64,000 nucleotides of DNA, taken from Myxococcota bacterium. Its GTDB lineage: Bacteria > Myxococcota_A > UBA9160 > UBA4427. Positions within the stretch are counted from its first letter, which is position 1, and each line of letters begins with the position of its first letter. The DNA lies in the NCBI GenBank assembly GCA_965250285.1, contig OZ252299.1, positions 96,001 through 160,000 of the forward strand, given 5' to 3'. The notes beneath the pieces were generated by a model. That model was not told where the DNA came from, searched no databases, and saw only the letters and a program-made list of their open reading frames with translations. This document shows positions 1-64,000 of this stretch, one piece after another. The translations under genes were made by a program, and so were the position numbers.

Positions 1-600
1 GGGCGCGAGGCCGAGAAGCCCGACCCGAGCCTGCTGAACAGCATGTCGAGCTTTCTCGGGAGCGTGGACCTCCCCGAACCCATGCGCTGCGAACCGAACC
101 CCGAGTTCGGAGACACGCCCGACCTCGCCACGCTCACGCGCGCGGCCCTCGAGCGGCTGACACGCGACCCCGAGCGGGGCTTCTTCTTGATGATCGAATC
201 TGCGTCGGTCGACAAGGAGAGCCATCGCCGCCGCGCGTGCGGAGCGATCGGCGAGATGGAGCAGCTCGACGAGGCCCTGGCTGTGGCGCTCGAGGTGGCT
301 TCACCGGAGACGCTCGTGATCGTCACGGCCGACCATGGGCACGCGGCGCAGATCGTGCCCGAGGAGAGCCTCTTCACGAAGTACGGCATGCCCGTCTACA
401 CGCCGGGCCATCTCGTTCGCGTCGTGACCCACGACGGGGCCGTGATGTCGATCAACTACGCGACGAACGACTTCTATGCAGAGGAGCACACCGGTGTTCA
501 GGTGCCGCTCTACGCGAACGAGGTCGCCCGGGAAGACATCGCGACGATGATCGATCAGCCCGATCTCTTCGAGATCATGCGGCGGCACCTGGGGCTGTAG
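1..600 (+). CDS. Alkaline phosphatase family protein, C-terminal part (5' end outside window)
   Basis: Frame open from base 1; motifs GFFLMIESASVDKESH, TLVIVTADHGH and EHTGVQVPLYA match AP metal-binding segments. Confidence 0.85.
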   Translation, partial: GREAEKPDPSLLNSMSSFLGSVDLPEPMRCEPNPEFGDTPDLATLTRAALERLTRDPERGFFLMIESASVDKESHRRRACGAIGEMEQLDEALAVALEVASPETLVIVTADHGHAAQIVPEESLFTKYGMPVYTPGHLVRVVTHDGAVMSINYATNDFYAEEHTGVQVPLYANEVAREDIATMIDQPDLFEIMRRHLGL

Positions 601-616
601 GCGTGCGGCCCGCCGG

Positions 617-1471
617 CTAGCGGCGTCGACCGGCGTGCGCGAGGCCGGCCAGGCCGATCATCATGAGCAGCGCCGATCGGGGCTCGGGGACGTAGGCGAA
701 GGCGTTGATGTCCTGGCCGTTGTCCGTCATGCGAGCCGACCCGTCGAAGAACATCGAATAGCCGCCTCCGACGAGGATCTCGAAGATGTCCTCGTCGCGG
801 TACACGTTCGAGTCGAGCGTCGTGTTGGCTGCGGCGAGCGAGACGAGCAGGTTGCCGCCGGTGTTCACCGAGATGCCATCGACGTCGACGTTCTGACCGA
901 AGTCGGCTTCGCTGAAGATGATGCGAACGGCACCAGGTGCGAGACCGTCGATCGTGTCGGTCGTCGAGCGGTTGTACTCGACGATGTCGCCGTCGTCCCA
1001 GCCGTTCCGGTTGTTCGCGGTCGAGAAGAGAAGGTTGCCGTTTGTGAGCTCGTGGATCGCGTCGATATTGTTCGCGCCGTTGCCGGGCAGAATGTTGCCG
1101 TCGAGAAAGAGCTCGGTCGCGTCGGTCTGAGAGTTCCAGGCGAAGACGTTGCGCCGGTGGGCGTTCACCCCGTTGATGGTCTCGTTGCCCTGCGTCGAGA
1201 TCAGATACGTGACGCCGTCGGGCCGAATCGCAAAGGCGTTCAAGTTCGTGTTGCCGTCGGCGAAGTCGGCCTCGTCGAATTCGAGCGTGCCATCGAGGAG
1301 CGGGGTGTTGTCGAGGTCGACGCTGAAGACGTCGCCGTTGCCGAACTGGTTGTTGCCCGTCGGGCCGGCCGCCTGGTTCGTCGACAAATACAGCGTATTG
1401 GCGGCGGCGGTACCCGCGGCGAGTACGGCGACGACCGCGGCAGCGGCCACCTGCGAAAGCAGGTGCCTCAT
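617..1471 (-). CDS. PEP-CTERM sorting-domain exported protein
   Basis: Signal peptide MRHLLSQVAAAAVV...; C-terminus VPEPRSALLMMIGLAGLAHAGRRR; ATG overlaps upstream stop. Confidence 0.85.
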   Translation of the reverse strand: MRHLLSQVAAAAVVAVLAAGTAAANTLYLSTNQAAGPTGNNQFGNGDVFSVDLDNTPLLDGTLEFDEADFADGNTNLNAFAIRPDGVTYLISTQGNETINGVNAHRRNVFAWNSQTDATELFLDGNILPGNGANNIDAIHELTNGNLLFSTANNRNGWDDGDIVEYNRSTTDTIDGLAPGAVRIIFSEADFGQNVDVDGISVNTGGNLLVSLAAANTTLDSNVYRDEDIFEILVGGGYSMFFDGSARMTDNGQDINAFAYVPEPRSALLMMIGLAGLAHAGRRR

Positions 1472-2229
1472 CGCGCGAACCGACCGTGTCGTCGCGCCAG
1501 AGCCGCGATGCCGACGCCCAGGAGCAGGGCGGTGCCGGGCTCGGGCACCGGGGGCGGCGCTTCGTAGGGCGCGAACTCGGTGTCGCTGAAGTCGACCGGG
1601 GCGCTGCCGTCGACCGAGAAACGGAAGTTGACGTTGCCGCCGCAGCAGCCCTCGAAGCCGATCCACGAGATCGTGTACGTCTCGCCGGCCGTCAGGCTGA
1701 GCACCGTCGAGAAGACGTCGGGGTTGCTCCAGCTGTTGCCCCACCAGATGTCGTCGTCGGTGACGAACTCGTCGAGGACGGCGCCGGAGCCGACGTGAAC
1801 GGCCTGGGTCGCGCCGCCGCGGCCCCAGTCGGTGCCGACCTGAAACTCGTAGGTCCCGGTGACACCGGCGGTGAACGTCGTCGAGATCAACGTGCTGTAG
1901 TCGGAATTCGTCCCCGCATACGTCGTCGACGAGATGCCGTCGATCGCCGACACGGTCTGCGAAGAGAGCAGGGTCTCGCTCTGATGCTGCAGCAACAGGC
2001 TGTCGAAGGTGTCGGTCGCGATCGTCTGGTACGTCGAGCTGCGGAAGTCGAGCTGGAACGTGAGCGCGTCGGCGGGCTTCGACACGAGCAACGTGATGCC
2101 GATGGAGAGCAGGAGCGTGACGCAGAGCAGCGCGAGCGCGCCCGGCGGGCGCTGCGTCTCGGGTGCCTGAAGCAGACTCGGTTGATTTCGAGTGTGCTTG
2201 CACTCTGTCGGTTGCAGGGGGGGCTGCAT
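1468..2229 (-). CDS. PEP-CTERM protein with PA14-like region and CCxG motif
   Basis: Signal peptide, YEFQVGTDWGRGG, GFEGCCGG, VPEPGTALLLGVGIAALARR. Confidence 0.85.
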   Translation of the reverse strand: MQPPLQPTECKHTRNQPSLLQAPETQRPPGALALLCVTLLLSIGITLLVSKPADALTFQLDFRSSTYQTIATDTFDSLLLQHQSETLLSSQTVSAIDGISSTTYAGTNSDYSTLISTTFTAGVTGTYEFQVGTDWGRGGATQAVHVGSGAVLDEFVTDDDIWWGNSWSNPDVFSTVLSLTAGETYTISWIGFEGCCGGNVNFRFSVDGSAPVDFSDTEFAPYEAPPPVPEPGTALLLGVGIAALARRHGRFAR

Positions 2230-2464
2230 CGTCTCGTCCTCGCCCGCGAGATCAGGGTGTGTCCCGAATCACGACGCAGGGTTAACCCTACGTATCGACA
2301 TCTGGCGGGTGCGCTTGAGTCGGCCCAGACCCATGCAAGCGCGAATCCGACACGATGTGAGGGCGATGCGCAGGCCAGCGGCAGCGAGGTGGCAACTCGC
2401 GGGGCCGCGCTGCGGCGTGGCGCGACGGGTGGCGAGGATGGGCGATGGGAGGAGCGGCGCGGCT

Positions 2465-3655
2465 TCAGCTCAGGAACCGCAGCGCGACCCCGGCGTGAAG
2501 GGCGATCCCGTTCACCATCCCCGGCTCATCGAGGCGCATGCGATTCGAGTGGACGGGCGCGGGCTTCGTCGAACCCTCTTCGCGCAGGCCGAGAAACACC
2601 ATCGTGCCGGGCACTCGCTCGAGGATGTACGAGAAGTCTTCGGCGCCCATGACGGGCGCCGGCATGTCGACGAACTTCTGGCCGCCGAGCACCTCGCCGA
2701 CGACCCCCCGCGTGAACGAGAAGAACCCCTCGTCGTTGACCGTGACGGGATAGCCCTCGTGCAGGGCAACCTCGGCGGTGCAGCCATGGGCCGCCGCCAT
2801 GCCGTGGACGACCCGCTGCAGACCAGTGCGCGCTCGTGTTCGCGTCCGGTCGGACGTAGAGCGGATCGTGCCGGCGAGCGTCGCGGTCTCGGGGATCACG
2901 TTCATCGCGGTGCCCGCGCGAATCTTCGTCGTGGTGATCACGGCGGGATCGAAGGCGTTCAGCTCGCGCGTCACCATGTTCTGCAGCGCGCCCGTGATCT
3001 CGCATGCGGCCGGGATCGGATCGGTGGCGAGGTGGGGCATCGATGCGTGCCCGCCGGCGCCCTTGATCACGATCTCGAACTCGTCCGTCGCGGCGAGCAG
3101 CGGTCCGGGCCGCCCGGCTGCGAAGCCCACCGGCAGCTTCGCGTCGACGTGGATCGCGAACGCGGCGTCGGGTGTCCGCCCCTCGTCGATCAGGCCCTCC
3201 TCGACGCAGAAGCGCGCACCGAAGTGGCCCTCTTCACCGGATTGGAACAGCAGCTTCAGATCCCCGATCAAGGTGTCGCGCTGGGCGTGGAGGAGATGGG
3301 CTGCGCCGACGAGCATGGCCGTATGCGCGTCGTGGCCGCACGCGTGCATCGCCCCGGGGTTGCGAGACGCAAACTCGACACCGCTGTCCTCCGAGAGGGG
3401 CAGGGCGTCCATGTCGGCGCGCAGCAGCAGACAGGGGCCGGGTCGGCCCGTCGACATGGTCGCGACGAACGAGCTGGTGGTCTTCGAGTGGGCGATGTCG
3501 AGCCCGAGCGGGGCGAGGGCCTCGAGCACGCGCGCCTTCGTCTCGGGCAGCTCGTTGCCCAGCTCGGGGTGTGCGTGCAACGCGCGACGAAGGTCGATCG
3601 TCCGCGCGAGCTGCGACGCGGCGACAGAATCGAGGTCGGGCTGGAGCGGCGGCAT
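2465..3655 (-). CDS. M20 family amidohydrolase (hippurate hydrolase-like)
   Basis: LHAHPEL, RADMDAL, MHACGHDAH, GGHASMPH, MGAEDFS motifs. Confidence 0.92.
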   Translation of the reverse strand: MPPLQPDLDSVAASQLARTIDLRRALHAHPELGNELPETKARVLEALAPLGLDIAHSKTTSSFVATMSTGRPGPCLLLRADMDALPLSEDSGVEFASRNPGAMHACGHDAHTAMLVGAAHLLHAQRDTLIGDLKLLFQSGEEGHFGARFCVEEGLIDEGRTPDAAFAIHVDAKLPVGFAAGRPGPLLAATDEFEIVIKGAGGHASMPHLATDPIPAACEITGALQNMVTRELNAFDPAVITTTKIRAGTAMNVIPETATLAGTIRSTSDRTRTRARTGLQRVVHGMAAAHGCTAEVALHEGYPVTVNDEGFFSFTRGVVGEVLGGQKFVDMPAPVMGAEDFSYILERVPGTMVFLGLREEGSTKPAPVHSNRMRLDEPGMVNGIALHAGVALRFLS

Positions 3656-3780
3656 GGTCGTTCCTCGCGAGCGGTCAGGGTCTGCGATCGTACCATGGGC
3701 GCACCGGCCGGCCGCGCTCGGCCCGGTCTGTGCGACCCCTCGAGCCGATCGGAATCGAACACCCCAAGGGACCCGCCATC

Positions 3781-4440
3781 TTGAATCGCCGCATCCTCGT
3801 GCTCTTCGCGCATCCGTCGGTCGAACGATCGGAGGTGAACGCGCACCTGCTTCGCGCCACGCTCGGTCGCGACTTCGTGACGGTGGTCGATCTGTACGCC
3901 GAGTATCCCGACTATCACATCGACATCGATCAGGAGCAGCAGCGTCTGCGCGAGCACGACGTGATCGTGTTCATGTTCCCCCTGTTCTGGTACTCGACGC
4001 CCGCGATCCTCAAGGAGTGGCAGGATCTCGTGCTCGAGTACGGCTTCGCGTACGGCCACGAGGGCACCGAGCTTCGCGACAAGACGTTTCTGTGCGTATT
4101 GAGTGCCGGCGGGCCGCAGGAGGCCTATCACGCCGGAGGCTACAACCACTACACGATCCGCGAGCTGCTGCGACCGCTCGAGCAGACCGCGTCGCTCTGC
4201 GGCATGCGCTTCGTCGCTCCGTTCGCCCTCTTCGCTTCGCGCACGGCCGTCGAAGAGGAGCGCCTCGACGAGCACGTCGACGACTGGGTGCGCCTGCTCG
4301 ATGCGCTCCGCCACGATCGGCTCGACGTCGACGCGGCCAGCGAGCTGCGTACGTTGAATGCCGATCTCGATCGCGTGATTCGACCCGCCACGCTCGACGA
4401 GGTGCCGACCGAGGCCGACGCCGCCGGGGGTGCCGAGTGA
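3781..4440 (+). CDS. kefG: NAD(P)H oxidoreductase, KefF/KefG ancillary protein
   Basis: TTG start; ILVLFAHP, FPLFWYSTPAILKEWQDLVLEYGFAYG; coupled to the Kef antiporter. Confidence 0.85.
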   Translation: MNRRILVLFAHPSVERSEVNAHLLRATLGRDFVTVVDLYAEYPDYHIDIDQEQQRLREHDVIVFMFPLFWYSTPAILKEWQDLVLEYGFAYGHEGTELRDKTFLCVLSAGGPQEAYHAGGYNHYTIRELLRPLEQTASLCGMRFVAPFALFASRTAVEEERLDEHVDDWVRLLDALRHDRLDVDAASELRTLNADLDRVIRPATLDEVPTEADAAGGAE

Positions 4441-6368
4441 TCGAGCCGCTGCTGAATGCCTTCATCTACCTGGTGGCGACCGTCATCGCCGTGCCGCTGG
4501 CCAAGCGATTCGGGCTCGGCTCGGTGCTCGGCTACCTGATCGCCGGCGTCGTCATCGGCCCGGTGCTCGGACTCGTCGGCGACGAGATGACCGAGCTGCA
4601 GCACTACGCCGAGTTCGGTGTCGTCATGATGCTCTTCGTCGTCGGCCTCGAGCTCGAGCCGCGCATGCTGTGGGGGATGCGCGACCGGCTGCTCGGTCTC
4701 GGCGGGCTCCAGGTGACGGTGACGGCGCTCGCCTTCGCGGGGATCGCGCTGGCCTTCGGTTTGCTCTGGCAGACGGCGGTCGCGGTCGGTTTGATGCTCG
4801 CGTTGTCGTCGACGGCCATCGTGCTTCAGACGTTTCAGGAGAAGGGGCTCGCGGGGACGGCCGGGGGTCGGGCGGCGTTCTCGGTGCTGCTCTTTCAGGA
4901 CATCGCCGTCATTCCGATTCTGGCGATCATTCCTCTGCTGGCCCTGCCCGAGCTCTCGGCGGCGACGGCAGGCGCCGGCCACGGCGACGGCGGCCACGGA
5001 GGTGCAACGTTCGTCCAGCACCTCGACGCATGGGCGCAGGGCCTCGTCGTGCTGGCGTCGATCGCAGGTGTCGTCGCGATCGGTCACTTCTTGTCGCGCC
5101 CGCTCTTTCGGCTCGTGGCTGCGACGGGGCTGCGGGAGGCGTTCACGGCTGTTGCCCTGATGCTCGTGATCGGCGTCGCGCTGCTCATGATGCTCGTGGG
5201 TCTCTCGCCCGCCCTCGGCACGTTCCTCGCGGGTGTCGTGCTCGCGAACAGCGAGTTCCGGCATGAGCTCGAGAGCGACATCGAGCCCTTCAAGGGGCTG
5301 CTGCTCGGTCTGTTCTTCATCACGGTCGGCGCGGGCATTCGCTTCGACGTGCTCGCGAACGACCTGGGGCTGATCGTCGGCCTCACGCTCGGCGTCATGG
5401 TGCTGAAGGCGATGGTGCTCTTCGGTCTGGCCCTCGCGTTCGGCGTACGCCGCAGCGAGGGGTGGCTGTTCACGATGAGCCTGGCTCAGGCCGGCGAGTT
5501 CGGCTTCGTGCTGCTCGGCTACTCGGTGGCGCAGTCGGTCGTGCCCCCCGAGCTCGCGCCGACGCTTGCGCTGGTTGTCGGCCTCTCGATGTTTCTCACG
5601 CCCACGCTCTTCATCGCGTTCGATCGTGTCGTGGTGCCGCGATATGCCGCGGGAGGCGCCGATCGCGCGCCCGACGAGATCGACGAGCGCGGCTCGGTCG
5701 TCATCGCGGGCATTGGCCGCTTCGGGCAGATCGTGAACCGCCTGCTCACGGCCAATGGCGTCAAGACCGTCGTGCTCGACCGCACGCCGGCCCAGGTCGA
5801 GAACATGCGCAAGGTCGAGATGAAGAGCTACTTCGGCGACGCCACCCGGCCCGAGCTTCTGCACACGGCGGGGGTCGACGAGGCGTCGCTCTTCGTCGTC
5901 GCCATCGACGAGCAGGATCTCGCCGTCGAGTTGGTCGGCCATCTGAAGCACCGCCACCCGCATCTGCGCGTGCTCGCGCGGGCGTTCGACCGCGGGCACG
6001 AATTTCGCCTGCGCGAGGCCGGGGCCGACTACACGGTGCGTGAGACAAACTATTCGGCGCTCGAGCTGGGCGCCGAGGCGCTGCGCGACCTCGGCATCCA
6101 TCCGTTCAAGGCCGAGCAGCTGAAGGCCACGTTCGAACGCGCCGAGTCGGACGTACAGGACCAGCTCTACGACGCCTGGCTGCGTCGGCCCGAGGGCGAG
6201 CGGATGGGCCATGACTACCGCGGTCTGTTCATCCAGCTGAACGCCGCGATGGCCGACGCCATGCGCGGGGACCGCGACGATCGGCACACGCGCGGCGCCC
6301 GCGGCTGGACGCCGCCGCCGAAGGGGTACGCGTCGAAGATCGACTCGGAGCCGAACTCGGAAGACTGA
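4437..6368 (+). CDS. kefB: CPA2 potassium-efflux antiporter KefB/KefC with TrkA-N domain
   Basis: GLGSVLGYLIAG, HELESDIEPFKGLLLGLFF, AQAGEFGFVL, GIGRFGQ, FGDATRPELL. Confidence 0.9.
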   Translation: MIEPLLNAFIYLVATVIAVPLAKRFGLGSVLGYLIAGVVIGPVLGLVGDEMTELQHYAEFGVVMMLFVVGLELEPRMLWGMRDRLLGLGGLQVTVTALAFAGIALAFGLLWQTAVAVGLMLALSSTAIVLQTFQEKGLAGTAGGRAAFSVLLFQDIAVIPILAIIPLLALPELSAATAGAGHGDGGHGGATFVQHLDAWAQGLVVLASIAGVVAIGHFLSRPLFRLVAATGLREAFTAVALMLVIGVALLMMLVGLSPALGTFLAGVVLANSEFRHELESDIEPFKGLLLGLFFITVGAGIRFDVLANDLGLIVGLTLGVMVLKAMVLFGLALAFGVRRSEGWLFTMSLAQAGEFGFVLLGYSVAQSVVPPELAPTLALVVGLSMFLTPTLFIAFDRVVVPRYAAGGADRAPDEIDERGSVVIAGIGRFGQIVNRLLTANGVKTVVLDRTPAQVENMRKVEMKSYFGDATRPELLHTAGVDEASLFVVAIDEQDLAVELVGHLKHRHPHLRVLARAFDRGHEFRLREAGADYTVRETNYSALELGAEALRDLGIHPFKAEQLKATFERAESDVQDQLYDAWLRRPEGERMGHDYRGLFIQLNAAMADAMRGDRDDRHTRGARGWTPPPKGYASKIDSEPNSED

Positions 6369-6717
6369 TCCCACCCGAATCGGGTGGGACGCCGTGCCCA
6401 CACTTGGGAGCGCACCGCCTCGAGTCACCGGCGACACGGGCCGCGCCACACGGTTGCGTCACCGAATCGTGTCGATCCCATTCATCGTGCGATCGATCGC
6501 GCTACCTTGGACTCGAGACCAGGGCCACCCGCGCAGCTCCCCCCGATGCGCCTGCAGCGGATCCCACTGACGTTCCTCGCTGCCCGCGGTCCCTCCCTCT
6601 GGCCCTCGCTCTGGTCGCCGACCGATGACCGCCACTTCGGCCTCATCGTTCCGCCACCCCCGCCCGGCCGCCACGCCGGTCGACGGCCAGCGTCGGGCAA
6701 CGAGAGGGAGACCCCCC

Positions 6718-7419
6718 ATGGCATTCAGCCGCGTGACGACCGTCGCGCTCCGGCCCGACCGGATCGTGGCATTCCAGGAGCAGATCGCCGAGCTGGCCAA
6801 CGCAGCCGCCGAGAAGGACGACGCCTGGCATTGGACGGCCCATCAGGTGCAGTTTGGCCCCGGCCCGAAAATGCACTTCGCCAGCCGCGCCGAAACCTTC
6901 ACCGACATCGACCGTCAGGGGCAGGTCGAGGAGCTGTGGCTTCGGACCCTGGGCAACACGCGTGGGCTCGAGGCGATGATGCGGGCGCAGAACTGCATCC
7001 AGTCGATCGATCAGTCTCTGTCGGTCGATCGGCCCGATCTCTCGTACGTCGACGATCTCGCCCCGCCTGGCGAATACCCCGTGGCGATCGTGACCATGGT
7101 GCGGGCCCGACCGGGTCACGCCGACGGCTGCGAGGAGCTGATCCGCAAGGTCGCCGAGGCGATCCCGAAGGTCGACGATCCGGCGAAGCTGGTCACGTAC
7201 CAGGTGATGTTCGGTGAGATGAATGCGTACTGGACCCTGCGGCCGCTGCGCAGCATGGGCGACCTCGACGCGCAGCTGCCCGCCACCGAGCTGCTGAACC
7301 AGGCATTCGGTCACGCCGAGGGCGGTTTGCTCTGGCGCAGCGGCAACGAGGCGATCGAAGAGGCCCGCCGCGAGGTGGTCGTCTATCACCCCGAGCTGTC
7401 GAACGTGCCCGGGCGCTGA
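6718..7419 (+). CDS. Hypothetical protein, two-repeat dimeric alpha-beta barrel (NIPSNAP-like)
   Basis: GAGGGAG RBS before ATG; two similar halves; host-like codon usage. Confidence 0.6.
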   Translation: MAFSRVTTVALRPDRIVAFQEQIAELANAAAEKDDAWHWTAHQVQFGPGPKMHFASRAETFTDIDRQGQVEELWLRTLGNTRGLEAMMRAQNCIQSIDQSLSVDRPDLSYVDDLAPPGEYPVAIVTMVRARPGHADGCEELIRKVAEAIPKVDDPAKLVTYQVMFGEMNAYWTLRPLRSMGDLDAQLPATELLNQAFGHAEGGLLWRSGNEAIEEARREVVVYHPELSNVPGR

Positions 7420-7671
7420 CCGAGCACCGGGGCCGCGCGGTCCTCGTCTCGTCGATGCGGGGACCGCGCCTGGCGCTGGCCCATGAAGCGGGGGCGATGG
7501 GGGGATCGAGCCTCGGCCCTGTTGCGGGCCCCCGAAGGCGAAGGGGTCCAGATGGATCCTGAGATTTAACCAGGCCGACTTGAAAAAAACTCACACGCCC
7601 AAGCGACCATCGCGTAGGGTGCGCGTGTTCCATTGCGGTATTCAAGCTGATTCTCTGGGAAGGGGTCACAC

Positions 7672-8268
7672 ATGAGCCGAAGTCGTACTGCTGCGCCCGG
7701 ATTTCGCCGCCCGGGCCGAGGCGCCCTCTCTGCGGCGCTCTTTCTCACTCTCCTCACTGCGCTGCCCGCTTCGGCGGCCCTGATCGATCAGGGGGCCACC
7801 ACCCTCGACGACTCGACGAATCTCGAGTGGCTCGATCTGACCCTGACCCAGGGTCTGACGGCGCAGCAGGCGCTCGACGCGAATCCGACGTTCGTTCAGG
7901 CGACCGTCGCTCAGGTGCAGGCGCTCTATCAGCAAGCCGGCTTCACGAATCTCACGAATCAGACGTGGGATACCGGCAATGCGGCCGGCGCGATCCTGCT
8001 CTTCGATCTCATGGGCTGCACGTTCGGCTGCGACTCGGGCCGGTTCCCGAAGGCGTCGGGCTACGCGACGGGTGGAGCGAACCCGATCTACGGCTTCGAC
8101 GGCCAGAAGGACGCGGGCGGCGTCGTGTTTCGAGCCAAGGTGTTCGAGACGTCGGTCGTGAGCGACTCGGGTCACTACCTCGTGCGCGAAGTCATCCCCG
8201 AGCCCGGGACGATGCTGCTCGTCGGCGTCGGCCTCGCGGGCCTCGCGCTGCGGCGGCGCCAGGCCTAG
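7672..8268 (+). CDS. PEP-CTERM protein
   Basis: Signal peptide, TNLEWLDLTLT, IPEPGTMLLVGVGLAGLALRRR. Confidence 0.88.
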   Translation: MSRSRTAAPGFRRPGRGALSAALFLTLLTALPASAALIDQGATTLDDSTNLEWLDLTLTQGLTAQQALDANPTFVQATVAQVQALYQQAGFTNLTNQTWDTGNAAGAILLFDLMGCTFGCDSGRFPKASGYATGGANPIYGFDGQKDAGGVVFRAKVFETSVVSDSGHYLVREVIPEPGTMLLVGVGLAGLALRRRQA

Positions 8269-8480
8269 GCGGTCGATCGAGGCACCCGGCTCGTCGCGTG
8301 TTCGGCGGGCCGACGCGGGGCCGGGCGTGCTCGACGCGTCGACATCGCTCGGCGGTGTGTGCCGGCGCGACCTGACGCGTGGCCGGGGCGAGGACGATCT
8401 CGGGTGCTCTCGGCTGCCGGGGATCCAGATCGCATCGAGCACTCGCGAGGAACGCGGTGCGCGCGATCTGCGTGGAATCG

Positions 8481-8529
8481 AGTGGTGGCCCAGGGCGGAT
8501 TTGAACCGCCGACACCTCGATTTTCAGTC
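8481..8529 (-). repeat. att site: duplicated 3' part of tRNA-Phe
   Basis: AGTGGTGGCCCAGGGCGGATTTGAACCGCCGACACCTCGATTTTCAGTC identical to 24489-24537. Confidence 0.95.
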
Positions 8530-8648
8530 TCCGGCGCGCCTCTACGATCACCTGCGCAGGACCACTCCCGCGCACCCCAAATGCCTGAAAATGATGAAGA
8601 TTGATGGACTCGTGGCCACCCGCGACTACGCTTTGCTGCGTTGGGCTT

Positions 8649-8676
8649 TGCTTCCGGATGCTTCCGATTTGCTTCC
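8649..8676 (+). promoter_or_regulatory. Three TGCTTCC direct repeats, putative integrase arm-type sites
   Basis: TGCTTCC at 8649, 8659 and 8670; same motif at the other island end. Confidence 0.7.
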
Positions 8677-8712
8677 AGCGTCGGTGAGCGTGGCAAAGCC
8701 GGGAGGCCAGTC

Positions 8713-9936
8713 ATGCCGAAGCTCTCGAAGCGCGAAATCGACTCGATCTCGCCCGACCCCTGTCGCGAAGTCTTTGCCTGGGACGATGACCTGAAGGGCT
8801 TCGGCGTGCGCGTGATGCCCTCGGGACGCAAGTCCTTCGTCATCCAGTACCGCTCCGCCGGACGGACCCGCCGCATGTCGCTCGGTGCCGTAGGTGTTCT
8901 GACCCCCGCCCAAGCTCGCTCGGAAGCCATTCAACGTCTCGCGGAGGTCGCGCAGGGCGGTGACCCCTCGCGCGACCGGCGAGTGGCGCGCCTTGAGCCG
9001 ACGATGAGCGAGCTGGCTGAGCGGTACCTCGAAGAACACGCGAAGCCCCACAAGAAGCCCTCGAGCTACGAGAATGACGTGCGTGGGCTTCGACTTCACG
9101 TTCTACCGGCGCTGGGAAGCGCACGGGTCAAGGACGTGACGCGGCAAGAGGTGGCTGAGCTGCACAGTCGGATGAGAGCCACTCCCATCATTGCGAATCG
9201 CACACTCGCGCTGATCTCGAAGATGTTCAGCTTGGCTCGCCTTTGGGGGATTCGAGACGACAACCCGGTCGTCGGTGTTCCGCGCTTTCGAGAGAACCGC
9301 CGCGAACGCTATCTGTCGGAAGCCGAGATCGCGGACCTCGGTCGAACGCTGCGCGAGGCGGAAGCCCAGAGCGTCGAACCCGCTTCGGCGATCGCAGCGA
9401 TTCGGCTCCTGCTGTTCACCGGCTGTCGCAAAGGCGAGATCCTCTCGTTGCGCTGGCCCGACGTGGACTTCGAGAGAGGCTTGCTCTGGCTCAGGGACAG
9501 CAAGACAGGTGCGCGGACCGTCCCCATTAATGCGCCCGCTCGGGAGATCCTCGTCAACCTGCAACGATCTCGAACCGGCGAGACCTGGGTCATTGAGGGG
9601 CGGCACGCAGGGAAACCCCTCGTCGGGTTGTGGCGGGTTTGGAGCCGCGTGCGGGATCGGGCGGGTCTCGTTGACCTTAGGCTCCATGACCTGCGCCACA
9701 CGCACGCATCAGTCGCAGCTGATGCTGGGCTCTCCCTGCCGGTGATCGGCGCGCTTCTCGGTCACGCGAGCCCCGCTACGACCTCTCGCTATGCCCACCT
9801 TGCAGACGATCCGCGTCGCAGAGGTTCCGACATCGTGGGTGCCAAGGTTGCGGCCGCAATGTTCGACGGTCCCCGCGCCGAATTGCTGGATCTACCTATC
9901 GATCCTCGATCGTTGAAGGGGGCGACCAATGGATGA
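8713..9936 (+). CDS. Tyrosine recombinase/integrase with N-terminal arm-binding domain
   Basis: GGGAGG RBS; GFGVRVMPSGRKSF; catalytic TGCRKGEI, LHDLRH, LLGH, SRYAH. Confidence 0.95.
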   Translation: MPKLSKREIDSISPDPCREVFAWDDDLKGFGVRVMPSGRKSFVIQYRSAGRTRRMSLGAVGVLTPAQARSEAIQRLAEVAQGGDPSRDRRVARLEPTMSELAERYLEEHAKPHKKPSSYENDVRGLRLHVLPALGSARVKDVTRQEVAELHSRMRATPIIANRTLALISKMFSLARLWGIRDDNPVVGVPRFRENRRERYLSEAEIADLGRTLREAEAQSVEPASAIAAIRLLLFTGCRKGEILSLRWPDVDFERGLLWLRDSKTGARTVPINAPAREILVNLQRSRTGETWVIEGRHAGKPLVGLWRVWSRVRDRAGLVDLRLHDLRHTHASVAADAGLSLPVIGALLGHASPATTSRYAHLADDPRRRGSDIVGAKVAAAMFDGPRAELLDLPIDPRSLKGATNG

Positions 9937-10288
9937 CGAAAACGATGGTTCGGGCACCCAGCGCACGAATCTGCTTGGCCTCTCGCGGTCGTTCCGTTTC
10001 GAGTTCGAGTCGGAGGACCCGCTGGAGCGGGCTCGCGAGTTCTACCAGCAACTGCCCCAGCCACTCACGGATCCGTTCATGGAGCTTGTCGGTGACTTGA
10101 TCTGTCACGGAGGGAAATCGAGTGTGGGACTCGCGAACGAAGCGTTCGCGAGGCTGATGCAAGACTCCGGTGTGCGCGCCGGGAACTGCGAGAGGTGCGG
10201 TCGTGCCTTTCTCAAGAAGAGCTCGGACAAGCGCTTCTGCCGGCCGACCTGCCGGGTTCAAGCGAATCGGGATCGGAACTTCTCGTAG
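9929..10288 (+). CDS. Hypothetical protein with C-terminal CGNR-like zinc finger
   Basis: CERCGRAF...KRFCRPTCR; overlaps integrase stop. Confidence 0.65.
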   Translation: MDDENDGSGTQRTNLLGLSRSFRFEFESEDPLERAREFYQQLPQPLTDPFMELVGDLICHGGKSSVGLANEAFARLMQDSGVRAGNCERCGRAFLKKSSDKRFCRPTCRVQANRDRNFS

Positions 10289-10378
10289 CTCCAATTCAGT
10301 TGCTGTGTGCTGCTACGGATACGCGTAGGCGCGCACACTGCGTCCGTTTGGTTCCTTGCGGTACCGAGGGGGACTGCA

Positions 10379-10645
10379 ATGGAGCTTCTAAGGCCAGACG
10401 AGACGGTCTCGTACCTTGAGAAGGTGACCGGACGGCCCGGAATCGTCACATCTCGCACGCTCAAACGATGGCGGCGAGGTCGGCGAGGTCCGAGGCACGT
10501 CCAGCTCGAGGGGCGCATCTACTACAGGGAAGAAGACCTGAGGGTGTGGCTCTCACGCGCCGGAGTTTGGAACGACGCGCGTGATCCGCGCCCGTGGGTG
10601 AGAGGCTCGGCGGACGAGAGCCCGGTCAGGAGGTCGACATCTTGA
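10379..10645 (+). CDS. Excisionase/AlpA-like HTH protein
   Basis: TLKRWRRGRRGPRHVQLEGRIYYREEDL; GAGGGGG RBS. Confidence 0.75.
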   Translation: MELLRPDETVSYLEKVTGRPGIVTSRTLKRWRRGRRGPRHVQLEGRIYYREEDLRVWLSRAGVWNDARDPRPWVRGSADESPVRRSTS

Positions 10646-10875
10646 CCTCGAACTCGGAAGCGTCATCGTCGAACGATCGACAGCGCCTTCTCACCACCGA
10701 GGAAGCAGCGCGGTTTCTCGCTGTTTCGCGCCGGACACTCGAGAAGTGGCGCCTCACGGGACAAGGGCCGGCGTACCTGAAGCTTGGCCGAAGGTCTGTG
10801 CGGTACTCGCCCGGAGAGCTAGATCGGTTCCTTCGGGGGAGCGCTCGGTCTTCGACCTCAGAGGTGCCGGTATGA
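10642..10875 (+). CDS. Excisionase-type HTH (HTH_17-like) protein
   Basis: AGGAGG RBS, TTG start; LLTTEEAARFLAVSRRTLEKWRLTGQGPAYLKLGRRSVRY. Confidence 0.85.
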   Translation: MTSNSEASSSNDRQRLLTTEEAARFLAVSRRTLEKWRLTGQGPAYLKLGRRSVRYSPGELDRFLRGSARSSTSEVPV

Positions 10876-11156
10876 GCGCCCCCGAGCCCACCGATTCGGA
10901 GACCGGCCGAGAGTCGGTTCTCGAAGGCCGCGTGCGCGACGTTCTCAGTTCGTGCCCGGAGGCGCAGAAATCGCGGTTCCTGAAGCGAGCGGAGAGAGCG
11001 GTAGCGGGTTCCCGGTCTGCCGCGATTGAACTCAAATGCCTCGAATGCTGCTGCTGGTCGCTCTCAGAGGCGCGTTCCTGCCATATCGAGGAGTGTGCGC
11101 TCTGGTCGTATTCGCCGGCTGCTTCTGCCCGCAAACAGCTAGGGGTTCAGGGATGA
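10872..11156 (+). CDS. Small Cys-rich phage-type hypothetical protein
   Basis: ATGA coupling; AIELKCLECCCWS...SC...CALWSY. Confidence 0.65.
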   Translation: MSAPEPTDSETGRESVLEGRVRDVLSSCPEAQKSRFLKRAERAVAGSRSAAIELKCLECCCWSLSEARSCHIEECALWSYSPAASARKQLGVQG

Positions 11157-11638
11157 TCGTCGAAGACGATCGCCACCTTTCCCCGAAGGATGACCCCTAC
11201 TCGACGCTGGTTGAGCCCGGCGACAGCTACGTCGTCATGCCGCTCAGAATCGAGATCGGATCGAACTACCGTCGGCTCATCGCATTCGTTCGGTGCCAGA
11301 TCGTTGAACCTGCTGAGCACTCGGGTCTTCACATCTTTCGCTTCGTGAATCTGCCGGCTTGGTGGAAACCTCGTGCGAGGGGCCGAATCGGCAGGCGAAG
11401 CAATCTCTGGGCCGATTGCGTGTCGCTGTCTGGACGAAGGCCACCCGCAGGGTGGTTCGAACTCGAGCGACTCTACGCGGCCGACTCGATGTATCGCGCC
11501 AAGATCGTCACGGTCAGCGAAACCCAGGGCGAGGGTGGGCGTCGGGAGCCGATGCATGTGTGCGAACACTACTCGCGAATCGACCGATTCTTGGGGCAGG
11601 TAGCTGGATCTACCCCGCTAGGTGGCCGGGCTCTGTAA
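11153..11638 (+). CDS. Hypothetical protein
   Basis: ATGA coupling with the upstream gene in the island core operon. Confidence 0.55.
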   Translation: MIVEDDRHLSPKDDPYSTLVEPGDSYVVMPLRIEIGSNYRRLIAFVRCQIVEPAEHSGLHIFRFVNLPAWWKPRARGRIGRRSNLWADCVSLSGRRPPAGWFELERLYAADSMYRAKIVTVSETQGEGGRREPMHVCEHYSRIDRFLGQVAGSTPLGGRAL

Positions 11639-11696
11639 CCCAAACCCTAACCACAACCGCAACACTGACGGGAACCTCAACAGCAACAGGATACGG
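11637..11696 (+). repeat. Ten degenerate 6-bp periodic units, mostly AACNNN
   Basis: aaccca aaccct aaccac aaccgc aacact gacggg aacctc aacagc aacagg atacgg. Confidence 0.6.
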
Positions 11697-11987
11697 ATAG
11701 AACTGGCCAAGGAATACGGGCACTTAGAATCGGTCCATCCATCTCGACGCCGACCTCCGGAGACGTGTGAGACATGCAATGCGCGCTTCTGTGACTGGGC
11801 GATCTGCTTAGAACGTTTTCCACCGGGTCGCTTGCTCGACCCACTCACTCGGGAATCCAGCCAGGGGGGAGGCGGCCCTTGTTGGGGCCGTCCTCTCCTG
11901 ACTCGGATCTAGCCAGATCCCCGAGCCGCTGTGGGCCATGAAATCCAGGTTGGCCATGTGATTTCGATGAAATGGTGGAGCTGAAGG

Positions 11988-12602
11988 ATGGGAGGCATTG
12001 GGTCCGGGCGCTACGGAACACGGCCACTCGTCGAGAACACGCTCAAGCTCGACGTGCTCTTGCTCACACGCAACGGGATTAGGCTGGGCGATGGCAACGT
12101 GTCGTGGAACAGGGGAGGGGAGCTGCTCTCGTCGATCGCATACAGAGTCGGCCGAGTTGGGTCCGATCCGACTTTGACGCTTCGCTATCTCGCCGGGCCA
12201 GAGAAGCGACCTATGCGGCAGATGATTCACCTTCAGTCGACACGCCCTCATCTGGGCGGCGAAAGATGGTGGTTTACCTGTCCACTGGAGGGCCGTCGAT
12301 GCCGGATGCTCTACTTCGGAGATGTTGTTGGCTTCAGCGGATTCGCTGGCCGAAGAGCACTTGGCCTCGCGTACCGGTCGCAGTGTGAGCACGCGGGAGA
12401 TCGCGCACTTCGACGAGCGCAGAAGCATCTACTTCGCCTAGGCGGCGAGGGCTGTATCGCAGATGAGATCGAGGGTCTACCGAAGCCAAAGTGGATGCGA
12501 TGGAAGACGTTCCATCGGCGGATGCTGGCTGCTCAACTGGCCGACGCGGAGAGCTGGGCATGGGCGTTCGAGCGAGTAGGCTCGACGCCCCACGATCGAT
12601 AG
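11988..12602 (+). CDS. Conserved island hypothetical protein (MGGxGSGR type)
   Basis: MGGIGSGR...GGERWWFTCP...LAYRSQ...PKPKWMRWKTF pattern, recalled from tRNA-integrated elements. Confidence 0.7.
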   Translation: MGGIGSGRYGTRPLVENTLKLDVLLLTRNGIRLGDGNVSWNRGGELLSSIAYRVGRVGSDPTLTLRYLAGPEKRPMRQMIHLQSTRPHLGGERWWFTCPLEGRRCRMLYFGDVVGFSGFAGRRALGLAYRSQCEHAGDRALRRAQKHLLRLGGEGCIADEIEGLPKPKWMRWKTFHRRMLAAQLADAESWAWAFERVGSTPHDR

Positions 12603-12802
12603 CGGTCGTCAAGCCTGACTCCGCCCCAGCGACTCGATGCCCCCCCCAATGTGTCTCGGACGTGATATGAAGCATCAGTCTCATTCTCCGCTTCGCGCGA
12701 CCCCTTGCGATCGTCGCAAAGCGTCGAATCTACAGCTAGTTGCGAAGGCCGACGCTGATATCGCTAGGATCTTACTCGGCGAGAGCGGCGATGGGCGTCG
12801 CC

Positions 12803-12826
12803 GTCGAATACAAGTTAGGCGGCGGC
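12803..12826 (+). other. Array start: attI-like or secondary recombination site (GTTAGGC core at 12814)
   Basis: GAATACAA-GTTAGGCGGCGGC; complementary to GCCGCCGCCTAAC ending the first cassette; no attC left arm upstream. Confidence 0.65.
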
Positions 12827-12871
12827 TTCAGCCGGGAACGGCCAGGCTTGAGCCCAGCCGTCCCCAGACCT

Positions 12872-13117
12872 TCACTCATCTCTGAAGTAGTAGTTCCGCG
12901 GCTCGCCGTCGTACTGCCCGGTCCTCAGGCAGCACTTCTTGAAAACCGGCGTCCCGAGCCGCACGGACACAAGTCATTCCGCCCGAGCTTCTCCTCGAGC
13001 TCCTTGTTCCCGTGCACGACACGTCGGCCGCGCTTCACATGCGTCTCGCTGGGGTAGCCCTTCCGGCGCTTACTCGTTCTCTCGAAAGCGCGGGAGGTCG
13101 TCGTTCTTGGTTGCCAT
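12872..13117 (-). CDS. SEC-C motif mini-protein interrupted by two frame changes (recoded gene or pseudogene); antisense cassette
   Basis: AGGGAGGT RBS + [11 protein letters not shown]; +1 frame [10 protein letters not shown]...[14 protein letters not shown]; then -1 frame [22 protein letters not shown]. Confidence 0.7.
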
Positions 13118-13170
13118 GGGGCACCTCCCTTCTTGTGCGGGCCGTGGTGGCCCGGGCTTTGGGCGCGCAG

Positions 13171-13199
13171 GTTGTACCTCAGGTTGGGTGTGCAGTCCA
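13171..13199 (-). promoter_or_regulatory. Putative sigma70 promoter of the SEC-C cassette
   Basis: TGGACT-17 nt-TACAAC on the minus strand, followed by a CGGGCC/GGCCCG hairpin before the RBS. Confidence 0.4.
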
Positions 13200-13236
13200 C
13201 GCTGCGCAGGCCACCAGCAATTTCGGGCACGCCGCC

Positions 13237-13367
13237 GCCTAACAAGCCGTTGCAGCGGACTTGCTCCCGCTGAGACGATCTCGGGTCGTGGTAGACTGGC
13301 GAGCGTCCGAGGCGTTCAGCCACTGCGAGCAAGGCCGCCGCAAGCCGCTGAACGCCGACCGTTAGGC
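13237..13367 (+). repeat. attC site 1 (131 bp)
   Basis: GCCTAAC...GTTGCAGC...GCTGAAC...GTTAGGC; R and L boxes with extrahelical base. Confidence 0.93.
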
Positions 13368-13376
13368 GGCGGGCGC

Positions 13377-13757
13377 GTGCGCACACTCGCGGCATTGCAT
13401 CCGATCCTCCTCGCTGGGTGCCCGGCGACATACTGGGCTCAGATTCAGAACGAGTCCTCAAGCCGTCTCGTAGCCGTTCCGCCGTTCGAGTCCTCGTACG
13501 CGGTTGCGATCTCATCGGGCAGTTCTGCGCGGGTCTCCTGGTATCAGCCATGCCTAGTTCTTGTCGACGTCGACCGAGCCGAAACCAGTTTCTTTCAAAC
13601 GTTCCCGTTCCCCGACAACGTGGCGAGAACTCGCATGTTCTCGGTCAGACTCGAAGCAACGTACTCAGAGGGCCGTCTCTTCCTCGAGGCCGAAGACGGG
13701 TCCCGATTCGAGGTGCCCCGCGTCGCCGAGTGCTCAGCTGCCACTCCCGCCGCCTAA
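13377..13757 (+). CDS. Cassette ORF, putative lipoprotein
   Basis: GTG just after attC, LLAGC lipobox, TAA stop inside the next attC core. Confidence 0.7.
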
Positions 13758-13882
13758 CAAGCCGTTGCAGCGGACTTGCTCCCGCTTAGGCGATATCGGG
13801 CCGTGGTAGAATCACGCTCGTCCGAGGCATTCAGCTGCTGCGAGCAAGGCCGCCGCAAGCCGCTGAACGCCGACCGTTAGGC
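13752..13882 (+). repeat. attC site 2 (131 bp)
   Basis: Same architecture as attC 1. Confidence 0.93.
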
Positions 13883-13896
13883 AGCGGGGCCCGGAG

Positions 13897-14139
13897 ATAG
13901 GACGCTACAAGTTCAAACTCGGGAACAAGCCCAGGCGCAAGCGCCGTCTCGATTCCGGACGGTCGCGTCTTCCCGGACCCGAGCGCCCGGCTGAACGCCC
14001 TGAAGTATCCGATAGGCGTCTGCTCTCGTTCTCCGACGCGAAGTGGCGCGTCCCCACATTCTCAGAGCTCCTGGCCTTCGCTGCAATCGCCAGCATTTTC
14101 GCTGTGATCGTCGCGTCGGTCTATTGGCCGGGGCCCTAG
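13897..14139 (+). pseudogene. Cassette ORF without canonical start (ATA); basic N-terminus and C-terminal TM helix
   Basis: ATA GGA CGC TAC... open to TAG 14139; ends LLAFAAIASIFAVIVASVYWPGP. Confidence 0.45.
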
Positions 14140-14225
14140 GTGGGGCTTCCTCTGCTTCGCTTCAGCGTTCATGAGTATCTCTGCCACTTGACTCAGGCTT
14201 GGCACTCGTGTCTGCATCCGCCGCT

Positions 14226-14356
14226 GCCTAACAAGCCGTTGCAGCGGACTTGCTAACGCCGAGGCGATCTCGGGTCGTGGTAGACTGCCGGGTGTCCGAG
14301 GCGTTCAGTCGCTGCGAGCAAGGCCGCCGCAAGCCGCTGAACGCCGACCGTTAGGC
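14226..14356 (+). repeat. attC site 3 (131 bp)
   Basis: Same architecture as attC 1. Confidence 0.93.
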
Positions 14357-14365
14357 AGCGCGACC

Positions 14366-14776
14366 GTGAGCCGGGCCGATGGACTCGTCCTGCATTCTCG
14401 ACAAATGAAGCACTCGCGCTGGCTTGCAAGGGGCTTCGCGACGCTTGCGATTCTCAATTCGATTCAGCGGGCGTGGCCTCAGGCCGCCCTGTTTACTGCG
14501 TGCGCCGTCGTGTTCTTCGCATCCACTCGATCAAACTTGAACTGGCTGCTCCTTTCAGACTCCATCGAGTTGCCGAGAGGTCCTTGGCGTCAACCGCGCT
14601 CGCTTGATCTAACGAAGCTGGCTTCGTGGCAATTCTTCCAGCCGACGAATGAGCTTACGCTGACCTTCCGAGATTCCTCCTCTAAGAAGCTGAGCCTTAG
14701 CATTCTAGAGCCAGACTCCCGCAACGATCTCGTTCGTGAACTCGAATCCCGCGCACCCGGTAGACACGTCACCTAG
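14366..14776 (+). CDS. Cassette ORF, small membrane-associated hypothetical protein
   Basis: Fills the space between attC 3 and attC 4; hydrophobic N-terminal half. Confidence 0.65.
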   Translation: MSRADGLVLHSRQMKHSRWLARGFATLAILNSIQRAWPQAALFTACAVVFFASTRSNLNWLLLSDSIELPRGPWRQPRSLDLTKLASWQFFQPTNELTLTFRDSSSKKLSLSILEPDSRNDLVRELESRAPGRHVT

Positions 14777-14787
14777 CGACGCGCGCT

Positions 14788-14918
14788 GCCTAACAAGCCG
14801 TTGCAGCGGACTTGCTAACGCTGAGGCGATATCGGGTCGTGGTAGAATCTCGGACGTCCGAGGCGTTCAGCAGCAGCGAGCAAGGCCGCCGCAAGCCGCT
14901 GAACGCCGACCGTTAGGC
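14788..14918 (+). repeat. attC site 4 (131 bp)
   Basis: Same architecture as attC 1. Confidence 0.93.
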
Positions 14919-14921
14919 GGC

Positions 14922-15389
14922 ATGGCGAATCCCCTGCTAACAACGCTTGCTGCTGTCGCCCTCGTATGCTGCTCGGGTACGGTGTCTCAGTCGAACATCG
15001 ACGGCGAGCCGACATCCCATTGCGAGCCAAAGCCACCGATAGAGTACGCTGCCTATGGCGTCGTCTTGAGCATCTCATCATCGAGTTGCATAGACGCCTC
15101 TGCACCGCTTCGTGATGGTGCCGGGTACGAATGGCTGTACGTCTACGATACGTATACCTTCCGGAATTCAGAGCTAGAGCTAGCGGCGCGCAGCTATGGC
15201 GAATCGTCCGAAGCTCACTTTCTCCGCCTTTCTGAGTCGGGCGAATCTCGATTCCTCACACACTCCGACTTCGACACTCCCATCGTTCTCGCGGCGGTCC
15301 AGTATCTATCCGAAGCGGGCAAATCCGAGCTCACGTGGCTCGACCCTCAGAATGACCTCAACGGCTATTCGCCAGTACCCTCTCGGTAG
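14922..15389 (+). CDS. Cassette ORF, putative secreted protein or lipoprotein
   Basis: MANPLLTTLAAVALVCCSG signal; fills the cassette. Confidence 0.7.
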   Translation: MANPLLTTLAAVALVCCSGTVSQSNIDGEPTSHCEPKPPIEYAAYGVVLSISSSSCIDASAPLRDGAGYEWLYVYDTYTFRNSELELAARSYGESSEAHFLRLSESGESRFLTHSDFDTPIVLAAVQYLSEAGKSELTWLDPQNDLNGYSPVPSR

Positions 15390-15402
15390 GCTGAGGCATT
15401 CC

Positions 15403-15533
15403 GCCTAACAAGCCGTTGCAGCGGACTTGCTAACGCTTGAGCCGATTTGGGTCGTGGTACCATGCCGGCTATCGATGGCGTCTCGGCGCGCTGTGCCAAA
15501 TCGGCGCAAGCCGCTGAACGCCGACCGTTAGGC
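15403..15533 (+). repeat. attC site 5 (131 bp, more divergent centre)
   Basis: Conserved ends GCCTAAC/GTTAGGC, variable centre. Confidence 0.92.
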
Positions 15534-15573
15534 AGCGGAGGTTCTGGCACCGTGACCATGGGAAGCATCGTCG

Positions 15574-16806
15574 GTGTATAGCTTGATCGTTTCTCACCAG
15601 TTCAGTGACTGGGAGGGCAGAGCCTTCCAGTTCAACAAGGGACGCTTCCTTGAGTACACGAGCGACGCGATAGCAGAGCAGTTGTGGCCCCTGTCGACCG
15701 AGGCCATCGAGTGCCTCAAGTCGTGGCCGTGCATTCTGATGGACGAGGGGCGAGCGGAGGAGCTCGTTCGCATCGCCCGCATATCGGAGCTTCAGGATCT
15801 TGGCGACGAGATTTGGCTAGCCGTCGATCTCGTTCCGACCAAAGTGCCCATACTCAACGACCACCTTTGGCGAGTCCGGGATGAGCTGGACGTACGGCAG
15901 TTCGAGTTCAGCCGGAACCACTGGGCAGTGAAGGAGCGGGACCTCTTCAGAGTCCTTCGGGCAGCCGGGCTCGATTGCGAGAGCTCCGCGAGCGGCGCCG
16001 TGGAGGAGAGGCCGCTTCCCGCACCTACCCGGGCCTCCTTGATCGCGGCACGAAACTCGATCTCCAACTGGACTCATACTGAAATCGACGATCTGCTGCT
16101 GGAAGCGGGCGTGGCGGGTCTATCTGCGGGGCGAGGGTTGGGCAGCCGCCGTGACCGCGCCAACGCGATCGTTCAGTTCGCGATCGCGAACCCGTCGGAA
16201 GTAACCGCAGAGAACTCTCTGTTCTCCGCCTACCTCGTGAGGCGATCTGTCGGAGCTGGCGATGGAGACGCGGAGGATGCCTCTTCGCCTCTGATTCACG
16301 AGGGCGCTTCCGTGCCTCAACCACAAACCGGCGACGGCTCCACCCCCCGATCCTCCAATCGGGTCTTCGTGGTACACGGGCAAGACGAGACTGCTCGCAC
16401 TGCGGTCGTCGCTTTCCTTGAAAGCCTAGGATTGGTTGGAGTCGTCCTCCATGAACAACCGAACATGGGTCGTCATCTTCTCACGAAGTTCATCGACGAA
16501 GCGGACCTAGCAACTTTCGCCGTAGTCCTTATGACAGACGACGACGTAGGAGGTCTCAAGGGTCAGGAGCTCGCGCCCCGGGCTCGCCAAAACGTGATCC
16601 TAGAGTTGGGCTACTTCCTTGCACACCTCGGTCAGGCAAGCGTATGCGCTCTTGTCGCGCCCGGCCTGGAAACGCCCTCGGATTTCGACGGCATCGTCTA
16701 CATCACCATGGACGATGATCAACGATGGCAAGAAGAGCTGAAGCGCGAACTCTTGGCTGCGAAGATGCCTGTTGTCGAAGCCCCGAATAGCGCATCCGCT
16801 GGCTAG
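15574..16806 (+). CDS. TIR-like (CAP12/Pycsar-type) domain protein with N-terminal accessory domains; candidate defence gene
   Basis: RVFVVHGQD...LHEQPN...FAVVLMTDDD...RARQNVILELGYF...PSDFDGIVY. Confidence 0.85.
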   Translation: MYSLIVSHQFSDWEGRAFQFNKGRFLEYTSDAIAEQLWPLSTEAIECLKSWPCILMDEGRAEELVRIARISELQDLGDEIWLAVDLVPTKVPILNDHLWRVRDELDVRQFEFSRNHWAVKERDLFRVLRAAGLDCESSASGAVEERPLPAPTRASLIAARNSISNWTHTEIDDLLLEAGVAGLSAGRGLGSRRDRANAIVQFAIANPSEVTAENSLFSAYLVRRSVGAGDGDAEDASSPLIHEGASVPQPQTGDGSTPRSSNRVFVVHGQDETARTAVVAFLESLGLVGVVLHEQPNMGRHLLTKFIDEADLATFAVVLMTDDDVGGLKGQELAPRARQNVILELGYFLAHLGQASVCALVAPGLETPSDFDGIVYITMDDDQRWQEELKRELLAAKMPVVEAPNSASAG

Positions 16807-16935
16807 TAGGGGCTTGCACTTGACAACGGACAGCTGGGCGTTCCTAGGTTCGGTAGCGTTCTGGCGACGGGACTTCTGTAGTTTGGTGCTGACGGTCAGC
16901 GCTGTATGTCGCAGCTGAAACCCGATCTTTTGGGC
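16801..16935 (+). repeat. Decayed attC site
   Basis: GGCTAGT...TTGCACTTGAC...GCAGCTGAAACCC...TTTGGGC; preceding TCCGCTGGCTAG is nearly complementary to the cassette start TTAGGCAGCGGA. Confidence 0.6.
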
Positions 16936-16974
16936 AGCACGCTGCCTGGTTGCCCTGCGCGTTCCAGTTGATCA

Positions 16975-17952
16975 ATGGCGCTTGACCACTACGTTTCTCA
17001 GGTTCATCTCCGCGGGTTTGTCGCATCGGACCTCGGCAATCGAATGTTTGCGACTAGCAAGAGCACGCTCAAGAGGTTCACGCCAACGCCCAAAGCCGTC
17101 TGCAGAATCGAAGAGGGAAGCACCAACGACTACTTGAGCGATCCGCGTGCTGTCGAGGACTTTCTGAAGCTCATCGAGCCGAAATACAACTCCGCGGTCG
17201 ACTCTCTCCTGGCCTCTGACATTCACGATGACGTGATCATGACGCTGGCCGGCTTCGCCGCGTACGTCTACGTATGCTCTCCCGCAGGTATGCGACTTGC
17301 CATGGGTCCGCTTCGCGCATCTGTGGAGGCGACCGCCGAGATTCTAGACCGGCAAGGCGAACTCCCGCCGATACCACAAGGGCTCGGTGCATCCTCGATC
17401 AGGGAGCTCTTTGAGATGCAGGCGCTCAAAGTTGACGTAGATCCGAAGTTTCCACAGGCAATGGGAATCTCGCAGATCGTTCAGCTGGCGGCTCAGCTCG
17501 GCAACTTCCCTTGGGAGATTCTTCGAAATGAAGAGCGAGGCAGCCCGTTCTTCACATCAGACTTTCCAGTCGCGCTACAGCAGAGTTCCGATCCTCGTAT
17601 CATGAACAGGATTGTTCCGCTCACGCCTAAGCTAGCGATTCGAATCCTCCCGAACTTTGAGTCCAGGACGGATGAGCCAGACCTCTCGTTCTCCGGCTTC
17701 AGGTACCGAGTCCGTACCCTGCGCCGCAGCGAAGTTCGAGTAGTCAACGAGCTGCTCGTTCGTGCTGCGGAAGACTTCGTGTTCTACTGCGAAGATCACG
17801 CCTGGACGCCGAGGTTCATCGAACGAAACCGACACTACCGAACTGAATCCGTGACCGAGAGGATCCCGACGCCCACGGGCGGCGAGCTTCAAGTCAGTGG
17901 CCAGCGAATCGCGCCGTTTCGGCGACCGCCCGCGGCTGTAGGATCAGCCTGA
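16975..17952 (+). CDS. DUF4238 domain protein
   Basis: DHYVSQVHLRGF, FFTSDFPV, IVPLTPKLAIRI. Confidence 0.78.
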   Translation: MALDHYVSQVHLRGFVASDLGNRMFATSKSTLKRFTPTPKAVCRIEEGSTNDYLSDPRAVEDFLKLIEPKYNSAVDSLLASDIHDDVIMTLAGFAAYVYVCSPAGMRLAMGPLRASVEATAEILDRQGELPPIPQGLGASSIRELFEMQALKVDVDPKFPQAMGISQIVQLAAQLGNFPWEILRNEERGSPFFTSDFPVALQQSSDPRIMNRIVPLTPKLAIRILPNFESRTDEPDLSFSGFRYRVRTLRRSEVRVVNELLVRAAEDFVFYCEDHAWTPRFIERNRHYRTESVTERIPTPTGGELQVSGQRIAPFRRPPAAVGSA

Positions 17953-17965
17953 GTGGTTGCCCGCG

Positions 17966-18087
17966 GTCTGGCAAGCCGTTGGATCGGGCCGCCCCCAGCT
18001 GCGGCGGTATCGGCGTTGGTACTTTTTTTGGCAACTAGCCGGGTGCATTCTGCGAAGCCGGTCAGCAGCTGGCCGATGTCGCTAGAC
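17966..18087 (+). repeat. Decayed attC-like site
   Basis: GTCTGGCAAGCCGTTGGATCGG...GCCGGTCAGCAGC...GCTAGAC. Confidence 0.5.
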
Positions 18088-18130
18088 GTCGACCGTTTGG
18101 CAGTTTGAAGCACGAGGAAACCAGTAGAGC

Positions 18131-19333
18131 ATGACTGCTCCTTCGAACAAGAAGTATCGGGCCGCACTTGTTGCAATATTTATCAGCGGCGGTGTGCTGG
18201 CAGCTCTGGTCGGGCTAGTTCCCTTCATACTTGGTAACGCACCGCCGGTTCCCGTACTTGAACTGACTCCTGCTGAGAAGTACGGCTATGCACCGATGAC
18301 TCTTGTAGCCAACGGCAGCCGATCCTCAGACCCCGACGGCGATTCGCTAACTTACGCTTGGCGCTTCAACGGCCAGGGCGAAGCTGAAGTGTCATCGCTC
18401 TTGGAGAAGCGAATTGCTAGGGGAGGGAAGTACCGGCTTGAGTTCCAGGTCTCGGATGGAAGCCACAGTCTCCCACCCCTCATCGAGTTGATCACCGTTC
18501 TCCCGCCGCTGAAGGATCTCGAAATCCCACCGCTGGCCCAGGACACCGTCCTGACTCATCCCGACGTGACACTCGTTCTGCCTCCAGAAATCGTAACGAA
18601 CGGATTCGGCCTTACGATCGAAGCTGGCGGCATCAAGGCAGGCGACACGAAGATCGTCTCTTTCATCAAGCCTAAAGCCGATCCCGTCTCGCCAGGGTCG
18701 AACGGTTCACGAGGAGGGCGGACAGGGATTCACGGCGACCCGGGTGAGAATGGAGCTGATGGATCAGATGGCAACGATGGCAAGTCACCTGGGCCTATCG
18801 TGCTGAAGGCCCCCTTCCTGTCAGGGAACCTTGCGATATCGAACCGTGGACAGAGTGGCGGAGACGGCGCGCCAGGGGGATCTGGGGGAAGTGGCGGGAG
18901 CGGTGCGAACGGACGCAACCGCGGCGGAGACGCAATCTGTTCAAACGATGTGCGACCCGGCAATGGCGGTAACGCTGGGAGGGGCGGCGATGCGGGTCGG
19001 GGCGGCGATGCGGGTGATGGAGGCAGCGGCGGCGATGTCACCGTCATCGTGGAAGATATTGATGCCCAGATCACGGTCGATGTTTCGCCGGGCTCACCAG
19101 GTATGCCGGGAGAACCTGGAACGCCCGGGCAACCTGGCTCTCGAGGAACTGGTGGTAGGCGGAGCCACTGCGGGGGCGGGGGGAGTGACGGAGGTGCGAA
19201 CACCGCCGGATCCGAACGGCCCGAGGGAGCGCCCGGCTCGACTGGCCACCGCGGCAACATTAAGTTCGTGATCGGTGGTCTTGAGCAGAATTATGCCACT
19301 AGCTCGGCCACACTTCGGAGATTGAGGAAGTAG
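18131..19333 (+). CDS. Membrane-anchored PKD/REJ-like protein with Gly-rich collagen-like region
   Basis: N-terminal TM; NGSRSSDPDGDSLTYAW; long G-x-y runs. Confidence 0.75.
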   Translation: MTAPSNKKYRAALVAIFISGGVLAALVGLVPFILGNAPPVPVLELTPAEKYGYAPMTLVANGSRSSDPDGDSLTYAWRFNGQGEAEVSSLLEKRIARGGKYRLEFQVSDGSHSLPPLIELITVLPPLKDLEIPPLAQDTVLTHPDVTLVLPPEIVTNGFGLTIEAGGIKAGDTKIVSFIKPKADPVSPGSNGSRGGRTGIHGDPGENGADGSDGNDGKSPGPIVLKAPFLSGNLAISNRGQSGGDGAPGGSGGSGGSGANGRNRGGDAICSNDVRPGNGGNAGRGGDAGRGGDAGDGGSGGDVTVIVEDIDAQITVDVSPGSPGMPGEPGTPGQPGSRGTGGRRSHCGGGGSDGGANTAGSERPEGAPGSTGHRGNIKFVIGGLEQNYATSSATLRRLRK

Positions 19334-19797
19334 CGGCGGCTCAGGAATGTTCCGGACGTGGCCGCCACATGGCACCGCGTTTCAGCGGATCGGCAGAACC
19401 TCGGTCCAATCGAACTCGGCTGCCAACTCGCACAATGCTCTGGGCGCAGGCTCGACCATGGCAAACGCTGTATTTGGCCGCGGTACCCCGACGTACGATC
19501 CCCGCGACCTCCTGAGGCCACTTCGCATCAAGCCGGTTGCGAAACCGACACAGGCATAGGGATTCTAAACACTCGGTCAGGCATCCGCGGAGCTGTAATC
19601 ACGCGCGGTGTTGGGCCCGGACGACGCGGCTCACCGATGTGGCGATCAGCTGGAATGCTCCTCATCGATCCGAAATGCCGCATCAAACAACGAGAAGGCA
19701 CGGCCATGCCTTGACAACAGAAGTGTTGTTGGCCGCAGGCGCGTCTGCCGGACCCAGTCGTGGTGAGCTGAACACAGAACATGCCACTCCGGTCCGG

Positions 19798-20292
19798 CTA
19801 AATCGGCGCAATTGTGAGCGTGATCCCGGGCAGATCGTTCACATCGTCGTCAAGGCACTCGTCATCACTCGCATGCAACGTGACCACGATCTTTCGGTTC
19901 TCGATGAGCCACCCATCACTCAGGTTGGTGCTTGAGCGCTCGCTCCACCCCGCCTTGCCCAGGACCTCTGCAATCGCAGAAGACAGACCCTTGGCTTCGC
20001 TGACCGCTTTGGACGCCGACTGGCGGCACCACTTCACAGCGAGCTCAGGGGAGCTCCCTGGTGACCCTGTTACTTCACAAGCCGAGCTGTTCGGCGGTAA
20101 CTTCTTACACTTCCACCAATGATGAGTGTCGTCCCACATCTCCAAGTCCTTCGCCCCTCTCATCGAGGAGAAGTCTGACTCCGACGCTTTGATCGCTGCG
20201 CGTAGAAACTCTTCAACGCTCTCAGCACCTGCGGCTCCCGGGATGGCAATTGAAGCCAATATGACTGCAATAGTCATCACAGCTGATCTCAT
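19798..20292 (-). CDS. Secreted hypothetical protein
   Basis: GAGG RBS, signal peptide, four Cys. Confidence 0.6.
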   Translation of the reverse strand: MRSAVMTIAVILASIAIPGAAGAESVEEFLRAAIKASESDFSSMRGAKDLEMWDDTHHWWKCKKLPPNSSACEVTGSPGSSPELAVKWCRQSASKAVSEAKGLSSAIAEVLGKAGWSERSSTNLSDGWLIENRKIVVTLHASDDECLDDDVNDLPGITLTIAPI

Positions 20293-20309
20293 ATCCTCTA
20301 CCCCTCGTT

Positions 20310-21137
20310 CTAGAGACCGAAGTTCCGCCTGCCGTAGCTGAATGCTTGCGAGAATCGAGTTGCACCGCGGAGCGCGAGTTCCCAACCAGCGGTCGCAGCT
20401 TGGAGACGCTGTGCCGGTGTGCCGTGGTGACCACGTGAGTTGAACGCGTAGTCACCCTTGTCGAAAACTGAACGCGCGGCACCTCGCGCATCGAAACGTG
20501 AGCCATGAGCAGTCTTGAATCCGAGATACCAGCCAGCCACGAAATCGGCCAGGAGTTCCATCTTCACGGTTGTTCCTACGGCATTCGCATTGAACTCAGC
20601 GATGTGAGCCCACTCATGAGCCATAATGAAGACGGCCGCACCCTCCCAAGCCAATGACTGCTCTTCTTGCTCCTGCTTGAGGAGATTGACACCGAAGCAA
20701 ACGGACCCGTGAGAACTCCCGAGGAAGGGGTCACTCGTGGCGAAGGCATTAGGACCGTCGGAGTCGTCGAAGAACGCAAACCCTGGTCGGTAGCCCATTA
20801 CGTCACCCAGCACCCGCGTTTCGAGCGAGAACGCCTGATCGATGTAGGGCCAGCCGGTGCGCTCAAGTAGCTCGAAGTTGGATTGGAGGGCTCTCGAGTC
20901 AGCCCGGTTGAGTGTGCAGCCTTGGTCAAGCGAAAAGGTCGCTCGGTCGCCACGCGTCTGCCTGCTCTGGCTACCATCGCCCGCTGATGGCCAACCGGCG
21001 CCACTCGATCCGCTGCTGCCCCCTCCCTCTTGATTCGAGCTTTCGCCTGGCCAGCCGCTCGCCAGCCCGAGCCTGGAGTAGGAACACGAACCCGCCGCAA
21101 CCCAGGCGGCGATAGACAGGAATGTCCTTCGGTCCAT
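20310..21137 (-). CDS. Exported zinc metallopeptidase (HExxH), Tat-like signal
   Basis: MDRRTFL; GPNAFAT, MAHEWAH, ELLADFVAG, HHGTPAQR. Confidence 0.8.
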   Translation of the reverse strand: MDRRTFLSIAAWVAAGSCSYSRLGLASGWPGESSNQEGGGSSGSSGAGWPSAGDGSQSRQTRGDRATFSLDQGCTLNRADSRALQSNFELLERTGWPYIDQAFSLETRVLGDVMGYRPGFAFFDDSDGPNAFATSDPFLGSSHGSVCFGVNLLKQEQEEQSLAWEGAAVFIMAHEWAHIAEFNANAVGTTVKMELLADFVAGWYLGFKTAHGSRFDARGAARSVFDKGDYAFNSRGHHGTPAQRLQAATAGWELALRGATRFSQAFSYGRRNFGL

Positions 21138-21163
21138 CCGACAGCCCTCCTCGGGCCAGATGT

Positions 21164-21655
21164 TCAGGAGTATTTCTTGATGCGAATAAAGACGTAAGGC
21201 TTGGACCCTGTAGAGGCGGTAAGGGTGATGCTCATCTTGTCTAGGGTGACGAGGCCAGAGCTCTGCCTTGTGTTGGTCAGTACCCAAAACGACTCGCTCT
21301 TGTAGTACTTGCCTGACTTCGAGTCAGACTCCTTGTGCTCGACCTTGACGCGTCCTATTCCCTCCACAACCTCCCATTCGCCAGTGAAGCAATCCGAAAC
21401 ATCCGAGAACATCGACGAGAAGAACGCGGAACTAGCGCTACGCGACATCCCTCGCCACTCGCACTCCACATGATCGCGAGAGGAGTCACAAGCCGAGTCA
21501 TCGGGAACAGAGGTAGGAGCGGACCCCTTCCCAAGTGCCCCGATCATCGCCCTCAAGTCTCGACAGACCTCACCAGCATCGGCGGGGCTCGGCGATGCGA
21601 TACCCAATGCTACGATCGTCGCAGCAACGCGCGAAAGAGTTCGACCGTCAGCCAT
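21164..21655 (-). CDS. Secreted hypothetical protein
   Basis: GAGGAG RBS, signal peptide, four Cys. Confidence 0.6.
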   Translation of the reverse strand: MADGRTLSRVAATIVALGIASPSPADAGEVCRDLRAMIGALGKGSAPTSVPDDSACDSSRDHVECEWRGMSRSASSAFFSSMFSDVSDCFTGEWEVVEGIGRVKVEHKESDSKSGKYYKSESFWVLTNTRQSSGLVTLDKMSITLTASTGSKPYVFIRIKKYS

Positions 21656-21817
21656 CAACGTCTCCTCGGCGCATCGGTCGTCAACCGCCGACGCCGTTGT
21701 GAAGAAAGCTCTCAGCCCGAGCGCGACATGCCCCCGTGCGGTGAACTTTTGAGTTCCCAATAGCGCTGCGCGAGGCGAGTACAGTTGGAGCCCGTCCACC
21801 GCTAAAGGTCTGGCTGG

Positions 21818-22108
21818 TCAGCGTCCTAGGTCCGTCACAGCCCACCGAACCATGCACTTCCACCGTTTCCAGGTGGCTGCGTCCGAGTCCTCCTCGCAGT
21901 CGCAGCTCTGGATGTTCACGTGCTTCTTCCCATAGGTGGCGATACTGCTCGTCTTAAGTTCCGCCATCTCCAACGCGCTTGAGCAGGCGTCGATCTTTGA
22001 TCCTCCGACTCCAATCTCGTGCCCGGTGGCATCACCAAGCGCAAGTGAGGCGCTGGAGATGGATATGACACCAATGGCCCCGGCCAGGTACGTCCAAGTG
22101 CTATTCAC
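21818..22108 (-). CDS. Small secreted Cys-containing protein
   Basis: GAGAGG RBS, signal peptide, AC...SCDC...WKC. Confidence 0.6.
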   Translation of the reverse strand: MNSTWTYLAGAIGVISISSASLALGDATGHEIGVGGSKIDACSSALEMAELKTSSIATYGKKHVNIQSCDCEEDSDAATWKRWKCMVRWAVTDLGR

Positions 22109-22159
22109 CCGTACACCTCTCTACCAACGCCGACCTCAGAATTGCTGCGTCCAAACAGA

Positions 22160-22450
22160 TCATGGGTCTGGCAGGCATTCGACGAGCTGGCAGAGCTTCT
22201 CGCAGGCAGGTGGCTTAAGGCCGCACTGGTGTCGACCTGGCTTCGGTACACCTGCATCGTTGAAGCCGCAGCCCGGAGAAGGCCTGATCTCTTCCCGCAG
22301 CTCTCCACCGGGACAAAAGTCGCCAGGATCAGCCGGCTCGAACCTGGGCCCGGCTCCCTCTCTGCCGGGTGCGGTCGACGTATCGTCGTCAGCGACTAGA
22401 GGTCCGACGCATAGGAGTGTCGTAGCCGCGATTGCAAGAAGACACCGCAT
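22160..22450 (-). CDS. Possible small secreted Cys-rich protein
   Basis: MRCLLAIAATTLLCVG signal, six further Cys; co-oriented with the cluster. Confidence 0.4.
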   Translation of the reverse strand: MRCLLAIAATTLLCVGPLVADDDTSTAPGREGAGPRFEPADPGDFCPGGELREEIRPSPGCGFNDAGVPKPGRHQCGLKPPACEKLCQLVECLPDP

Positions 22451-24406
22451 TACGACCACGAGCGTTGTCTCCGCTTTGGGTCGCCGACTGCGGCACCGAC
22501 GAGTGAACCTCAGTTTGGAATCTCTTGCAGACTCAGGAGGTATCATCGATCGTATTGTACCCAACTCTGGCAATCCCTAAACGCTCTGCCCTCACCCACC
22601 TCGCGATGCACGCAGCAGCGGCTCAGTCGTAGGCGTTTCTACGCGTGGCCACTCTTCACCTCGACTCCTTCAGACTGCCCCGCTGGGGATTGACGATGCG
22701 GTTGCCGAGGGAGGAGACCTTTGCCGTCATCTCGAGTCGGTAATTCGAGGAATCAACATGGGCTGCGTTTAAAGACTCATGAGCGACCTCTGGGGTAGTG
22801 AAGCTCAACTCGTTTGCGCAACACATCTACGCGTACCGCATCTCGATTGGGTTCGATAGATATGCGATTGCTCACATTCGCCCGGCCTCATTCAACTGTT
22901 CCGAGAAGATTCGAGCCGCGCACTCATGAAGGCCATCCACTCTCAGTGCTCTCGCGAAGCGGGATCGAGCTGCGTGGCCCGACGCCATCTCCAGCTCGTG
23001 CTCCTCGTGATCTGCTACCGAAGCGATCTCGAGCGCCATCGCGTCCGAAGCGTGTTGAGTAGGCGCCATCACCAACGGGACGCAGTACCTAACCGCGACT
23101 TCTCGTGACACCCCAACTCCGTCCACGATCTGGCGATTGAACCTTGGAATCCATCCAGCGTGCACGACCTTGCTTGGCCCGCAACACCGAAGTGTGCCTG
23201 AAACCCGCCGGACGTGCCGCAGCCTCGATCCCCTCAGAAACCAAAGCATCTGCCAGATACGGAATGACCTAGGGTGCGGCATTGAACGCATGGCGGCTGA
23301 CATGTCACCGGTCGGGCGGGGATCGGTAGGCTGCAGATAGGATCGGTCCCCATACATGCAGTTGGCAGACACCATGTCGAAAAGGCACAGCGCTGGCGTT
23401 CGCTGAGTCTACCCAGCGATGCGAATAGACAAGGTCGCGAGCCGCCGGCTAACGACGTTCACCGGCGTGCGGACAAGTCCTGTGCCCCAGACCCTTGATA
23501 CTCGGATGCCATCTACCCACCCCAAGTGAAACGCGTGCCGGCGGGTGCACAGTGGGCTGTCGATGGCTGCTCGCGTCCGGAGAACTCACTTCGCCACCGC
23601 CGTCGATTCCGTTTTCGTGGTTGCCTCACTTTCGGTTGGCTGAACCGTATTGGGCAGTCTCACCGGCGCGTCTCTCTCGTAGCCGGCGCGGATCGCACCC
23701 GCGATCGGAGATTCGCAGTGCGTTCGGAACGGATCGGTACCGACAACCAGCCCACAGTGCCCGCGCTGAGAGCTCGTTCGTTCTGAGTTTCGGGTCTATT
23801 CGCGCTGCAACGCCACACGTCCGCGCCGGAATCAGAGACTTCGGCCTAGAGCGCGATCACTAATCTTCCATCGTCGAGATGGTCATTCATGTGCACGCGA
23901 AGCACGTCTCGGGGGACCACTCGTACTTCAGATACTCAGGTACGGGGTAGGTGTCAGGAACGACTTCTCGCTCGAGTTCCTTGGACCACGTTGCGATCCA
24001 GGAGGCCTGCGTGCCTCAGCAATGAACTCCTGAGTCACTGGATCGATCGTCGACGGCTTGTCACGTGAACACGGGCGCCGTTTTCATGCTCAAACAGGAA
24101 CAAGGGTGGTTGGTTTGTGCCCGAGGTCAGCCCCTAAATCAGAAGGCGGTTGGACCCTCCCATGCTGCAGGGTCTTCTTTGACTGTGCCAACACAGAACC
24201 CGATTAGAGGCTCTTGGTCTTCCGCAACTATCCCGGCCACCTCGACGACTTGCAGAGCTCGACGCACAGACACGATCTCAAGCTTCGTGGCCAGACTGGC
24301 TACTTGTCTGGCAAGTCGTGAGATTTGCTGAGGAGTTGTTGCGTCATCCGCAGCCCACTCGGCCATGTAACGGATGGCCGAGCGCCGGGTGTGACGGAGT
24401 GCCCCG

Positions 24407-24424
24407 TGCTTCCGCTGGGCTTCC
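24407..24424 (+). promoter_or_regulatory. Two (T/G)GCTTCC repeats, putative arm-type sites; IHF-like site nearby (TAAGTGATTGTTT, 24466-24478)
   Basis: Same motif and 11-bp spacing as at the left end. Confidence 0.6.
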
Positions 24425-24490
24425 GGCAACTCGACCCAGCGAGCGATTGCCGAGGGCGAATCCCTAAGTGATTGTTTTGTAGGGGAAAAG

Positions 24491-24566
24491 TGGTGGCCCA
24501 GGGCGGATTTGAACCGCCGACACCTCGATTTTCAGTCGAGTGCTCTACCAACTGAGCTACCGGGCC
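24491..24566 (-). tRNA. tRNA-Phe (GAA)
   Basis: GGCCCGGTAGCTCAGTTGGTAGAGCACTCGACT-GAA-AATCGAGGTGTCGGCGGTTCAAATCCGCCCTGGGCCACCA, 76 nt with CCA. Confidence 0.97.
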
Positions 24567-24799
24567 ACGCGGGGCGCCGACCATAGCCGACCCGGCGCCA
24601 AATCTCACCGAAATCGCGTGCCAAAACCGGCCCGAAATCAGGGGGTTCGACGGGGTTGGGGCCGCATCGCCTCTCGCGGTGACCCGACCTGGCGCGCGCG
24701 GCCCGCTTCCCGGGGCCCTCGGGCCTGGGGTAGCGTCGAGCGCGGAGCCGCGAGTCGCGCTGCGCCTCTGGCTCGATCCCTCACTGCCCGGGAGCCTCG

Positions 24800-25705
24800 A
24801 TGTCTACTGACGAAGCCGCGCCGCGCACGGTCGACCCTTTTCACTTCATGTCACCGGGTCTCAGGCGAATGCTCGAGCCGTCGATTCCCACCGAACCGAA
24901 GCATCCGCCGATCCCGTGGGCGCCGCTCGACAAGCCGCTCGCCGAGTGCAAGGTGGCGCTGCTGTCGACCGCGGGTCTGTCGATGAAGGGCGATGCGCCG
25001 TTCGACATGGACTACGAGCGCAACAACCCGACCCGAGGTGACTCGAGCTTTCGGCGCCTGCGCGCCGATGCGACGTCGTCGACGGTCGAGGCGAACCATT
25101 TGCACATCGACACGAGCTACATCGAGCGCGATCTGAACGTGGCGCTACCGGTCGATCGCCTGCGCGAGCTCGTCGATGAAGGCGTGGTCGGCGCGATGGC
25201 CGAGACGCACTACTCGGTGATGGGCTTTCAGGGCAACGACGCGAGCGAGCTCGAGAACGAGTCGGCGCCCGCGATCGCCGAGATCATGAAGAGCGAGGAG
25301 GTCGATCTGGCGCTCCTCGCACCCGTCTGACCCGACTGCTGCCGGTCCGTGGGACTGGTCGCACGCAAGATCGAAGCGGCGGGGGTCCCCACCGTCACGC
25401 TCGAGATGATCTGGACGATCCACAACGGGGTCGGCATCCCGCGCGTCGCCGCCATCGAGCACCCCTTCGGGCGCCCGTACGGCGACGTTGGAGATGCCGG
25501 GCGGCAGCGCGACGTGCTGCTCTCGGCGCTCGAGCTGGCGCGCGATGCGCGTGAGCCGGGCACCGTCGCGCATCTGCCCTACCGCTGGGCCGAGGCGCCC
25601 GAGAACGTGAAGTGGGAGCCCGACGAGCCGAGCCCGATCATTGCGCTCATCAAGGCGCGTCGCGCGAAGGCCAAGGCGAAAGCCGAAGCAGCGGCTCAGG
25701 ACTGA
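24800..25705 (+). CDS. GrdB/PrdB-like (glycine/betaine/proline reductase B family) selenoprotein; UGA at 25328 read as Sec
   Basis: Two in-frame ORFs joined as LAPV-U-PDCCRSVGLVARKIEAAGVPTV; DLNVALPVDRLREL motif; hairpin after UGA. Confidence 0.85.
25337..25363 (+). promoter_or_regulatory. SECIS-like hairpin
   Basis: TGC-TG-CCGGTCC-GTG-GGACTGG-TC-GCA just 3' of the UGA. Confidence 0.65.
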
Positions 25706-25799
25706 GCCGGCGCGATCGGCCGGGTCGTCCGCACGGCGGGCGGAGCCGTCTGCGCGATCGCTGGTGTCGTCTGTACGAGCGGCAGATTCGCCTGCGGGA

Positions 25800-26438
25800 T
25801 CAGCCGGCCGCCGGCTCGACGGCGATCCGCTCGACCACGACTGGCTCGAGCGGACGATCCGGTCTGCCGAAGCGGCCGTGCTTGTCGATCTCGACCTCGG
25901 CGATCGCATCGACCACGGCCTGTCCCGCAATCACGCGTCCGAACACGGTGTGGTGGCCGTCGAGCTGGGGCTGCGTGTCGAGCGTGATGAAGAACTGGCT
26001 CCCGCCCGTGTTCGGCTTTCCCGAGTTCGCCATCGAGAGCACGCCACGGGTATGGGGCGCGGCGTTGAACTCGTCGTCGATGAGGTAGCCCGGGCCGCCG
26101 TAGCCGTCGTTGCGCGGGTCGGCATCTTTCGACGCTGGGTCGCCGCCCTGGATCATGAAGCCGGGGATCACACGATGGAACAGCGTGCCGTCGTAGAAGC
26201 CCTCGGCGGCCAGCTTCTCGAAGTTCGCGACCGTCTTCGGCGCGAGCTCGGGGTAGAGCTCGAGCTCGATCTGTCCGCGGCCCGCGATGCTGATCGTCGC
26301 CCGCGGATTCGGCCCCTCCGGCCAGGTGAAAGGCGCTGCTGCGGCCGGGGCGGCTTCGGGCTCCGACGAGCATCCGCCCCCGACGCAGAGCACCCAGACG
26401 GCCGCGAGAGCGGCGCCGACACCGACGGGGCCGCGCAT
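25800..26438 (-). CDS. Cyclophilin-type peptidyl-prolyl isomerase, putative lipoprotein
   Basis: [37 protein letters not shown]. Confidence 0.92.
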
Positions 26439-26627
26439 GCGTCGTCGCGACCCCTCGATGACACCAACGGGGCCGCGCATGCGTCGTCGCAACCCCTCGA
26501 TGACACCGACGGGGCCGCGCACGCGTCGTCGCAACCCCTCGATGACACCGACGGGGCCGCGCATGCGTCGTCGCGACCCCTCGATGACACCGACGGGGCC
26601 GCGCACGCGTCGTCGCAACCCCTCGAT
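26418..26627. repeat. Tandem repeat, 5 x 42 bp
   Basis: Unit GACACCGACGGGGCCGCGCAYGCGTCGTCGCRACCCCTCGAT at 26418, 26460, 26502, 26544 and 26586. Confidence 0.95.
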
Positions 26628-26661
26628 CTCGCTCGCAGTTCTCTGTGATACGGTCCGGGCC

Positions 26662-28440
26662 ATGACTTGGGTATCGACCGATTCGCGCTCGAAGCTGAGC
26701 GCTCCGTTCACGCGCCTCCTCTCGGGCCCCGGCGCGCCGGCTCGGCGGGCGCTCGCCGCCTGGGCGTGCGTGCTCGCCGTCGCGCTCGCGCCTGGCACGA
26801 TCGGCGCCGCCTCGGGCGCGCCCGTCTTCGGCGCCGAGGGCATGGTGGTGAGCACCCACCGCGACGCGGCCGAGGCCGGGGCCGAGATCCTCCGCGACGG
26901 GGGCAACGCCGTCGACGCCGCGATCGCGACCGCGTTCGCCGTGGCCGTCACGCAGCCCTTCTCAGCCGGGCTCGGGGGCGGTGTCTTTCTGCTGATCCGC
27001 ACGCCCGAGGGCGAGATCGTCGCCATCGACGGCCGCGAGACGGCGCCCGCCGCAGCGACGGTCGACATGTACGTGCGCGACGGGGTCCCCGAGCGTGCAT
27101 CGGTGCACGGCGCGCTCGCCGTTGCGACACCCTCCTTCGTGCAGGCCCTCGAGTTCGCGCACGAAGAGTACGGGTCGATGCCGTGGAAGAAGCTGCTGAA
27201 GCCAGCGATTCGGCTCGCCGAGGACGGCTTCGAGATCGGCCGCTACCACGCGCGCATGGTCGGGTTCATGCAGCAGCGCTTGCCCGCCGAACGCTTCCCC
27301 GAGACGGCGCGCATCCAGTTCGAGCCGCTGCAGCCGACGCCGCAGCCCGGTCAGCGCCTCGTGCAGAAGGATCTCGCGCGCACGCTGAAGGCGGTCGCCA
27401 AGCGTGGGTCGCGCGAGTTCACCGAGGGCGAGACCGGCCGTCGCATCGCCGAAGAGGTCGAGCGTCGCGGCGGCATCCTGACACTGGCCGACATCGCCAG
27501 CTACGAGCCGAAGCGGCGCGAACCGGTGCGGGGCACGTATCGCGGCCTCGAGGTCTACTCGTTTCCGCCGCCGTCGTCGGGGGGCGCCGTGCTCGTGCAG
27601 GCCCTGCAGATCCTCGAGGGCTTCGACCTCGAAGCGATGCAAGCGGGCAGCTCGAACGCGCTGCACCACGTGACCGAGGCGATGAAGCTCGCCTTCGCCG
27701 ACCGTGCCGTGTACATGGGCGACAGCGACTTCGTCGAGGTCCCGATCGAGCGGCTCACCAGCGAGGCCTACGCCGAGGCCCAGCGCGCGCGCATCGACGC
27801 CGACAAGGCGGGCAGCGTCGAGCCGGCGGCGCGGCAGCTGCCCGACGACTCGGGTACGACGCACCTGTCGACCACCGATGCGGCCGGCTACGCGGTGGCG
27901 CTCACGATGACGATCAACACGCCCTTCGGCAGCGGCATCACCGTGCCCGGCACCGGCGTGGTGCTCAACAACGAGATGGACGACTTCAGCGTCGCGCCCG
28001 GGACACCCAACAGCTACGGGCTGATCGACCAGCTCGGGGCGAACAGCATTCAGCCGGGCAAGCGCCCGCTGTCGAGCATGACCCCGTCGATCCTGCTGAA
28101 AGACGGTCAGCCCTTCATCGTCACCGGCAGCCCGGGTGGGCCACGCATCATCTCGACGACGCTGCTCACGATCCTGAACGTGGTCGACTGGGGCATGGAT
28201 GCGCAGGCGGCCGTTTCGGCGCCGCGCTTTCATCACCAGTGGCGACCCGACATGCTGCGGGTCGAGCCCGAGACACCCACCGACGTCGTCGAGGCGCTCG
28301 CCGGGCGCGGGCACGACGTCGACGTCTCGAAGCGGCACTGGTCGGCCGCCGAGATGATCGTCATCGATCCGACGACGGGCGTGCATCAGGGCGGCAGCGA
28401 TCCGCGCACCGACGGCGGTGCGGTGGGGGTCGGGCGCTGA
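26662..28440 (+). CDS. ggt: Gamma-glutamyltransferase
   Basis: [47 protein letters not shown]. Confidence 0.95.
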
Positions 28441-28468
28441 GCCACCCCCGCGCCGATCGAGCTCCCCG

Positions 28469-29677
28469 ATGATCGACGCGCTCGTCGTGGTGGTCGCCGC
28501 GGTCGTCGGCGCCATGCTGGCGTTCTGGAAGCCGCTCAGTGCTTCGACGACCTGGCGGGCGACGGTCACACCGCTCGCGTCGATCATGGGCAGCGGCTTC
28601 CTCGTGAGCGCGCCGTTGCTCGGGGGCGCCGTCGGTGTCTACGCCGCCGCCTGCATGGCCGGCCTGCTTCTGCTCGCGTACGGCGTCGGCGAGGCCGTGC
28701 GGTTCAACATCGTGCACTTCGAACCTGTGGCCAGGCACGGGCACGGTGCGGCGCAGTCGCTCGCGCTGCTGTCGCGCTTCGTGCTCGCGGGCGCCTACTT
28801 CGTCTCGATCAGCTACTACCTGCAGCTGCTCGCGACCTTCGTGCTGCACTCGGCGGGGGTCGCGGCGGATCCCATGGCCGACATCGTCACGACGTCCCTG
28901 CTCGTGACCATCGGGGGCATCGGGATCGTCTGGGGCCTCAGGCGGCTGATCTCGGTCGAGCGATACGCCGTCGCGCTGAACCTGGGCATGATCGTCGCTC
29001 TGCTGGTCGGTCTCGCGCTCTACAACGTGCGGTTGCTGGTCGAGGGCCGCTGGCAATGGCCCGACGTCACCTCGGGGGTCGACTTCGCCGGTCTGCGCGT
29101 GTTGCTCGGGCTGCTGATCGTCGTGCAGGGGTTCGAGGCTTCGCGCTACCTCGGTGAGGCGTTCGACGCCGAGACACGGGTGCGGACGATGAAGCTCGCC
29201 CAGCTCATCTCGACCGTCATCTATCTGATCTTTCTGTCGCTGGCGACCGTGTTGTTCCACGACGGACTGGGCGCCGACGTCACGGCGATCATCGAGATGA
29301 CCGCCCCGGTCGCCCTCGTGCTGCCGATGCTGCTCACCGTGGCCGCCGTGGGCTCGCAGTTCAGCGCTGCGGTCGCCGACACCGAGGGCAGCGGCGGATT
29401 GATCGCCGAGCTCGGGGGTGGGCGCGTGACCAGCCGCCACGCCTACGCGCTGATCCTCGCGGTGACCGTCGCGCTGACCTGGGAGACCGACGTCGCGACC
29501 ATCATCGCGTACGCCTCGCGCGCCTTCGCGCTCTTCTACACGCTGCAGTGCGGCGTGGCGTTCGTGATGACGCGCCAGCTGGTGGATCTGCCCGGACGCA
29601 ACGCGAAGTCGCTGCTCTTCGCCGCGCTCACGGCGATGGCGCTGGCCGTGTTTCTGCTGGGGGTGCCGGCCGAGTAG
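28469..29677 (+). CDS. Multi-pass membrane protein, APC-like permease
   Basis: TPLASIMGSGFL, VQGFEASRYLG; many TM segments. Confidence 0.75.
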   Translation: MIDALVVVVAAVVGAMLAFWKPLSASTTWRATVTPLASIMGSGFLVSAPLLGGAVGVYAAACMAGLLLLAYGVGEAVRFNIVHFEPVARHGHGAAQSLALLSRFVLAGAYFVSISYYLQLLATFVLHSAGVAADPMADIVTTSLLVTIGGIGIVWGLRRLISVERYAVALNLGMIVALLVGLALYNVRLLVEGRWQWPDVTSGVDFAGLRVLLGLLIVVQGFEASRYLGEAFDAETRVRTMKLAQLISTVIYLIFLSLATVLFHDGLGADVTAIIEMTAPVALVLPMLLTVAAVGSQFSAAVADTEGSGGLIAELGGGRVTSRHAYALILAVTVALTWETDVATIIAYASRAFALFYTLQCGVAFVMTRQLVDLPGRNAKSLLFAALTAMALAVFLLGVPAE

Positions 29678-29686
29678 GTCGCGGCA

Positions 29687-32311
29687 TCACGGCGCCACGA
29701 GCGCCTCGGTGTAGGCATCGAGCCGAATCACCTGTCGTGCGACGCGCAGACAGTCTTCTCGACTGATCGCGAGCACTTCGTCGGCGTACCGCTCGTAGCT
29801 CTTCGGGCCGAGGCCGTAGAGATCGTCGAGCGACATGTGTGTGGCCAGGCTCGAGTTGCGCTGCAGGTCGATCGCGAAGTTGCCCGCGAGGTTCAGCCGC
29901 GCACGGTCGAGCTCGCCCTCGCTCGGCGCTGCCTCGAGCAGGCGCTCGAGCTCTTCGAAGATCCCGCGTCGCGCCGTCTCGAGCTTGTCGGGCGCCGTCC
30001 CGATGTACACGGCGAAGAAGCCCGGATGCACGCCTTCGACGTTCGTCGCGTTGACCGAGTAGGCGAGGCTCTGGCGGTCGCGCAGCTCGAGGAAGAGCCG
30101 GCCGCCCTGGCCCGCGAGCAGCTGCGAGATCACCTCGAGGGTGTGCCGGTCGGGATCGTCGACCGACAGTCCGCGGAAGCCGATCACCAGATGCGCCTGG
30201 GCGCGATCCTTGGCGATGTGGGCTTCGCGCACGCCGGGCCCGCGTGCCTCGAGCGCGACCTCGGGCAGCGCCGGGGCATCGGTGCGCAGGCCGCCGAGCC
30301 GATCCTGCCATGCGCGTGCGACGTGGTCGGGGTCGACGTCGCCCGAGACGGCGACGACCATGCCGGGCTTCGCGAGCAGGCGATCGTGGTGGGCGCGAAC
30401 CTGGGATGCGTCGAGAGACTCGGTCACCTTGCGGCGACCGATGAGCGGGAGCCGGTAGGGATGGGTCTCGAACTCGGTCTCGGCGAAGAGCATGAACGCG
30501 CGCTGGGCCAGCTGATCTTCGAGCCGATCGAACGCGGCGAGCGTTTCGCGCCGCTCGCGCTCGATCTCTTCGGGGTGGAAGCCCGGTTCGAGCGCGACCT
30601 CGGCGAAGAGGTCGAGCGCGCGGTCGAATGATGCACTGGTCGACTCGAGCGTGAGCCCACACGAGCTGCGACCCGAGAAGCCATCGACCTCGGCGGCGAG
30701 GTCTTCGATCGCGCTCGCGAAGTCGGCGGCGCTGCGCTTCGCCGTGCCCCGCGTCCACATCGAAGCGAGGAAGCTGCCGAGACCGGCGTTGCTCTCGTCT
30801 TCGGCGAGCAGCCCGCCGTGTGCGACGGCGCGCAGCGCAACGACCGGCACCGAGCGGCGCGGCAAGACGTGCAAACGCAGGCCGTCGAGATCGAACGTCT
30901 CGATCTGCGTCGCATCGCCGCCCCCCGCCGCGCTGGCCTCGCCGCCCCCGGCGCGAGTGGTGCCGTTCGAGCGCGGTGCGGCGATCGCGGCCTCGGGCAG
31001 CGCGCGGCGCGCACGATCGAAGCCGGCGCGCACGGCCGATTCGAGCGCCGCGGCGTCGAGTCGGTCGTGATCGGTGTCGGGGATCAGGGCCGCAGCGACC
31101 AGCTCTTCGGGGTCGAGATAGGTCTGCGCGACGCGAAGCAGATCGTCGGTGGTCGCGCGGCCGAGCGCCTCGAAATAGTCGGCCTCGCTCTGCCAGCCAT
31201 CGCCCAAGACCTGAAAGTGTCCGAGCTTGCTCGCCAGCCCCGACACACTCTCGCGTTCGAAGTGTTCGCTCGCGAGAAAGTTCGCCCGGGCCCGCTCGAG
31301 TTCTGCCTGCGAGACCGGCTCGCGGCGCAGGCGCTCGACCTGGTCGGCCACCGCCTCGAGCGCGCCGCGGACCCGCGCCTCATCGGTCTCGAGGCCGATC
31401 GTGAAGAGCCCACGATCGAGCGGCGTGTACGACGAAGCGTCGATGCGATCGGCGAGGCCGGCCTGATCCTTCACGTCCCGAACCAGTCGACTCGACTCGC
31501 ACTCCCCGAGCAGATAGGCGAGCAGGTCGAGGTGCACGGCGTCTTCGTCGCGGAAGCGCGCCGACGGCCACGCCAGCTCGACCCGTTGCCCCTCGAAGGG
31601 CCGGCGCTCGACGACCGCCTTCAGGCCGCGATGCGGCGACTCGTGGGTGCGGGCGCGCTCCGCATCGCCGGGCGCCGCGTCCCCGAAGCGCGCGACGATC
31701 GCGTCGCGCACCGCCGACTTGTCGAAGTCGCCGGCGGCGACCACGACGAGATTGTCGGGGCGGTACCAGCGGTCGAAGAAGCGCATCACCTTCGCGCGAT
31801 CGAACGCGGCCACGTTCTCGGGCGGGCCGAGGATCGGCGCACCGTACGGATGCTCGCGATACGCCTCTTTGAAGGTCAGGTCGCTCAGCACGTGGCCGGG
31901 GTGGTCTTCGCTGCGCCGGATCTCTTCGAGCACGACCTCGCGTTCGCGCTGCACCTCGTCCGAATCGAAGACCGAGTGCAAGATCGCATCGGAGAGCACG
32001 TCGAGGCCGACGGGCAGCGCCGAGCTCGGCAGCGTGGCGTAGTACACGGTGACGTCGAAGCTCGTGTACGCGTTGATGCGTCCGCCCGCGCCCTCGACTT
32101 CACCCGCGACCGCGCCGACGCCCCGCGTCGGTGTGCCCTTGAAGAGCATGTGCTCGTGAAAGTGGGCGAGGCCGCCCTCGCCGGCGCGCTCGTCCGCCGA
32201 GCCCACGCGGGCCCAGATCTGGAGGTTGGCGACCGGCGCGCGGTGCGTCTCGCGCAGCAGAATCGTGAGCCCGTTGTCGAGCGTCTCGTGAAGGATTTCG
32301 CTGTGATCCAA
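29687..32311 (-). CDS. M16 (pitrilysin/insulinase) zinc peptidase
   Basis: GLAHFHEHMLFKGT, INAYTSFD, second half ELRDRQSLAY. Confidence 0.93.
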   Translation of the reverse strand: MDHSEILHETLDNGLTILLRETHRAPVANLQIWARVGSADERAGEGGLAHFHEHMLFKGTPTRGVGAVAGEVEGAGGRINAYTSFDVTVYYATLPSSALPVGLDVLSDAILHSVFDSDEVQREREVVLEEIRRSEDHPGHVLSDLTFKEAYREHPYGAPILGPPENVAAFDRAKVMRFFDRWYRPDNLVVVAAGDFDKSAVRDAIVARFGDAAPGDAERARTHESPHRGLKAVVERRPFEGQRVELAWPSARFRDEDAVHLDLLAYLLGECESSRLVRDVKDQAGLADRIDASSYTPLDRGLFTIGLETDEARVRGALEAVADQVERLRREPVSQAELERARANFLASEHFERESVSGLASKLGHFQVLGDGWQSEADYFEALGRATTDDLLRVAQTYLDPEELVAAALIPDTDHDRLDAAALESAVRAGFDRARRALPEAAIAAPRSNGTTRAGGGEASAAGGGDATQIETFDLDGLRLHVLPRRSVPVVALRAVAHGGLLAEDESNAGLGSFLASMWTRGTAKRSAADFASAIEDLAAEVDGFSGRSSCGLTLESTSASFDRALDLFAEVALEPGFHPEEIERERRETLAAFDRLEDQLAQRAFMLFAETEFETHPYRLPLIGRRKVTESLDASQVRAHHDRLLAKPGMVVAVSGDVDPDHVARAWQDRLGGLRTDAPALPEVALEARGPGVREAHIAKDRAQAHLVIGFRGLSVDDPDRHTLEVISQLLAGQGGRLFLELRDRQSLAYSVNATNVEGVHPGFFAVYIGTAPDKLETARRGIFEELERLLEAAPSEGELDRARLNLAGNFAIDLQRNSSLATHMSLDDLYGLGPKSYERYADEVLAISREDCLRVARQVIRLDAYTEALVAP

Positions 32312-32421
32312 GGCCGCGGCAGGGTACCCGAGGGCCGCGGGGGCTGCCCCTCGGTTGCGGCTTCGTTCGGGCGGGCCGCACGGTGAGACAGCGCCCTCGG
32401 CGCGGCTACGCTCGCCTCGTC

Positions 32422-33615
32422 ATGACGCTTGGACGAGACGACGGGCGAGTCGGCGTGTACCTCCATGTGCCCTTCTGCGACCGGGTCTGCCCCTACTGCG
32501 ACTTCGCGGTCGTGGCCGCGCGCGGCGGCCCCGAGGCCGACGTCGAAGATCGATACGTGAAAGCCCTCGAGGCCGAACTCGCCGCGCGCGCCGACGCGTT
32601 CGCCGGCCGCGGCCTCGCGAGCCTCTATCTGGGGGGCGGGACGCCTGCGCTGCTTCGCCCCGATTCGATCGCGCGCCTGGTCGAGCGGGTGCGACAGACC
32701 TTTCACCGCGCCGGCGAAGGCCCCGGCGAGATCACCCTCGAGGTGAACCCGAGCACCGTCGAGCGTGAGCGTTTGTCCGGATTTCGAGCGGCGGGCGTCA
32801 CGCGGCTCTCGGTGGGCGTGCAGAGCTTCGACGACGAGGTGCTGAGGCGTCTGGGCCGAGCCCATCGCAGCATCGAGGCCGATCGCACACTCGACGCCGC
32901 GCGGGCTGCGGGCTTCGAAGACGTCTCGGTCGATCTCATGTTCGCCGTCCCGGGCCAGACGCTCGAGACGATCGTTGCCGATCTGCAACGCCTCGCGCGG
33001 CATCGACCCGAGCACGCGTCGACCTACGAGCTGGTGGTCGAAGCGGGGACCCCCTTTGCGACCGCCGCCGAGCGCGGTCAGCTCGCGGCGTTCGACGCCG
33101 ACGTCGCGGCCGACATGCTCGACCGGCTCGAGGCGGGTCTCGCCGACCTCGGGCTGCAGCGCTACGAGCTGACGAACTACGCGCGCCCGGGCCACGCGTC
33201 GGTGCACAACCGCCGGTACTGGGCGCGGCAGCCGGTGCTCGGGCTCGGCGTCGGGGCCTGGTCGTTCGATCCGCCGGGCCCGGACGCACCGTACGGCGCG
33301 CGCCCGGCGAACCCCCGCGCCCTCGGCGCGTGGCAGTCGGCTGTGGAGGCGGGGGCGCCGGCCGCCGAGCGCGTCGACGTGCCCGACCGGCGCGAGGCGA
33401 TGGGCGAGGCAGTCTTCCTCGCGCTGCGCTGCCGCGACGGCCTCGATCCGGCGGATTTCGAGCGCGAGTTCGGGGCGACGCTCGAGCACGCCTTCGAAGC
33501 CGAGCTCGAAGAGCTGGTCCGCCTCGGCTGGCTCGAGGGCGGGGGCGGCGAGCCGTGGCGGCTCACCGCCGCAGGGCGCATGTGGGCCGACGCGGTCGGC
33601 AGTCGTTTCGTCTGA
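32422..33615 (+). CDS. hemW: Radical SAM heme chaperone HemW
   Basis: YLHVPFCDRVCPYCDF, GGGTP, HNRRYW; directly upstream of hrcA. Confidence 0.9.
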   Translation: MTLGRDDGRVGVYLHVPFCDRVCPYCDFAVVAARGGPEADVEDRYVKALEAELAARADAFAGRGLASLYLGGGTPALLRPDSIARLVERVRQTFHRAGEGPGEITLEVNPSTVERERLSGFRAAGVTRLSVGVQSFDDEVLRRLGRAHRSIEADRTLDAARAAGFEDVSVDLMFAVPGQTLETIVADLQRLARHRPEHASTYELVVEAGTPFATAAERGQLAAFDADVAADMLDRLEAGLADLGLQRYELTNYARPGHASVHNRRYWARQPVLGLGVGAWSFDPPGPDAPYGARPANPRALGAWQSAVEAGAPAAERVDVPDRREAMGEAVFLALRCRDGLDPADFEREFGATLEHAFEAELEELVRLGWLEGGGGEPWRLTAAGRMWADAVGSRFV

Positions 33616-33724
33616 GCCGCGGCACGGCGCCCTCGGGCCGGGGCGCGTCGACTCGGCCCACCCCCGGGTCGTGAGCCGCCGATTCACGACAACGGCGGTG
33701 GACATCCAGGGGTCGGGGACGAGA

Positions 33725-33753
33725 TTGACTCGCCTTCGGCCGGATGGTAGATA
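33725..33753 (+). promoter_or_regulatory. Putative sigma70 promoter for hrcA-grpE-dnaK
   Basis: TTGACT-17 nt-TAGATA with a TG extension. Confidence 0.55.
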
Positions 33754-33808
33754 AGTATCCGGAAATCATCGGACTTTTCGGAGAGAGGACGCCCGGTTCG
33801 GGCCCGAG

Positions 33809-34918
33809 ATGCGCACCGATCGCCCCGACGAGAACCGCCGATGGGCGGCCCCTGCCGCGGCCGCCGACGAATTCGAGCTCGACGACCGTCAGGCGCTCGT
33901 GTTGCGCTCGCTCGTCTCGGCCTACATCGCCGATGGCGCCCCCGTCTCGTCGGGCACGCTCTCGCATCTGCTGCCCGTCTCGCTCTCGAGCGCCTCGATT
34001 CGGTCGACCCTCGCCCAGCTCGCCGATCTCGGGCTCGTCGATCAGCCGCACACGAGTGCGGGCCGCATCCCGAGCGATGCGGGGCTGCGCGTCTTCCTCG
34101 ACCGACTGTTCGATCCCGCCGACATCAGCGACTACGAGCGTCGGGCCCTCGAAGAACGGGTCGACGCGCCGGAGGGGGAGCCGATCCTGCGCGTCGTCTC
34201 GCAGGTGCTCTCGGATCGCACGCGTCAGATCGGCTTTGCCCTCGAGCCGGTCGTCGAACGCTTGCCGCTCACCCACGTGACACTCGTGCGTGTCTCGACC
34301 GAGCGGGTGCTCGTGGTGCTCGTGGCCGCCAACGGTCAGGTTACGCAACGGACGATCGAAGAACGGGGCGACGGCGACCAGCGCGAGCTCGATCAGATGG
34401 CACGGGCGCTCAACGAGCGGCTGAGTGGTCGGACGCTCGGGCAGGTGCACGCCGTGCTCCGGGCCGAGATCGAGCGGCTGCGAGATCAAGCCGATCGCCT
34501 GCTCAAGCGCGCGCTCACGCTCGGCTTGCGCGCGCTCGACGCGGGGGCCTTCACGTCGAGCGACCTGGTGGTCGCAACGCGGCTCGCGATCCTCGATCAG
34601 CCCGAGTTCGCCGACCCGGCCCGCATCAGGGCGATGCTGTCGGCGCTCGAGACACACGAGCGACTGATCGAGGTGCTCGAGCAGATCATCGACAGCGACG
34701 GCTTCACCGTGTCGCTCGGCGACGACCTGGCCGAGTCGGGGCTGCGCGGCTGCGCAATGGTCGCCGTGCCGTACGGTCGGAGCCGCCCAGGCGGCGGCGA
34801 CGAGGGTGGGGCGCTCGGCGTCGTCGGTGTGATCGGGCCGAACCGCATGGACTACTCACGCATCGTTCCGGTCGTCAGCTACTGCTCGAGTCTTGTGACG
34901 CGCAGGCTGCAGTCATGA
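33809..34918 (+). CDS. hrcA: Heat-inducible transcription repressor
   Basis: SSASIRSTLAQL, QPHTSAGRIPS, GVIGPNRMDY. Confidence 0.92.
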   Translation: MRTDRPDENRRWAAPAAAADEFELDDRQALVLRSLVSAYIADGAPVSSGTLSHLLPVSLSSASIRSTLAQLADLGLVDQPHTSAGRIPSDAGLRVFLDRLFDPADISDYERRALEERVDAPEGEPILRVVSQVLSDRTRQIGFALEPVVERLPLTHVTLVRVSTERVLVVLVAANGQVTQRTIEERGDGDQRELDQMARALNERLSGRTLGQVHAVLRAEIERLRDQADRLLKRALTLGLRALDAGAFTSSDLVVATRLAILDQPEFADPARIRAMLSALETHERLIEVLEQIIDSDGFTVSLGDDLAESGLRGCAMVAVPYGRSRPGGGDEGGALGVVGVIGPNRMDYSRIVPVVSYCSSLVTRRLQS

Positions 34919-35075
34919 CCCGCTCAGGGCTGCGCAGCGCATGTGCACATCGGCCGGCGTCTCCGCGCCCGTGCACGAATTCACCACAAACCCCAACGCT
35001 CGAGCGAGCGTTTGACCGATACCCGAACCCGAGTGTGAGCAGCCTGGCTCGCCTCGCGACCGAGAGATTCGCTTC

Positions 35076-35783
35076 GTGACGAAGAATTCGAGTGAGAATG
35101 GAGCCGAGGTCGACCCGAGCGCGCCCGAAGAGGGCCCGCAGCTCACGGGCACTGAAGAGCTCGAAGCCGCTCTGCAGGCGGCGATCGATAGCAAGGACGC
35201 TCGGGACGCCGAGACCGGCACCGCGGAGGGGGGAGATGCCCCCATGTCGATGGACAAAGTGACGATCGAGGCGCTGTCGACCGAGCTCCAGGAGCTGAAG
35301 GTCGCCTACGAGGAGCGCGGCGCCGAGGTCGAAGCCGCGAAGGATCGACATCTGCGTCTTCAGGCCGAGTTCGAGAACTTCCGGCGACGTTCGCTCAAGG
35401 AAAAGCAGGAGACCGCGCTCTATGGACCCCAGAATCTCGTCAAGGATCTCCTGACGACGGTCGATAATCTGGAGCGCGCGATCGAACACTCGGAGCAGAG
35501 TGGCGACGCGGACTTGAAGAGCCTCTTGCAAGGCGTCGAGCTGGTGCAGCGCGAGCTGATCGGCAGCCTTGCCAACCACGGCGTGAATGTCGTGGAGGCC
35601 GATGGCCAGCCCTTCGATCCCGCCGTTCACGAAGCGATGGGTCAGCTCCCGACCGACGACGTTCCGCCGAATACCGTCGTCGAGGTCTTGCAGAAGGGTT
35701 ACCTGCTGCGGGACAGGCTGCTCCGCCCGGCCCGAGTGATCGTTTCGGCACCCGCTGCGGGGGGCAGCGGCGGCAACGGGTAG
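35076..35783 (+). CDS. grpE: Nucleotide exchange factor
   Basis: AEFENFRRR, FDPAVHEAM, QKGYLLRDRLLRPARV. Confidence 0.95.
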   Translation: MTKNSSENGAEVDPSAPEEGPQLTGTEELEAALQAAIDSKDARDAETGTAEGGDAPMSMDKVTIEALSTELQELKVAYEERGAEVEAAKDRHLRLQAEFENFRRRSLKEKQETALYGPQNLVKDLLTTVDNLERAIEHSEQSGDADLKSLLQGVELVQRELIGSLANHGVNVVEADGQPFDPAVHEAMGQLPTDDVPPNTVVEVLQKGYLLRDRLLRPARVIVSAPAAGGSGGNG

Positions 35784-35840
35784 CAACCCTGCCCGAGGCC
35801 GAGTCTCCCCCACGATCAGGCTGGGGGGTGGCACTGCCAC

Positions 35841-37661
<1,821 letters not shown>

Positions 37662-37781
37662 CCCCCCGATCCCTCACTTCGAAGCTTCGACTCGGCTCGC
37701 GGTGCGATCACCCCGGGCGGTCCACACGTATGCGGGGGGCACGACGCGCGCCCTCGGGCAGACGATCGGTCGGAGCGCGAG

Positions 37782-39125
37782 CTAGAGGCCGAGCGCTTCG
37801 CGCGTCGCGGCGATGCGGTGCTTGAGCCACTCGACCTCGTAGTGGTTGACGTCCCCGCTTCGTTGGAGCAGCAGCTCGAGGGCCGCCAGCCGCGCCTCGA
37901 GGGCGCGCCTCTGCCCCGGCTCGGCGGCGAGTGACATCTCGGCGAAGTGGAGCGCCCGCTCGGGCTCGCCCCGCTCGATGCTCGCGACCGCGAGGTCGGC
38001 GACCGCCTGAGGACCGCCGGCCGCCTCGGTGATCTCGGCGTAGACATCACGTGCGGGCACGTCGTAGAGCTCCGTCGTCGAGTCGAGGTGAAACCAGCCG
38101 AGATAGGCGTCGTAGATGCTGCGCACGCCCCACGAGACCTTGCCATGCACCTCGGGCACGGCGATCTCCTCGGGCAGCGTGATCTCGCGCATCATCGTCT
38201 CGACGCTCTTGCCGTCGTTGATGCCCTCGATGACGGCGTCGTGCACGTAGACCACGGCGTCGCGCATGCGGGTGATGCCCTCGCGGATGCGCTCGCGCCC
38301 CTCGATCGGTTCGAAGTGACTCGGTACGAGCATCACGGGATCGAGCTCGAGGATGCGGTTCAGGCTGTCGACGTAGGGCATCGCGAAGCGCGCCCGCTCG
38401 CCCCGAATCGTCGTGAGGTTCGGCCACATCGGGAAGATGTGGCCCCAGAGGTCGCCTGTGAAGAGGATCTTCTGGTCGGGCAGCCATACCGCGAGCCCAT
38501 CCGCGCCCTCGGCGCCCGGCATCGACAGGACCTCGAAGCGGACGCCGCCCTGCTCGAAGTCGTAGCGGTCGTAGACGAGTCGCGTCGGCTCGATGGTGGG
38601 ATACGACGCGGCGAGCGCGAAGCTCGGCAGATTCGGCACGTCGTCGGGGAAGAAGATCTTGTTGCGCTCCATCAACGTCGGCGCCAGTGCCTTGAGGTAC
38701 GTCTGGTTGTGCGGGAACTGCGCGTGGACGATCACCTCGGTGTCGTCTTCGAGGAACGTATCGGTCGCACCGTAGTGATCAGCGTGGGCGTGTGTCGCGA
38801 TCACATGAGTGAAGGGCAGGTCGTTGACCTTCTTGAGATAGTGCGGCACGCCGCCGCCGAGCTGCGGCAACCCGGTATCGATGACGACATTGCCCTCGCT
38901 CGTGACCACCATGTTTGCGTTGGCGGTCGCGCGCGCCTGGTAGACGATGTCATGGATCTGCACCGCCGCGTCGAGATCGCGCCCGAACTGCTTGAGATCC
39001 CGCGTCATCTGGCTCGCGGCACCAGCAGGCGCGTCGCTCTCTTGCGCTTGCTTCGGTTCGTCTTCGCAGCCTGCGAGGGCGATCGCCAGCACGAGAACCG
39101 ACGCGGTCGAGAGGACGCGGATCAT
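37782..39125 (-). CDS. MBL-fold hydrolase, alkyl sulfatase-like lipoprotein
   Basis: LAGC lipobox, THAHADH, PNLTTIRG, YLGWF. Confidence 0.8.
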   Translation of the reverse strand: MIRVLSTASVLVLAIALAGCEDEPKQAQESDAPAGAASQMTRDLKQFGRDLDAAVQIHDIVYQARATANANMVVTSEGNVVIDTGLPQLGGGVPHYLKKVNDLPFTHVIATHAHADHYGATDTFLEDDTEVIVHAQFPHNQTYLKALAPTLMERNKIFFPDDVPNLPSFALAASYPTIEPTRLVYDRYDFEQGGVRFEVLSMPGAEGADGLAVWLPDQKILFTGDLWGHIFPMWPNLTTIRGERARFAMPYVDSLNRILELDPVMLVPSHFEPIEGRERIREGITRMRDAVVYVHDAVIEGINDGKSVETMMREITLPEEIAVPEVHGKVSWGVRSIYDAYLGWFHLDSTTELYDVPARDVYAEITEAAGGPQAVADLAVASIERGEPERALHFAEMSLAAEPGQRRALEARLAALELLLQRSGDVNHYEVEWLKHRIAATREALGL

Positions 39126-39181
39126 GGGTGGGCTCCTGGCGGTGTGTGGCTCGAAGCGGTGGCGGCGTGTCCGGCCGGTTC

Positions 39182-39883
39182 TCAGTGCGCGTCGCCGCGT
39201 GCGGCCCGTCTCGTTTCTTCAGAGGCATGGGTCGAGAGCACCGCGACGATCGAGTCGATGACGCTCTCGGCGGTGGCTTCGATGGTCGCTCCGGCGAGCA
39301 GCTGTGGGTTCTGTCGTGCGACGCGGGCATAGTCGGCGAACGTGTGAAAGAGCAGCCCCAGGACGGTGAGGGCGCGGACGAAACGCAGTTCATCGGGCAC
39401 GGGCTTCGCGGCCCAGGTGGCGTGAGACCACAGGCGGCTCGTCGACTCGTGGGCGTCGGTCGCCCGTTCGATCGTTCGGAATTCGGGATGCCCGATCAGC
39501 TGCGCCCGCACCTGCACGAACGCGAGACCGCCATCCTGATTCGACATCAGCTCGGCGATCGGGAGCACCAGCACCCGCACGATGTCGCGAAGGCCGGGCT
39601 CTTCCATCGCCTCGAGCTCGTCGAGGAGCTCGGTACGGCGCCGATGGACGAAGCGGCGGTGCTTTTGCAGGATCGCTTCGAGCAGGCCGTGCTTGTTGCC
39701 GAAGTGGTACTGCACCGCCGTCCGGTTGCGCTGGTTCGCTTCACGGTTGATCTCGCTCAGCGACACGGCGTCGATGCCGCGCTCGGCGAACAGACGCTCC
39801 GCGACGGCGACGATCCGCGCACGGGTCGCGATCGCGTCTTGTCGCTTCGGGTCGCTCGTTCTGGCCGTTGCGGTGGGACTCAC
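39182..39883 (-). CDS. TetR/AcrR regulator
   Basis: AERLFAERGIDAVSLSEI...AVQYHFGNK. Confidence 0.9.
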   Translation of the reverse strand: MSPTATARTSDPKRQDAIATRARIVAVAERLFAERGIDAVSLSEINREANQRNRTAVQYHFGNKHGLLEAILQKHRRFVHRRRTELLDELEAMEEPGLRDIVRVLVLPIAELMSNQDGGLAFVQVRAQLIGHPEFRTIERATDAHESTSRLWSHATWAAKPVPDELRFVRALTVLGLLFHTFADYARVARQNPQLLAGATIEATAESVIDSIVAVLSTHASEETRRAARGDAH

Positions 39884-40015
39884 GGCAGGGTCTGACTCCT
39901 TCGCCCCGCGGAATCGGGGAGCGCTTCATTCTAATCGATACGCGGTCCGTCTCGAAGGCTGCGCGAGTCAGGCGTTCGGTGAGGCGCGTCACCGGCGCGA
40001 GGGCGGCCCGGCGCG

Positions 40016-42283
40016 TCACTGGGCCGTCGACGGTCCAGCGCCCGGCGCGGGGTCGATCCAGATGGGCGACGACCAGGCGCGCTCTTCGACGTCGGCGAGA
40101 CAGTCTTCGCCGTCCGGGGCCGACGAGCCGCAGGCTTCGACGGCGACGCATCGGCCCTCGGCGTCGCGGCGAAGACACCCCAGCCCCGCCCCGTTCACCG
40201 CGGGGCTCGGGATCTGGATCGCTCTCACGTAGTAGGCCGCCGAGCGACCGAGGCTCGGCCAGTCGGGATCCTCGAACTCGATGCGGCAGCCCGCGCCCTC
40301 GGCCGGGCACGCGTAGGTGCGCCACGGGTCGTCGATCAGCGTCTCGATCGGTTCGTCCGGCACGAGCTGAGGGCGCACACGGACGACCTCGATGCGTGTG
40401 ATCGGCTTTCGCATGTCGCCCGGGTGGTAGCACTCGCCGAGGCACAGACGTTCGAGCCGATCGGCTCCGAGGGCCGCCTTCGTGTCGGGCGGACAGCCTG
40501 GCTTCTGCTCGAAGGCGCCCATCGCGGCGACGCGGAAGCGAGGCGGGTCGACCATGGCGACCTCGCTGCCCATCGGCGCGTCGCCACTCGGCGCGTTCAG
40601 CAGGTCGAACCAGAGCAGGATTCGGTCGCCCGAGGTCGCGTAGGCCTCGCGCCGGTGCAACGAGGCAAAGATCGCGTCGCGCTGCCGGGCCGGCGCGTGC
40701 ACGGCGACGAGGCCCCCGGTCACGTACATCGACGCCTGCCGCTCGGTGTCTCGCCGCTTCTGGAGCGGCAGGGTCGCGTAGTCGAGGGCCCGTGACTCGG
40801 GCTCGGGGTCGCCTGTGCCCATCAACGAGCTCGGCGTCAACGTGGCGTCGGCGTTGCGGCGCAGGCCGAACTCCTTGAAGCCGTTGCCGGCGCGCGCGCG
40901 GTGGGTGTCGCTCGAACCGATGAAGCCCGCCCGCCGTTCGATCTTCGCATCGGGATCGTCGAACGAGACGCGGGCCAGCCCGTATTGCGCCGACATCGTT
41001 GGCACGTGGCCGTTCGCGGGCAGGAAGCAGTCGGTGCACTGGCTGCATTCGAGCCAGTCTTCGGCCCGGGCGCCGGGCACCGTTTGAAACCCGGCCGGGC
41101 CCGCGGCGACGTAGTTGCGGCGGGCCGCTTCGACGCGGGCCTCGCACACTTCGGCGTCGACGTCGGGTTCGCAGCGGTGGCGAATGATCTCACCGGCGCG
41201 CCAGCAGCACGGTACGTAGTCTGCGGTCGGAGCGGGGCAGAACAGCTCGCCCTCGGCGTCGCGCACGACGCTTCGCCACGAGCGGTACTCCTCGGCGTTG
41301 CCGTGTCCCGAGTAGATCTCGAAGAGGCGCTGCCGCTCCGGGTCGAAGTCGACCGCGTTCATGCCCAGGTCGAGTGACGCGCCGGCCGGCGACGTGAAGC
41401 CCCAGGTCGTGCCATGCGGGATCACGAGCGCGTCGAAGCCCCAGTCGTCGAGCTTCGCATTCAGGTCGCCCGGCGTCCGCGCGCCCTCCATGCAGTCGTC
41501 CGGCAGATCCCGCACGGGCACGCCCTCCGCGCAGCGCGGCGTGTCGTTGATCTCGGCGATCATCTCCTGCTGATCCCAATAGATCTGACGGTTCGGCCAA
41601 TCGGCCAGCGGCGCGAGCCGGGCCATGAATGGGAGCTCGAAACGGGTGAACTCGGGGCGGATCGCGTGGATGGGCCGCGTGGGGACGCGGCCCTCGGCGA
41701 GCTCGCGCAACACCACGTTGTGATGGCCGTAGTGCGTTTCGGGGGTGTTGCCGACCTGCGTCCATTCCCAGCCGAGATAGGCCACGACGTCGGGCGCTTC
41801 GGCGTCGCCGGCGGCCGCGTTGCACGCGCGCACTGATTCGATCGACTCCTGCCAGTGGGCCGGGGTGAGACCCTCGGCATGATCGTTCAGGCTCCAGAAG
41901 TCGAGATCGGCGCAGAAGCGCGCGAAGTCGCAGGCGTCGGCGGGCGGGTGGGCGCCTTCGCCTCCGAGCATCGGTAGGGCGATCGCGAACGCGTCGGTCG
42001 AGAAGGTGGTGTGCACGTGCAGATCACCAAAGAGGATCTGCTTGCGCGGCGCTTCGAGATCATCGAGCAGCGCGGCGGCTTGGCCTTGTCGCTGCGCGCG
42101 GGCGGCGACCCGCTCGGGCGAAGCCGGCTTCGCCGTGACCTCGCCCGGCCCCTGGTGTTCGCCGCAGGCCAAGCCGAACAACAGCGCGATCGAGGCGAGG
42201 GCGGTCGCGGCCCATCGTACCCGGGCAGCCTGCGTGATTGCGTTCGGGAGCGGATTCGTCGCTGTGCCCGGGCCGGACGCCAT
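40016..42283 (-). CDS. DUF3604 family protein (PHP-like)
   Basis: FGDLHVHTTFSTDA, GWEWT, YATSGDRI, ERAWSSPIW. Confidence 0.85.
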   Translation of the reverse strand: MASGPGTATNPLPNAITQAARVRWAATALASIALLFGLACGEHQGPGEVTAKPASPERVAARAQRQGQAAALLDDLEAPRKQILFGDLHVHTTFSTDAFAIALPMLGGEGAHPPADACDFARFCADLDFWSLNDHAEGLTPAHWQESIESVRACNAAAGDAEAPDVVAYLGWEWTQVGNTPETHYGHHNVVLRELAEGRVPTRPIHAIRPEFTRFELPFMARLAPLADWPNRQIYWDQQEMIAEINDTPRCAEGVPVRDLPDDCMEGARTPGDLNAKLDDWGFDALVIPHGTTWGFTSPAGASLDLGMNAVDFDPERQRLFEIYSGHGNAEEYRSWRSVVRDAEGELFCPAPTADYVPCCWRAGEIIRHRCEPDVDAEVCEARVEAARRNYVAAGPAGFQTVPGARAEDWLECSQCTDCFLPANGHVPTMSAQYGLARVSFDDPDAKIERRAGFIGSSDTHRARAGNGFKEFGLRRNADATLTPSSLMGTGDPEPESRALDYATLPLQKRRDTERQASMYVTGGLVAVHAPARQRDAIFASLHRREAYATSGDRILLWFDLLNAPSGDAPMGSEVAMVDPPRFRVAAMGAFEQKPGCPPDTKAALGADRLERLCLGECYHPGDMRKPITRIEVVRVRPQLVPDEPIETLIDDPWRTYACPAEGAGCRIEFEDPDWPSLGRSAAYYVRAIQIPSPAVNGAGLGCLRRDAEGRCVAVEACGSSAPDGEDCLADVEERAWSSPIWIDPAPGAGPSTAQ

Positions 42284-42310
42284 GAGTCGAGCGTAGTGCA
42301 GAATTGACGC

Positions 42311-42336
42311 AGGCGTCTCGGGCGAAGCAGACGCCT
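42311..42336 (-). terminator. Intergenic hairpin after the M15 peptidase gene
   Basis: AGGCGTCT...AGACGCCT inverted repeat; no clear U tract. Confidence 0.35.
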
Positions 42337-42353
42337 CGCGCGACGCATGCGGT

Positions 42354-43076
42354 TCAGGCGACGCCCGACACGCCCCTCAGCTTGTCTTCCCAGGCCGTGA
42401 CGTTGCGGCGATAGAGATTGTCATCGATGTGCACGGGGTCGGGGCGCACGAAGTCGCCACCCCAGCGCAGCGTCGGATCGCGTCGGATCTCGTTCAGAAA
42501 GAGCTGTGCCGCTTTGGGGAGCGTTCCGAATTGGGCGGGACCCAGTCGCGTCGAGTTGAGGTGTTCGCCGTCGACCTGCAGATTCACGTCGATCGCGTGT
42601 CCCACCAGATGGTTCGATCGCTTGGCCGGGGGGACGACCGTGCCGTGGGGTGCGACGTCGCGCTGCCTGAACGAGTGGGTGACGTAGACCGTGATGCCGA
42701 GATCCGAAGCCAGACGACCGAGCATGTCGAGGCTCGGGAAGAAGTCGACGTGGGCCAGGAGCGGCTGACCTCGGTGCATCGTGAATGCGGTGCCCGCGGT
42801 CGGGTACTCGTGGATCGCAACGCGCCTGGGCGTCGCCCGGGCGAGCTCGGCGACGCGCATCGGCGTCGGCGGATCGCTCGTCGTCGCCGGCGAAGAAGGC
42901 CGGTCGGGCACGCGCGCGACGGCATCCGCCGGTACGAAGCCGACGTGACCGGCTTCGGTCTCGATGCGCACCCACGCGCGCTCCTCGATCACCCGGACCG
43001 GCTCGCCCAGCGAGAGGTCGGTCACCGGTTCGCCTTTCTCGGTGACGAGCCGAACGAATTTCGAGATGCGGTTCAT
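42354..43076 (-). CDS. SH3-like domain plus M15 metallopeptidase (peptidoglycan hydrolase)
   Basis: WVRIET...GFVP; HSFR, SNHLVGHAID, WGGDF...DPVHID. Confidence 0.82.
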   Translation of the reverse strand: MNRISKFVRLVTEKGEPVTDLSLGEPVRVIEERAWVRIETEAGHVGFVPADAVARVPDRPSSPATTSDPPTPMRVAELARATPRRVAIHEYPTAGTAFTMHRGQPLLAHVDFFPSLDMLGRLASDLGITVYVTHSFRQRDVAPHGTVVPPAKRSNHLVGHAIDVNLQVDGEHLNSTRLGPAQFGTLPKAAQLFLNEIRRDPTLRWGGDFVRPDPVHIDDNLYRRNVTAWEDKLRGVSGVA

Positions 43077-43092
43077 CGTGCGTCCATCCTGA

Positions 43093-43524
43093 TCAGACGG
43101 GCAGGCCCACGGCCGTCTTCGCAGCGCGGATCGCGACGGCCATGCCGGTCTCTCCGAGCTTCTTCCAGCGCCGTTCGTGCGCTTCGAGCTCGTTCTTGAC
43201 GCGCCTCACGAGCTCCTGGGTCCGACCGATCGCCTCTTCGAGAGAGGCGCCGTCCCCCTCCTCGAGGCTCGATGCGAAGCCGTCGACCTTCTGCATGATC
43301 GCGCTGATCTCGGCGTGCGTGGCGGCGAGGTCGTCGGCGACGTCCTGCACTTCGCTCTTGAGCTGCTGCTCGTAGGTCTGGAGCGAGGTGTTCATCGAGT
43401 CGCGCAGATCGTCCATCTTGTCGTCGATCCACGTGTCCATGTCGGCGCGCGCTTCGTCGAAGGCGCTGCGGAACTCGGGGCTGAGCTCGATCCCGAGGTC
43501 TGAGAAACGATCCCTGCGCGACAT
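43093..43524 (-). CDS. Helical hypothetical protein
   Basis: Start overlaps upstream stop; coiled-coil-like composition. Confidence 0.7.
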   Translation of the reverse strand: MSRRDRFSDLGIELSPEFRSAFDEARADMDTWIDDKMDDLRDSMNTSLQTYEQQLKSEVQDVADDLAATHAEISAIMQKVDGFASSLEEGDGASLEEAIGRTQELVRRVKNELEAHERRWKKLGETGMAVAIRAAKTAVGLPV

Positions 43525-44564
43525 CAATTGTCCCCTTCGTTCTGTGTGATCGATTCGGCCCGGTCTCGGCCGGCCACCGCGAGCCGGTCCTCGATGCCGC
43601 TCACGGCCTCTTCGATCAGGCCATCGGCCTGCTGTCTCAGGCTCGCGGTCACCTGGTCGACGCGGCGCAGGAGCCGATCGCTCTGGTCATCGACGAGGCC
43701 CTGCACCACACCTCCGACGATCGGAATGTCCCCGACCTCGTCGCCGAGCTGGCCCATCGCTCCGGCAACGATCAGGTGGAAGCCCGACGGAACCTCGTCC
43801 GAGGCCTTCAGCGTCTCGAGCGCTGCGATCAGCGCATCGTGGCCTTCGAGCGCCTGGGCCTCCTGCGCGGCGAGCGCGGCGTACATCCGCGCGTAGGCGT
43901 CATCGAGCGAGGTCGGCGAGCAGGTCTGTGCGCCGAGCCGGGCGGCGTCGCTGCGAATCGCACCGAAGCGGGCCTGCGACGCCCGGCGAAACTCGGCGCG
44001 CTCGGCGCCCAGCTTCGCGAGCAGCGCGTCCTGCAGCTCGAACTCGGTCTGCAGGATCTCTTCGCGCTCGGCGAGCAGCAGAATCTCGAGCCGCGCCTGC
44101 TCGCGAATGAGCACCGTGTCGTTCTCGAACCCCGCCAGCCGGTTGCGCACGGCCACCAGCTCGCGGGTCTTCGCTTCGATGGCCGGTTCGACCCGCGCGA
44201 CGACCTTCTCTTCGAACGCGGCCGGCCAGTCGATGGTGAGCGCACGCCAGGCGAGATCTTCGAACTCGAGGTTCACCCGGCGCTCACGCGCGTACGCGAG
44301 GTTGATGATCTGCTGCTCGCGCGCCGCGGCGATCGCTCGGCACTGCTCGACGACGGCCGCATCGAGCGCTTCGTCGCGCGCCTTGTACGCATCGATCAGG
44401 CTCCGCGTCGCCTCGAACGTGCGCGCTCCGTCCTCGCGCTGCCGCTGTGCCAGCTCGATCGATTGATCTCGCAGGGCCTGTTCCGAAGGCGTCTTGGCGC
44501 AGGCCGCGGACAGCGCCAGCGCCGCAAGCAGGGGAACGACGATCGCACGGCCGCGCCCCGTCAT
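43524..44564 (-). CDS. Coiled-coil lipoprotein
   Basis: LSAAC lipobox; ATGA coupling. Confidence 0.7.
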   Translation of the reverse strand: MTGRGRAIVVPLLAALALSAACAKTPSEQALRDQSIELAQRQREDGARTFEATRSLIDAYKARDEALDAAVVEQCRAIAAAREQQIINLAYARERRVNLEFEDLAWRALTIDWPAAFEEKVVARVEPAIEAKTRELVAVRNRLAGFENDTVLIREQARLEILLLAEREEILQTEFELQDALLAKLGAERAEFRRASQARFGAIRSDAARLGAQTCSPTSLDDAYARMYAALAAQEAQALEGHDALIAALETLKASDEVPSGFHLIVAGAMGQLGDEVGDIPIVGGVVQGLVDDQSDRLLRRVDQVTASLRQQADGLIEEAVSGIEDRLAVAGRDRAESITQNEGDN

Positions 44565-45664
44565 CGCTGCTCCCCCGGCTGACCCCGGTCGAGCATGCGC
44601 GCCATCAGCACGTCGTGAGCGACGTCTTTCGCCTTCGTGTTGAGTGCGCGGATCGTCGGCGGGCGGTAGGCCGCCATCAGCTCGGCGATCATCGCCTGGC
44701 GGGTCTCGAGTGCCTTCTGCGGGCCCGCGCCGGCGCCTTCCGAGGCGGCGCCCAGGAACCGCTCGATGATGCGCTCGAAGAGCACGGCCGTGCGGCGCGA
44801 CGCGTAGCCGAAGATGAAGGCGACCAGCGGGAGCGTCCAGACTCGGATCGCGTAGCTTTCGACCTGGAAGAAGCCGTTGATCAGCGCGAGCACGACGACG
44901 GCCGCGAGCACCGGGCCGTAGAAGAGCTTCGTCCACGCCACCCAGCGCTCATCGGGGTTGAAGTCGTTCTTGCGCAGGTGCTCGGCCGAGTTCACGAGCA
45001 GGTTCGTGAGCACACCGAAGAGCGACCAGAAGAGCACTTCGAGAATCGAGAGCGTGGGCGACGTCCAGAAGAAGAGGCTGTTGAGCGGCGGCTCGAGGCG
45101 GTTCAGGCTCTGAGTCTGCTCTTCGATGGCGCGCTGCAGAAAGAGCAGCTGCTCGAAGGCCGTGTCGAAGTCGAGGCCATGGAACAGCGTGCGGAACGAC
45201 TCGGGCGCGTACTGGGCTCGGATCGCGCTGAGCTCGTCGGTTGCGACGGCGAAGTCGCCGATCGCGATGGCGTGCTTGAACGCCGTGGTCCGAGGGCCGC
45301 GCGCGCGTTCGACGAGGCGCTGCGAGAAGCTGCGCAGCGCCACCCGCGTGTCATCGATGGCGAGGCTGCGCTCGCCGACCTCGGCCATGATCGCCCGGGC
45401 GGTGGCGGCGCCGACATACCAATCCATCTCGCCGAAGCCGTGGAACCGGACGTGCCCGAATCGATCGATCTCGGCGAATGCGCTCCACGCGCTCTCGCAT
45501 TCGGCCGCTGCATGCGTGTCGGCCGGGTCGGCCGTGCAGTCGGTCGAGCGGAGCGCGTCGCTCGCGACGACGATGTGGCTGATCGCGTACACGGCGATCG
45601 CCGCGCTCAGGATCTTGAGCAGCGTCTTGACGAAGGCCCGGCCCGTGTGTTGCGCGTCCTGCAT
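44561..45664 (-). CDS. Membrane protein: N-terminal TM, periplasmic region, three C-terminal TMs
   Basis: EVLFWSLFGVLTNLL, LVAFIFGYAS. Confidence 0.7.
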   Translation of the reverse strand: MQDAQHTGRAFVKTLLKILSAAIAVYAISHIVVASDALRSTDCTADPADTHAAAECESAWSAFAEIDRFGHVRFHGFGEMDWYVGAATARAIMAEVGERSLAIDDTRVALRSFSQRLVERARGPRTTAFKHAIAIGDFAVATDELSAIRAQYAPESFRTLFHGLDFDTAFEQLLFLQRAIEEQTQSLNRLEPPLNSLFFWTSPTLSILEVLFWSLFGVLTNLLVNSAEHLRKNDFNPDERWVAWTKLFYGPVLAAVVVLALINGFFQVESYAIRVWTLPLVAFIFGYASRRTAVLFERIIERFLGAASEGAGAGPQKALETRQAMIAELMAAYRPPTIRALNTKAKDVAHDVLMARMLDRGQPGEQR

Positions 45665-46088
45665 CTCTCTCTCCCGCGCGTGTACGACGAGACCGGTCCA
45701 GGACGGCAGCGCGGGCGCGGACCGGTGCGCGGCGCGCGGGGCGCTTCGCACGTGGCTCAACGGTTCATCCTACCCGGGTGGGATTCCCAAGTGCGGCCGA
45801 ACTCGTCGAGGTGCGCGGCGACCGGCCCAGTCGGCCATCGGGCCAGGTGCGACCGCCCCGGCGGCGGCGTGACCGAGCGGCCGCCTGCGCGGCTGTCTGC
45901 GCAGCCCCGTCGCGAAAAGCGTATCGAAAACGGCTACTTGTCGAGGTTCGAGTGTTTCTGTGCGCGGCTCGCTTGACTCGGCCGGCCCGGTGCCGATCGT
46001 CCCGCGATCCACCGCCGCCTCCAGATCGCTCTCCCCGCCGTGGCTGCAGGGCGGAGGCGTCCATCTCGCACCCCGGCTCGGCCGGTAG

Positions 46089-47249
<1,161 letters not shown>

Positions 47250-47527
47250 CGACCCCGCGACGCCTGCCGCCCGCGCTCGCCTCTGTCGGGAACGCCTGGG
47301 CGAGGGCCTCGCCCGTCCATCGCCTGCGAGACGGCCGCCGTGATCTCGGCCACGCGCCGCGTTCGGCCGTCGCCCGATGCGCCGTCCCGAACCCGATGGA
47401 TTTACGGGACGTCCGATCTGCGTGAACCTAGGGCGCGGAGGCGCGGGCCGGCGTCGCTGCGCGGAGAGGGCGCGGCCCGTTGGCGACCGTGAGGGGGGAG
47501 CACGTGCATCGTGGGCTGCTGCGAGAG

Positions 47528-49750
47528 ATGAAACCGGGTGAGCGATCCGTCGGCGCCGGGCGCGTCCGCGGGGTGCTCACTGCGCTGCTGCTCGTCGCCT
47601 TCATCGGTGTCGTCGGCTTCGGCTGCGCGACCGGCGGCGGTTCCCAGCGTCCGGCGACCGCGGCCGAGCAAGCGGCGTACGACGCGGCCGTCGCACAGGT
47701 CCAGAGCGACCCGAAGGCCGCCCGCAGCGCCCTCGAGACGTACCTGAAGACCTACCCCGGTAGTCCGCTCGCCGACGACGCCGCCTGGCAGCTGCACGAG
47801 ATCGCCGAACGCCAGGGCAAGCACGGCGAGGCCAAGCGCTGGCTCGATACGATCCTCGAGGAGTACCCCGCAGAAGACCGAGCGGACGCGGCCCGGCTCA
47901 AGCTCGCGACCGCCGCGCTCGACGCGGGCGAAATCGCCCAGGGACGCAAGCTGGTGCGCCGCGTGCGCGTCGCGCGCCTCGATGATGCCCAGCGCCTCGA
48001 GCTGCTGCGACTTCAGGTCGCGCTCTCGCGCGACCCCGTCGAGCGACTCGCGCACCTCGGACGCCTGCGCACCGAGCTCGAGCGCCATGCCGGCCCGGTG
48101 GGCGAGGGCGAGTCGACCGCTGCGCGCGGGGACGTCGAGCGCGAGATCAAGCGCGTCGACGCCGAGATCGCGCTGATCCTCGACGGCATGTCGCCCGATC
48201 AACTCGAGCGCGCGGCGGGTGGCATCAAGAAGGCCGTGCCCGCGGCGGCGATCCGCCTCGAGTTGGCCGAGCGCGCGCTCGACGCGGGCGACCTCGACAA
48301 GGCGAAGCGCGAGCTCGCCGATGCCGACCGACAGCAGCTTCGACCGAGCGACGAGGCGCAGCTCGAGCAGCTGCGTCAGATGTATCAGCTCGGCGGCGAG
48401 CTGGCGGCGGCGGGCGGCGCCCTGCCGACCTTCGCCGAGGTGGCGGCGCGGCCGGCGCCCGATGCGGCCGGCGCCGAAGGGTCGATCGGCGTCGTCCTGC
48501 CGCTCAGCGGTCGACTCGGTGCGTATGGACGCGCCGCGCTGCAGGGCATCCTGGTCGCGGCCGAGTTCTTCGAGGCCGAGCCGGTCCAGACGGCCGACGG
48601 GATCTCGATCGATTCGCTGCCCAGCGTGTCGGCCGGGCCGGGCGGCGCACCACTGCCCGATGACACGACTTCGAAGCTGGCGCGCGGCGTGCGCATTGTC
48701 GTCCGAGACTCGGGGGGAGACCCTGCTCGCGCCGCGGCCGCCGTGCGCAGCCTGGCGCGCGACGACGACGTGCGAGCGATCATCGGTCCGATCTTCTCGG
48801 GCGAGAGCGAGGCCGCGACGCGCGCCGCCGACGCGGCGGGCGTTCCGATCCTCACGCTCTCGAACCGCGAGGAGATCGCCGCCGAGAGCCCCTGGGCGTT
48901 CCGCCTGCGGACGACGGCCCATGACGAGGTGTCCTTCCTCGTCGACTACGCGTGGAACGAGCTCGGAGCACGACGCTTCGCCGTGCTCTACCCGAAGAGC
49001 CGCTACGGCCGAGGCATGCGCGAGGAGTTCTGGAACGACGTGCTCGCCCGCGGCGGCACGATGACGGCGGTCTCGAGCTACGACCCACGCGCCACCGATT
49101 TCGCGACCGAGATTCGACGCATGGTCGGCTGGGAGCTCATCACCCAGAACGAGCGCCAGATGCTGGCCGAACGCGAGCGGATCATGCGCAAGGCGCGCCG
49201 GATGGATCCCGAAGAGGCGGCGCTGCTCCGGGAGGACATCTACCGCTTGATCGGCCCCGAGGCCGAGGTGTTGCCGCCCGTCGTCGACTTCGACGTGCTG
49301 TTCATCCCCGATTCGCACAAGCGCATCGAGATGATCGCGCCGCAGCTCGCGTATCACGAGGTGAAGGGCGCACGACTGCTCGGCTCGAGCGACTGGAACG
49401 ACCCCGAGCTGCTTCGCATCGGGCGCCAACACGTCTCGGGGGCCGTGATCTCGACGCCCTTCTTCGCATCGAGCGACTACCCCTTCGTCACCGAGTTCGT
49501 CGGCGAATGGGAGACGCGCTTCGGCGAATCCCCGAACGTCTTCGGCGCACTCGGCTACGACGCGGCCAACCTCGTGATGCTGCAGCTCGCCGGCAGCTCC
49601 GGCGATCGAGGGGACGTGCGCGAAGGGCTGCTCAGGGTGAGGGGATATCCCGGTGTGTCCGGAGTCACCACGATGCAACCCGACGGCAATGCACGCCGAC
49701 GTCCGTACCTGTTGGGTGTGAAGAGAGGCGAGTTCGTCGGGCTCGACTGA
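47528..49750 (+). CDS. LpoA/LppC-like penicillin-binding protein activator lipoprotein (TPR + PBP1 fold)
   Basis: FGC lipobox, YPGSPLADDA, IGVVLPLSG, IIGP, ALGYDA, YPGVSG. Confidence 0.8.
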   Translation: MKPGERSVGAGRVRGVLTALLLVAFIGVVGFGCATGGGSQRPATAAEQAAYDAAVAQVQSDPKAARSALETYLKTYPGSPLADDAAWQLHEIAERQGKHGEAKRWLDTILEEYPAEDRADAARLKLATAALDAGEIAQGRKLVRRVRVARLDDAQRLELLRLQVALSRDPVERLAHLGRLRTELERHAGPVGEGESTAARGDVEREIKRVDAEIALILDGMSPDQLERAAGGIKKAVPAAAIRLELAERALDAGDLDKAKRELADADRQQLRPSDEAQLEQLRQMYQLGGELAAAGGALPTFAEVAARPAPDAAGAEGSIGVVLPLSGRLGAYGRAALQGILVAAEFFEAEPVQTADGISIDSLPSVSAGPGGAPLPDDTTSKLARGVRIVVRDSGGDPARAAAAVRSLARDDDVRAIIGPIFSGESEAATRAADAAGVPILTLSNREEIAAESPWAFRLRTTAHDEVSFLVDYAWNELGARRFAVLYPKSRYGRGMREEFWNDVLARGGTMTAVSSYDPRATDFATEIRRMVGWELITQNERQMLAERERIMRKARRMDPEEAALLREDIYRLIGPEAEVLPPVVDFDVLFIPDSHKRIEMIAPQLAYHEVKGARLLGSSDWNDPELLRIGRQHVSGAVISTPFFASSDYPFVTEFVGEWETRFGESPNVFGALGYDAANLVMLQLAGSSGDRGDVREGLLRVRGYPGVSGVTTMQPDGNARRRPYLLGVKRGEFVGLD

Positions 49751-49954
49751 CGACGCGTCCCCGCCATTCGAGCATCGACGCGCATCGACGCGTCGATCAT
49801 GCGCAGCCTTTCCCTCCCGGTTTCGAGGGAAAGACCCGAAGCGAAGCGGAACCTTCTCATCGACAACAGGCATCTCGTTCCCGGTTCTGGGAATCGACAT
49901 GCTTTCACTCGGGGCCGTCTCAAGTCGTCGATGGGCGTCGTCGAAACGCCCACC

Positions 49955-52369
49955 ATGAGCCACGTACCCCCCTGTCGTGAGATGCCGCTCGAGCTGCCCG
50001 TGCTCCCCATGCGCGAGTTCGTGCTCTTCCCCTACATGGTCCTGCCGCTGTTCGTCGCGCGGGATCGCTCGGTCACCGCCATCGAGGATGCCCTCGCTGG
50101 TGATCGGCTGATCCTGCTCGTGACGCAGCGAGACCCGGGCCTCGAAGATCCGACGCCCGATCAGCTGTACGGCATCGGCACGGTCGCGATGGTGATGCGA
50201 TCGATGCGCCTCGCCGACGGCCGACTCAAGGTGCTCGTGCAGGGCCTGTCGCGCGCGCGCATCGACAGCGTGATCGAGGACGACGCCAGCACTTGGGTGC
50301 GGGTCGATCATCTCGAGACCGAAGAGCTCGATACGTGGAGCGTCGAGAGCGAAGCGCTGACCCGCACCGTGCGCTCGCGGGTCGAAGAGCTGCTGCCGCT
50401 CAAGAATCTGCCGCCCGAGGTGCTGTCGATCATCTCGAGCGCCGAGAAGCCTGGCCGCCTCGCCGATCTCGTCGCCTCGAATCTGCGTCTGCGCCTCGAA
50501 GAGGCCCAGGAGATTCTCGAGCTCTCCGATCCGATCGCCAAGCTCCGAAAGGTCGACGCCGTACTGCGGCGCGAGCTCGACGTGTCGAGCATGCAGGCCG
50601 AGATCCAGACCCAGGCGCGCGAGGAGCTGACCCGCGGCCAACGCGAGGTCTTTCTGCGCGAGCAGCTGCGCGCGATCCAGAGCGAGCTCGGCGAGATCGA
50701 CCCGCGCGGCGAAGAGGTCGACGAGTACCGCTACCGCATCGAAGAAGCCGACCTGCCGGGCGAGGCCTACGAAGAGGCCGTCAAGCAGCTGCGCCGACTC
50801 GAGCGGATGCATCCCGACGGTCCCGAGGCCCAGGTCGTGCGCAACTACCTCGACTGGGTGTGCGATCTGCCCTGGGATCGCTGCTCGCCCGACCGACTCG
50901 ACCTCGAGCACGCCCGTGAGATCCTCGACGCCGATCACGCCCACCTCGACGGTGTGAAGGAGCGCATGCTCGAGTTTCTCGGTGTGCGCAAGCTCCGCGA
51001 AGACAGCCGGGGGCCGATTCTCTGCCTCGCCGGTCCGCCGGGCGTCGGCAAGACGAGCCTCGGTCGTTCGATCGCCCGCGCCATGGGCCGCGAGTTCGTG
51101 CGCGTTTCGCTCGGTGGCGTGCGGGACGAGGCCGAGATTCGTGGCCATCGACGCACCTACGTCGGTGCTCTGCCCGGCCGCATCATCCAGGCGATGAAGC
51201 AGGCGGGGACGACGAACCCCGTGATCATGCTCGACGAGATCGACAAGCTCGGCGCAGACTTCCGCGGCGACCCGGCGGCGGCGCTCCTCGAGGTGCTCGA
51301 CCCCGAGCAGAACTCGAAGTTCAGCGATCACTTCATGAACCTGCCCTTCGACCTCTCGAAGGTGCTGTTCATCGCGACGGCCAACATGCTCGAGCCGATC
51401 CCCGGTCCCCTGCGCGATCGCATGGAGGTGATTCGACTGGCGGGCTACACGCCCGAGGAAAAGGTCGAGATCGCCGGACGCTTTCTGATCCCTCGGCAGA
51501 TCACCGAGCACGGGCTCGTGCCGACGCAGCTCGAATGGTCGAAGAACGCGATCGATCTGCTGACCGCGAAGTACACCCACGAGGCCGGCGTGCGAAACCT
51601 CGAGCGCCAGGTCGCGACGGTCTGCCGCAAGGTCGCCCGCAAGGCGGCCGAGGGGGACGACGCTCCGGTTCGCATCACGCAGCGCACCTTGCCCCGATAT
51701 CTGGGGCCGGCCCCCTTCGAAGACGAGCACGACGATCGCGAGCCCGAGATCGGGGTCGTGCAGGGACTCGCGTGGACCGAGGCCGGCGGCGACGTCCTCA
51801 CCCTCGAAGCCAATCTCGCTTCGGGCAAGGGGCTCACGCTGACGGGTCAGCTCGGGGACGTGATGAAGGAATCGGGTCAGACCGCTCACAGCTTCGTGCG
51901 CTCGCTGCTCCGCGAGGTCGATGCCGACGACTCGGTGCTGAGCCGCAACGAGACCCACGTACACGTGCCGGCCGGCGCCACGCCCAAGGACGGTCCCTCG
52001 GCCGGCGTCTCGATCGCCACGGCGATCGTGTCGGTGGCGACCGGCAGCGCGGTACGCCGCGACGTCGCGATGACGGGCGAGATCACGCTGCGAGGCCGCG
52101 TCCTCGCCGTGGGCGGTGTGCGCGAGAAGGCTCTGGCCGCGCTTCGTTCGGGCATTCGCACGATCATCCTGCCCCGGTCGTCGATGAAGGATGTCGAGGA
52201 GATCCCGAAGGATCTGCGCCGCAAGCTCGAGTTCATCCCGGTCGTGCACATGCGCGAGGTGCTCGAACACGCGCTCGTCGATCCGCTGCGCTGGCGGACC
52301 CACCCCGTGCGTTTGCCCCAGGGCGCGCAGTACGTGGCTGGCGCCGCGTCCGTCCGGGAACACGACTGA
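49955..52369 (+). CDS. lon: ATP-dependent protease La
   Basis: GPPGVGKTS, IRGHRRTYVGA, PKDGPSAG. Confidence 0.96.
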   Translation: MSHVPPCREMPLELPVLPMREFVLFPYMVLPLFVARDRSVTAIEDALAGDRLILLVTQRDPGLEDPTPDQLYGIGTVAMVMRSMRLADGRLKVLVQGLSRARIDSVIEDDASTWVRVDHLETEELDTWSVESEALTRTVRSRVEELLPLKNLPPEVLSIISSAEKPGRLADLVASNLRLRLEEAQEILELSDPIAKLRKVDAVLRRELDVSSMQAEIQTQAREELTRGQREVFLREQLRAIQSELGEIDPRGEEVDEYRYRIEEADLPGEAYEEAVKQLRRLERMHPDGPEAQVVRNYLDWVCDLPWDRCSPDRLDLEHAREILDADHAHLDGVKERMLEFLGVRKLREDSRGPILCLAGPPGVGKTSLGRSIARAMGREFVRVSLGGVRDEAEIRGHRRTYVGALPGRIIQAMKQAGTTNPVIMLDEIDKLGADFRGDPAAALLEVLDPEQNSKFSDHFMNLPFDLSKVLFIATANMLEPIPGPLRDRMEVIRLAGYTPEEKVEIAGRFLIPRQITEHGLVPTQLEWSKNAIDLLTAKYTHEAGVRNLERQVATVCRKVARKAAEGDDAPVRITQRTLPRYLGPAPFEDEHDDREPEIGVVQGLAWTEAGGDVLTLEANLASGKGLTLTGQLGDVMKESGQTAHSFVRSLLREVDADDSVLSRNETHVHVPAGATPKDGPSAGVSIATAIVSVATGSAVRRDVAMTGEITLRGRVLAVGGVREKALAALRSGIRTIILPRSSMKDVEEIPKDLRRKLEFIPVVHMREVLEHALVDPLRWRTHPVRLPQGAQYVAGAASVREHD

Positions 52370-52445
52370 TCCAGCCGCCGCCCTTGATCTGAAGATGCAC
52401 ATGCGAGCGACGGGGTGCGTCGGGCCGACGTATCATCCGTCTCCG

Positions 52446-53417
52446 ATGACCCGCCGCACTCCGCAGCGCACCCTCGAAGACCTCGGCGAGTTCGGTCTGA
52501 TCGATCGCATCGAGCGCCGCGCCCGCCGGCTCACCGGGCGTCGCGTGCGCCTCGGGATCGGCGACGACGCGGCGCTGCTGCGACCCGCGCCCGGCTTCGA
52601 ACTCACGGTCACGGCCGACACCGCCGTCGAGGGCGTGCACTTTCGGTTCGAGACCGCATCGGCCCGATCCATCGGTCGACGCGCGTTGGTGGCCAACCTC
52701 TCGGACCTCGCCGCCATGGGCGCGCGTCCGATCGGCTTCACGTGTGCGCTGCAGGCGCCTGCGTCGCTCCCGCTCGCGCGGGTCGACGCGCTCATCGACG
52801 GGCTGCTCAGCGAAGCCGAGATGCACGGCGCACCGCTCGTCGGGGGCAACGTGACGCGGGCGCGCGAGACGTCGCTCGCGATCACCGCGATCGGCGAGGT
52901 CGAGCAGGGCCGCGCCCTTCTGCGATCGGGCCTGCGCGCCGGCGATCGGCTCTACGTGACCGGGCGACTCGGCGCCGCCGCGCTCGCAGTCGCCCGAGCC
53001 GAGGCCCGAGGCGGTCGCATCCGGCACCTCGCCCGGCCCCGTCTCGAAGCGGGGCGGTCGCTGCTGCGATGGGGGCGCTGCTCGGCGTGCATCGACGTGT
53101 CCGACGGGCTCGCGGCCGACCTCGGCCACATGCTCGAGGCCAGCGGGGTCGGCGCCGACGTCGATGCGGCGCGGGTGCCCCGCGCTCGGGGCCTCGGGGC
53201 CGGCGCTCGGTCGCTGGGCCTCGACCCAGAGGCCCTCGCCTTCGCGGGGGGAGAAGACTACGAGCTCGTCTTCGGCCTGCGCCCCGGCCGCGGTCCGTGG
53301 CCCTCGGCGGCGGCGCTCGCACGTCGGCTGGGTACAGCCGCAGCAGAATTCGGCGTCGTCACTTCACGCCGCGGCCTGCGTGGTCTGCCCGATCTCGGCG
53401 GGCACACGCACTTCTGA
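52446..53417 (+). CDS. thiL: Thiamine-monophosphate kinase
   Basis: GEFGLI, GIGDDAA, NLSDLAAMGA, DVSDGL, GGEDYEL. Confidence 0.95.
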   Translation: MTRRTPQRTLEDLGEFGLIDRIERRARRLTGRRVRLGIGDDAALLRPAPGFELTVTADTAVEGVHFRFETASARSIGRRALVANLSDLAAMGARPIGFTCALQAPASLPLARVDALIDGLLSEAEMHGAPLVGGNVTRARETSLAITAIGEVEQGRALLRSGLRAGDRLYVTGRLGAAALAVARAEARGGRIRHLARPRLEAGRSLLRWGRCSACIDVSDGLAADLGHMLEASGVGADVDAARVPRARGLGAGARSLGLDPEALAFAGGEDYELVFGLRPGRGPWPSAAALARRLGTAAAEFGVVTSRRGLRGLPDLGGHTHF

Positions 53418-53501
53418 ACCGGGCCCGTCTCGGCGCGATTTCGTCGCGAATCTCCATTCCTACGCAATCAAGATGCGTTTCGTCCGGCCGATACGATCGG
53501 A

Positions 53502-54806
53502 GTGCGCATCACGTTGACGACCAAATTCGTGGTGGGGTCGCTCGTGGTCGCGGGGGGCACCCTCGCGTTCCCAGAGCTGATCCGGTGGTTCGGACTCGCG
53601 TTCGACGCCTGGGGCACGTTCGCCGTCGCGCTCGGCGTGGGCGGTGGGATCGGCTTCTTTCTGTCGCAGATGCTTGGCTCGAAGTTCCAGGCCCTGCGCG
53701 ACCTGACCGACCAGGTGCGCAACGGCGACTTCTCGGCCTCCCAGGCCGAGGTGCCGCTCTCGCGCTTTGCCGACGAGACCGATGACCTCGCCCGCAGTCT
53801 GGGCGGGATGATCGGCCAGCTCCGTGACCTGGTCGAGAACGTGCAGGCGACCGCCGGTTCGGTGACGAGCTCGGCTCAAGGCCTCAATGCCTCGATCGAA
53901 GAGGTGCGCACGAGCGGCCAGGGCATCACCGATGCCATGGGGACCGTTGCTTCGAGCGTCGACAAGCAGCAGGGCATGATCGACGAAGCGGCGAATCAGA
54001 TGCAGGACATCAGCTCGGCCATCGACCAGAACGCAGAGCGCGCTCGCGAGGCATTCGGCTTCGCGGCCGAGGCGAACCAGAAGGCGGGCACCGGCGTCGA
54101 GGTCGCCCAGCTCGCCATCGAGAAGATGCGCAGCGTGTTCGAGCGTGTCGAGCTGACGGGCAACAAGGTCTTCCAGCTCGAAGCGAAGACCCGGCACGTT
54201 CACCAGATCACCGAGATGATCACGAGCGTCGCCCACCGCACGAACCTGCTCTCGCTGAATGCCTCGATCGAGGCGGCGCGCGCGGGCGAGGCGGGGCGCG
54301 GCTTCTCGGTCGTCGCCGACGAGATTCGCAAGCTCTCCGAGAGTGCGGGGCGGAGCGCCGAAGAGATCACGGCGCTCGTCAACGAGATCCAGGCCGATAC
54401 CGACGAGGTCGCCGACGAGATGCGTCAGTCGCGCATGGTGATCGGCGAGGGCCGTGAGGATGTCAACACGATCGCCTCGTCGCTCGAGCAGATCTCGATG
54501 GCCGTCGGCGAGGCCGCGGCGCGATCCGAAGAGATCTTCCACGGCGCCGACTCGCAGAGTCTCAACGCCGACCGCATGGCCGACAACCTCACCGAGATCG
54601 CGAACGTCTCGCGCGGCAACAGCGAAGGTCTCGAGACCGCGTCGCATACCGCGAGCGATCAGCTCTCGAGCATGGCGACGGTCGTCGAGCAGTCGCGCGC
54701 GCTCACGGTGCTCGCCGAAGAGCTGCAGACGACGCTCGAGCGCTTCCGCACGGCCCGCAACGCCGCCGACGCGATCCGCGACGAGTCGGGGGAGGGCGGG
54801 GCATGA
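53502..54806 (+). CDS. Methyl-accepting chemotaxis protein without periplasmic domain (DifA-like)
   Basis: Two adjacent TMs, [30 protein letters not shown]. Confidence 0.9.
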
Positions 54807-55294
54807 GCGAGCAGGCTTCGGCCGCACACAGCGACGAGCGCCTGCTCACCTTCGAGGTGGGTGCGACCATGTACGCCCTGCCCATCGAGGCGGTGCACGA
54901 GGTCGCCGAGGCGCAGCAGGTCAGCTGCGTGCCGGGTCTGCCTACGGCTCAGGCCGGCGTGATGAACTGGAGCGGCGAGGCGTTGCCCATCGTCGCGAAC
55001 CATCTGCTGTTGGCGATCGCCGAGCAAGCCGACGCCGCCGCCGAACAGCCGGAGAGCATCGTCGACGAGCACGTGCTCGTCGTCGCCGAGCGCGCCGACG
55101 CGCCGGCGCGCCTCGGCCTGCCGGTGGACAAGGTGGTGGGCCTGGTCGACGGGGGACGACGCGTCGCCCGGGGCCAGAGACTCGTTCAGGAAAGACGGCC
55201 CATCGAGGGACGGGTCGTTCACGTTCTGGATCCGCGCGAGCTCGTCGCGCGCGCGGGCCGGATCGTGGCCAAGGTGGAGGGCCTCGCCGCATAG
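54803..55294 (+). CDS. cheW: CheW adaptor
   Basis: [31 protein letters not shown]. Confidence 0.85.
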
Positions 55295-55324
55295 GGGCGG
55301 GGCCTCGAATGGGAGACCGGAAAG

Positions 55325-55696
55325 ATGAAGGCACGAGTTCTGATCGCAGACGACGCTTCGTTCATGCGACAGATGATCCGCGAGATCATCGAGCCCGAAG
55401 GCTATGAGGTCGTGGGCGAGGCCACGAACGGGATCGAGGCCGTCGAGCAGTTCGAGTCGCTGCACCCCGACATCGTGACGATGGACATCGTGATGCCGAA
55501 GCGCTCGGGCATCGACGCCGTCAAGGGCATCCTCGCCCAGCACCCCGACGCCAAGATCGTGATGTGCTCGGCGCTGGGCCAGGAGACGCTCGTGATGGAG
55601 GCGCTCCAGGCCGGGGCGCGCGACTTCATCGTGAAGCCCTTCAAGCCCGACAGCGTAATCTCGACGCTCTCGAAGATCCTCGAGAAGGAGAGCTGA
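55325..55696 (+). CDS. cheY: CheY response regulator
   Basis: DDASFMR, MDIVMP, CSALGQ, KPF. Confidence 0.92.
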   Translation: MKARVLIADDASFMRQMIREIIEPEGYEVVGEATNGIEAVEQFESLHPDIVTMDIVMPKRSGIDAVKGILAQHPDAKIVMCSALGQETLVMEALQAGARDFIVKPFKPDSVISTLSKILEKES

Positions 55697-55699
55697 GAC

Positions 55700-57516
55700 T
55701 TGGCCCTCGACATGGCCAAGTATCACAAGCTCTTCCTCGAAGAGGCCGTCGATCATCTCGGCGAGATCAGCCATGCGCTGCTCGAGCTCGAGAAGGACAT
55801 GGCCTCGACGGAGAGCATCGACGTCATCTTTCGGATGGCGCACAGCATCAAGTCGATGGCCGCTTCGCTCGGCTTCGACTCGGTGACCGAGCTGTCGCAT
55901 CGCCTCGAAGACCGCATGCAGACCGTACGTGCCCGCGCTCGGGTCGCGGACGACGATGAGCTGTCGTTGCTCTTCAAGGGTCTCGAAGGTCTCGAAGCCA
56001 TGGTGGGCGCCATCCGCGACACGGGTGAAGCACCGCCGGGTGATCCGGCCCTGATGGAGGCGCTCTCGCAGCCTGCCGACGCAGCCGATGGCGGCGGCGC
56101 AGGAGACGCCCCCCCAAAAAAAGTCCTGAGCTGACCGGGCCCGAGGCGTCGCACCCGGTCGAAGCAACCGAACCGACGCCCACGGACGAAGACCCGGCCG
56201 TCGCCGCGATTCGTGCAGCGATGGAGGCCGAATTGGCCGGCGCCGACGCGGGGGCGACGCCCGACGCGCCGCCCACCGAGCACGCCTCTGCGGCGCCGAC
56301 CGAAGCGCCGAGCGCTGCCGCGTCCGATGCGGCCGCGAGCGCTCAGCCGCCTCAGCCCACTGCTTCGCTCTCGCCCACCATTCGCGTGCGCACCGAGACC
56401 CTCGATCGGTTCCTCGGCAGCGTGGGGGAGGTGATCCTCAGCTCGAATCAGCTGCGCACCGCGGCCGGTCAGACCGAGGGCAGTGCACAGCTCTCGACGG
56501 GCCTCGACCAGGTCGAGCGCCGCGTGAGCGAGCTGCAGCGCCGCGTGCTCGATCTGCGCACGACACCGCTCACGCGCGTGACCGACCAGCTGCCGCGTAC
56601 GGCGCGCCAGATCGCAGAGCGGCTCGGCAAGAAGGTCGAGGTCGAGATCATCGGCGCCGAGCTCGAGCTCGATCGCTCGATCCTCGACCGTCTGAGCGAA
56701 CCGCTGCTTCACATGGTGCGCAACGCCGTCGACCACGGCATCGAGTCGATCGATACGCGCGTCGGTGCCGGCAAACCCGACACGGGTCGCATCACGATCG
56801 AGGCGCGCCGTCAGAAGGACGACATCCTCATCGACGTGAGCGACGACGGTGGCGGGATCGATCTCGAGGGCGTCAAGCGCCGCGCGATCGATGCCGGCCA
56901 CCTGCACCCCGACCTCGCCGACGACCTGCCAGCCGAAGAGATCGTGCCGCTCATCTTCCGGCCGGGGCTCTCGACGGCGGTCGAGGTCTCGGACGTGTCG
57001 GGCCGCGGCGTCGGCATGGACGCCGTGAAGGCGACGATCGAATCCCTCGGCGGCTCGGTCGAGCTGCGCACGCGCCTGGGTGTGGGCACCACGACGACGC
57101 TTCAGGTGCCGATCACCGCCGCGGTGCAGCGCGTGCTCGTCGTCGGCGTGGCCGACGAACGCGTCGCGCTGCCGATCAGCCGCGTCGAGCGCATTCTCGA
57201 GGTCGAGCCGGGCGCGATCGAAGACGCCGGCGGCGAGTGCTTCGTGCTCATCGACGACGACCCCGTGCTGGTGCTCGATCTCGGTGCGCGTCTGTCGATC
57301 GATTCGGGCCTCGAGAGCGACATCGCCATCCCGCTCGTGATGACGACGCTGCGGGGCGAGCGCGTCGCGCTCAAGGTCGACCGCTTCGTCGGCCAGCAGG
57401 AGATCTACGTGAAGTCGGTCCCCGGGTTGCTCTCGGGGCTTCGACAGCTGGCGGGGCTCACCCTGCTCGACGACGGCAGGCCGGTCTTCTTGATCGACCT
57501 GAACCACCTGGTCTGA
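55700..57516 (+). CDS. cheA: CheA histidine kinase split by a -1 frame change at C7A7 (56109-56122)
   Basis: Hpt (FRMAHSIKS) stops at 56134; -1 frame is open through the linker into HMVRNAVDHG, SGRGVGMD and the CheW-like domain. Confidence 0.9.
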
Positions 57517-57527
57517 GGTTCGAGGCG

Positions 57528-58079
57528 ATGGACGCAGCCGAACTCGACAGAATGCAGGAGCTGACCAGCATCGGCGCCGGTCACGCCGCGAGCGCGTTTG
57601 CGCAGCTCACCGGTCAGCCCTTCTGGATGGGGTTGCCGCGCGTCGCCAAGGGTGAGGAAGGCGCCCTCGCGCCGCAGCTCGTCCTGGCGCGGCGCTGGTC
57701 GACGGGCGTGTTCTTCGAGCTCGACGGATGCCTCGACGCGCTGCTGGGGCTGCTCTTTCACGAGGACGCCAGCGAGGCGGTCGTGCGCCGCATCGTCGGC
57801 GTCGAAGAGGGCGAGATCGATCCGACCTGGATCGAGTCGGCGTTGATGGAGGTCGGGAACATCCTGGCCAGCCACGTCTCGAACGCGATCGCCGATACGC
57901 TCGGCGAGCGGCTGCTGCCCTCGATCCCGATCCTCGCGATGACCGAAGCGGAACGCGCACTGGCCCACGCCCTGCTCGACGGGCCGGGCATCGACACGTT
58001 GCGCGTCGAGTGCGAGCTGCGCGGCGGCGACGGCCAGCTGGGTGGGCTCGTCGTGCTCGTCCCGCGACAGGCCTGGTAG
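57528..58079 (+). CDS. cheC: CheC-like phosphatase (DifG-like)
   Basis: ELTSIGAGHAA, SALMEVGNILAS. Confidence 0.88.
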   Translation: MDAAELDRMQELTSIGAGHAASAFAQLTGQPFWMGLPRVAKGEEGALAPQLVLARRWSTGVFFELDGCLDALLGLLFHEDASEAVVRRIVGVEEGEIDPTWIESALMEVGNILASHVSNAIADTLGERLLPSIPILAMTEAERALAHALLDGPGIDTLRVECELRGGDGQLGGLVVLVPRQAW

Positions 58080-58137
58080 GGGGGCGCCCGCGCGTCGAAC
58101 CGCGCCGCGTTTGCCTGTGTCATCTTCACGCCCTCCC

Positions 58138-58758
58138 ATGGGTGTGCGCGAGCAGAACAAGCAGGCGAGAAAGGACCGGATCCTCGCAGCGGCGGCCGAG
58201 CTGCTCGCGGAGGGCGGTGCCGAGGCGCTCACGATGCGTGAGCTCGCCTCCGCTGCCGGTCTCTCGGAGGCGACGCCCTACAACCTCTTTGGCTCGAAGG
58301 CGGGCGTCGTCGAAGCGCTCTTTCAAGCCGAGATGACGACGATCGTCGCGCGCAGCTTCGAACACACGCCGAGCGACCCGATCGAGCGCCTCTTCGTGAG
58401 CACCGAGATGCTCGCCGAGACCTGGGCCTCCGAGTCGGGCGTCTTTCGCGAGCTGATCCGCTGCGCGCGCGAGTCGGGGGCCGACCTCGCGCGCTTCTCC
58501 GAGCTGCCGACGTCGCTGCTGCGGGCCGGCCTGACCGACGCCCGGGCCGCTGGCGCGATCACCGATGCGGTGCCCCTCGCTGACGTCGCGCGCCACGTCT
58601 TCCTTTCGAACCAGGGCGCCTACGAGCCCTGGATCTCGGGCCAGACAGACGATGCGACGCTGCGGCGCGATCTCATCGTGGGGCTGTCGCTGTCGCTCCT
58701 GAGCGTCGCGACGCCGGAGACCCGCAAGCGCATCCTGGAGCGGCTCTCGACGGCCTGA
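58138..58758 (+). CDS. TetR/AcrR regulator
   Basis: LTMRELASAAGLSEATPYNLFGSK. Confidence 0.9.
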   Translation: MGVREQNKQARKDRILAAAAELLAEGGAEALTMRELASAAGLSEATPYNLFGSKAGVVEALFQAEMTTIVARSFEHTPSDPIERLFVSTEMLAETWASESGVFRELIRCARESGADLARFSELPTSLLRAGLTDARAAGAITDAVPLADVARHVFLSNQGAYEPWISGQTDDATLRRDLIVGLSLSLLSVATPETRKRILERLSTA

Positions 58759-58795
58759 AGCCGATCCGAGTCAGCTGCTCGGTCCGTCCCGAGAG

Positions 58796-58819
58796 ATATT
58801 TATAACGTGCTATAAGTAT
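58796..58819. promoter_or_regulatory. AT-rich inverted repeat, probable operator/promoter
   Basis: ATATTTATA-ACGTGC-TATAAGTAT between tetR and the Coq4-like gene. Confidence 0.6.
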
Positions 58820-58856
58820 GTGAAACGGGCGGCCGCCGGCCGGGCCGTGGAGGGCG

Positions 58857-59588
58857 ATGATGCAACGCCGCGATGACCGTATCCGATGGGGCGACGCCCG
58901 CGCGGCACTCCGCTCGCTCCAGCGCGACCCCGAGCGGAGCGAGCTGGTCTTCGAGATTGTACGCGCGCTCTCGGGTCGACAGCAGCGGCGCATCGTCGAG
59001 CGCATTCGCCGCGACCCCGAAGGCGCGCGCATGCTGCGCCAACGACCGCACTTCGACGCCGATCACGTCGACCTCGCCGCGCTCGAGCGCCTGCCCCGCG
59101 GCACGTTCGGTCGCGCGTTCGCGCGTTGGATGAGCGAGCAGGCCTTCGAACCGGGAATGGAGGCGCGCGACTGGACCGGCGATGACGAGCTCGCCTATGT
59201 GGGGCGACGGCTGAGTCAGGTGCACGATCTGTGGCATGTGCTCTCGGGGTACAACCGTGATCCCCTCGGCGAGCTCGGCATGCTCGCCTTCAGCGTCGGG
59301 CAGACCGCGACACGCGGGTTCGTGTTCATTCTCTCGAACGTGGCGTGGCGCGCCGTGTGCAATCGCTGGCGAGACGACCGCCGGCTCGGCAGCCCCCTGC
59401 TGCCCTATCTGTGGCGCGCCTACCGCGCGGGTCGACGTGCTCGATATCTGCCGGCCCTCGTGCTCGAGGAGCGCTTCGGCATTTCGCTCGCCGACGTGCG
59501 CCGGGAGCTCGGGATCGAGCCGCTGACTGCGTCGTTCCACCCAGGTGCGCTGCCGCCGATCGGGTCGTCTCCCCTCGAGGTTGCCTGA
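58857..59588 (+). CDS. Coq4 family protein
   Basis: LPRGTFGRAF, HDLWHVLSGY...GE. Confidence 0.85.
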   Translation: MMQRRDDRIRWGDARAALRSLQRDPERSELVFEIVRALSGRQQRRIVERIRRDPEGARMLRQRPHFDADHVDLAALERLPRGTFGRAFARWMSEQAFEPGMEARDWTGDDELAYVGRRLSQVHDLWHVLSGYNRDPLGELGMLAFSVGQTATRGFVFILSNVAWRAVCNRWRDDRRLGSPLLPYLWRAYRAGRRARYLPALVLEERFGISLADVRRELGIEPLTASFHPGALPPIGSSPLEVA

Positions 59589-59807
59589 GCGAGGGGCCTC
59601 GACGCGAATCAGGGGCGTTGATGCGCCCAAGGTCGGCGCGCGATCTCGCTCGCATCGACTCAGCTCTCGTTGCCGCTTGGATTGCGGGTCTGGGATTCGA
59701 AGCGGATGAATCTGCGCGTGGCGTGCCCGCGCGGTTGAGCGTCCGTTGGAAAAGCCGCGCGCGGCGGCCCTGGGCCGACTCTGATAGCTTCGCGGGCCGA
59801 GGTTCTC

Positions 59808-60560
59808 ATGGGTCCGGATCGACTCAAAGCGCTGCTCGAGGCCGTTCAGGCCGGCGAGGTCGACGTCGCCTCGGCGGTGGGTGAGCTCTCGCGACTGCAC
59901 GTCGTCGAGACGCCGGGCGCGCGCGTCGATACGCATCGGGCGCTTCGGCAGGGCATTCCCGAGGTCGTATTCGGCCAGGGGAAGAGCGCCGACCAGATCG
60001 TCGACGTGATCCGCGCCCTCGAAGACGTCGGTCAGCCGGTGCTCGTGACGCGCGTCGGCCGCGAGCTGGCCGAGGCCGTGCTCGAGAAGGCGCCCGAGGG
60101 TGTCTACGAGGCCGAGGCGCGTCTGCTCTGGTACGGGCCCGACGCGCCCGAGAACCAGGGGCGCGGTGTGATTGGCGTGATCTCGGCGGGCTCGTCGGAT
60201 CGTCCCGTCGCCTTCGAGGCGGCGCGCGTGGCCCACTACTTCGGCAACGAAGTCGACGTGATCGAAGACGTGGGTGTGGCCGGCCTGCACCGCATTCTCT
60301 CGGTGCAGGATCGACTGCGGGCCGCTCGCGTGCTGATCGTGGTCGCGGGCATGGAGGGCGCGCTGCCCGCCGTGGTGGGTGGCCTCGTGGACAAGCCGGT
60401 GATCGCGGTGCCGACCAGCATCGGCTACGGCGCAGCCCTCGGCGGTCTGACCGCGCTGCTCGGCATGCTGACGAGCTGTGCTTCGAACGTGACGGTCGTC
60501 AACATCGACAACGGATTCGGGGCCGCGCATGTCGCGACGCTCATCAACCGCCTCGCGTAG
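59808..60560 (+). CDS. larB: Nickel-pincer cofactor biosynthesis protein LarB
   Basis: PEVVFGQGK, DVGVAGLHR, AGMEGALP, VVNIDNGFGAA. Confidence 0.93.
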   Translation: MGPDRLKALLEAVQAGEVDVASAVGELSRLHVVETPGARVDTHRALRQGIPEVVFGQGKSADQIVDVIRALEDVGQPVLVTRVGRELAEAVLEKAPEGVYEAEARLLWYGPDAPENQGRGVIGVISAGSSDRPVAFEAARVAHYFGNEVDVIEDVGVAGLHRILSVQDRLRAARVLIVVAGMEGALPAVVGGLVDKPVIAVPTSIGYGAALGGLTALLGMLTSCASNVTVVNIDNGFGAAHVATLINRLA

Positions 60561-60561
60561 C

Positions 60562-61905
60562 GTGGGGTCGAACGGCGTCGCGCCCGCGCGTCCGCTGCAC
60601 CTCGACGCTTCGGCGGGGATGGCGGGCAACATGTTTCTGGGGGCGCTGCTCGATGCGGGCCTCTCGCGCAAGGCGCTCGACGCCGAACTCGCAGCGCTGC
60701 CCCTCGAGTTTCGAATCAAGGTGTCGCGCGTCGAGCGGGGCGGCTTCGCCGCCCGCTACGTCGACGTGGTGATCCCGGGACAGAAGCGTCGCAAGCGCAA
60801 GCAGAAGCCGAAGCGCGACCCCGATCCTGCGTCTTCGCACTCGCACTCGCACTCGCATGAACACACCGATGACGGGCATGCGCACGATCACGCGCACGAC
60901 GAGCACCATCTGAGCCCCCACGGCCATGGTCGCACGTGGCGCGAGATCGAGAAGCTGCTCGGCCGCACGAAGCTGCGGCCGACGGTGCGCGACAAGGCGC
61001 TCGGCATCTTCGAGGGGCTCGCGCGCGCCGAGGCGAGCGTGCACGGCCGGACGCTCGAAACCGTGCACTTTCACGAGGTCGGGATGGTCGACGCCATCGT
61101 CGACGTCACGGCGGCGGCGGCTGGGCTCGAGCTGATGGGGATCGGGCGCGTCACCTGCTCGCCCGTCGGCGTCGGACACGGCTTCGTCGATACCGCGCAC
61201 GGCCGGCTATCGGTGCCGACACCGGCGACCCTCGCGCTGCTCGAGGGCATCCCCACGCAACCGATCGACGTTGCCTGGGAGACGATCACACCGACGGGTG
61301 CAGCGATCCTGCGCGAGCTCGTCGACAGCTTCGTGCCGTGGCCCGGCCTCGTCATGGAGCGGGTCGGGATCGGTGCGGGCCGAGACCGGCCCGGTGCGAC
61401 GCCGAACGTCGTGCGGGCCATCGTCGGCGCCCCGAGTGCGGGTGTGTCGACCGATCGCATCGTGGTGATCGAGACCAACATCGACGATCTCGTGCCCGAG
61501 CACTTCGACTACGCCCTCGAACGCCTCATGGCCGCCGGTGCGGTGGACGTCTCGATCCAACACGTCCAGATGAAGAAGAACCGACCGGGCTTCTTGTTGC
61601 GTGTGCTCTGCCCTCCTGCTGCACGCGACGCGGTGGCCCACACCCTCTTCGCCGAGACCAGCGCGATCGGCCTGCGTCATCAGGAATGGGATCGCATCGT
61701 GCTCGAGCGCACGGTCCGTCGCGTCGATACGCCTTGGGGTCGGATCCGGGTCAAGGAGGTCCGTGCGCCCGACGGGTCGCCGAGCTTCAGCCCCGAGTAC
61801 GACGACTGCCGCAAGGCGGCGAAGAAGTCGGGTGTCGCGTTGCGTGAGATCGTTCGTGAGGCCGAGGCACGTGCGCGTGAGGCGTTCGGGAGAGGGGCGG
61901 CATGA
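60562..61905 (+). CDS. larC: Nickel insertion protein LarC with His-rich insert
   Basis: GMAGNMFLGAL, VHFHEVG, ETNIDD, MKKNRPG, PEYDDC. Confidence 0.93.
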   Translation: MGSNGVAPARPLHLDASAGMAGNMFLGALLDAGLSRKALDAELAALPLEFRIKVSRVERGGFAARYVDVVIPGQKRRKRKQKPKRDPDPASSHSHSHSHEHTDDGHAHDHAHDEHHLSPHGHGRTWREIEKLLGRTKLRPTVRDKALGIFEGLARAEASVHGRTLETVHFHEVGMVDAIVDVTAAAAGLELMGIGRVTCSPVGVGHGFVDTAHGRLSVPTPATLALLEGIPTQPIDVAWETITPTGAAILRELVDSFVPWPGLVMERVGIGAGRDRPGATPNVVRAIVGAPSAGVSTDRIVVIETNIDDLVPEHFDYALERLMAAGAVDVSIQHVQMKKNRPGFLLRVLCPPAARDAVAHTLFAETSAIGLRHQEWDRIVLERTVRRVDTPWGRIRVKEVRAPDGSPSFSPEYDDCRKAAKKSGVALREIVREAEARAREAFGRGAA

Positions 61906-61945
61906 GCGACGGAGCCGTTCGGCGGATCGACGAGAGGGGGCCTGC

Positions 61946-62701
61946 ATGAGCGATGCCGTCGATGCAACGCCTTTCGATCTGGGTCCGAAGGATTCGCCGA
62001 CGGGCGTGCTGCTGATTCACGGGCTGTCCGGGACCCCGTACGAGGTGCGGCCCGTGGCCGATGCGCTCGCCCTCGAAGGTGTGCGGGCCCAGGGCATCGC
62101 ACTGCCAGGGCACTGCACGAGCGCCGAGGATCTCGCGCGCACGCCATACGCGGCCTGGGTCGATGCCGCCCGTGTCGCGCTCGAGGATCTGCGGGATCGG
62201 CACGACCGCGTCGCGCTGGTCGGCATGTCGATGGGGGGGGTCGTGTCGCTGCGCCTCGCCCAGGAGCAGCCGCTCGATGCGATCGTGACGATCGGTGCGC
62301 CCCTCTGGCTCGATGCGCCGATTCGCTGGTTCGTCCCGATCGTCAAGCACTTCATGCCGATGCTCGAGAAGCGCGACGGCTCGGACATCCGCGACGCCGC
62401 CGCGCGGGCGCGCCATCCCGGGTACAAGGTGATGCCGCTCGCGGCCGTCCATGAGCTGCTCAAGCTGCAGAGTGACGTCGCGCCCGGGTTGGGTCGGATC
62501 GAGGCACCGATCCTCGTCGCCCACGGGGCGCACGACCGCACCGCCAACCCGAAGAACGCCCAGCAGATCCACGATGGGGTCTCGAGTGACGTGCGCGCAC
62601 TCGAGATGTACGACGACTCGGGGCACGTCGTGCCGGTCGATCACGACGGGGCGGCGCTCTCGAAGCGCGCGACAGAGTTTCTCGTCGATACCCTGCGTTG
62701 A
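61946..62701 (+). CDS. Alpha/beta hydrolase, carboxylesterase-like
   Basis: LIHGLSGTP, GMSMGG, HD...SGHVV. Confidence 0.9.
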   Translation: MSDAVDATPFDLGPKDSPTGVLLIHGLSGTPYEVRPVADALALEGVRAQGIALPGHCTSAEDLARTPYAAWVDAARVALEDLRDRHDRVALVGMSMGGVVSLRLAQEQPLDAIVTIGAPLWLDAPIRWFVPIVKHFMPMLEKRDGSDIRDAAARARHPGYKVMPLAAVHELLKLQSDVAPGLGRIEAPILVAHGAHDRTANPKNAQQIHDGVSSDVRALEMYDDSGHVVPVDHDGAALSKRATEFLVDTLR

Positions 62702-62726
62702 CGGGCGCCCGACGGGCGGCGGCGCG

Positions 62727-64000
62727 CTAGGCGTGAGCGAAGTCGCTGGGTGCGATGCCGCGCAGGTACTGCAGCAGCACGGGCTCGTGGCCCGAATCGA
62801 ATGCCTGGAATCGCACACCCATGCCCGGCGCGATCGTGCCCGACGCCTCGCGGTGGTAGAGCACCTGGGCCTCGAACGAGATCGAGCGGCCGAGCTCGGG
62901 CAGCGTCATCCGACAGTCGTGGAGGCTGTCGAGCGGCAGCGGGTTGGCGGTCGTGAGGAACAGCCCGCCGCGGCCGAGGGCCGTCGCCATGCTGCCCTGA
63001 CTCGTACCGCCGAGCTGAATCGGCAGCCGGCTCTCGTAGCGCGTGAAGCGCCGCCGTCGCGGCTCGCGAATCAAGTGCTCGATGCGCTGCTCGATGCGCC
63101 GCACGTCGACGGGGTGAACGAGGTAGCCGGCTGCGCCCACTCGCTGGGCCACCTCGCGGCGCCCTTCGTGTCGCGCGGTGTCGACGATGACGACGGGGAT
63201 CTCTTCGACGCCATAGACCTGGCGCAGCGAGAGCACGAAGTCGCTGCCCTCGGAACGACCCAATCTGGCGTCGCAGAGCGCGAGTTCGGGCGAGACGCGG
63301 TCGTAGAGCGCGATGCCCTCCTGCTCGCTGTGGGCGACGTGCACCTCGTAGCCACGCAGGCGCAGCGACTCGATCGTGCTGCGATCGGCTGCGAGCTTCG
63401 GGCCGACCATCAGCACCGGCATCCGGCGACGCGTGTTCAGGGTCGTCGTGAAACGCGGCTCGGCGGCCGGGGCCTCTCCGATGTTCAGCCGTCGTTCCTC
63501 TTCGAGTCGGCGCTCGATGCGGGCGAGCTCCTCCATGCGCGTCGACAGCGCCATCTGGAGCTCGAGGGCCGTGCGGGTCGTGCGGTCGATGCGCGGGGCG
63601 CGGTCTTCGAGGCGCTGCAGCGGCACGCCCGCGAGCGGGCCGGCGCTGGGCAGAATGGCGCGCGCGCGGTCGGCGAGCGTGGCTTTGACGGTGGGGGGAT
63701 CGATCGGAAGCTGGAGCACCGAGCCCTGCTCGGCCGACTCGCAGAGCGTGCCGATGCGGCGAAGCCACTGGCGCGTCGAGTCGAGCTCGCGCACGTGCTG
63801 CTTCCAGGTCAGATGGATCCGAGCCTCGATCGTCGTGACGTCGCGGCAATCGGCGATCCGGATCTGCGGCAGCTGAAAGAGTGCGCGCGGCTGGAGGCAC
63901 TTGATCTTGTCGGGGCCGATGGTCGCGAAGAGCACGTGATCGATCTCGATCGACTCGTCGAGGCCTACGAACGTCTTCGACTGCAATCGAAGGCGCGCGA
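62727..64000 (-). CDS. Receiver plus PilZ domain protein (5' end probably outside window)
   Basis: Atypical receiver (ALCDARL, AGYLVHP), RRRFTRY, GGLFL, GMGVRF; frame open to the window edge. Confidence 0.8.
   Translation of the reverse strand, partial: ARLRLQSKTFVGLDESIEIDHVLFATIGPDKIKCLQPRALFQLPQIRIADCRDVTTIEARIHLTWKQHVRELDSTRQWLRRIGTLCESAEQGSVLQLPIDPPTVKATLADRARAILPSAGPLAGVPLQRLEDRAPRIDRTTRTALELQMALSTRMEELARIERRLEEERRLNIGEAPAAEPRFTTTLNTRRRMPVLMVGPKLAADRSTIESLRLRGYEVHVAHSEQEGIALYDRVSPELALCDARLGRSEGSDFVLSLRQVYGVEEIPVVIVDTARHEGRREVAQRVGAAGYLVHPVDVRRIEQRIEHLIREPRRRRFTRYESRLPIQLGGTSQGSMATALGRGGLFLTTANPLPLDSLHDCRMTLPELGRSISFEAQVLYHREASGTIAPGMGVRFQAFDSGHEPVLLQYLRGIAPSDFAHA

Follow-up and report, generated by a model that had tools for sequence, protein, structure and literature searches.

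Mobile integrons, such as the class 1 integrons of SGI1-type IMEs, consist of a cassette array that rides a mobile element, carries its own intI, and arrived there by transposition. Clusters of attC sites without a nearby intI (CALINs) occur at a frequency similar to that of complete integrons (2961 versus 2760 in the figures given in PMC9024848), and the part of PMC4889954 that treats their origin proposes four routes. Excerpts of the same two papers describe attI as not searchable outside class 1-type integrons. Because this site could not be searched for, the usual interpretation of CALINs is that they are relics or donors, and passages in PMC9668308 and PMC11389934 have already proposed that they can be acted on in trans. 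Phage satellites carry defence hotspots that are swapped by unexplained recombination, and the word integron is absent from PMC13586616.

Here we describe a locus that shares traits with each of these systems. It lies in a 64,000-nucleotide window of a Myxococcota bacterium genome (GCA_965250285.1, contig OZ252299.1, positions 96,001 to 160,000; all coordinates below without further mention are positions in this window). We consider it probable that the locus is a tRNA-Phe integrative element with a stand-alone integron dock, which the IntI of the host would load with cassettes and which would carry those cassettes when moved by a helper.

The island spans 16,057 bp between perfect 49-bp att direct repeats. 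The left copy (8481-8529, minus strand) duplicates the 3' end of tRNA-Phe and matches 24489-24537 at 100%, and this second copy together with tRNA-Phe(GAA) (24491-24566, minus strand) forms the right bound (24489-24566). An exact-match search of the whole 6.25-Mb genome finds exactly two copies of the 49-bp sequence. Island GC content is 60.7% versus 68.6% for the genome, and the tRNA-Phe gene of the sister genome (G080) is without the island. The island bears both marks of an integrative element: flanking repeats of the 3' end of a tRNA gene, and an intact integrase.

The integrase gene (8713-9936, plus strand) encodes an arm-binding tyrosine recombinase with Arm-DNA-bind_3, SAM and Phage_integrase domains (PF13356, PF14659, PF00589; phrog_1 E 4e-71) and the catalytic motifs R-K-HxxR-H-Y. 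Close relatives of this integrase (40-43%) occur in 3 of 67 genomes of the family, at tRNA-Pro or without a tRNA, on contigs of <4 kb that are uninformative. As the sole recombinase in the island, it might be thought to have built the cassette array described below. This is highly improbable, however, since the enzyme is of the arm type and reaches 29 bits against the IntI model TIGR02249 (cut-off 265), the attC sites belong to the family of the host integron, and the integrase of a second dock-bearing island (in genome G068) is dissimilar (tblastn E 0.04).

A compact set of plus-strand genes follows. The first encodes a 119-aa protein with a C-terminal Cys cluster and weak PHROG matches only (9929-10288). 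Two HTH_17/excisionase-like genes come next, at 10379-10645 (PF12728 E 1.7e-4, below cut-off; phrog_66) and 10594-10875 (PF12728 E 2e-12; TIGR01764 E 1e-5; AlpA E 0.02, below cut-off), and the island also yields a MerR-like PHROG match at E 7e-4. A 94-aa Cys-rich protein (10872-11156) has a homolog in another island of the host genome, near 1.419 Mb (tblastn E 2e-12). The adjoining 161-aa protein (11153-11638) weakly resembles phage DUF669 proteins (Atlas 0.94; clusters 50-100% viral; recognition 1962, below 2300) and has homologs adjoining HTH genes in 3 of 192 relatives; its single-sequence model, at pLDDT 34, is unusable. The last gene of the set encodes a 204-aa 'MGG-GSG' protein (11988-12602) from a large unnamed family (4938 clusters at E<=1e-3) that has no match in Pfam, PHROGs or NCBIfam, and a single-query search of IMG/VR returned no relative. 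Its predicted model (pLDDT 91.6) resembles only generic helical folds (Z<=6.6) and has no Foldseek match at E<=1e-3, which is no proof of a new fold. A short local match at the end of this gene resembled an intI 3' remnant and was rejected, since no profile matches there and the C-terminal end of the protein can be aligned with that of other members of its family.

The first-pass annotation had recognized the att repeats, the arm-domain integrase and the excisionase-like genes, all of which our analysis bears out, and had called the element phage-satellite-like. Its observation that no capsid, terminase, conjugation or intI gene is recognizable agrees with our searches: genes for capsid, terminase, relaxase, T4SS or IntI were not found among 22 ORFs compared with Pfam, 22 with NCBIfam and 20 with PHROGs. 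The satellite label itself is not supported, being based solely on the integrase, the HTH genes and the weakly DUF669-like gene, or at most two of five PICI core components. The integrase expected of a PICI is present; no primase or primase-replicase module is recognizable in the island by Pfam, PHROGs or NCBIfam, although the unnamed genes could hide an analogue. The same three resources give no match to a PICI capsid morphogenesis gene or small terminase, nor to P4-like Psu, Delta, Sid, Ash or alpha, and Pfam and NCBIfam give none to the relaxase expected of an integrative mobilizable element. With no recognizable primase, capsid, terminase or relaxase, satellite status is unproven. The host genome likewise has no match to TerL or VirB4.

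Directly downstream of the core genes lies an array of seven plus-strand cassettes, five with intact 131-bp attC sites and two with decayed sites. Cassette 1 (12814-13367) holds a SEC-C gene that is inverted and frame-broken (minus strand, about 12885-13119; PF02810) and attC1 (13237-13367). Cassette 2 (13361-13882) holds an ORF at about 13383-13757 and attC2 (13752-13882). Cassette 3 (13876-14356), with attC3 at 14226-14356, is a diverged homolog of a cassette found three times in the host integron. Cassette 4 (14350-14918) has an ORF at 14405-14776 and attC4 at 14788-14918, and cassette 5 (14912-15533) has an ORF at 14922-15389, lipoprotein-like by eye, and attC5 at 15403-15533. Core and inverse core match at 12-13 of 13 bases throughout cassettes 1-5 (13/13 in cassettes 1, 2 and 4; 12/13 in cassette 5). 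Cassette 6 (15527-16935) carries a TIR-domain gene (15574-16806; PF10137 E 2.5e-31; PADLOC PDC-S35 E 1.8e-54), which by its sequence is a candidate anti-phage gene, and a decayed attC6 (16801-16935). Cassette 7 (16929-18101) carries a DUF4238 gene (16975-17952; PF14022) and a decayed attC7 (17966-18101). The covariance model contains the five intact island sites by construction, and with it attC6 and attC7 score E 1.8e-4 and E 1.1e-11, respectively; a profile built from relatives only finds attC6 at E 2.7e-8.

The array had first been drawn from 12.8 to 19.3 kb. The array is real, but its attC-bounded cassettes stop at 18.1 kb, and the gene for a PKD and Gly-rich repeat protein that comes after attC7 (18131-19333, plus strand; PF18911) has no attC behind it. 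The remaining right-arm cargo (19798-24429, minus strand) consists of small unnamed genes, mostly for secreted-looking proteins, which the attC search does not identify as cassettes: profile and covariance-model searches of 19.4-24.4 kb give no attC better than E 0.02. Two candidate decayed sites there, at 23278-23378 (plus strand, E 0.02) and 23443-23543 (minus strand, E 0.2), were not accepted.

The structure of the attC sites is consistent with their assignment. Across 22 island and host sites, seven pairs have changed on both sides, and 0 of 500 shuffles reach the observed covariation score, with the structure taken from the same alignment. The bottom strands of attC1-5 fold into hairpins with extrahelical bases at z of -1.8 to -3.6, and the canonical long hairpin is the MFE structure in four of the five; the decayed attC6 and attC7 do not fold.

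Short-read contigs are interrupted at the attC repeats, so that the order of the cassettes is taken from the genome assembly, and one might ask whether an assembly artefact has joined island to array. We regard this as exceedingly improbable. A short-read contig from run X1 covers 8500-13261 with no differences, and a contig from X3 covers 12374-13182, so that the junction near 12.6-12.8 kb, which had been named as a possible chimera, is not chimeric. Contigs cover 8500-13261 and 15510-24518 without differences, both ending in attC sequence, and cassettes 2-5 each occur as one clean contig and are absent from the host array. These read contigs come from one study, possibly from the source sample. 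No attP or attB joints were found in the contig sets of three runs, in which contigs cannot bridge a 49-bp repeat. A joint between 13004 and 24541, seen in one contig with a 20-base side, was set aside.

The site that heads the array is a genuine attI. A weight matrix built from 21 attI sites located downstream of intI in relatives, with host and island sites excluded, gives the island site a score of 24.2, the highest of 12,497,790 genome positions; the host attI is second at 23.0 and the next position scores 17.4. The attI-like dock proposed in the first-pass annotation is thus confirmed, and we describe the region as a solo Pc-attI module (12603-12820, plus strand), with a -10-like TAGGAT (12765-12770), a hairpin (12786-12803), the attI core, and the crossover G/TTAGGC at 12814. 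A -10-like hexamer occurs at -44 to -61 in 21 of 30 attI sites examined, and the island hexamer lies at the same conserved distance; a generic sigma-70 scan found no promoter. An extended -10-like motif also occurs within attC. This organization bears on the idea that cassettes inserted by chance at a secondary (attG) site, with later arrivals joining at the attC sites of those already there. Insertion by IntI at sites with only a GWT consensus is known (described in part of bioRxiv 2022.09.11.507474), but the island site has the full clade attI signature, the hairpin and the -10-like box, and this reading is very improbable and largely refuted.

The 211-bp spacer of the island aligns to the 208-bp intI-attI spacer of the host with z 4.6 (0 of 1000 shuffles), and because intI points toward the array in this lineage, the Pc-attI module would form a detachable unit of about 200 bp downstream of that gene. 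It is likely that the dock derives from such a lineage integron. Against this, a comparison with the host attI across the final 100 bp places the island site only 6th among 2,872 GTT-core sites, and across 70 bp the attI sites of other families are its closest neighbours.

A candidate enzyme for this dock is encoded elsewhere in the genome. A search for a host intI with the same attC family, suggested along with the first-pass annotation, returned a single IntI over the cut-off (genome positions 5,462,834-5,463,778; 439 bits; no stops), 5.35 Mb from the island. It is co-oriented with about 63 attC sites. The host array runs through 49 strong attC matches before it decays, whereas the island array has five intact sites before its two decayed ones. 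Island attC1-5 match host attC sites at 120-127 of 131 bases (92-97%) versus 98-106 for the attC sites of relatives, and attC7 is closest to a 135-bp host subtype (107 of 139). The attC6 type, by comparison, is unmatched in the host array; its best match is an attC of genome G044, from another family (107 matched bases versus 87 for the best host attC; score 183 versus 106), and a 74%-identical copy of the cassette 6 TIR gene with a terminal R'' box is present in a genome of a third family (G154). The sites form an age gradient, with intact attC nearest attI and decayed attC furthest away. This gradient and the non-host type of attC6 are consistent with stepwise loading in trans, and we think it very likely that the host IntI performs this loading.

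Could the island instead have taken an integron front end, attI and cassettes together, in a single event, with the array frozen since? Islands that share the 204-aa core gene speak to this reading. We examined 160 loci (the best 80 of at least 488 confirmed in genome contigs and the best 80 of at least 457 metagenomic loci), and among these 0 of the 88 with at least 2 kb downstream carry an attC array, a weak null since the array heuristic missed all of the real arrays of relatives. An attC profile trained on relatives, and biased to the attC of this order, gives a best E of 0.23 on these loci, and nine loci in 8 of 192 genomes of the order have no array. The single array called by the heuristic (L122) turned out to be a tRNA, and the contig of the closest homolog (G143, 52%) stops about 165 bp past the gene, too short to judge. 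The test on homologous islands that accompanied the first-pass annotation is therefore negative, and the dock, which that annotation had taken for the element's cargo hotspot, appears to be a convergent capture and not a conserved hotspot of the 204-aa element family. Array-free homologous islands agree with a one-time capture, as do the frame-broken cassette 1, the truncated integrons described below, and the finding that the present host array contains no cassette identical to one of the island. Given this last result, and with cassette 3 only a diverged homolog, recent cassette traffic between island and host is unsupported. Nevertheless, the mixed attC origins and the intact-to-decayed gradient across seven cassettes, the close match of the proximal attC sites to those of the present host, and a 3'-end profile search that found no intI remnant in the island make a single capture distinctly unlikely.

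Solo docks recur among relatives. In 192 relatives we identified 28 attI-pattern sites without intI, 26 of which have no integrase upstream and lie mostly after ordinary chromosomal genes. One 100% complete genome (G221) has one intI-linked attI and four solo attI sites; these are 73-90% alike, and a first cassette follows each of them. Two solo docks are preceded by what is left of an intI 3' end (L267, E 5e-33; L074, decayed), which reveals one route by which a solo dock can form. Outside the class, four attI-pattern matches versus seven control matches were found, none with attC, and 12 matches in IMG/VR, none with an inverse core or array, were taken as chance.

Given the chromosomal setting of the 26 sites, the dock in the island may be a further chromosomal copy, and the island a resident rather than a vehicle: an old integration in which a solo attI copy landed, which the host IntI filled, and which has lost movement. 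The sister genome has a solo dock at a place where G000 has none, attC1-5 and attC7 are of host types, and no replication or transfer gene is recognized in the island. The identical att copies, the intact integrase, the low GC content and the non-host attC6 argue against a resident island. So does genome G068, of the same order, in which an unrelated tRNA-Glu island between 28-bp att repeats 9.5 kb apart carries an integrase and a D5-type primase (both frame-broken), a solo attI, a first cassette matching at 13/13, and two attC sites. No IntI over the cut-off was found in this 89% complete genome. On balance, a resident island is unlikely. Given the G068 island, the coupling of dock and island recurs by convergence; overall, the interpretation first proposed is supported in part.

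In the reading we favor, that of an integrative element with a stand-alone dock, the chromosomal IntI of the host would load cassettes singly into the island dock, the newest beside attI, and the island would carry them along whenever some helper moves it. The island might still excise and have moved between hosts with cassettes aboard, a proposition to which we give slightly less than an even chance. As for the helper, we suggest a phage only tentatively, with a conjugative element and vesicles as the alternatives. More speculatively, small helper-dependent islands could repeatedly recruit bare Pc-attI docks and so act as integrase-free shuttles, with each host's IntI drawing on the local cassette library to extend the array before the island passes to the next host. 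By this route genes, including those for defence, could be exchanged between sedentary integrons of different families, and in these bacteria an integron might be viewed as one integrase that serves several docks, a part of which are mobile.

If its attI is intact, a CALIN would be an active acceptor, and with an attI consensus, a cognate IntI and a complete genome in hand, loading in trans is open to a standard assay. Should the island move as well, sedentary integrons would gain a way to exchange cassettes over long range, and one kind of island cargo hotspot would have a defined enzyme.

How, then, does this locus compare with known systems? With PICI and P4-like satellites, as described in part of bioRxiv 2022.09.14.508007, it shares size, tRNA integration, an integrase followed by HTH regulators, and candidate-defence cargo; unlike them, it has no recognizable primase-replicase, capsid morphogenesis, TerS or Psu/Sid/Delta genes. 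Like SGI1-type class 1 integrons, it places an integron array on a putatively mobile element, but it has the dock only and no intI. Sedentary chromosomal integrons of the inverted-integrase type share its attI, attC family and gradient, whereas the island is att-bounded and, although attI is present at the head of its array, has no intI beside it. The attG/SALIN cassettes treated in part of bioRxiv 2022.09.11.507474 likewise lie away from intI and are inserted by an IntI in trans, as is likely for those of the island, but the target in the island is a full attI and not a GWT site. The closest likeness is to CALINs as defined in the relevant part of PMC4889954: at least two attC sites lie on one strand, intI is not nearby, and an IntI is encoded elsewhere on the replicon. 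Unlike a CALIN, the island array is headed by an intact attI and a promoter-like box within an integrative element, and would be able to accept cassettes, not just donate them. What may be new in these sequences, relative to known CALINs, is an attI-headed array inside an att-bounded island.

The window contains a 16,057-bp island inserted at the 3' end of a tRNA-Phe gene and delimited by two perfect copies of a 49-bp direct repeat (8481-8529 and 24489-24537). The window corresponds to positions 96001-160000 of the one 6.25-Mb contig that constitutes the host genome (G000). The GC content of the island is 60.7%, compared to 68.6% for the genome. In its left arm, a gene for a tyrosine integrase of the arm type, with its catalytic motifs present, is accompanied by two HTH_17 genes and another four that are unnamed, and a DUF669-like gene is the only, and weak, phage-leaning sign. 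In the cassette array that follows, cassettes 1 to 5 are each closed by an intact attC of 131 bp, with core and inverse core agreeing at 12-13 of 13 bases. Profile searches revealed a decayed attC6 (16801-16935) and attC7 (17966-18101), and no attC in the PKD gene or the right arm. The first-pass annotation had raised the concern that the assembly is chimeric where island and array meet (12.6-12.8 kb), which can be set aside because short-read contigs (three runs of one study, possibly of the source sample) cross this junction with 0 differences. In cassette 1, a gene of the SEC-C family (12885-13119, minus strand) is inverted and seems to be frame-broken at two points; since the short-read contig agrees with the assembly in this stretch, the breaks are not assembly errors. 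The host also has a second small island (G000:C1:1416500-1420200) next to a tRNA-Arg gene; it encodes a serine resolvase, an ATPase-like protein and a protein homologous to a 94-aa one of the tRNA-Phe island.

Relatives of IntI occur in 100 of the 193 genomes of the order. When the best 29 intI loci besides that of the host were inspected, an attI could be read downstream of intI in 21, the remaining eight being too short, of another orientation or lacking a site. These 21 relatives served to build a 23-position matrix, which ranks the island crossover (12814) first among 12.5 million positions with a score of 24.2, followed by the host attI (23.0) and then by a site scoring 17.4. Furthermore, the 211 bp from the last core gene to the crossover align with the 208-bp intI-attI spacer of the host (z 4.6, 0 of 1000 shuffles); using the last 100 bp only, the island site is merely 6th of 2,872 core sites against the host attI. 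A short hairpin is present in both spacers, as is a hexamer resembling a -10 box; of 30 sites inspected, 21 have such a hexamer between -44 and -61. A generic promoter scan of the dock returned no promoter. Profile searching found no intI remnant in the island. Judged by its sequence, the site heading the island array is an attI. As a candidate donor of this dock, the host ties for best in a 200-bp comparison, the sites of other families are closest over 70 bp, and a 12-base hairpin segment is common to the island dock and a solo dock of the sister genome G080.

The borrowing of a host IntI, as proposed earlier, calls for a cognate integrase, and searches with an IntI model and an attC profile indeed found a single intact IntI accompanied by the attC family of the island. 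This gene (5,462,834-5,463,778), the only one above the family cut-off, is free of stops and oriented toward its own array of about 63 attC, of which the first 49 are strong matches and the distal ones are decayed. Of the 131 bases in each of island attC1-5, 120-127 match host attC, versus 98-106 for the attC of relatives. No identical copy of any island cassette is present among the host cassettes; cassette 3 has a diverged homolog there, which occurs three times in the host array. One host cassette exists in three identical copies (G000:C1:5467438, 5477538 and 5481036), which points to recent IntI activity. Facing the next cassette, five of five intact island attC (13237-15533) and 49 of 49 strong host attC (G000:C1:5464424-5490069) have an extended -10-like motif, TGnTAnnnT, which may be a promoter built into each attC.

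The notion that the dock is a conserved cargo hotspot of this island core did not survive comparison with homologous islands. The last core gene (11988-12602) encodes a 204-aa protein of a large, unnamed family (4938 clusters), a common island core protein with W-F-x-C-P and K-P-K-x-M-x-W motifs conserved across the family, and for which a confident predicted structure gives no clear structural match. The family is typical of tRNA islands: in a set of 40 wide loci, a tRNA is present at 28 and an integrase match at 22. Among relatives of the protein (the best 80 of 488 from genome contigs and the best 80 of 457 from metagenomes), 88 loci have at least 2 kb downstream, and none carries a cassette array, at a sensitivity that is limited for other attC types. 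As a result, the dock is not a conserved feature of the 204-aa core.

Docks of this kind recur elsewhere in the lineage. Searching the 193 order genomes with two attI patterns yielded 31 and 20 matches, versus 2 and 1 for a reversed control. Once the island, five repeats and 16 sites beside intI were set aside, all of the other 29 were retrieved: intI is frame-broken at one, and 28 lack a full intI in the stretch, three of these having less than 1 kb upstream. An attC follows in 14 of the 28, according to a profile whose training set included some of them, and the first cassette has a matching inverse core in 10, many others being at contig ends. No integrase lies upstream of 26 of the 28, which mostly follow ordinary genes. 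At two of the 28, a remnant of the 3' end of intI survives. Solo and intI-linked docks of the same genome are alike over at least 90 bp in six of 11 genomes compared (68-89% over 91-290 bp). Among 401 genomes sampled from the phylum, one 100% complete member of the class (G221) has one IntI and five docks (L295-L299), of which one is intI-linked and four are solo; they are 73-90% alike, each with a cassette. Outside the class, matches did not exceed the chance level. One of its docks lies ~300 bp after a tRNA-Leu gene, with no att repeat within 6 kb. On this evidence, solo docks are a lineage trait.

In sister genome G080, a solo attI array (L288, G080:C40:3190) directly follows a gene also present in the host, where the counterpart locus (G000:C1:1068530) has no dock; docks are therefore gained or lost between sister species. 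Near this locus, a small gene (G000:C1:1068630-1068860) has an in-frame TGA, read by eye, in a CxxU-like position, and the genome has a tRNA-Sec; its product may be a selenoprotein of the Rdx/SelW type. Most integrons of the lineage are co-oriented, and that at L078 (G176:C3:233372) is divergent (classical) with a frame-broken intI. An IS110-family gene breaks an attC right after the R'' box in L067 (+2133), with similar IS-like ends in L074 (+1485) and L294. The last locus (G154:C181) also has a further decayed attI downstream of a TIR homolog.

A genome of another family (G068) carries a 9.5-kb element at tRNA-Glu between 28-bp repeats, with an integrase dissimilar to that of the tRNA-Phe island, an HTH gene and a D5-type primase-helicase; integrase and primase are frame-broken. 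Its solo attI is accompanied by a first cassette that agrees at 13 of 13 bases and by three attC, the third of them broken by an IS110 gene, and this 89% complete genome has no IntI above the cut-off. Island and dock have become coupled on at least two occasions, in elements whose cores differ. An ambiguous case is G089 (L266, G089:C204), where two tandem attI modules ~870 bp apart lie beside a decayed phage-type integrase.

The best explanation, which we consider probable, is that a tRNA-Phe island with a stand-alone attI dock has cassettes loaded in trans by the host IntI and would carry them along whenever it moves. From the anatomy, the attI, the cognate IntI and the gradient from intact to decayed attC, all observed directly, we infer the remaining steps. 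Where intI is oriented toward the array, Pc and attI would form a separable module downstream of the intI gene, and copies of this module would remain usable, without intI, by a single chromosomal IntI; one such module in the island would have been filled stepwise. Distal attC6 is closer to an attC from another family than to any host attC, and the TIR gene of cassette 6 (PDC-S35) has a cassette-like copy in G154 that is 74% identical. Both would fit loading in an earlier host as well as the arrival of a foreign cassette in the present one. The tRNA-Phe site is unoccupied in G080, where its flanks lie on different contigs, and this empty site, the identical att copies and the intact integrase agree with mobility. 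No circle joint was seen in short-read contigs of three runs, which cannot bridge the 49-bp repeat, and no transfer genes in the island or resident helper in the host genome were recognisable. That such islands are integrase-free cassette shuttles connecting sedentary integrons is a tentative idea, and rather unlikely.

Published studies establish CALINs as a class (PMC4889954, PMC9024848), already put forward IntI action on them in trans (PMC9668308, PMC11389934), and place one on a conjugative plasmid (bioRxiv 2025.06.18.660453) and others in conjugative elements generally (PMC11389934). Comparisons were drawn with satellites (bioRxiv 2022.09.14.508007, PMC13586616) and with attG insertions (bioRxiv 2022.09.11.507474), and two further studies (bioRxiv 2024.07.02.601686 and 2024.07.02.601719) deal with defence cassettes. 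A full-text search that covered few subscription journals and no supplements found no account of a CALIN headed by attI, nor of a tRNA island that carries an attI dock. The observation itself is real. On the features tested, the island belongs to neither the PICIs, the P4-like satellites nor the relaxase-bearing IMEs. Its array is by definition a CALIN and, on the features tested, not a complete integron, but it works like one whose integrase has been outsourced.

Follow-up and report, generated by a model that had tools for sequence, protein, structure and literature searches.

prfB, the gene of release factor 2, contains a single +1 frameshift site with an internal Shine-Dalgarno (SD) sequence and is regulated by its own product. 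Here, we describe a bacterial SEC-C mini-gene that resembles prfB in having a short zero-frame leader, in a +1 re-pairing that would take place in the ribosomal P site on a U-rich tetramer, and in carrying its functional part in the new frame. A stop codon comes next at 143 of the 391 sites scored in the family of this mini-gene, a further likeness to prfB, whereas the sites of the copy described here are followed by sense codons. We also draw a distinction between prfB, in which one site helped by an internal SD senses the gene's own product (PMC12421855, in part), and the mini-gene family, which has two to four serial UUU-Y sites that are movable, shares no internal SD and does not encode a release factor.

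As UUU_Ynn, the tetramer itself is an established +1 shift-prone sequence of bacteria, even in the absence of a stop codon (PMC5009743, in part). The Yersinia YopN-TyeA shift and the influenza PA-X site UCC_UUU_CGU share the tetramer and the direction with our sites (PMC5009743, in part), PA-X being also alike in its flanks, with TCC before site 1 in 40 and CGA after it in 54 of 119 family loci. These are, however, single low-level shifts that yield a minor alternative product, whereas the mini-gene is incomplete without all of its shifts. Several shifts per gene (2, 10 and 12) are found in genes of Euplotes and of some mitochondria (PMC5009743, in part), with about 11% of Euplotes genes needing a shift (PMC5011710, in part). 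Those systems are eukaryotic or organellar, whereas the mini-gene is one bacterial family whose hosts read TTT-Y normally elsewhere; a genome-wide shift rule of the Euplotes type is absent from our host, whose long ORFs hold 2486 in-frame TTT-Y. High-level shifting can also be incidental, as the pheL study warns (PMC3082878, in part), a warning that is answered in the mini-gene family by the shifted frames being the conserved ones.

On the protein side, the SecA-like domain is defined by the motif CxCx8C[CH] (10.1101/613315, in part), and such domains have Zn or Fe, SecB and ribosomes as binding partners (10.1101/613315; PMC6620043; both in part). The mini-gene product shares CxCx8CC, a conserved Ser and an aromatic residue with the SEC-C proteins of PF02810 (SecA tail, YecA, YchJ), and differs from them in standing alone at about 80 aa, with its own basic N-terminal region and a D-G..R-E tail. 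A literature search of mainly open-access papers and the text of PMC3711429 (the GeneTack survey) and PMC5009743 gave no description of the mini-gene; SEC-C goes unmentioned in the main text and two supplements of the survey.

The mini-gene and its cassette

The window, by which we mean the whole stretch of 64,000 nucleotides analysed, carries the mini-gene on its minus strand at 13117-12872, with the following features:

8481-24537, no strand: 16-kb integrated element with a tyrosine integrase (8641-9936) and identical 49-nt att repeats, at the host's single tRNA-Phe(GAA) gene
12815-13361, plus strand: integron gene cassette of 547 bp with the mini-gene, antisense, as sole content; bounded by the cut between G and TTAGGC (12814-12820) and the attC crossover at 13361
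13237-13367, plus strand: attC site, GCCTAAC ... GTTAGGC, the first of the element's five; bottom-strand hairpin z -2.97
13171-13199 (read 13199-13171), minus strand: weak promoter-like TGGACT-17 nt-TACAAC, found by eye with 8 of 12 matches; candidate only
13123-13128 (read 13128-13123), minus strand: Shine-Dalgarno sequence GGAGGT, 5 nt ahead of the ATG at 13117; from the sequence
13085-13117, minus strand: segment 1, ATG plus 10 codons, the last being TTT; from the sequence
13082-13090, minus strand: slip site 1, CGC TTT CGA, +1 (TTT to TTC); commonest site of the family, with TTT at the junction in 119 loci
12943-13086, minus strand: segment 2, 48 codons, basic region and first SEC-C half (CxC, Ser, aromatic Phe); Pfam match, pN/pS 0.21
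12940-12948, minus strand: slip site 2, CGG TTTT C AAG, net +2; has an extra T compared with the TTT-Y site of the family
12872-12940, minus strand: segment 3, 22 codons, CC metal ligands and conserved D-G and R-D/E end; TGA at 12874-12872, pN/pS 0.43 and 0.38

Read as written, the zero frame gives a 15-aa peptide that stops at TAA 13072-13070. Shifts of +1 at CGC-TTT-C and of +2 (net) at CGG-TTTT-C, three skips in all, lead to an 80-aa SEC-C protein. The +1 frame is open for 48 codons, from TTC at 13086 to TTT at 12945-12943, and covers positions 1-13 of the 19 in the Pfam SEC-C model; the K-K-C-C segment that completes the motif is back in the first frame of the mini-gene. CxC lies in segment 2 and, eight residues on, CC lies in segment 3, so that CxCx8C[CH] is complete only after the shift at site 2. 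The CxC...CC or CH pattern that an earlier first-pass annotation named as needed for metal binding is present in the stitched product, which also has the conserved Ser and uses the Phe encoded at slip site 2 as the aromatic residue of the domain. The codons next after sites 1 and 2 are CGA and TCA, both sense. Family sites 3 and 4, introduced below, are in frame in segment 3 of the window copy, the position of site 4 being 12884-12875.

Our reading of the sequence recovers the three minus-strand segments of that annotation and the two frame changes on which it held the SEC-C product to depend, and departs from it on the second change, which it took as -1. Reading TTT-Y as a four-base step mends site 1 and fails at site 2, where TTTT-C needs two skips and a single skip leads into an out-of-frame F-Q-E-V reading. 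We rejected -1 at site 2 as tRNA-Phe would then have to re-pair on GUU; a +2 over TTTTC is the better description. The annotation also gave the cassette a promoter-like sequence of its own. A weak candidate is indeed visible by eye (listed above), whereas a consensus promoter scan found none above threshold; extended -10-like motifs occur in 40 of 154 homologue upstream regions against 11.9 in shuffles.

Sites of the attC type have RYYYAAC and GTTRRRY ends and a bottom-strand hairpin. The ends and the hairpin are present here, and the attC bounds bear out the view of the locus as an antisense cassette, with the mini-gene on the minus and the array on the plus strand. The same repeat has 53 matches after an IntI gene elsewhere in the genome (C1:5462834, at 5.46 Mb; TIGR02249 above cut-off), and the 16-kb element in the window has no IntI match. 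As the mini-gene travels alone in its cassette, action in trans is likelier than a leader role. We treat the insertion of the element at a tRNA-Phe gene, given slip sites at Phe codons, as coincidence, and an Rfam search of the element found no family except tRNA.

Several side observations concern the surroundings of the cassette. Five cassettes with superintegron attC sites and without IntI in a phage-integrase element (13237-15548; compare G000:C1:5462834-5500115) look like cassette export on a mobile island. After the last attC come a CAP12/Pycsar TIR effector gene (15574-16806) and a DUF4238 gene (16975-17952), likely anti-phage cargo. A tandem array of 42-nt units lies at 26376-26627 of the window.

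The best PDB matches of the product, YchJ and SecA tail peptides, cover the SEC-C motif only, ESM Atlas holds only SEC-C fragment clusters, and none of the NCBIfam models reaches its cut-off. An AlphaFold model of a natural in-frame core has a mean pLDDT of 55.6, leaves the basic N-terminal part unresolved and was too poor to be used in a fold search. The product may bind ribosomes or RNA.

Authenticity of the breaks and state of the window copy

The breaks are not a sequencing error. Logan contigs of runs X1-X3, which come from one study that is possibly the source of the assembly itself, cover both sites with 0 differences and 0 gaps. A 249-nt contig from another study (run X5 record 2; 12881-13129, depth 3.1, about 98% identity) also runs across both sites with 0 gaps and keeps the extra T; its 4 substitutions amount to 2 synonymous codon changes and 1 nonsynonymous one. 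Contigs of two studies agree on the length of the T runs, the point at which raw-sequence errors had been a concern. A further contig (X9 record 19), 82% alike, aligns ungapped with 16 synonymous against 5 nonsynonymous codons in 24 of the 32 differences listed; it reaches just 17 nt beyond the T run and is only suggestive for the extra T.

Is this particular copy still functional? The extra T at site 2 reflects either a double slip, making three skips in total, or early decay, and on balance we regard the window copy as probably functional. The competing view, which we hold to be rather unlikely, is that the family is recoded while the window copy is decaying, the extra T being a slipped-strand insertion by which the CC-containing product was lost. 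TTTT-C with +2 at site 2 is confined to the window copy, 1 of 160 loci (L031 has a like case at site 1), the copy sits in a mobile cassette, and clearly degenerate copies do exist in the family (5 low-scoring loci). Odd breaks in the class relatives L173, L174 and L176 may likewise be errors or decay. Against this, the extra T is common to the independent 98% contig and probably to the 82% contig, the codon re-paired at every slip step would be a cognate Phe codon, 11 loci have +2 at a single site as TTT TTT T, and three skips is the family mode. All five class relatives of the window copy lack site 4; their added skips lie at G-F-P (L175), AAA-A (L174) and GGG-A (L176 and L177), the L173 break is unexplained, and some breaks in this L173-L177 set are possibly assembly errors. 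Phe specificity is thus not absolute, two relatives skipping at GGG-A and one at AAA-A.

Extent of the family

The family is old and scattered over many phyla. In a protein search with the middle segment, 1368 of 1370 candidates match, with 83-94% identity among the 120 matches listed. The middle segment also gave at least 327 genome loci and at least 395 metagenome loci, of which 80 each were kept. Titles of 66 named loci place the family in at least 14 phyla. Cultured carriers include Chthoniobacter flavus Ellin428, Brevifollis gellanilyticus and Novosphingobium fluoreni. Its spread is patchy: the mini-gene was found in 3 of 61 relatives, 6 of 225 in the class and 6 of 401 in the phylum, and four other groups gave 5 of 301, 22 of 301, 12 of 251 and 18 of 401. 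Seven viral stretches matched, two of them full-length, annotated phages gave no match, and plasmids gave two unannotated matches. Among the matches listed from protein databases, there are only truncated, mis-framed pieces of the family.

Proposed slip sites and selection in the shifted frames

Of the first 160 unique loci, 157 have an SD-led start, and the SD is strong in most copies. As a side observation, the best SD-led start of five loci (L062, L063, L075, L087, L111) is ATA instead of ATG and would be read better at low fidelity. The junction between start and core requires +1 in 126 of the 157 loci, was scored +2 in 14 (11 with TTT TTT T, one window-like and two mis-assigned) and is in frame in 17. 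Within the core, site 2 falls at the SEC-C aromatic residue, site 3 before D-G and site 4 before the final R-E/D. TTT-Y is present in 123 of 125 shifted against 1 of 34 in-frame copies at site 2, in 40 of 44 against 0 of 116 at site 3, and in 108 of 112 against 0 of 16 at site 4, where 32 others were unclassified or irregular. In most homologues, site 4 adds just R-E or R-D to a hydrophobic Y-F/F-F end and could mask a C-terminal degradation signal.

We aligned the loci with an aligner that has no TTT prior and a flat shift penalty, using a profile from 122 loci and 198 loci in all, with 5 low-scoring ones dropped. Internal frame changes fell at TTT-Y in 357 of 395 cases (background 3.8%), and the 395 changes comprise 384 of +1, 5 of +2 and 6 of -1. 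In the whole-genome samples (42 loci), the TTT-Y share is 72 of 82. T runs are 3-4 long at 306 and 6-7 long at 47 of the 357 sites. The codon before site 1 varies (TCC 40, TGC 33, TTT 20 and CGC 14 among 119 loci), so the CGn-TTT (Arg-Phe) context once taken as the signal gives way to TTT followed by T or C, and the two sites first recognised have become at least five site positions. An internal G-F-P Phe offers a comparison: it is TTC in 90 and TTT in 8 loci, is a real skip site in 3 loci, and its TTT-C is read in frame in 8 loci.

The protein is under purifying selection in all segments, as judged from codon substitutions in the shifted frames, where pN/pS is 0.21, 0.43 and 0.38 against 0.94-2.07 in the other frames (152 loci). 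The four Cys and the Ser of SEC-C are 100% conserved in these loci, and the residues stay the same although third codon positions change freely. The earlier proposal of programmed recoding in place of random decay is upheld here by homologue breaks kept at TTT and coding conservation in each segment, and on these sequence comparisons programmed +1 recoding at the level of the family is very likely. Looking for stimulators, we found no internal SD shared near the sites (strong pairing in 15 of 125 shifted cases at site 2, 7 of 44 at site 3 and 1 of 112 at site 4), no 3' structure at sites 1-2 and no synonymous-site conservation in segment 2.

Number of skips and the search for intact forms

In the pooled set of 199 SD-led loci, none is full-length as written, so no intact single-ORF homologue came to light in it; 6 further loci lack an SD start. 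A one-base skip after each in-frame TTT-Y completes 167 of the 199, with 2 skips in 32 loci, 3 in 118 and 4 in 17, and never fewer than 2. The remaining 32 fail this rule, some being cut off and at least 7 having an in-frame TTT-C that must not slip. The variance of the skip count is 0.285 against 0.80 in shuffled sites, and genes with 0-1 skips number 0 against 8.1 expected, with kinship ignored in both comparisons. Four loci (L033, L232, L233, L236) have all core sites in frame and three TTT-Y skips in a longer leader, and in the sample that holds them 14 of 17 SD-led loci have three skips and 3 have two. Skip positions shift between lineages, and a tree comparison for compensation between sites gave just 1 and 3 supported pairs. 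Selection seems to act on the number of skips and to leave their place free, which is a pattern and not a proven result.

A search with the natural in-frame core found, among the best 120 of 1387 matches, 0 that fit the patterns for both native ends. P0122, the closest intact candidate, was rejected as its 99% match L232 has three skips upstream. Of two further proteins, P0132 carries F-S-K in frame at site 2, and P0130 appears to need site 4 only.

Host decoding and gene neighbourhoods

In long host ORFs, TTT makes up 9.6% of Phe codons (3236 of 33,588), so the earlier remark that it is rare in the flanking host genes stands for the codon but does not extend to TTT-Y, which is not rare (2486 cases) and is common in some neighbours, the DUF4238 gene having 8 TTT to 10 TTC. 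As the host reads all of these in frame, the tetramer alone cannot slip often, and in view of the lack of a shared SD or structure a nascent-peptide or condition-dependent stimulator would be needed. The slippage step would be probabilistic, given the G-F-P TTT-C read in frame and the host TTT-Y read normally. The host has a single tRNA-Phe(GAA) with an ordinary 7-nt loop and A36-A37-A38, has miaA and miaB, and yielded no special frameshifting tRNA; two 'gaaa/aa' ARAGORN calls near homologues, made at a relaxed threshold, look like degenerate tRNAs. As a separate observation, array tRNA-Phe(GAA) genes near L069, L104, L105, L116, L120 and L167 have G37 in 7 of 8 cases against A37 in the host. 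Such tRNAs would escape MiaA/MiaB modification and might slip more easily, turning the gene on.

Among 98 ORFs scanned directly downstream, 19 are RNA-repair genes (TROVE 7, RNA ligase 5, AAA_33 kinase 3, RtcB 2, Thg1 1, Hen1 1) and 44 have any Pfam match; upstream neighbours are mostly unrelated. Three or more tRNA genes accompany 14 of 203 loci, and in the G552-class whole-genome sample 11 of 19 loci have same-strand tRNA genes upstream, two with RtcB after. Impairment of translation leads to induction of long tRNA arrays (PMC8421152, in part), and loss of the array repressor TrcR raises frameshift read-through (PMC10272220, in part). A small share of the homologues is found within, or directly behind, tRNA L-array/TrcR regulons or RNA-repair operons (RtcB, TROVE, Rnl-Pnkp-Hen1), whereas the window copy sits in an integron cassette, and the portions of PMC8421152 and PMC10272220 consulted have 0 occurrences of a SEC-C gene. 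A search by eye for a TrcR box upstream of homologues gave nothing clear. Most loci have no stress-related neighbour, nor does the window copy, which is not co-oriented with a tRNA array or with RtcB, TROVE or ligase genes. The array and RNA-repair neighbours favour translation stress in this minority of loci, the window excluded.

Two recurring arrangements were seen in passing. A conserved non-coding stretch just after the stop, between mini-gene and TROVE (L014, L096, L097, L104, L105, L119, L149), is possibly Y-RNA-like or a degenerate tRNA gene. In L237-L240, L245 and L250, tRNA genes, endonuclease V, the mini-gene and a ~400-aa protein with a weak VWA match recur together.

Mechanism and alternative explanations

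In light of these frame changes, how might the full product be made? From the short T runs, the ordinary host tRNA-Phe and the known proneness of UUU_Ynn, we infer P-site re-pairing, and ribosomal slippage of this kind is likely the means. When the A site is slow, peptidyl-tRNA-Phe(GAA) in the P site would re-pair from UUU onto the UUY that overlaps it; at site 2 of the window copy one tRNA would slip twice, UUU to UUU to UUC. The yield of full product would then scale as p^n over n sites, with unshifted ribosomes releasing short junk peptides. Under translation stress, the trigger could be a delay in the A site or a weaker anticodon loop of tRNA-Phe, leaving the mini-gene nearly off in healthy cells and on under stress. 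The product, basic and predicted to bind Zn/Fe, would work in trans, with the ribosome or damaged RNA as its most likely target. Taken as a whole, a conserved ~80-aa SEC-C mini-gene whose full product arises by serial +1 slips at UUU-Y, as a steep stress switch, is the explanation that we favour with some confidence. The stress-gated role taken by itself is a fairly probable part of it. The mini-gene may sense fidelity or Phe-tRNA status, as first suggested, with support from the neighbourhoods of a minority of loci only.

An unlikely variant is that the slips sense methylthiolation of tRNA-Phe A37 by the Fe-S-dependent MiaA/MiaB pathway and so report iron, sulfur or oxidative status. Without the ms2 group, +1 slippage in the P site goes up 3-9-fold (PMC5699536, in part), which over three sites amounts arithmetically to 27-729-fold. 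Almost every site is a Phe codon, iron is a ligand of SecA-like domains (10.1101/613315, in part), and the host carries miaA and miaB, with A36-A37-A38 in its single tRNA-Phe. The presence of near-universal genes such as miaA and miaB does not discriminate, however, the neighbours are RNA-repair genes and tRNA arrays with no iron or Fe-S genes among them, and the 143 sites with a stop codon next point to A-site delay. That the serial slips are a constitutive damper on a toxic or ribosome-binding peptide, with nothing sensed, would suit the apparent preservation of count over position and the many monocistronic copies in unrelated contexts; a strong SD in most copies is wasteful for low output, for which a weak SD or promoter would be the cheaper route, and we judge the damper quite improbable.

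A cis-acting leader, in which the ribosome's end position controls a downstream operon and the peptide is irrelevant, could draw on site 4 adding just two or three residues and on RNA-repair genes often being next. Residues are fixed while third codon positions are free, the distance from stop to next start is ~70-190 nt in those 10 of 16 RNA-repair loci for which a start could be located, 19 of 47 loci have a hairpin after the gene, and the window gene is alone in its cassette, all of which makes the leader very improbable. RNA polymerase slippage generally needs T runs longer than 3-4. Frame restoration before translation, by such slippage or by editing, would suit the 47 sites that have runs of 6-7, with the 306 of 357 at 3-4 speaking against it; a four-base tRNA is at odds with the ordinary 7-nt loop of the host's only tRNA-Phe, and both with in-frame TTT-C that is sometimes read normally, so that we give this group of explanations hardly any weight. 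Family-wide homopolymer errors or random pseudogene decay might be suspected from breaks in T runs and the many metagenome assemblies among the sources. They are refuted already by the counts: about 200 loci share the breaks, across many assemblies and with cultured strains among them, with 384 +1 against 6 -1 changes, purifying selection and no intact allele found.

Implications

Returning to serial slippage at UUU-Y, over a thousand entries annotated as short SEC-C or 'YecA-like' proteins would be mis-framed fragments of one unrecognised protein. Known bacterial regulatory frameshifts use one site; an obligatory two to four in an 80-codon gene, across at least 14 phyla, would be new. The broadest form of the proposal, on which we are evenly divided, is that of a cross-phylum 'frameshift counter', in which the slip probability of tRNA-Phe would be multiplied three times, so that a few-fold loss of frame control would raise a metal protein that binds ribosomes or RNA at least hundred-fold, and in which selection would act on how many slips there are and not on their places. 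If true, it would be an ultrasensitive switch built from translation errors. The mini-gene would also be a compact natural reporter for loss of reading-frame control, one that bears on whether tRNA-Phe modification or A-site delay is the driver.

Follow-up and report, generated by a model that had tools for sequence, protein, structure and literature searches.

The chemosensory kinase gene cheA in the 64,000-nt window analysed here, a stretch of a Myxococcota genome, is divided between two reading frames, and this division is very probably a real programmed recoding site that is found across an uncultured Myxococcota class, whichever of two mechanisms operates it. At the locus studied, the sequence points to a -1 ribosomal frameshift as the probable mechanism, by which a single gene would yield both a 144-aa free Hpt domain and a 605-aa CheA.

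A cheA gene divided between two frames

The gene order mcp-cheW-cheY-cheA-cheC around the split kinase (Table 1) is kept in all 34 loci for which full flanks are available. The Hpt domain occupies residues 9-106 of the 144-aa frame-0 product, and the 3' end of this frame reads CCA AAA AAA GTC CTG AGC TGA. In the -1 frame an open stretch runs from 56044 up to the stop at 57514-57516; it contains H-kinase_dim, HATPase_c and CheW domains. Counted across both frames, the CheA domain set (Hpt, dimerisation, HATPase_c and CheW) and the catalytic motifs are complete, while a Pfam domain search gave no match to a P2 domain in either frame. A slip at 56116-56122 is predicted to join 141 and 464 residues into a protein of 605 aa.

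An earlier note, made from the sequence of this DNA, had proposed that the -1 frame runs without interruption into the kinase core and that the break falls in the linker after the Hpt domain, and the domain matches in both frames bear this out. The elements of the signal that it described are all in place: AGGAG, a 10-nt gap, C7A7, the TGA at 56132 and a stem with the core GACCGGG/CCCGGTC at 56133-56160. The locus has two of the features by which bacterial -1 frameshift genes of the dnaX/IS3 type are recognised, namely an in-phase X_XXY_YYZ heptamer and an overlapping open -1 frame encoding conserved domains. The source genome carries the anti-SD sequence CCTCC at its 16S 3' end, and it encodes both tRNA-Lys CTT and tRNA-Lys TTT.

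Table 1. Features of the che operon and of the predicted recoding signal (window coordinates).
Feature	Position	Strand	Remarks
MCP gene, 434 aa	53502..54806	+	MCPsignal, weak HAMP; two N-terminal hydrophobic segments and short loop, read from sequence
cheW	54803..55294	+	Pfam CheW
cheY, single-domain response regulator	55325..55696	+	Pfam Response_reg; best NCBIfam match CheY_Halo, below cut-off
cheA frame 0, Hpt (P1) and short linker, 144 aa, predicted free Hpt	55700..56134	+	TTG start; ends PPKKVLS*
SD-like AGGAG internal to cheA, predicted stimulator	56101..56105	+	10 nt before heptamer; duplex -7.4 kcal/mol
Slippery heptamer A_AAA_AAA (CCA AAA AAA)	56116..56122	+	preceded by C7 at 56109-56115
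cheA -1 frame: Ala/Pro-rich linker, dimerisation (P3), ATPase (P4), CheW-like (P5)	56122..57516	+	
3' stem-loop GCU-GACCGGG / CCCGGUC-AGC, predicted stimulator	56130..56165	+	7-10 nt past heptamer
Frame-0 stop TGA	56132..56134	+	9 nt past A-run
cheC-like phosphatase gene	57528..58079	+	Pfam CheC; NCBIfam CheC_Thtogales below cut-off

The A-run is rare in its genomic setting, as only 24 A/T runs of 7 or more occur in the 6.25-Mb genome, which has 68.6% GC. In long ORFs of high GC3, lysine is encoded by AAA 1500 times versus 25418 times by AAG, and only 3 of 1120 Lys-Lys pairs are written AAA-AAA, which confirms the earlier remark that AAA AAA is atypical here. Among other A6G or A7+ runs genome-wide one more site was flagged, at genome position 4062207; the three forward frames at this site and at two unflagged runs revealed no convincing split gene.

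Conservation of the frame break among relatives

We searched 41 relatives, 151 genomes of the class and 201 of the phylum, in addition to a collection scan, and analysed 126 distinct loci containing both halves of the gene, 92 of them in a first set and 34 in a second. The first set was reduced from 104 by removing 9 duplicate loci and 3 without Hpt, and the second from 77 by removing 40 that were duplicates and 3 in which Hpt or core was missing; the distant CheAs L153-L160 were excluded. The earlier note had named orthologues as a test of the break, and they uphold it. Across two orders, the kinase core lies in the -1 frame in 106 of the 126 orthologous loci, in frame in 18 and at +1 in 2, and all 106 loci with a -1 offset carry A_AAA_AAA in frame-0 phase, with A_AAA_AAG found in none. 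The run is A7 in 58 of these loci, A8 in 15, A9 in 12, A10 in 20 and A11 in one. Every one of the 58 A7 runs lies in the only phase that is compatible, a count that overstates independence because run phase is partly inherited, and all 15 A8 runs are compatibly placed as well. Linkers of in-frame genes are free of any run above 3 A in 16 of 18 cases. Among the first 92 loci the break is present in 42 of 57 genera in two orders; within the second order it occurs in 8 of 16 loci, at about 45% core identity.

The earlier note had proposed two overlapping slippery heptamers, of which A_AAA_AAA is the one kept by the relatives. C_CCA_AAA was rejected as a conserved site: across 76 loci, each of the two positions that precede the last heptamer is occupied by C only 55-57% of the time.

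We used a quick tree for the first set and FastTree for all 126 rows, and the tree is unrooted. At least 6 changes of frame state are forced by the starred branches in the first 92 loci, the best tree has 11, and 13 are counted with all 126 rows. The in-frame genes are scattered on this unrooted tree, which is most simply explained by repeated loss of an old site.

The position at which the short product ends was also compared. The commonest distance from the A-run to the frame-0 stop is 9 nt (29 of 76 loci), and the tail past the slip site varies from 1 to 43 codons across loci. Among the best 120 short homologues in the protein collection, KK occurs after residue 105 in 117 and before it in none, and 81 have KK followed by exactly three residues. 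In family f13 of the second order (L051, L053, L054, L057-L059, L062 and L063) the frame-0 stop is found 77-87 nt past the run, within the start of the dimerisation region, so that the short product would have a tail of about 26-29 residues.

Two in-frame cheA genes, L019 (A8) and L177 (A10), still carry an A-run in the linker. A -1 slip would reach a stop two codons past the run in L019, which has kept an SD (-6.6) and a stem, and five codons past the run in L177. These genes either have a reversed layout, like that of E. coli dnaX, or contain a one-base homopolymer error. At L085 (A10) and L178 (A7) the core lies at +1, and the usual layout would be restored by one extra A; in L178 a 13-bp stem accompanies a strong SD (-10). 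The latter two loci are likely assembly slips or length variants.

No orthologue was found outside the class at E 1e-80 in the phylum sample of 200 genomes. An in-frame query matched one of 80 genomes outside the class at 1e-62, and this match is a different, intact CheA with two Hpt domains. The CheC query matched 0 of 80 genomes outside the class in a search that had no positive control.

Integrity of the sequence and of the kinase

The C7A7 tract is identical, with 0 gaps, in contigs from three runs of one study, possibly the window's own source. In a contig from another study, set apart by 47 differing letters and an in-frame deletion of 6 nt, the run is A8 and the -1 layout is the same. 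The extra C or A that the earlier note had considered as a possible homopolymer error does not appear in any of these contigs, nor did we see run-length variants among those compared, although contigs drop rare variants. In 76 loci the catalytic motifs are kept (His motif in 70, N-box in 71, G1 in 68 and G2 in 76) and internal stops number 0.

Putative stimulatory elements and the length of the A-run

SD pairing across the loci is strongest just upstream of the slip site, and in 30 of 42 genera the SD window there outscores upstream control windows from the same locus; an SD-like 4-mer within 22 nt is absent in 20 of the 42. The presence of these elements varies with run length. Short runs (A7-8) are accompanied by an SD in 58 of 73 loci and by 3' structure in 59 of 73, compared with 8 and 10, respectively, of the 33 loci with long runs (A9-11). 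Both elements occur together in 48 of 73 short-run and 5 of 33 long-run loci, and neither in 4 of 73 and 20 of 33. At the level of genera, a strong SD is found in 18 of 23 short-run units and 4 of 20 long-run units.

In a held-out set of 30 loci, the structure z-score was -2.46 for short and -0.74 for long runs (p 0.001), with upstream controls at -0.58 and -0.51, while the SD difference reached only p 0.066. In seven phylogenetically independent pairs, SD differed in the expected direction in 5.9 and in the opposite direction in 0.0 (median p 0.03), and there was no significant hairpin difference (4.0 the same way, 1.1 opposite, median p 0.375).

Folding z-scores average -1.2 to -1.35 in windows that start 0-6 nt 3' of the site and are close to 0 upstream and further away, and no 5' hairpin signal was seen in windows upstream of the run. 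A structure signal that lies 3' of the site suits the ribosome and not RNA polymerase. Stimulatory structures are typically found 5-9 nt downstream of a shift site. The best-kept stem in our data, from one genus, begins further off, 13 nt downstream; pairing of its 9 bp holds in 199 of 207 cells, and 2 of the 9 pairs show compensatory changes. Where a short-run locus has an SD, the gap is 7-8 nt in 40 of 58 cases and 10-14 nt in 16 of 58, mostly below the 9-14 nt that the excerpted text of PMC5009743 gives for -1 shifts.

The locus studied, whose gap is 10 nt, belongs to the short, stimulated kind, with an SD of -7.4 and a best 45-nt window of z -2.89. The suggestion in the earlier note that SD and 3' stem act as stimulators is supported in part: both elements are enriched at the expected places and at short-run loci, but the stem taken alone is borderline at this locus (z -1.24 for a 50-nt window and -2.16 for one of 38 nt).

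Probable mechanism of recoding

For the locus studied we favour ribosomal frameshifting, in which two tRNA-Lys would slip in tandem on AAA AAA, back one base, helped by SD-16S pairing and by the 3' stem. AAA may be used in place of AAG because tRNA-Lys(CUU) would read AAG well; a tRNA with a CUU anticodon is expected to pair well with AAG and so to lower shifting, but AAG motifs nonetheless persist in species that have such a tRNA (PMC4066793, as excerpted). Unshifted ribosomes would terminate three codons on and release the Hpt domain, probably in excess over CheA. In the excerpted literature, A_AAA_AAA is listed among sites of ribosomal frameshifting, whereas transcriptional slippage is linked to An runs with n>7 (PMC3711429), and in E. 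coli A_AAA_AAA is a weaker shift site than A_AAA_AAG (PMC5009743). Relatives that have A9-11 and lack stimulators probably reach the same outcome by means of the longer, intrinsically slippery run. In E. coli reporters with the chelatase cassette, A7 shifts 10%, A9 40% and A11 63% (PMC3711429); a yield that rises with run length would explain long runs without stimulators, although polymerase slippage is equally possible at those loci.

Programmed transcriptional slippage, in which RNA polymerase would add one A and the longer mRNA would encode the full CheA, predicts the same two products and is an unlikely, though the best surviving, alternative at the locus studied. It would suit the 33 of 106 loci with A9-11, 20 of which have neither SD nor 3' structure, and it is known that runs of 9 A slip in bacteria and that Thermus dnaX uses slippage (PMC5009743, excerpt). 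The +1 loci L085 and L178 could also be rescued by the addition of two A. The run studied, however, is A7, the commonest length (58 of 106) and one below the n>7 quoted in the excerpts of PMC3711429; an A/T run longer than 7-8, the mark by which slippage sites are recognised, occurs in 33 of 106 relatives and not at this locus. Also against slippage by the polymerase are the observations that A7 and A8 are never in a phase incompatible with tandem tRNA slippage, that the structure signal is 3' and not 5' of the run, and that SD presence tracks short runs.

Phase variation, in which the A tract would change length at replication and cells would toggle CheA off and on, is very unlikely. L019 and L177, which are in frame, and L085 and L178, at +1, could be such length variants. 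Against this, 106 of 126 assemblies would all have to be caught in one off state, always -1, the contigs compared contain no length variant (with the reservation about rare variants given above), and the SD and stem would be left without a role.

A split kinase made of two separately initiated genes, in which translation of Hpt would begin at 55700 and that of the core, possibly through translational coupling, at ATG 56221 or at a GTG, is if anything still less probable. The ATG at 56221 is present, some ATG, GTG or TTG in the core frame can be found in 86 of 106 loci, and a split CheA functions in R. sphaeroides (PMC6829392, excerpt). Before the core, on the other hand, 94 of 106 loci have no ATG in the core frame and 20 of 106 no ATG, GTG or TTG, and a start combined with an SD of -5 kcal/mol or better is found in only 19 of 106. 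The positions of possible starts are scattered across loci and the ATG at 56221 has no SD-like motif, which weakens the objection, raised in the earlier note itself, that the 3' part might be translated only from this start. Separate initiation also leaves unexplained the fixed -1 offset, the A-run and the loss of the run in fused genes.

Finally, C7A7 is an error-prone homopolymer in a genome known from a single-contig assembly, but assembly error or pseudogene decay as the cause of the split is hardly credible and can be set aside, because the same break is conserved in 106 loci with core identity down to about 44%, the catalytic motifs are intact on both sides of it and the contigs agree.

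Possible role of the free Hpt domain

If the -1 frameshift operates as proposed, the CheA core would phosphorylate the free Hpt in trans, and Hpt-phosphate could serve CheY and other regulators as a diffusible phosphate buffer or carrier. The pathway would be Dif-like, in a cell that has type IV pili and in which no flagellin was found. According to the excerpted sources, P1 receives its phosphate in trans within the CheA dimer (PMC12767644), and R. sphaeroides has a stand-alone His-domain protein that is the substrate of a distinct kinase (PMC6829392). As trans phosphorylation of P1 is known, a free P1 would plausibly be a substrate and might hold or pass on phosphate. Ultrasensitivity can arise from split kinases under a phosphatase condition (PMC3591291, excerpt), which is not shown for the cheA studied.

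With the query used, no separate Hpt gene was found in 10 of 10 in-frame genomes. This suggests that cells can do without the free Hpt, which may arise as a by-product when the CheA level is titrated. The variable tail past the slip site, 1 to 43 codons long, likewise speaks against a vital role. In our judgement a role as phosphate buffer or carrier is slightly favoured, and mere titration of the CheA level has a little under an even chance. We tentatively put forward a wider reading, which we think possible although the odds are somewhat against it: that this is the first recoded chemosensory kinase, producing a CheA with tethered P1 together with excess free P1 as a phosphate buffer or shuttle. 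Evolution might have tuned the ratio by several routes: ribosomal shifting at A7-8 runs that have SD and stem, possibly transcriptional slippage at A9-11 runs that lack stimulators, a reversed layout, or complete fusion. The free P1 could in this way provide split-kinase dynamics in a Dif-like pathway without a second gene.

Genomic context and significance

The source genome has a second cheA at 6100099-6102165, a single open frame of 759 codons followed by a cheW-like gene, with no A4 run within its first kilobase. No flagellin was found in this genome, which is 95% complete; it contains a tRNA-Sec as well as five PilT-family genes that score above cut-off. Immediately 5' of the operon, window positions 49799-53417 hold what we take to be a Lon-like protease gene, then a thiL-like AIRS-fold gene. 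Elsewhere in the window, 59808-60560 and 60529-61905 are presumably LarB-like and LarC-like (the latter with a His-rich insert), that is, nickel-pincer cofactor genes.

Few chromosomal bacterial genes with programmed frameshifts are known. With over 100 natural variants, recurrent losses and what look like two kinds of signal, this class-wide case amounts to a natural experiment, and the variants bear on the trade-off between SD, stem and run length as well as on switching between ribosomal and transcriptional mechanisms among lineages. It also suggests a new means of setting kinase-to-phosphocarrier stoichiometry. The split halves are annotated as 'Hpt domain-containing proteins' or truncated CheA, and signalling inventories of this lineage therefore miscount them.

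The author of the earlier note did not know of recoding described for CheA, and our targeted full-text literature searches likewise gave no report of a recoded cheA; some supplementary tables of PMC3711429 and PMC4066793 fell outside these searches and could list a cheA cluster. 'CheA' has 0 matches in the main text and two supplements of PMC3711429 and in the first 300,000 of the 449,034 characters of PMC5009743.

Comparison with known systems

A close parallel in terms of signal is E. coli dnaX, in which, as proposed for cheA, an A-rich heptamer is read by two tRNA-Lys and is accompanied by an upstream SD and a 3' stem, and whose tau and gamma products share a common N-terminus, as predicted for cheA (PMC5009743, excerpted text, for this and what follows on dnaX lineages). 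E. coli dnaX uses a -1 frameshift and Thermus dnaX slippage, and the relatives of the cheA studied possibly differ in mechanism too; the dnaX layout is reversible, with reversed candidates such as Chlorobium, and cheA of L019 and L177 looks reversed. The systems differ in the heptamer, A_AAA_AAG in E. coli dnaX versus A_AAA_AAA in cheA, and in outcome, as the shift in cheA would give the long product, which is opposite to E. coli dnaX and the same as in the reversed candidates. In addition, cheA is a signalling kinase gene, and its SD spacing is often 7-8 nt.

The magnesium/cobalt chelatase genes (Antonov et al. 2013, PMC3711429, as excerpted) shift by -1 at A7-A11, with longer runs being more efficient, and they also have fused in-frame homologues. 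They represent a different protein family and were tested with reporters, whereas the cheA site is known from sequence. In E. coli copA/CopA(Z) (Meydan et al. 2017; Drees et al. 2017, going by their titles in PMC7558416), one gene yields through frameshifting both the complete protein and a small partner in free form. The site is another one, and copA serves metal transport. The small partner of copA is reportedly the N-terminal domain, and the shift is said to make the short product.

Division of a CheA between two polypeptides is known from CheA3/CheA4 of R. sphaeroides, in which the His domain is phosphorylated in trans by a separate core (PMC6829392, excerpt). These are two genes with no full-length form, whereas the cheA studied is predicted to give free P1 beside an intact CheA. 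Its short product has no phosphatase domain, unlike the CheA3/CheA4 system, and a core start combined with an SD, by which a split of this type would be recognised, occurs in only 19 of 106 loci.

By gene set and order, the operon matches the Dif system of M. xanthus (DifA, DifC, DifD, DifE and DifG), which comprises the same MCP-CheW-CheY-CheA-CheC set with locus tags in the same order (PMC3945109, excerpt), and it is called Dif-like here; a homologue search with the MCP returned no protein named Dif. DifA, at 413 aa, is a small MCP with two TM segments like the MCP studied, whereas DifE is a single protein of 857 aa with a response-regulator-binding P2, in contrast to the split CheA, in which no P2 was found (PMC3945109, same excerpt). 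DifD and DifG form a phosphate sink, and sinks set the output in such pathways (PMC12802240, excerpted text).
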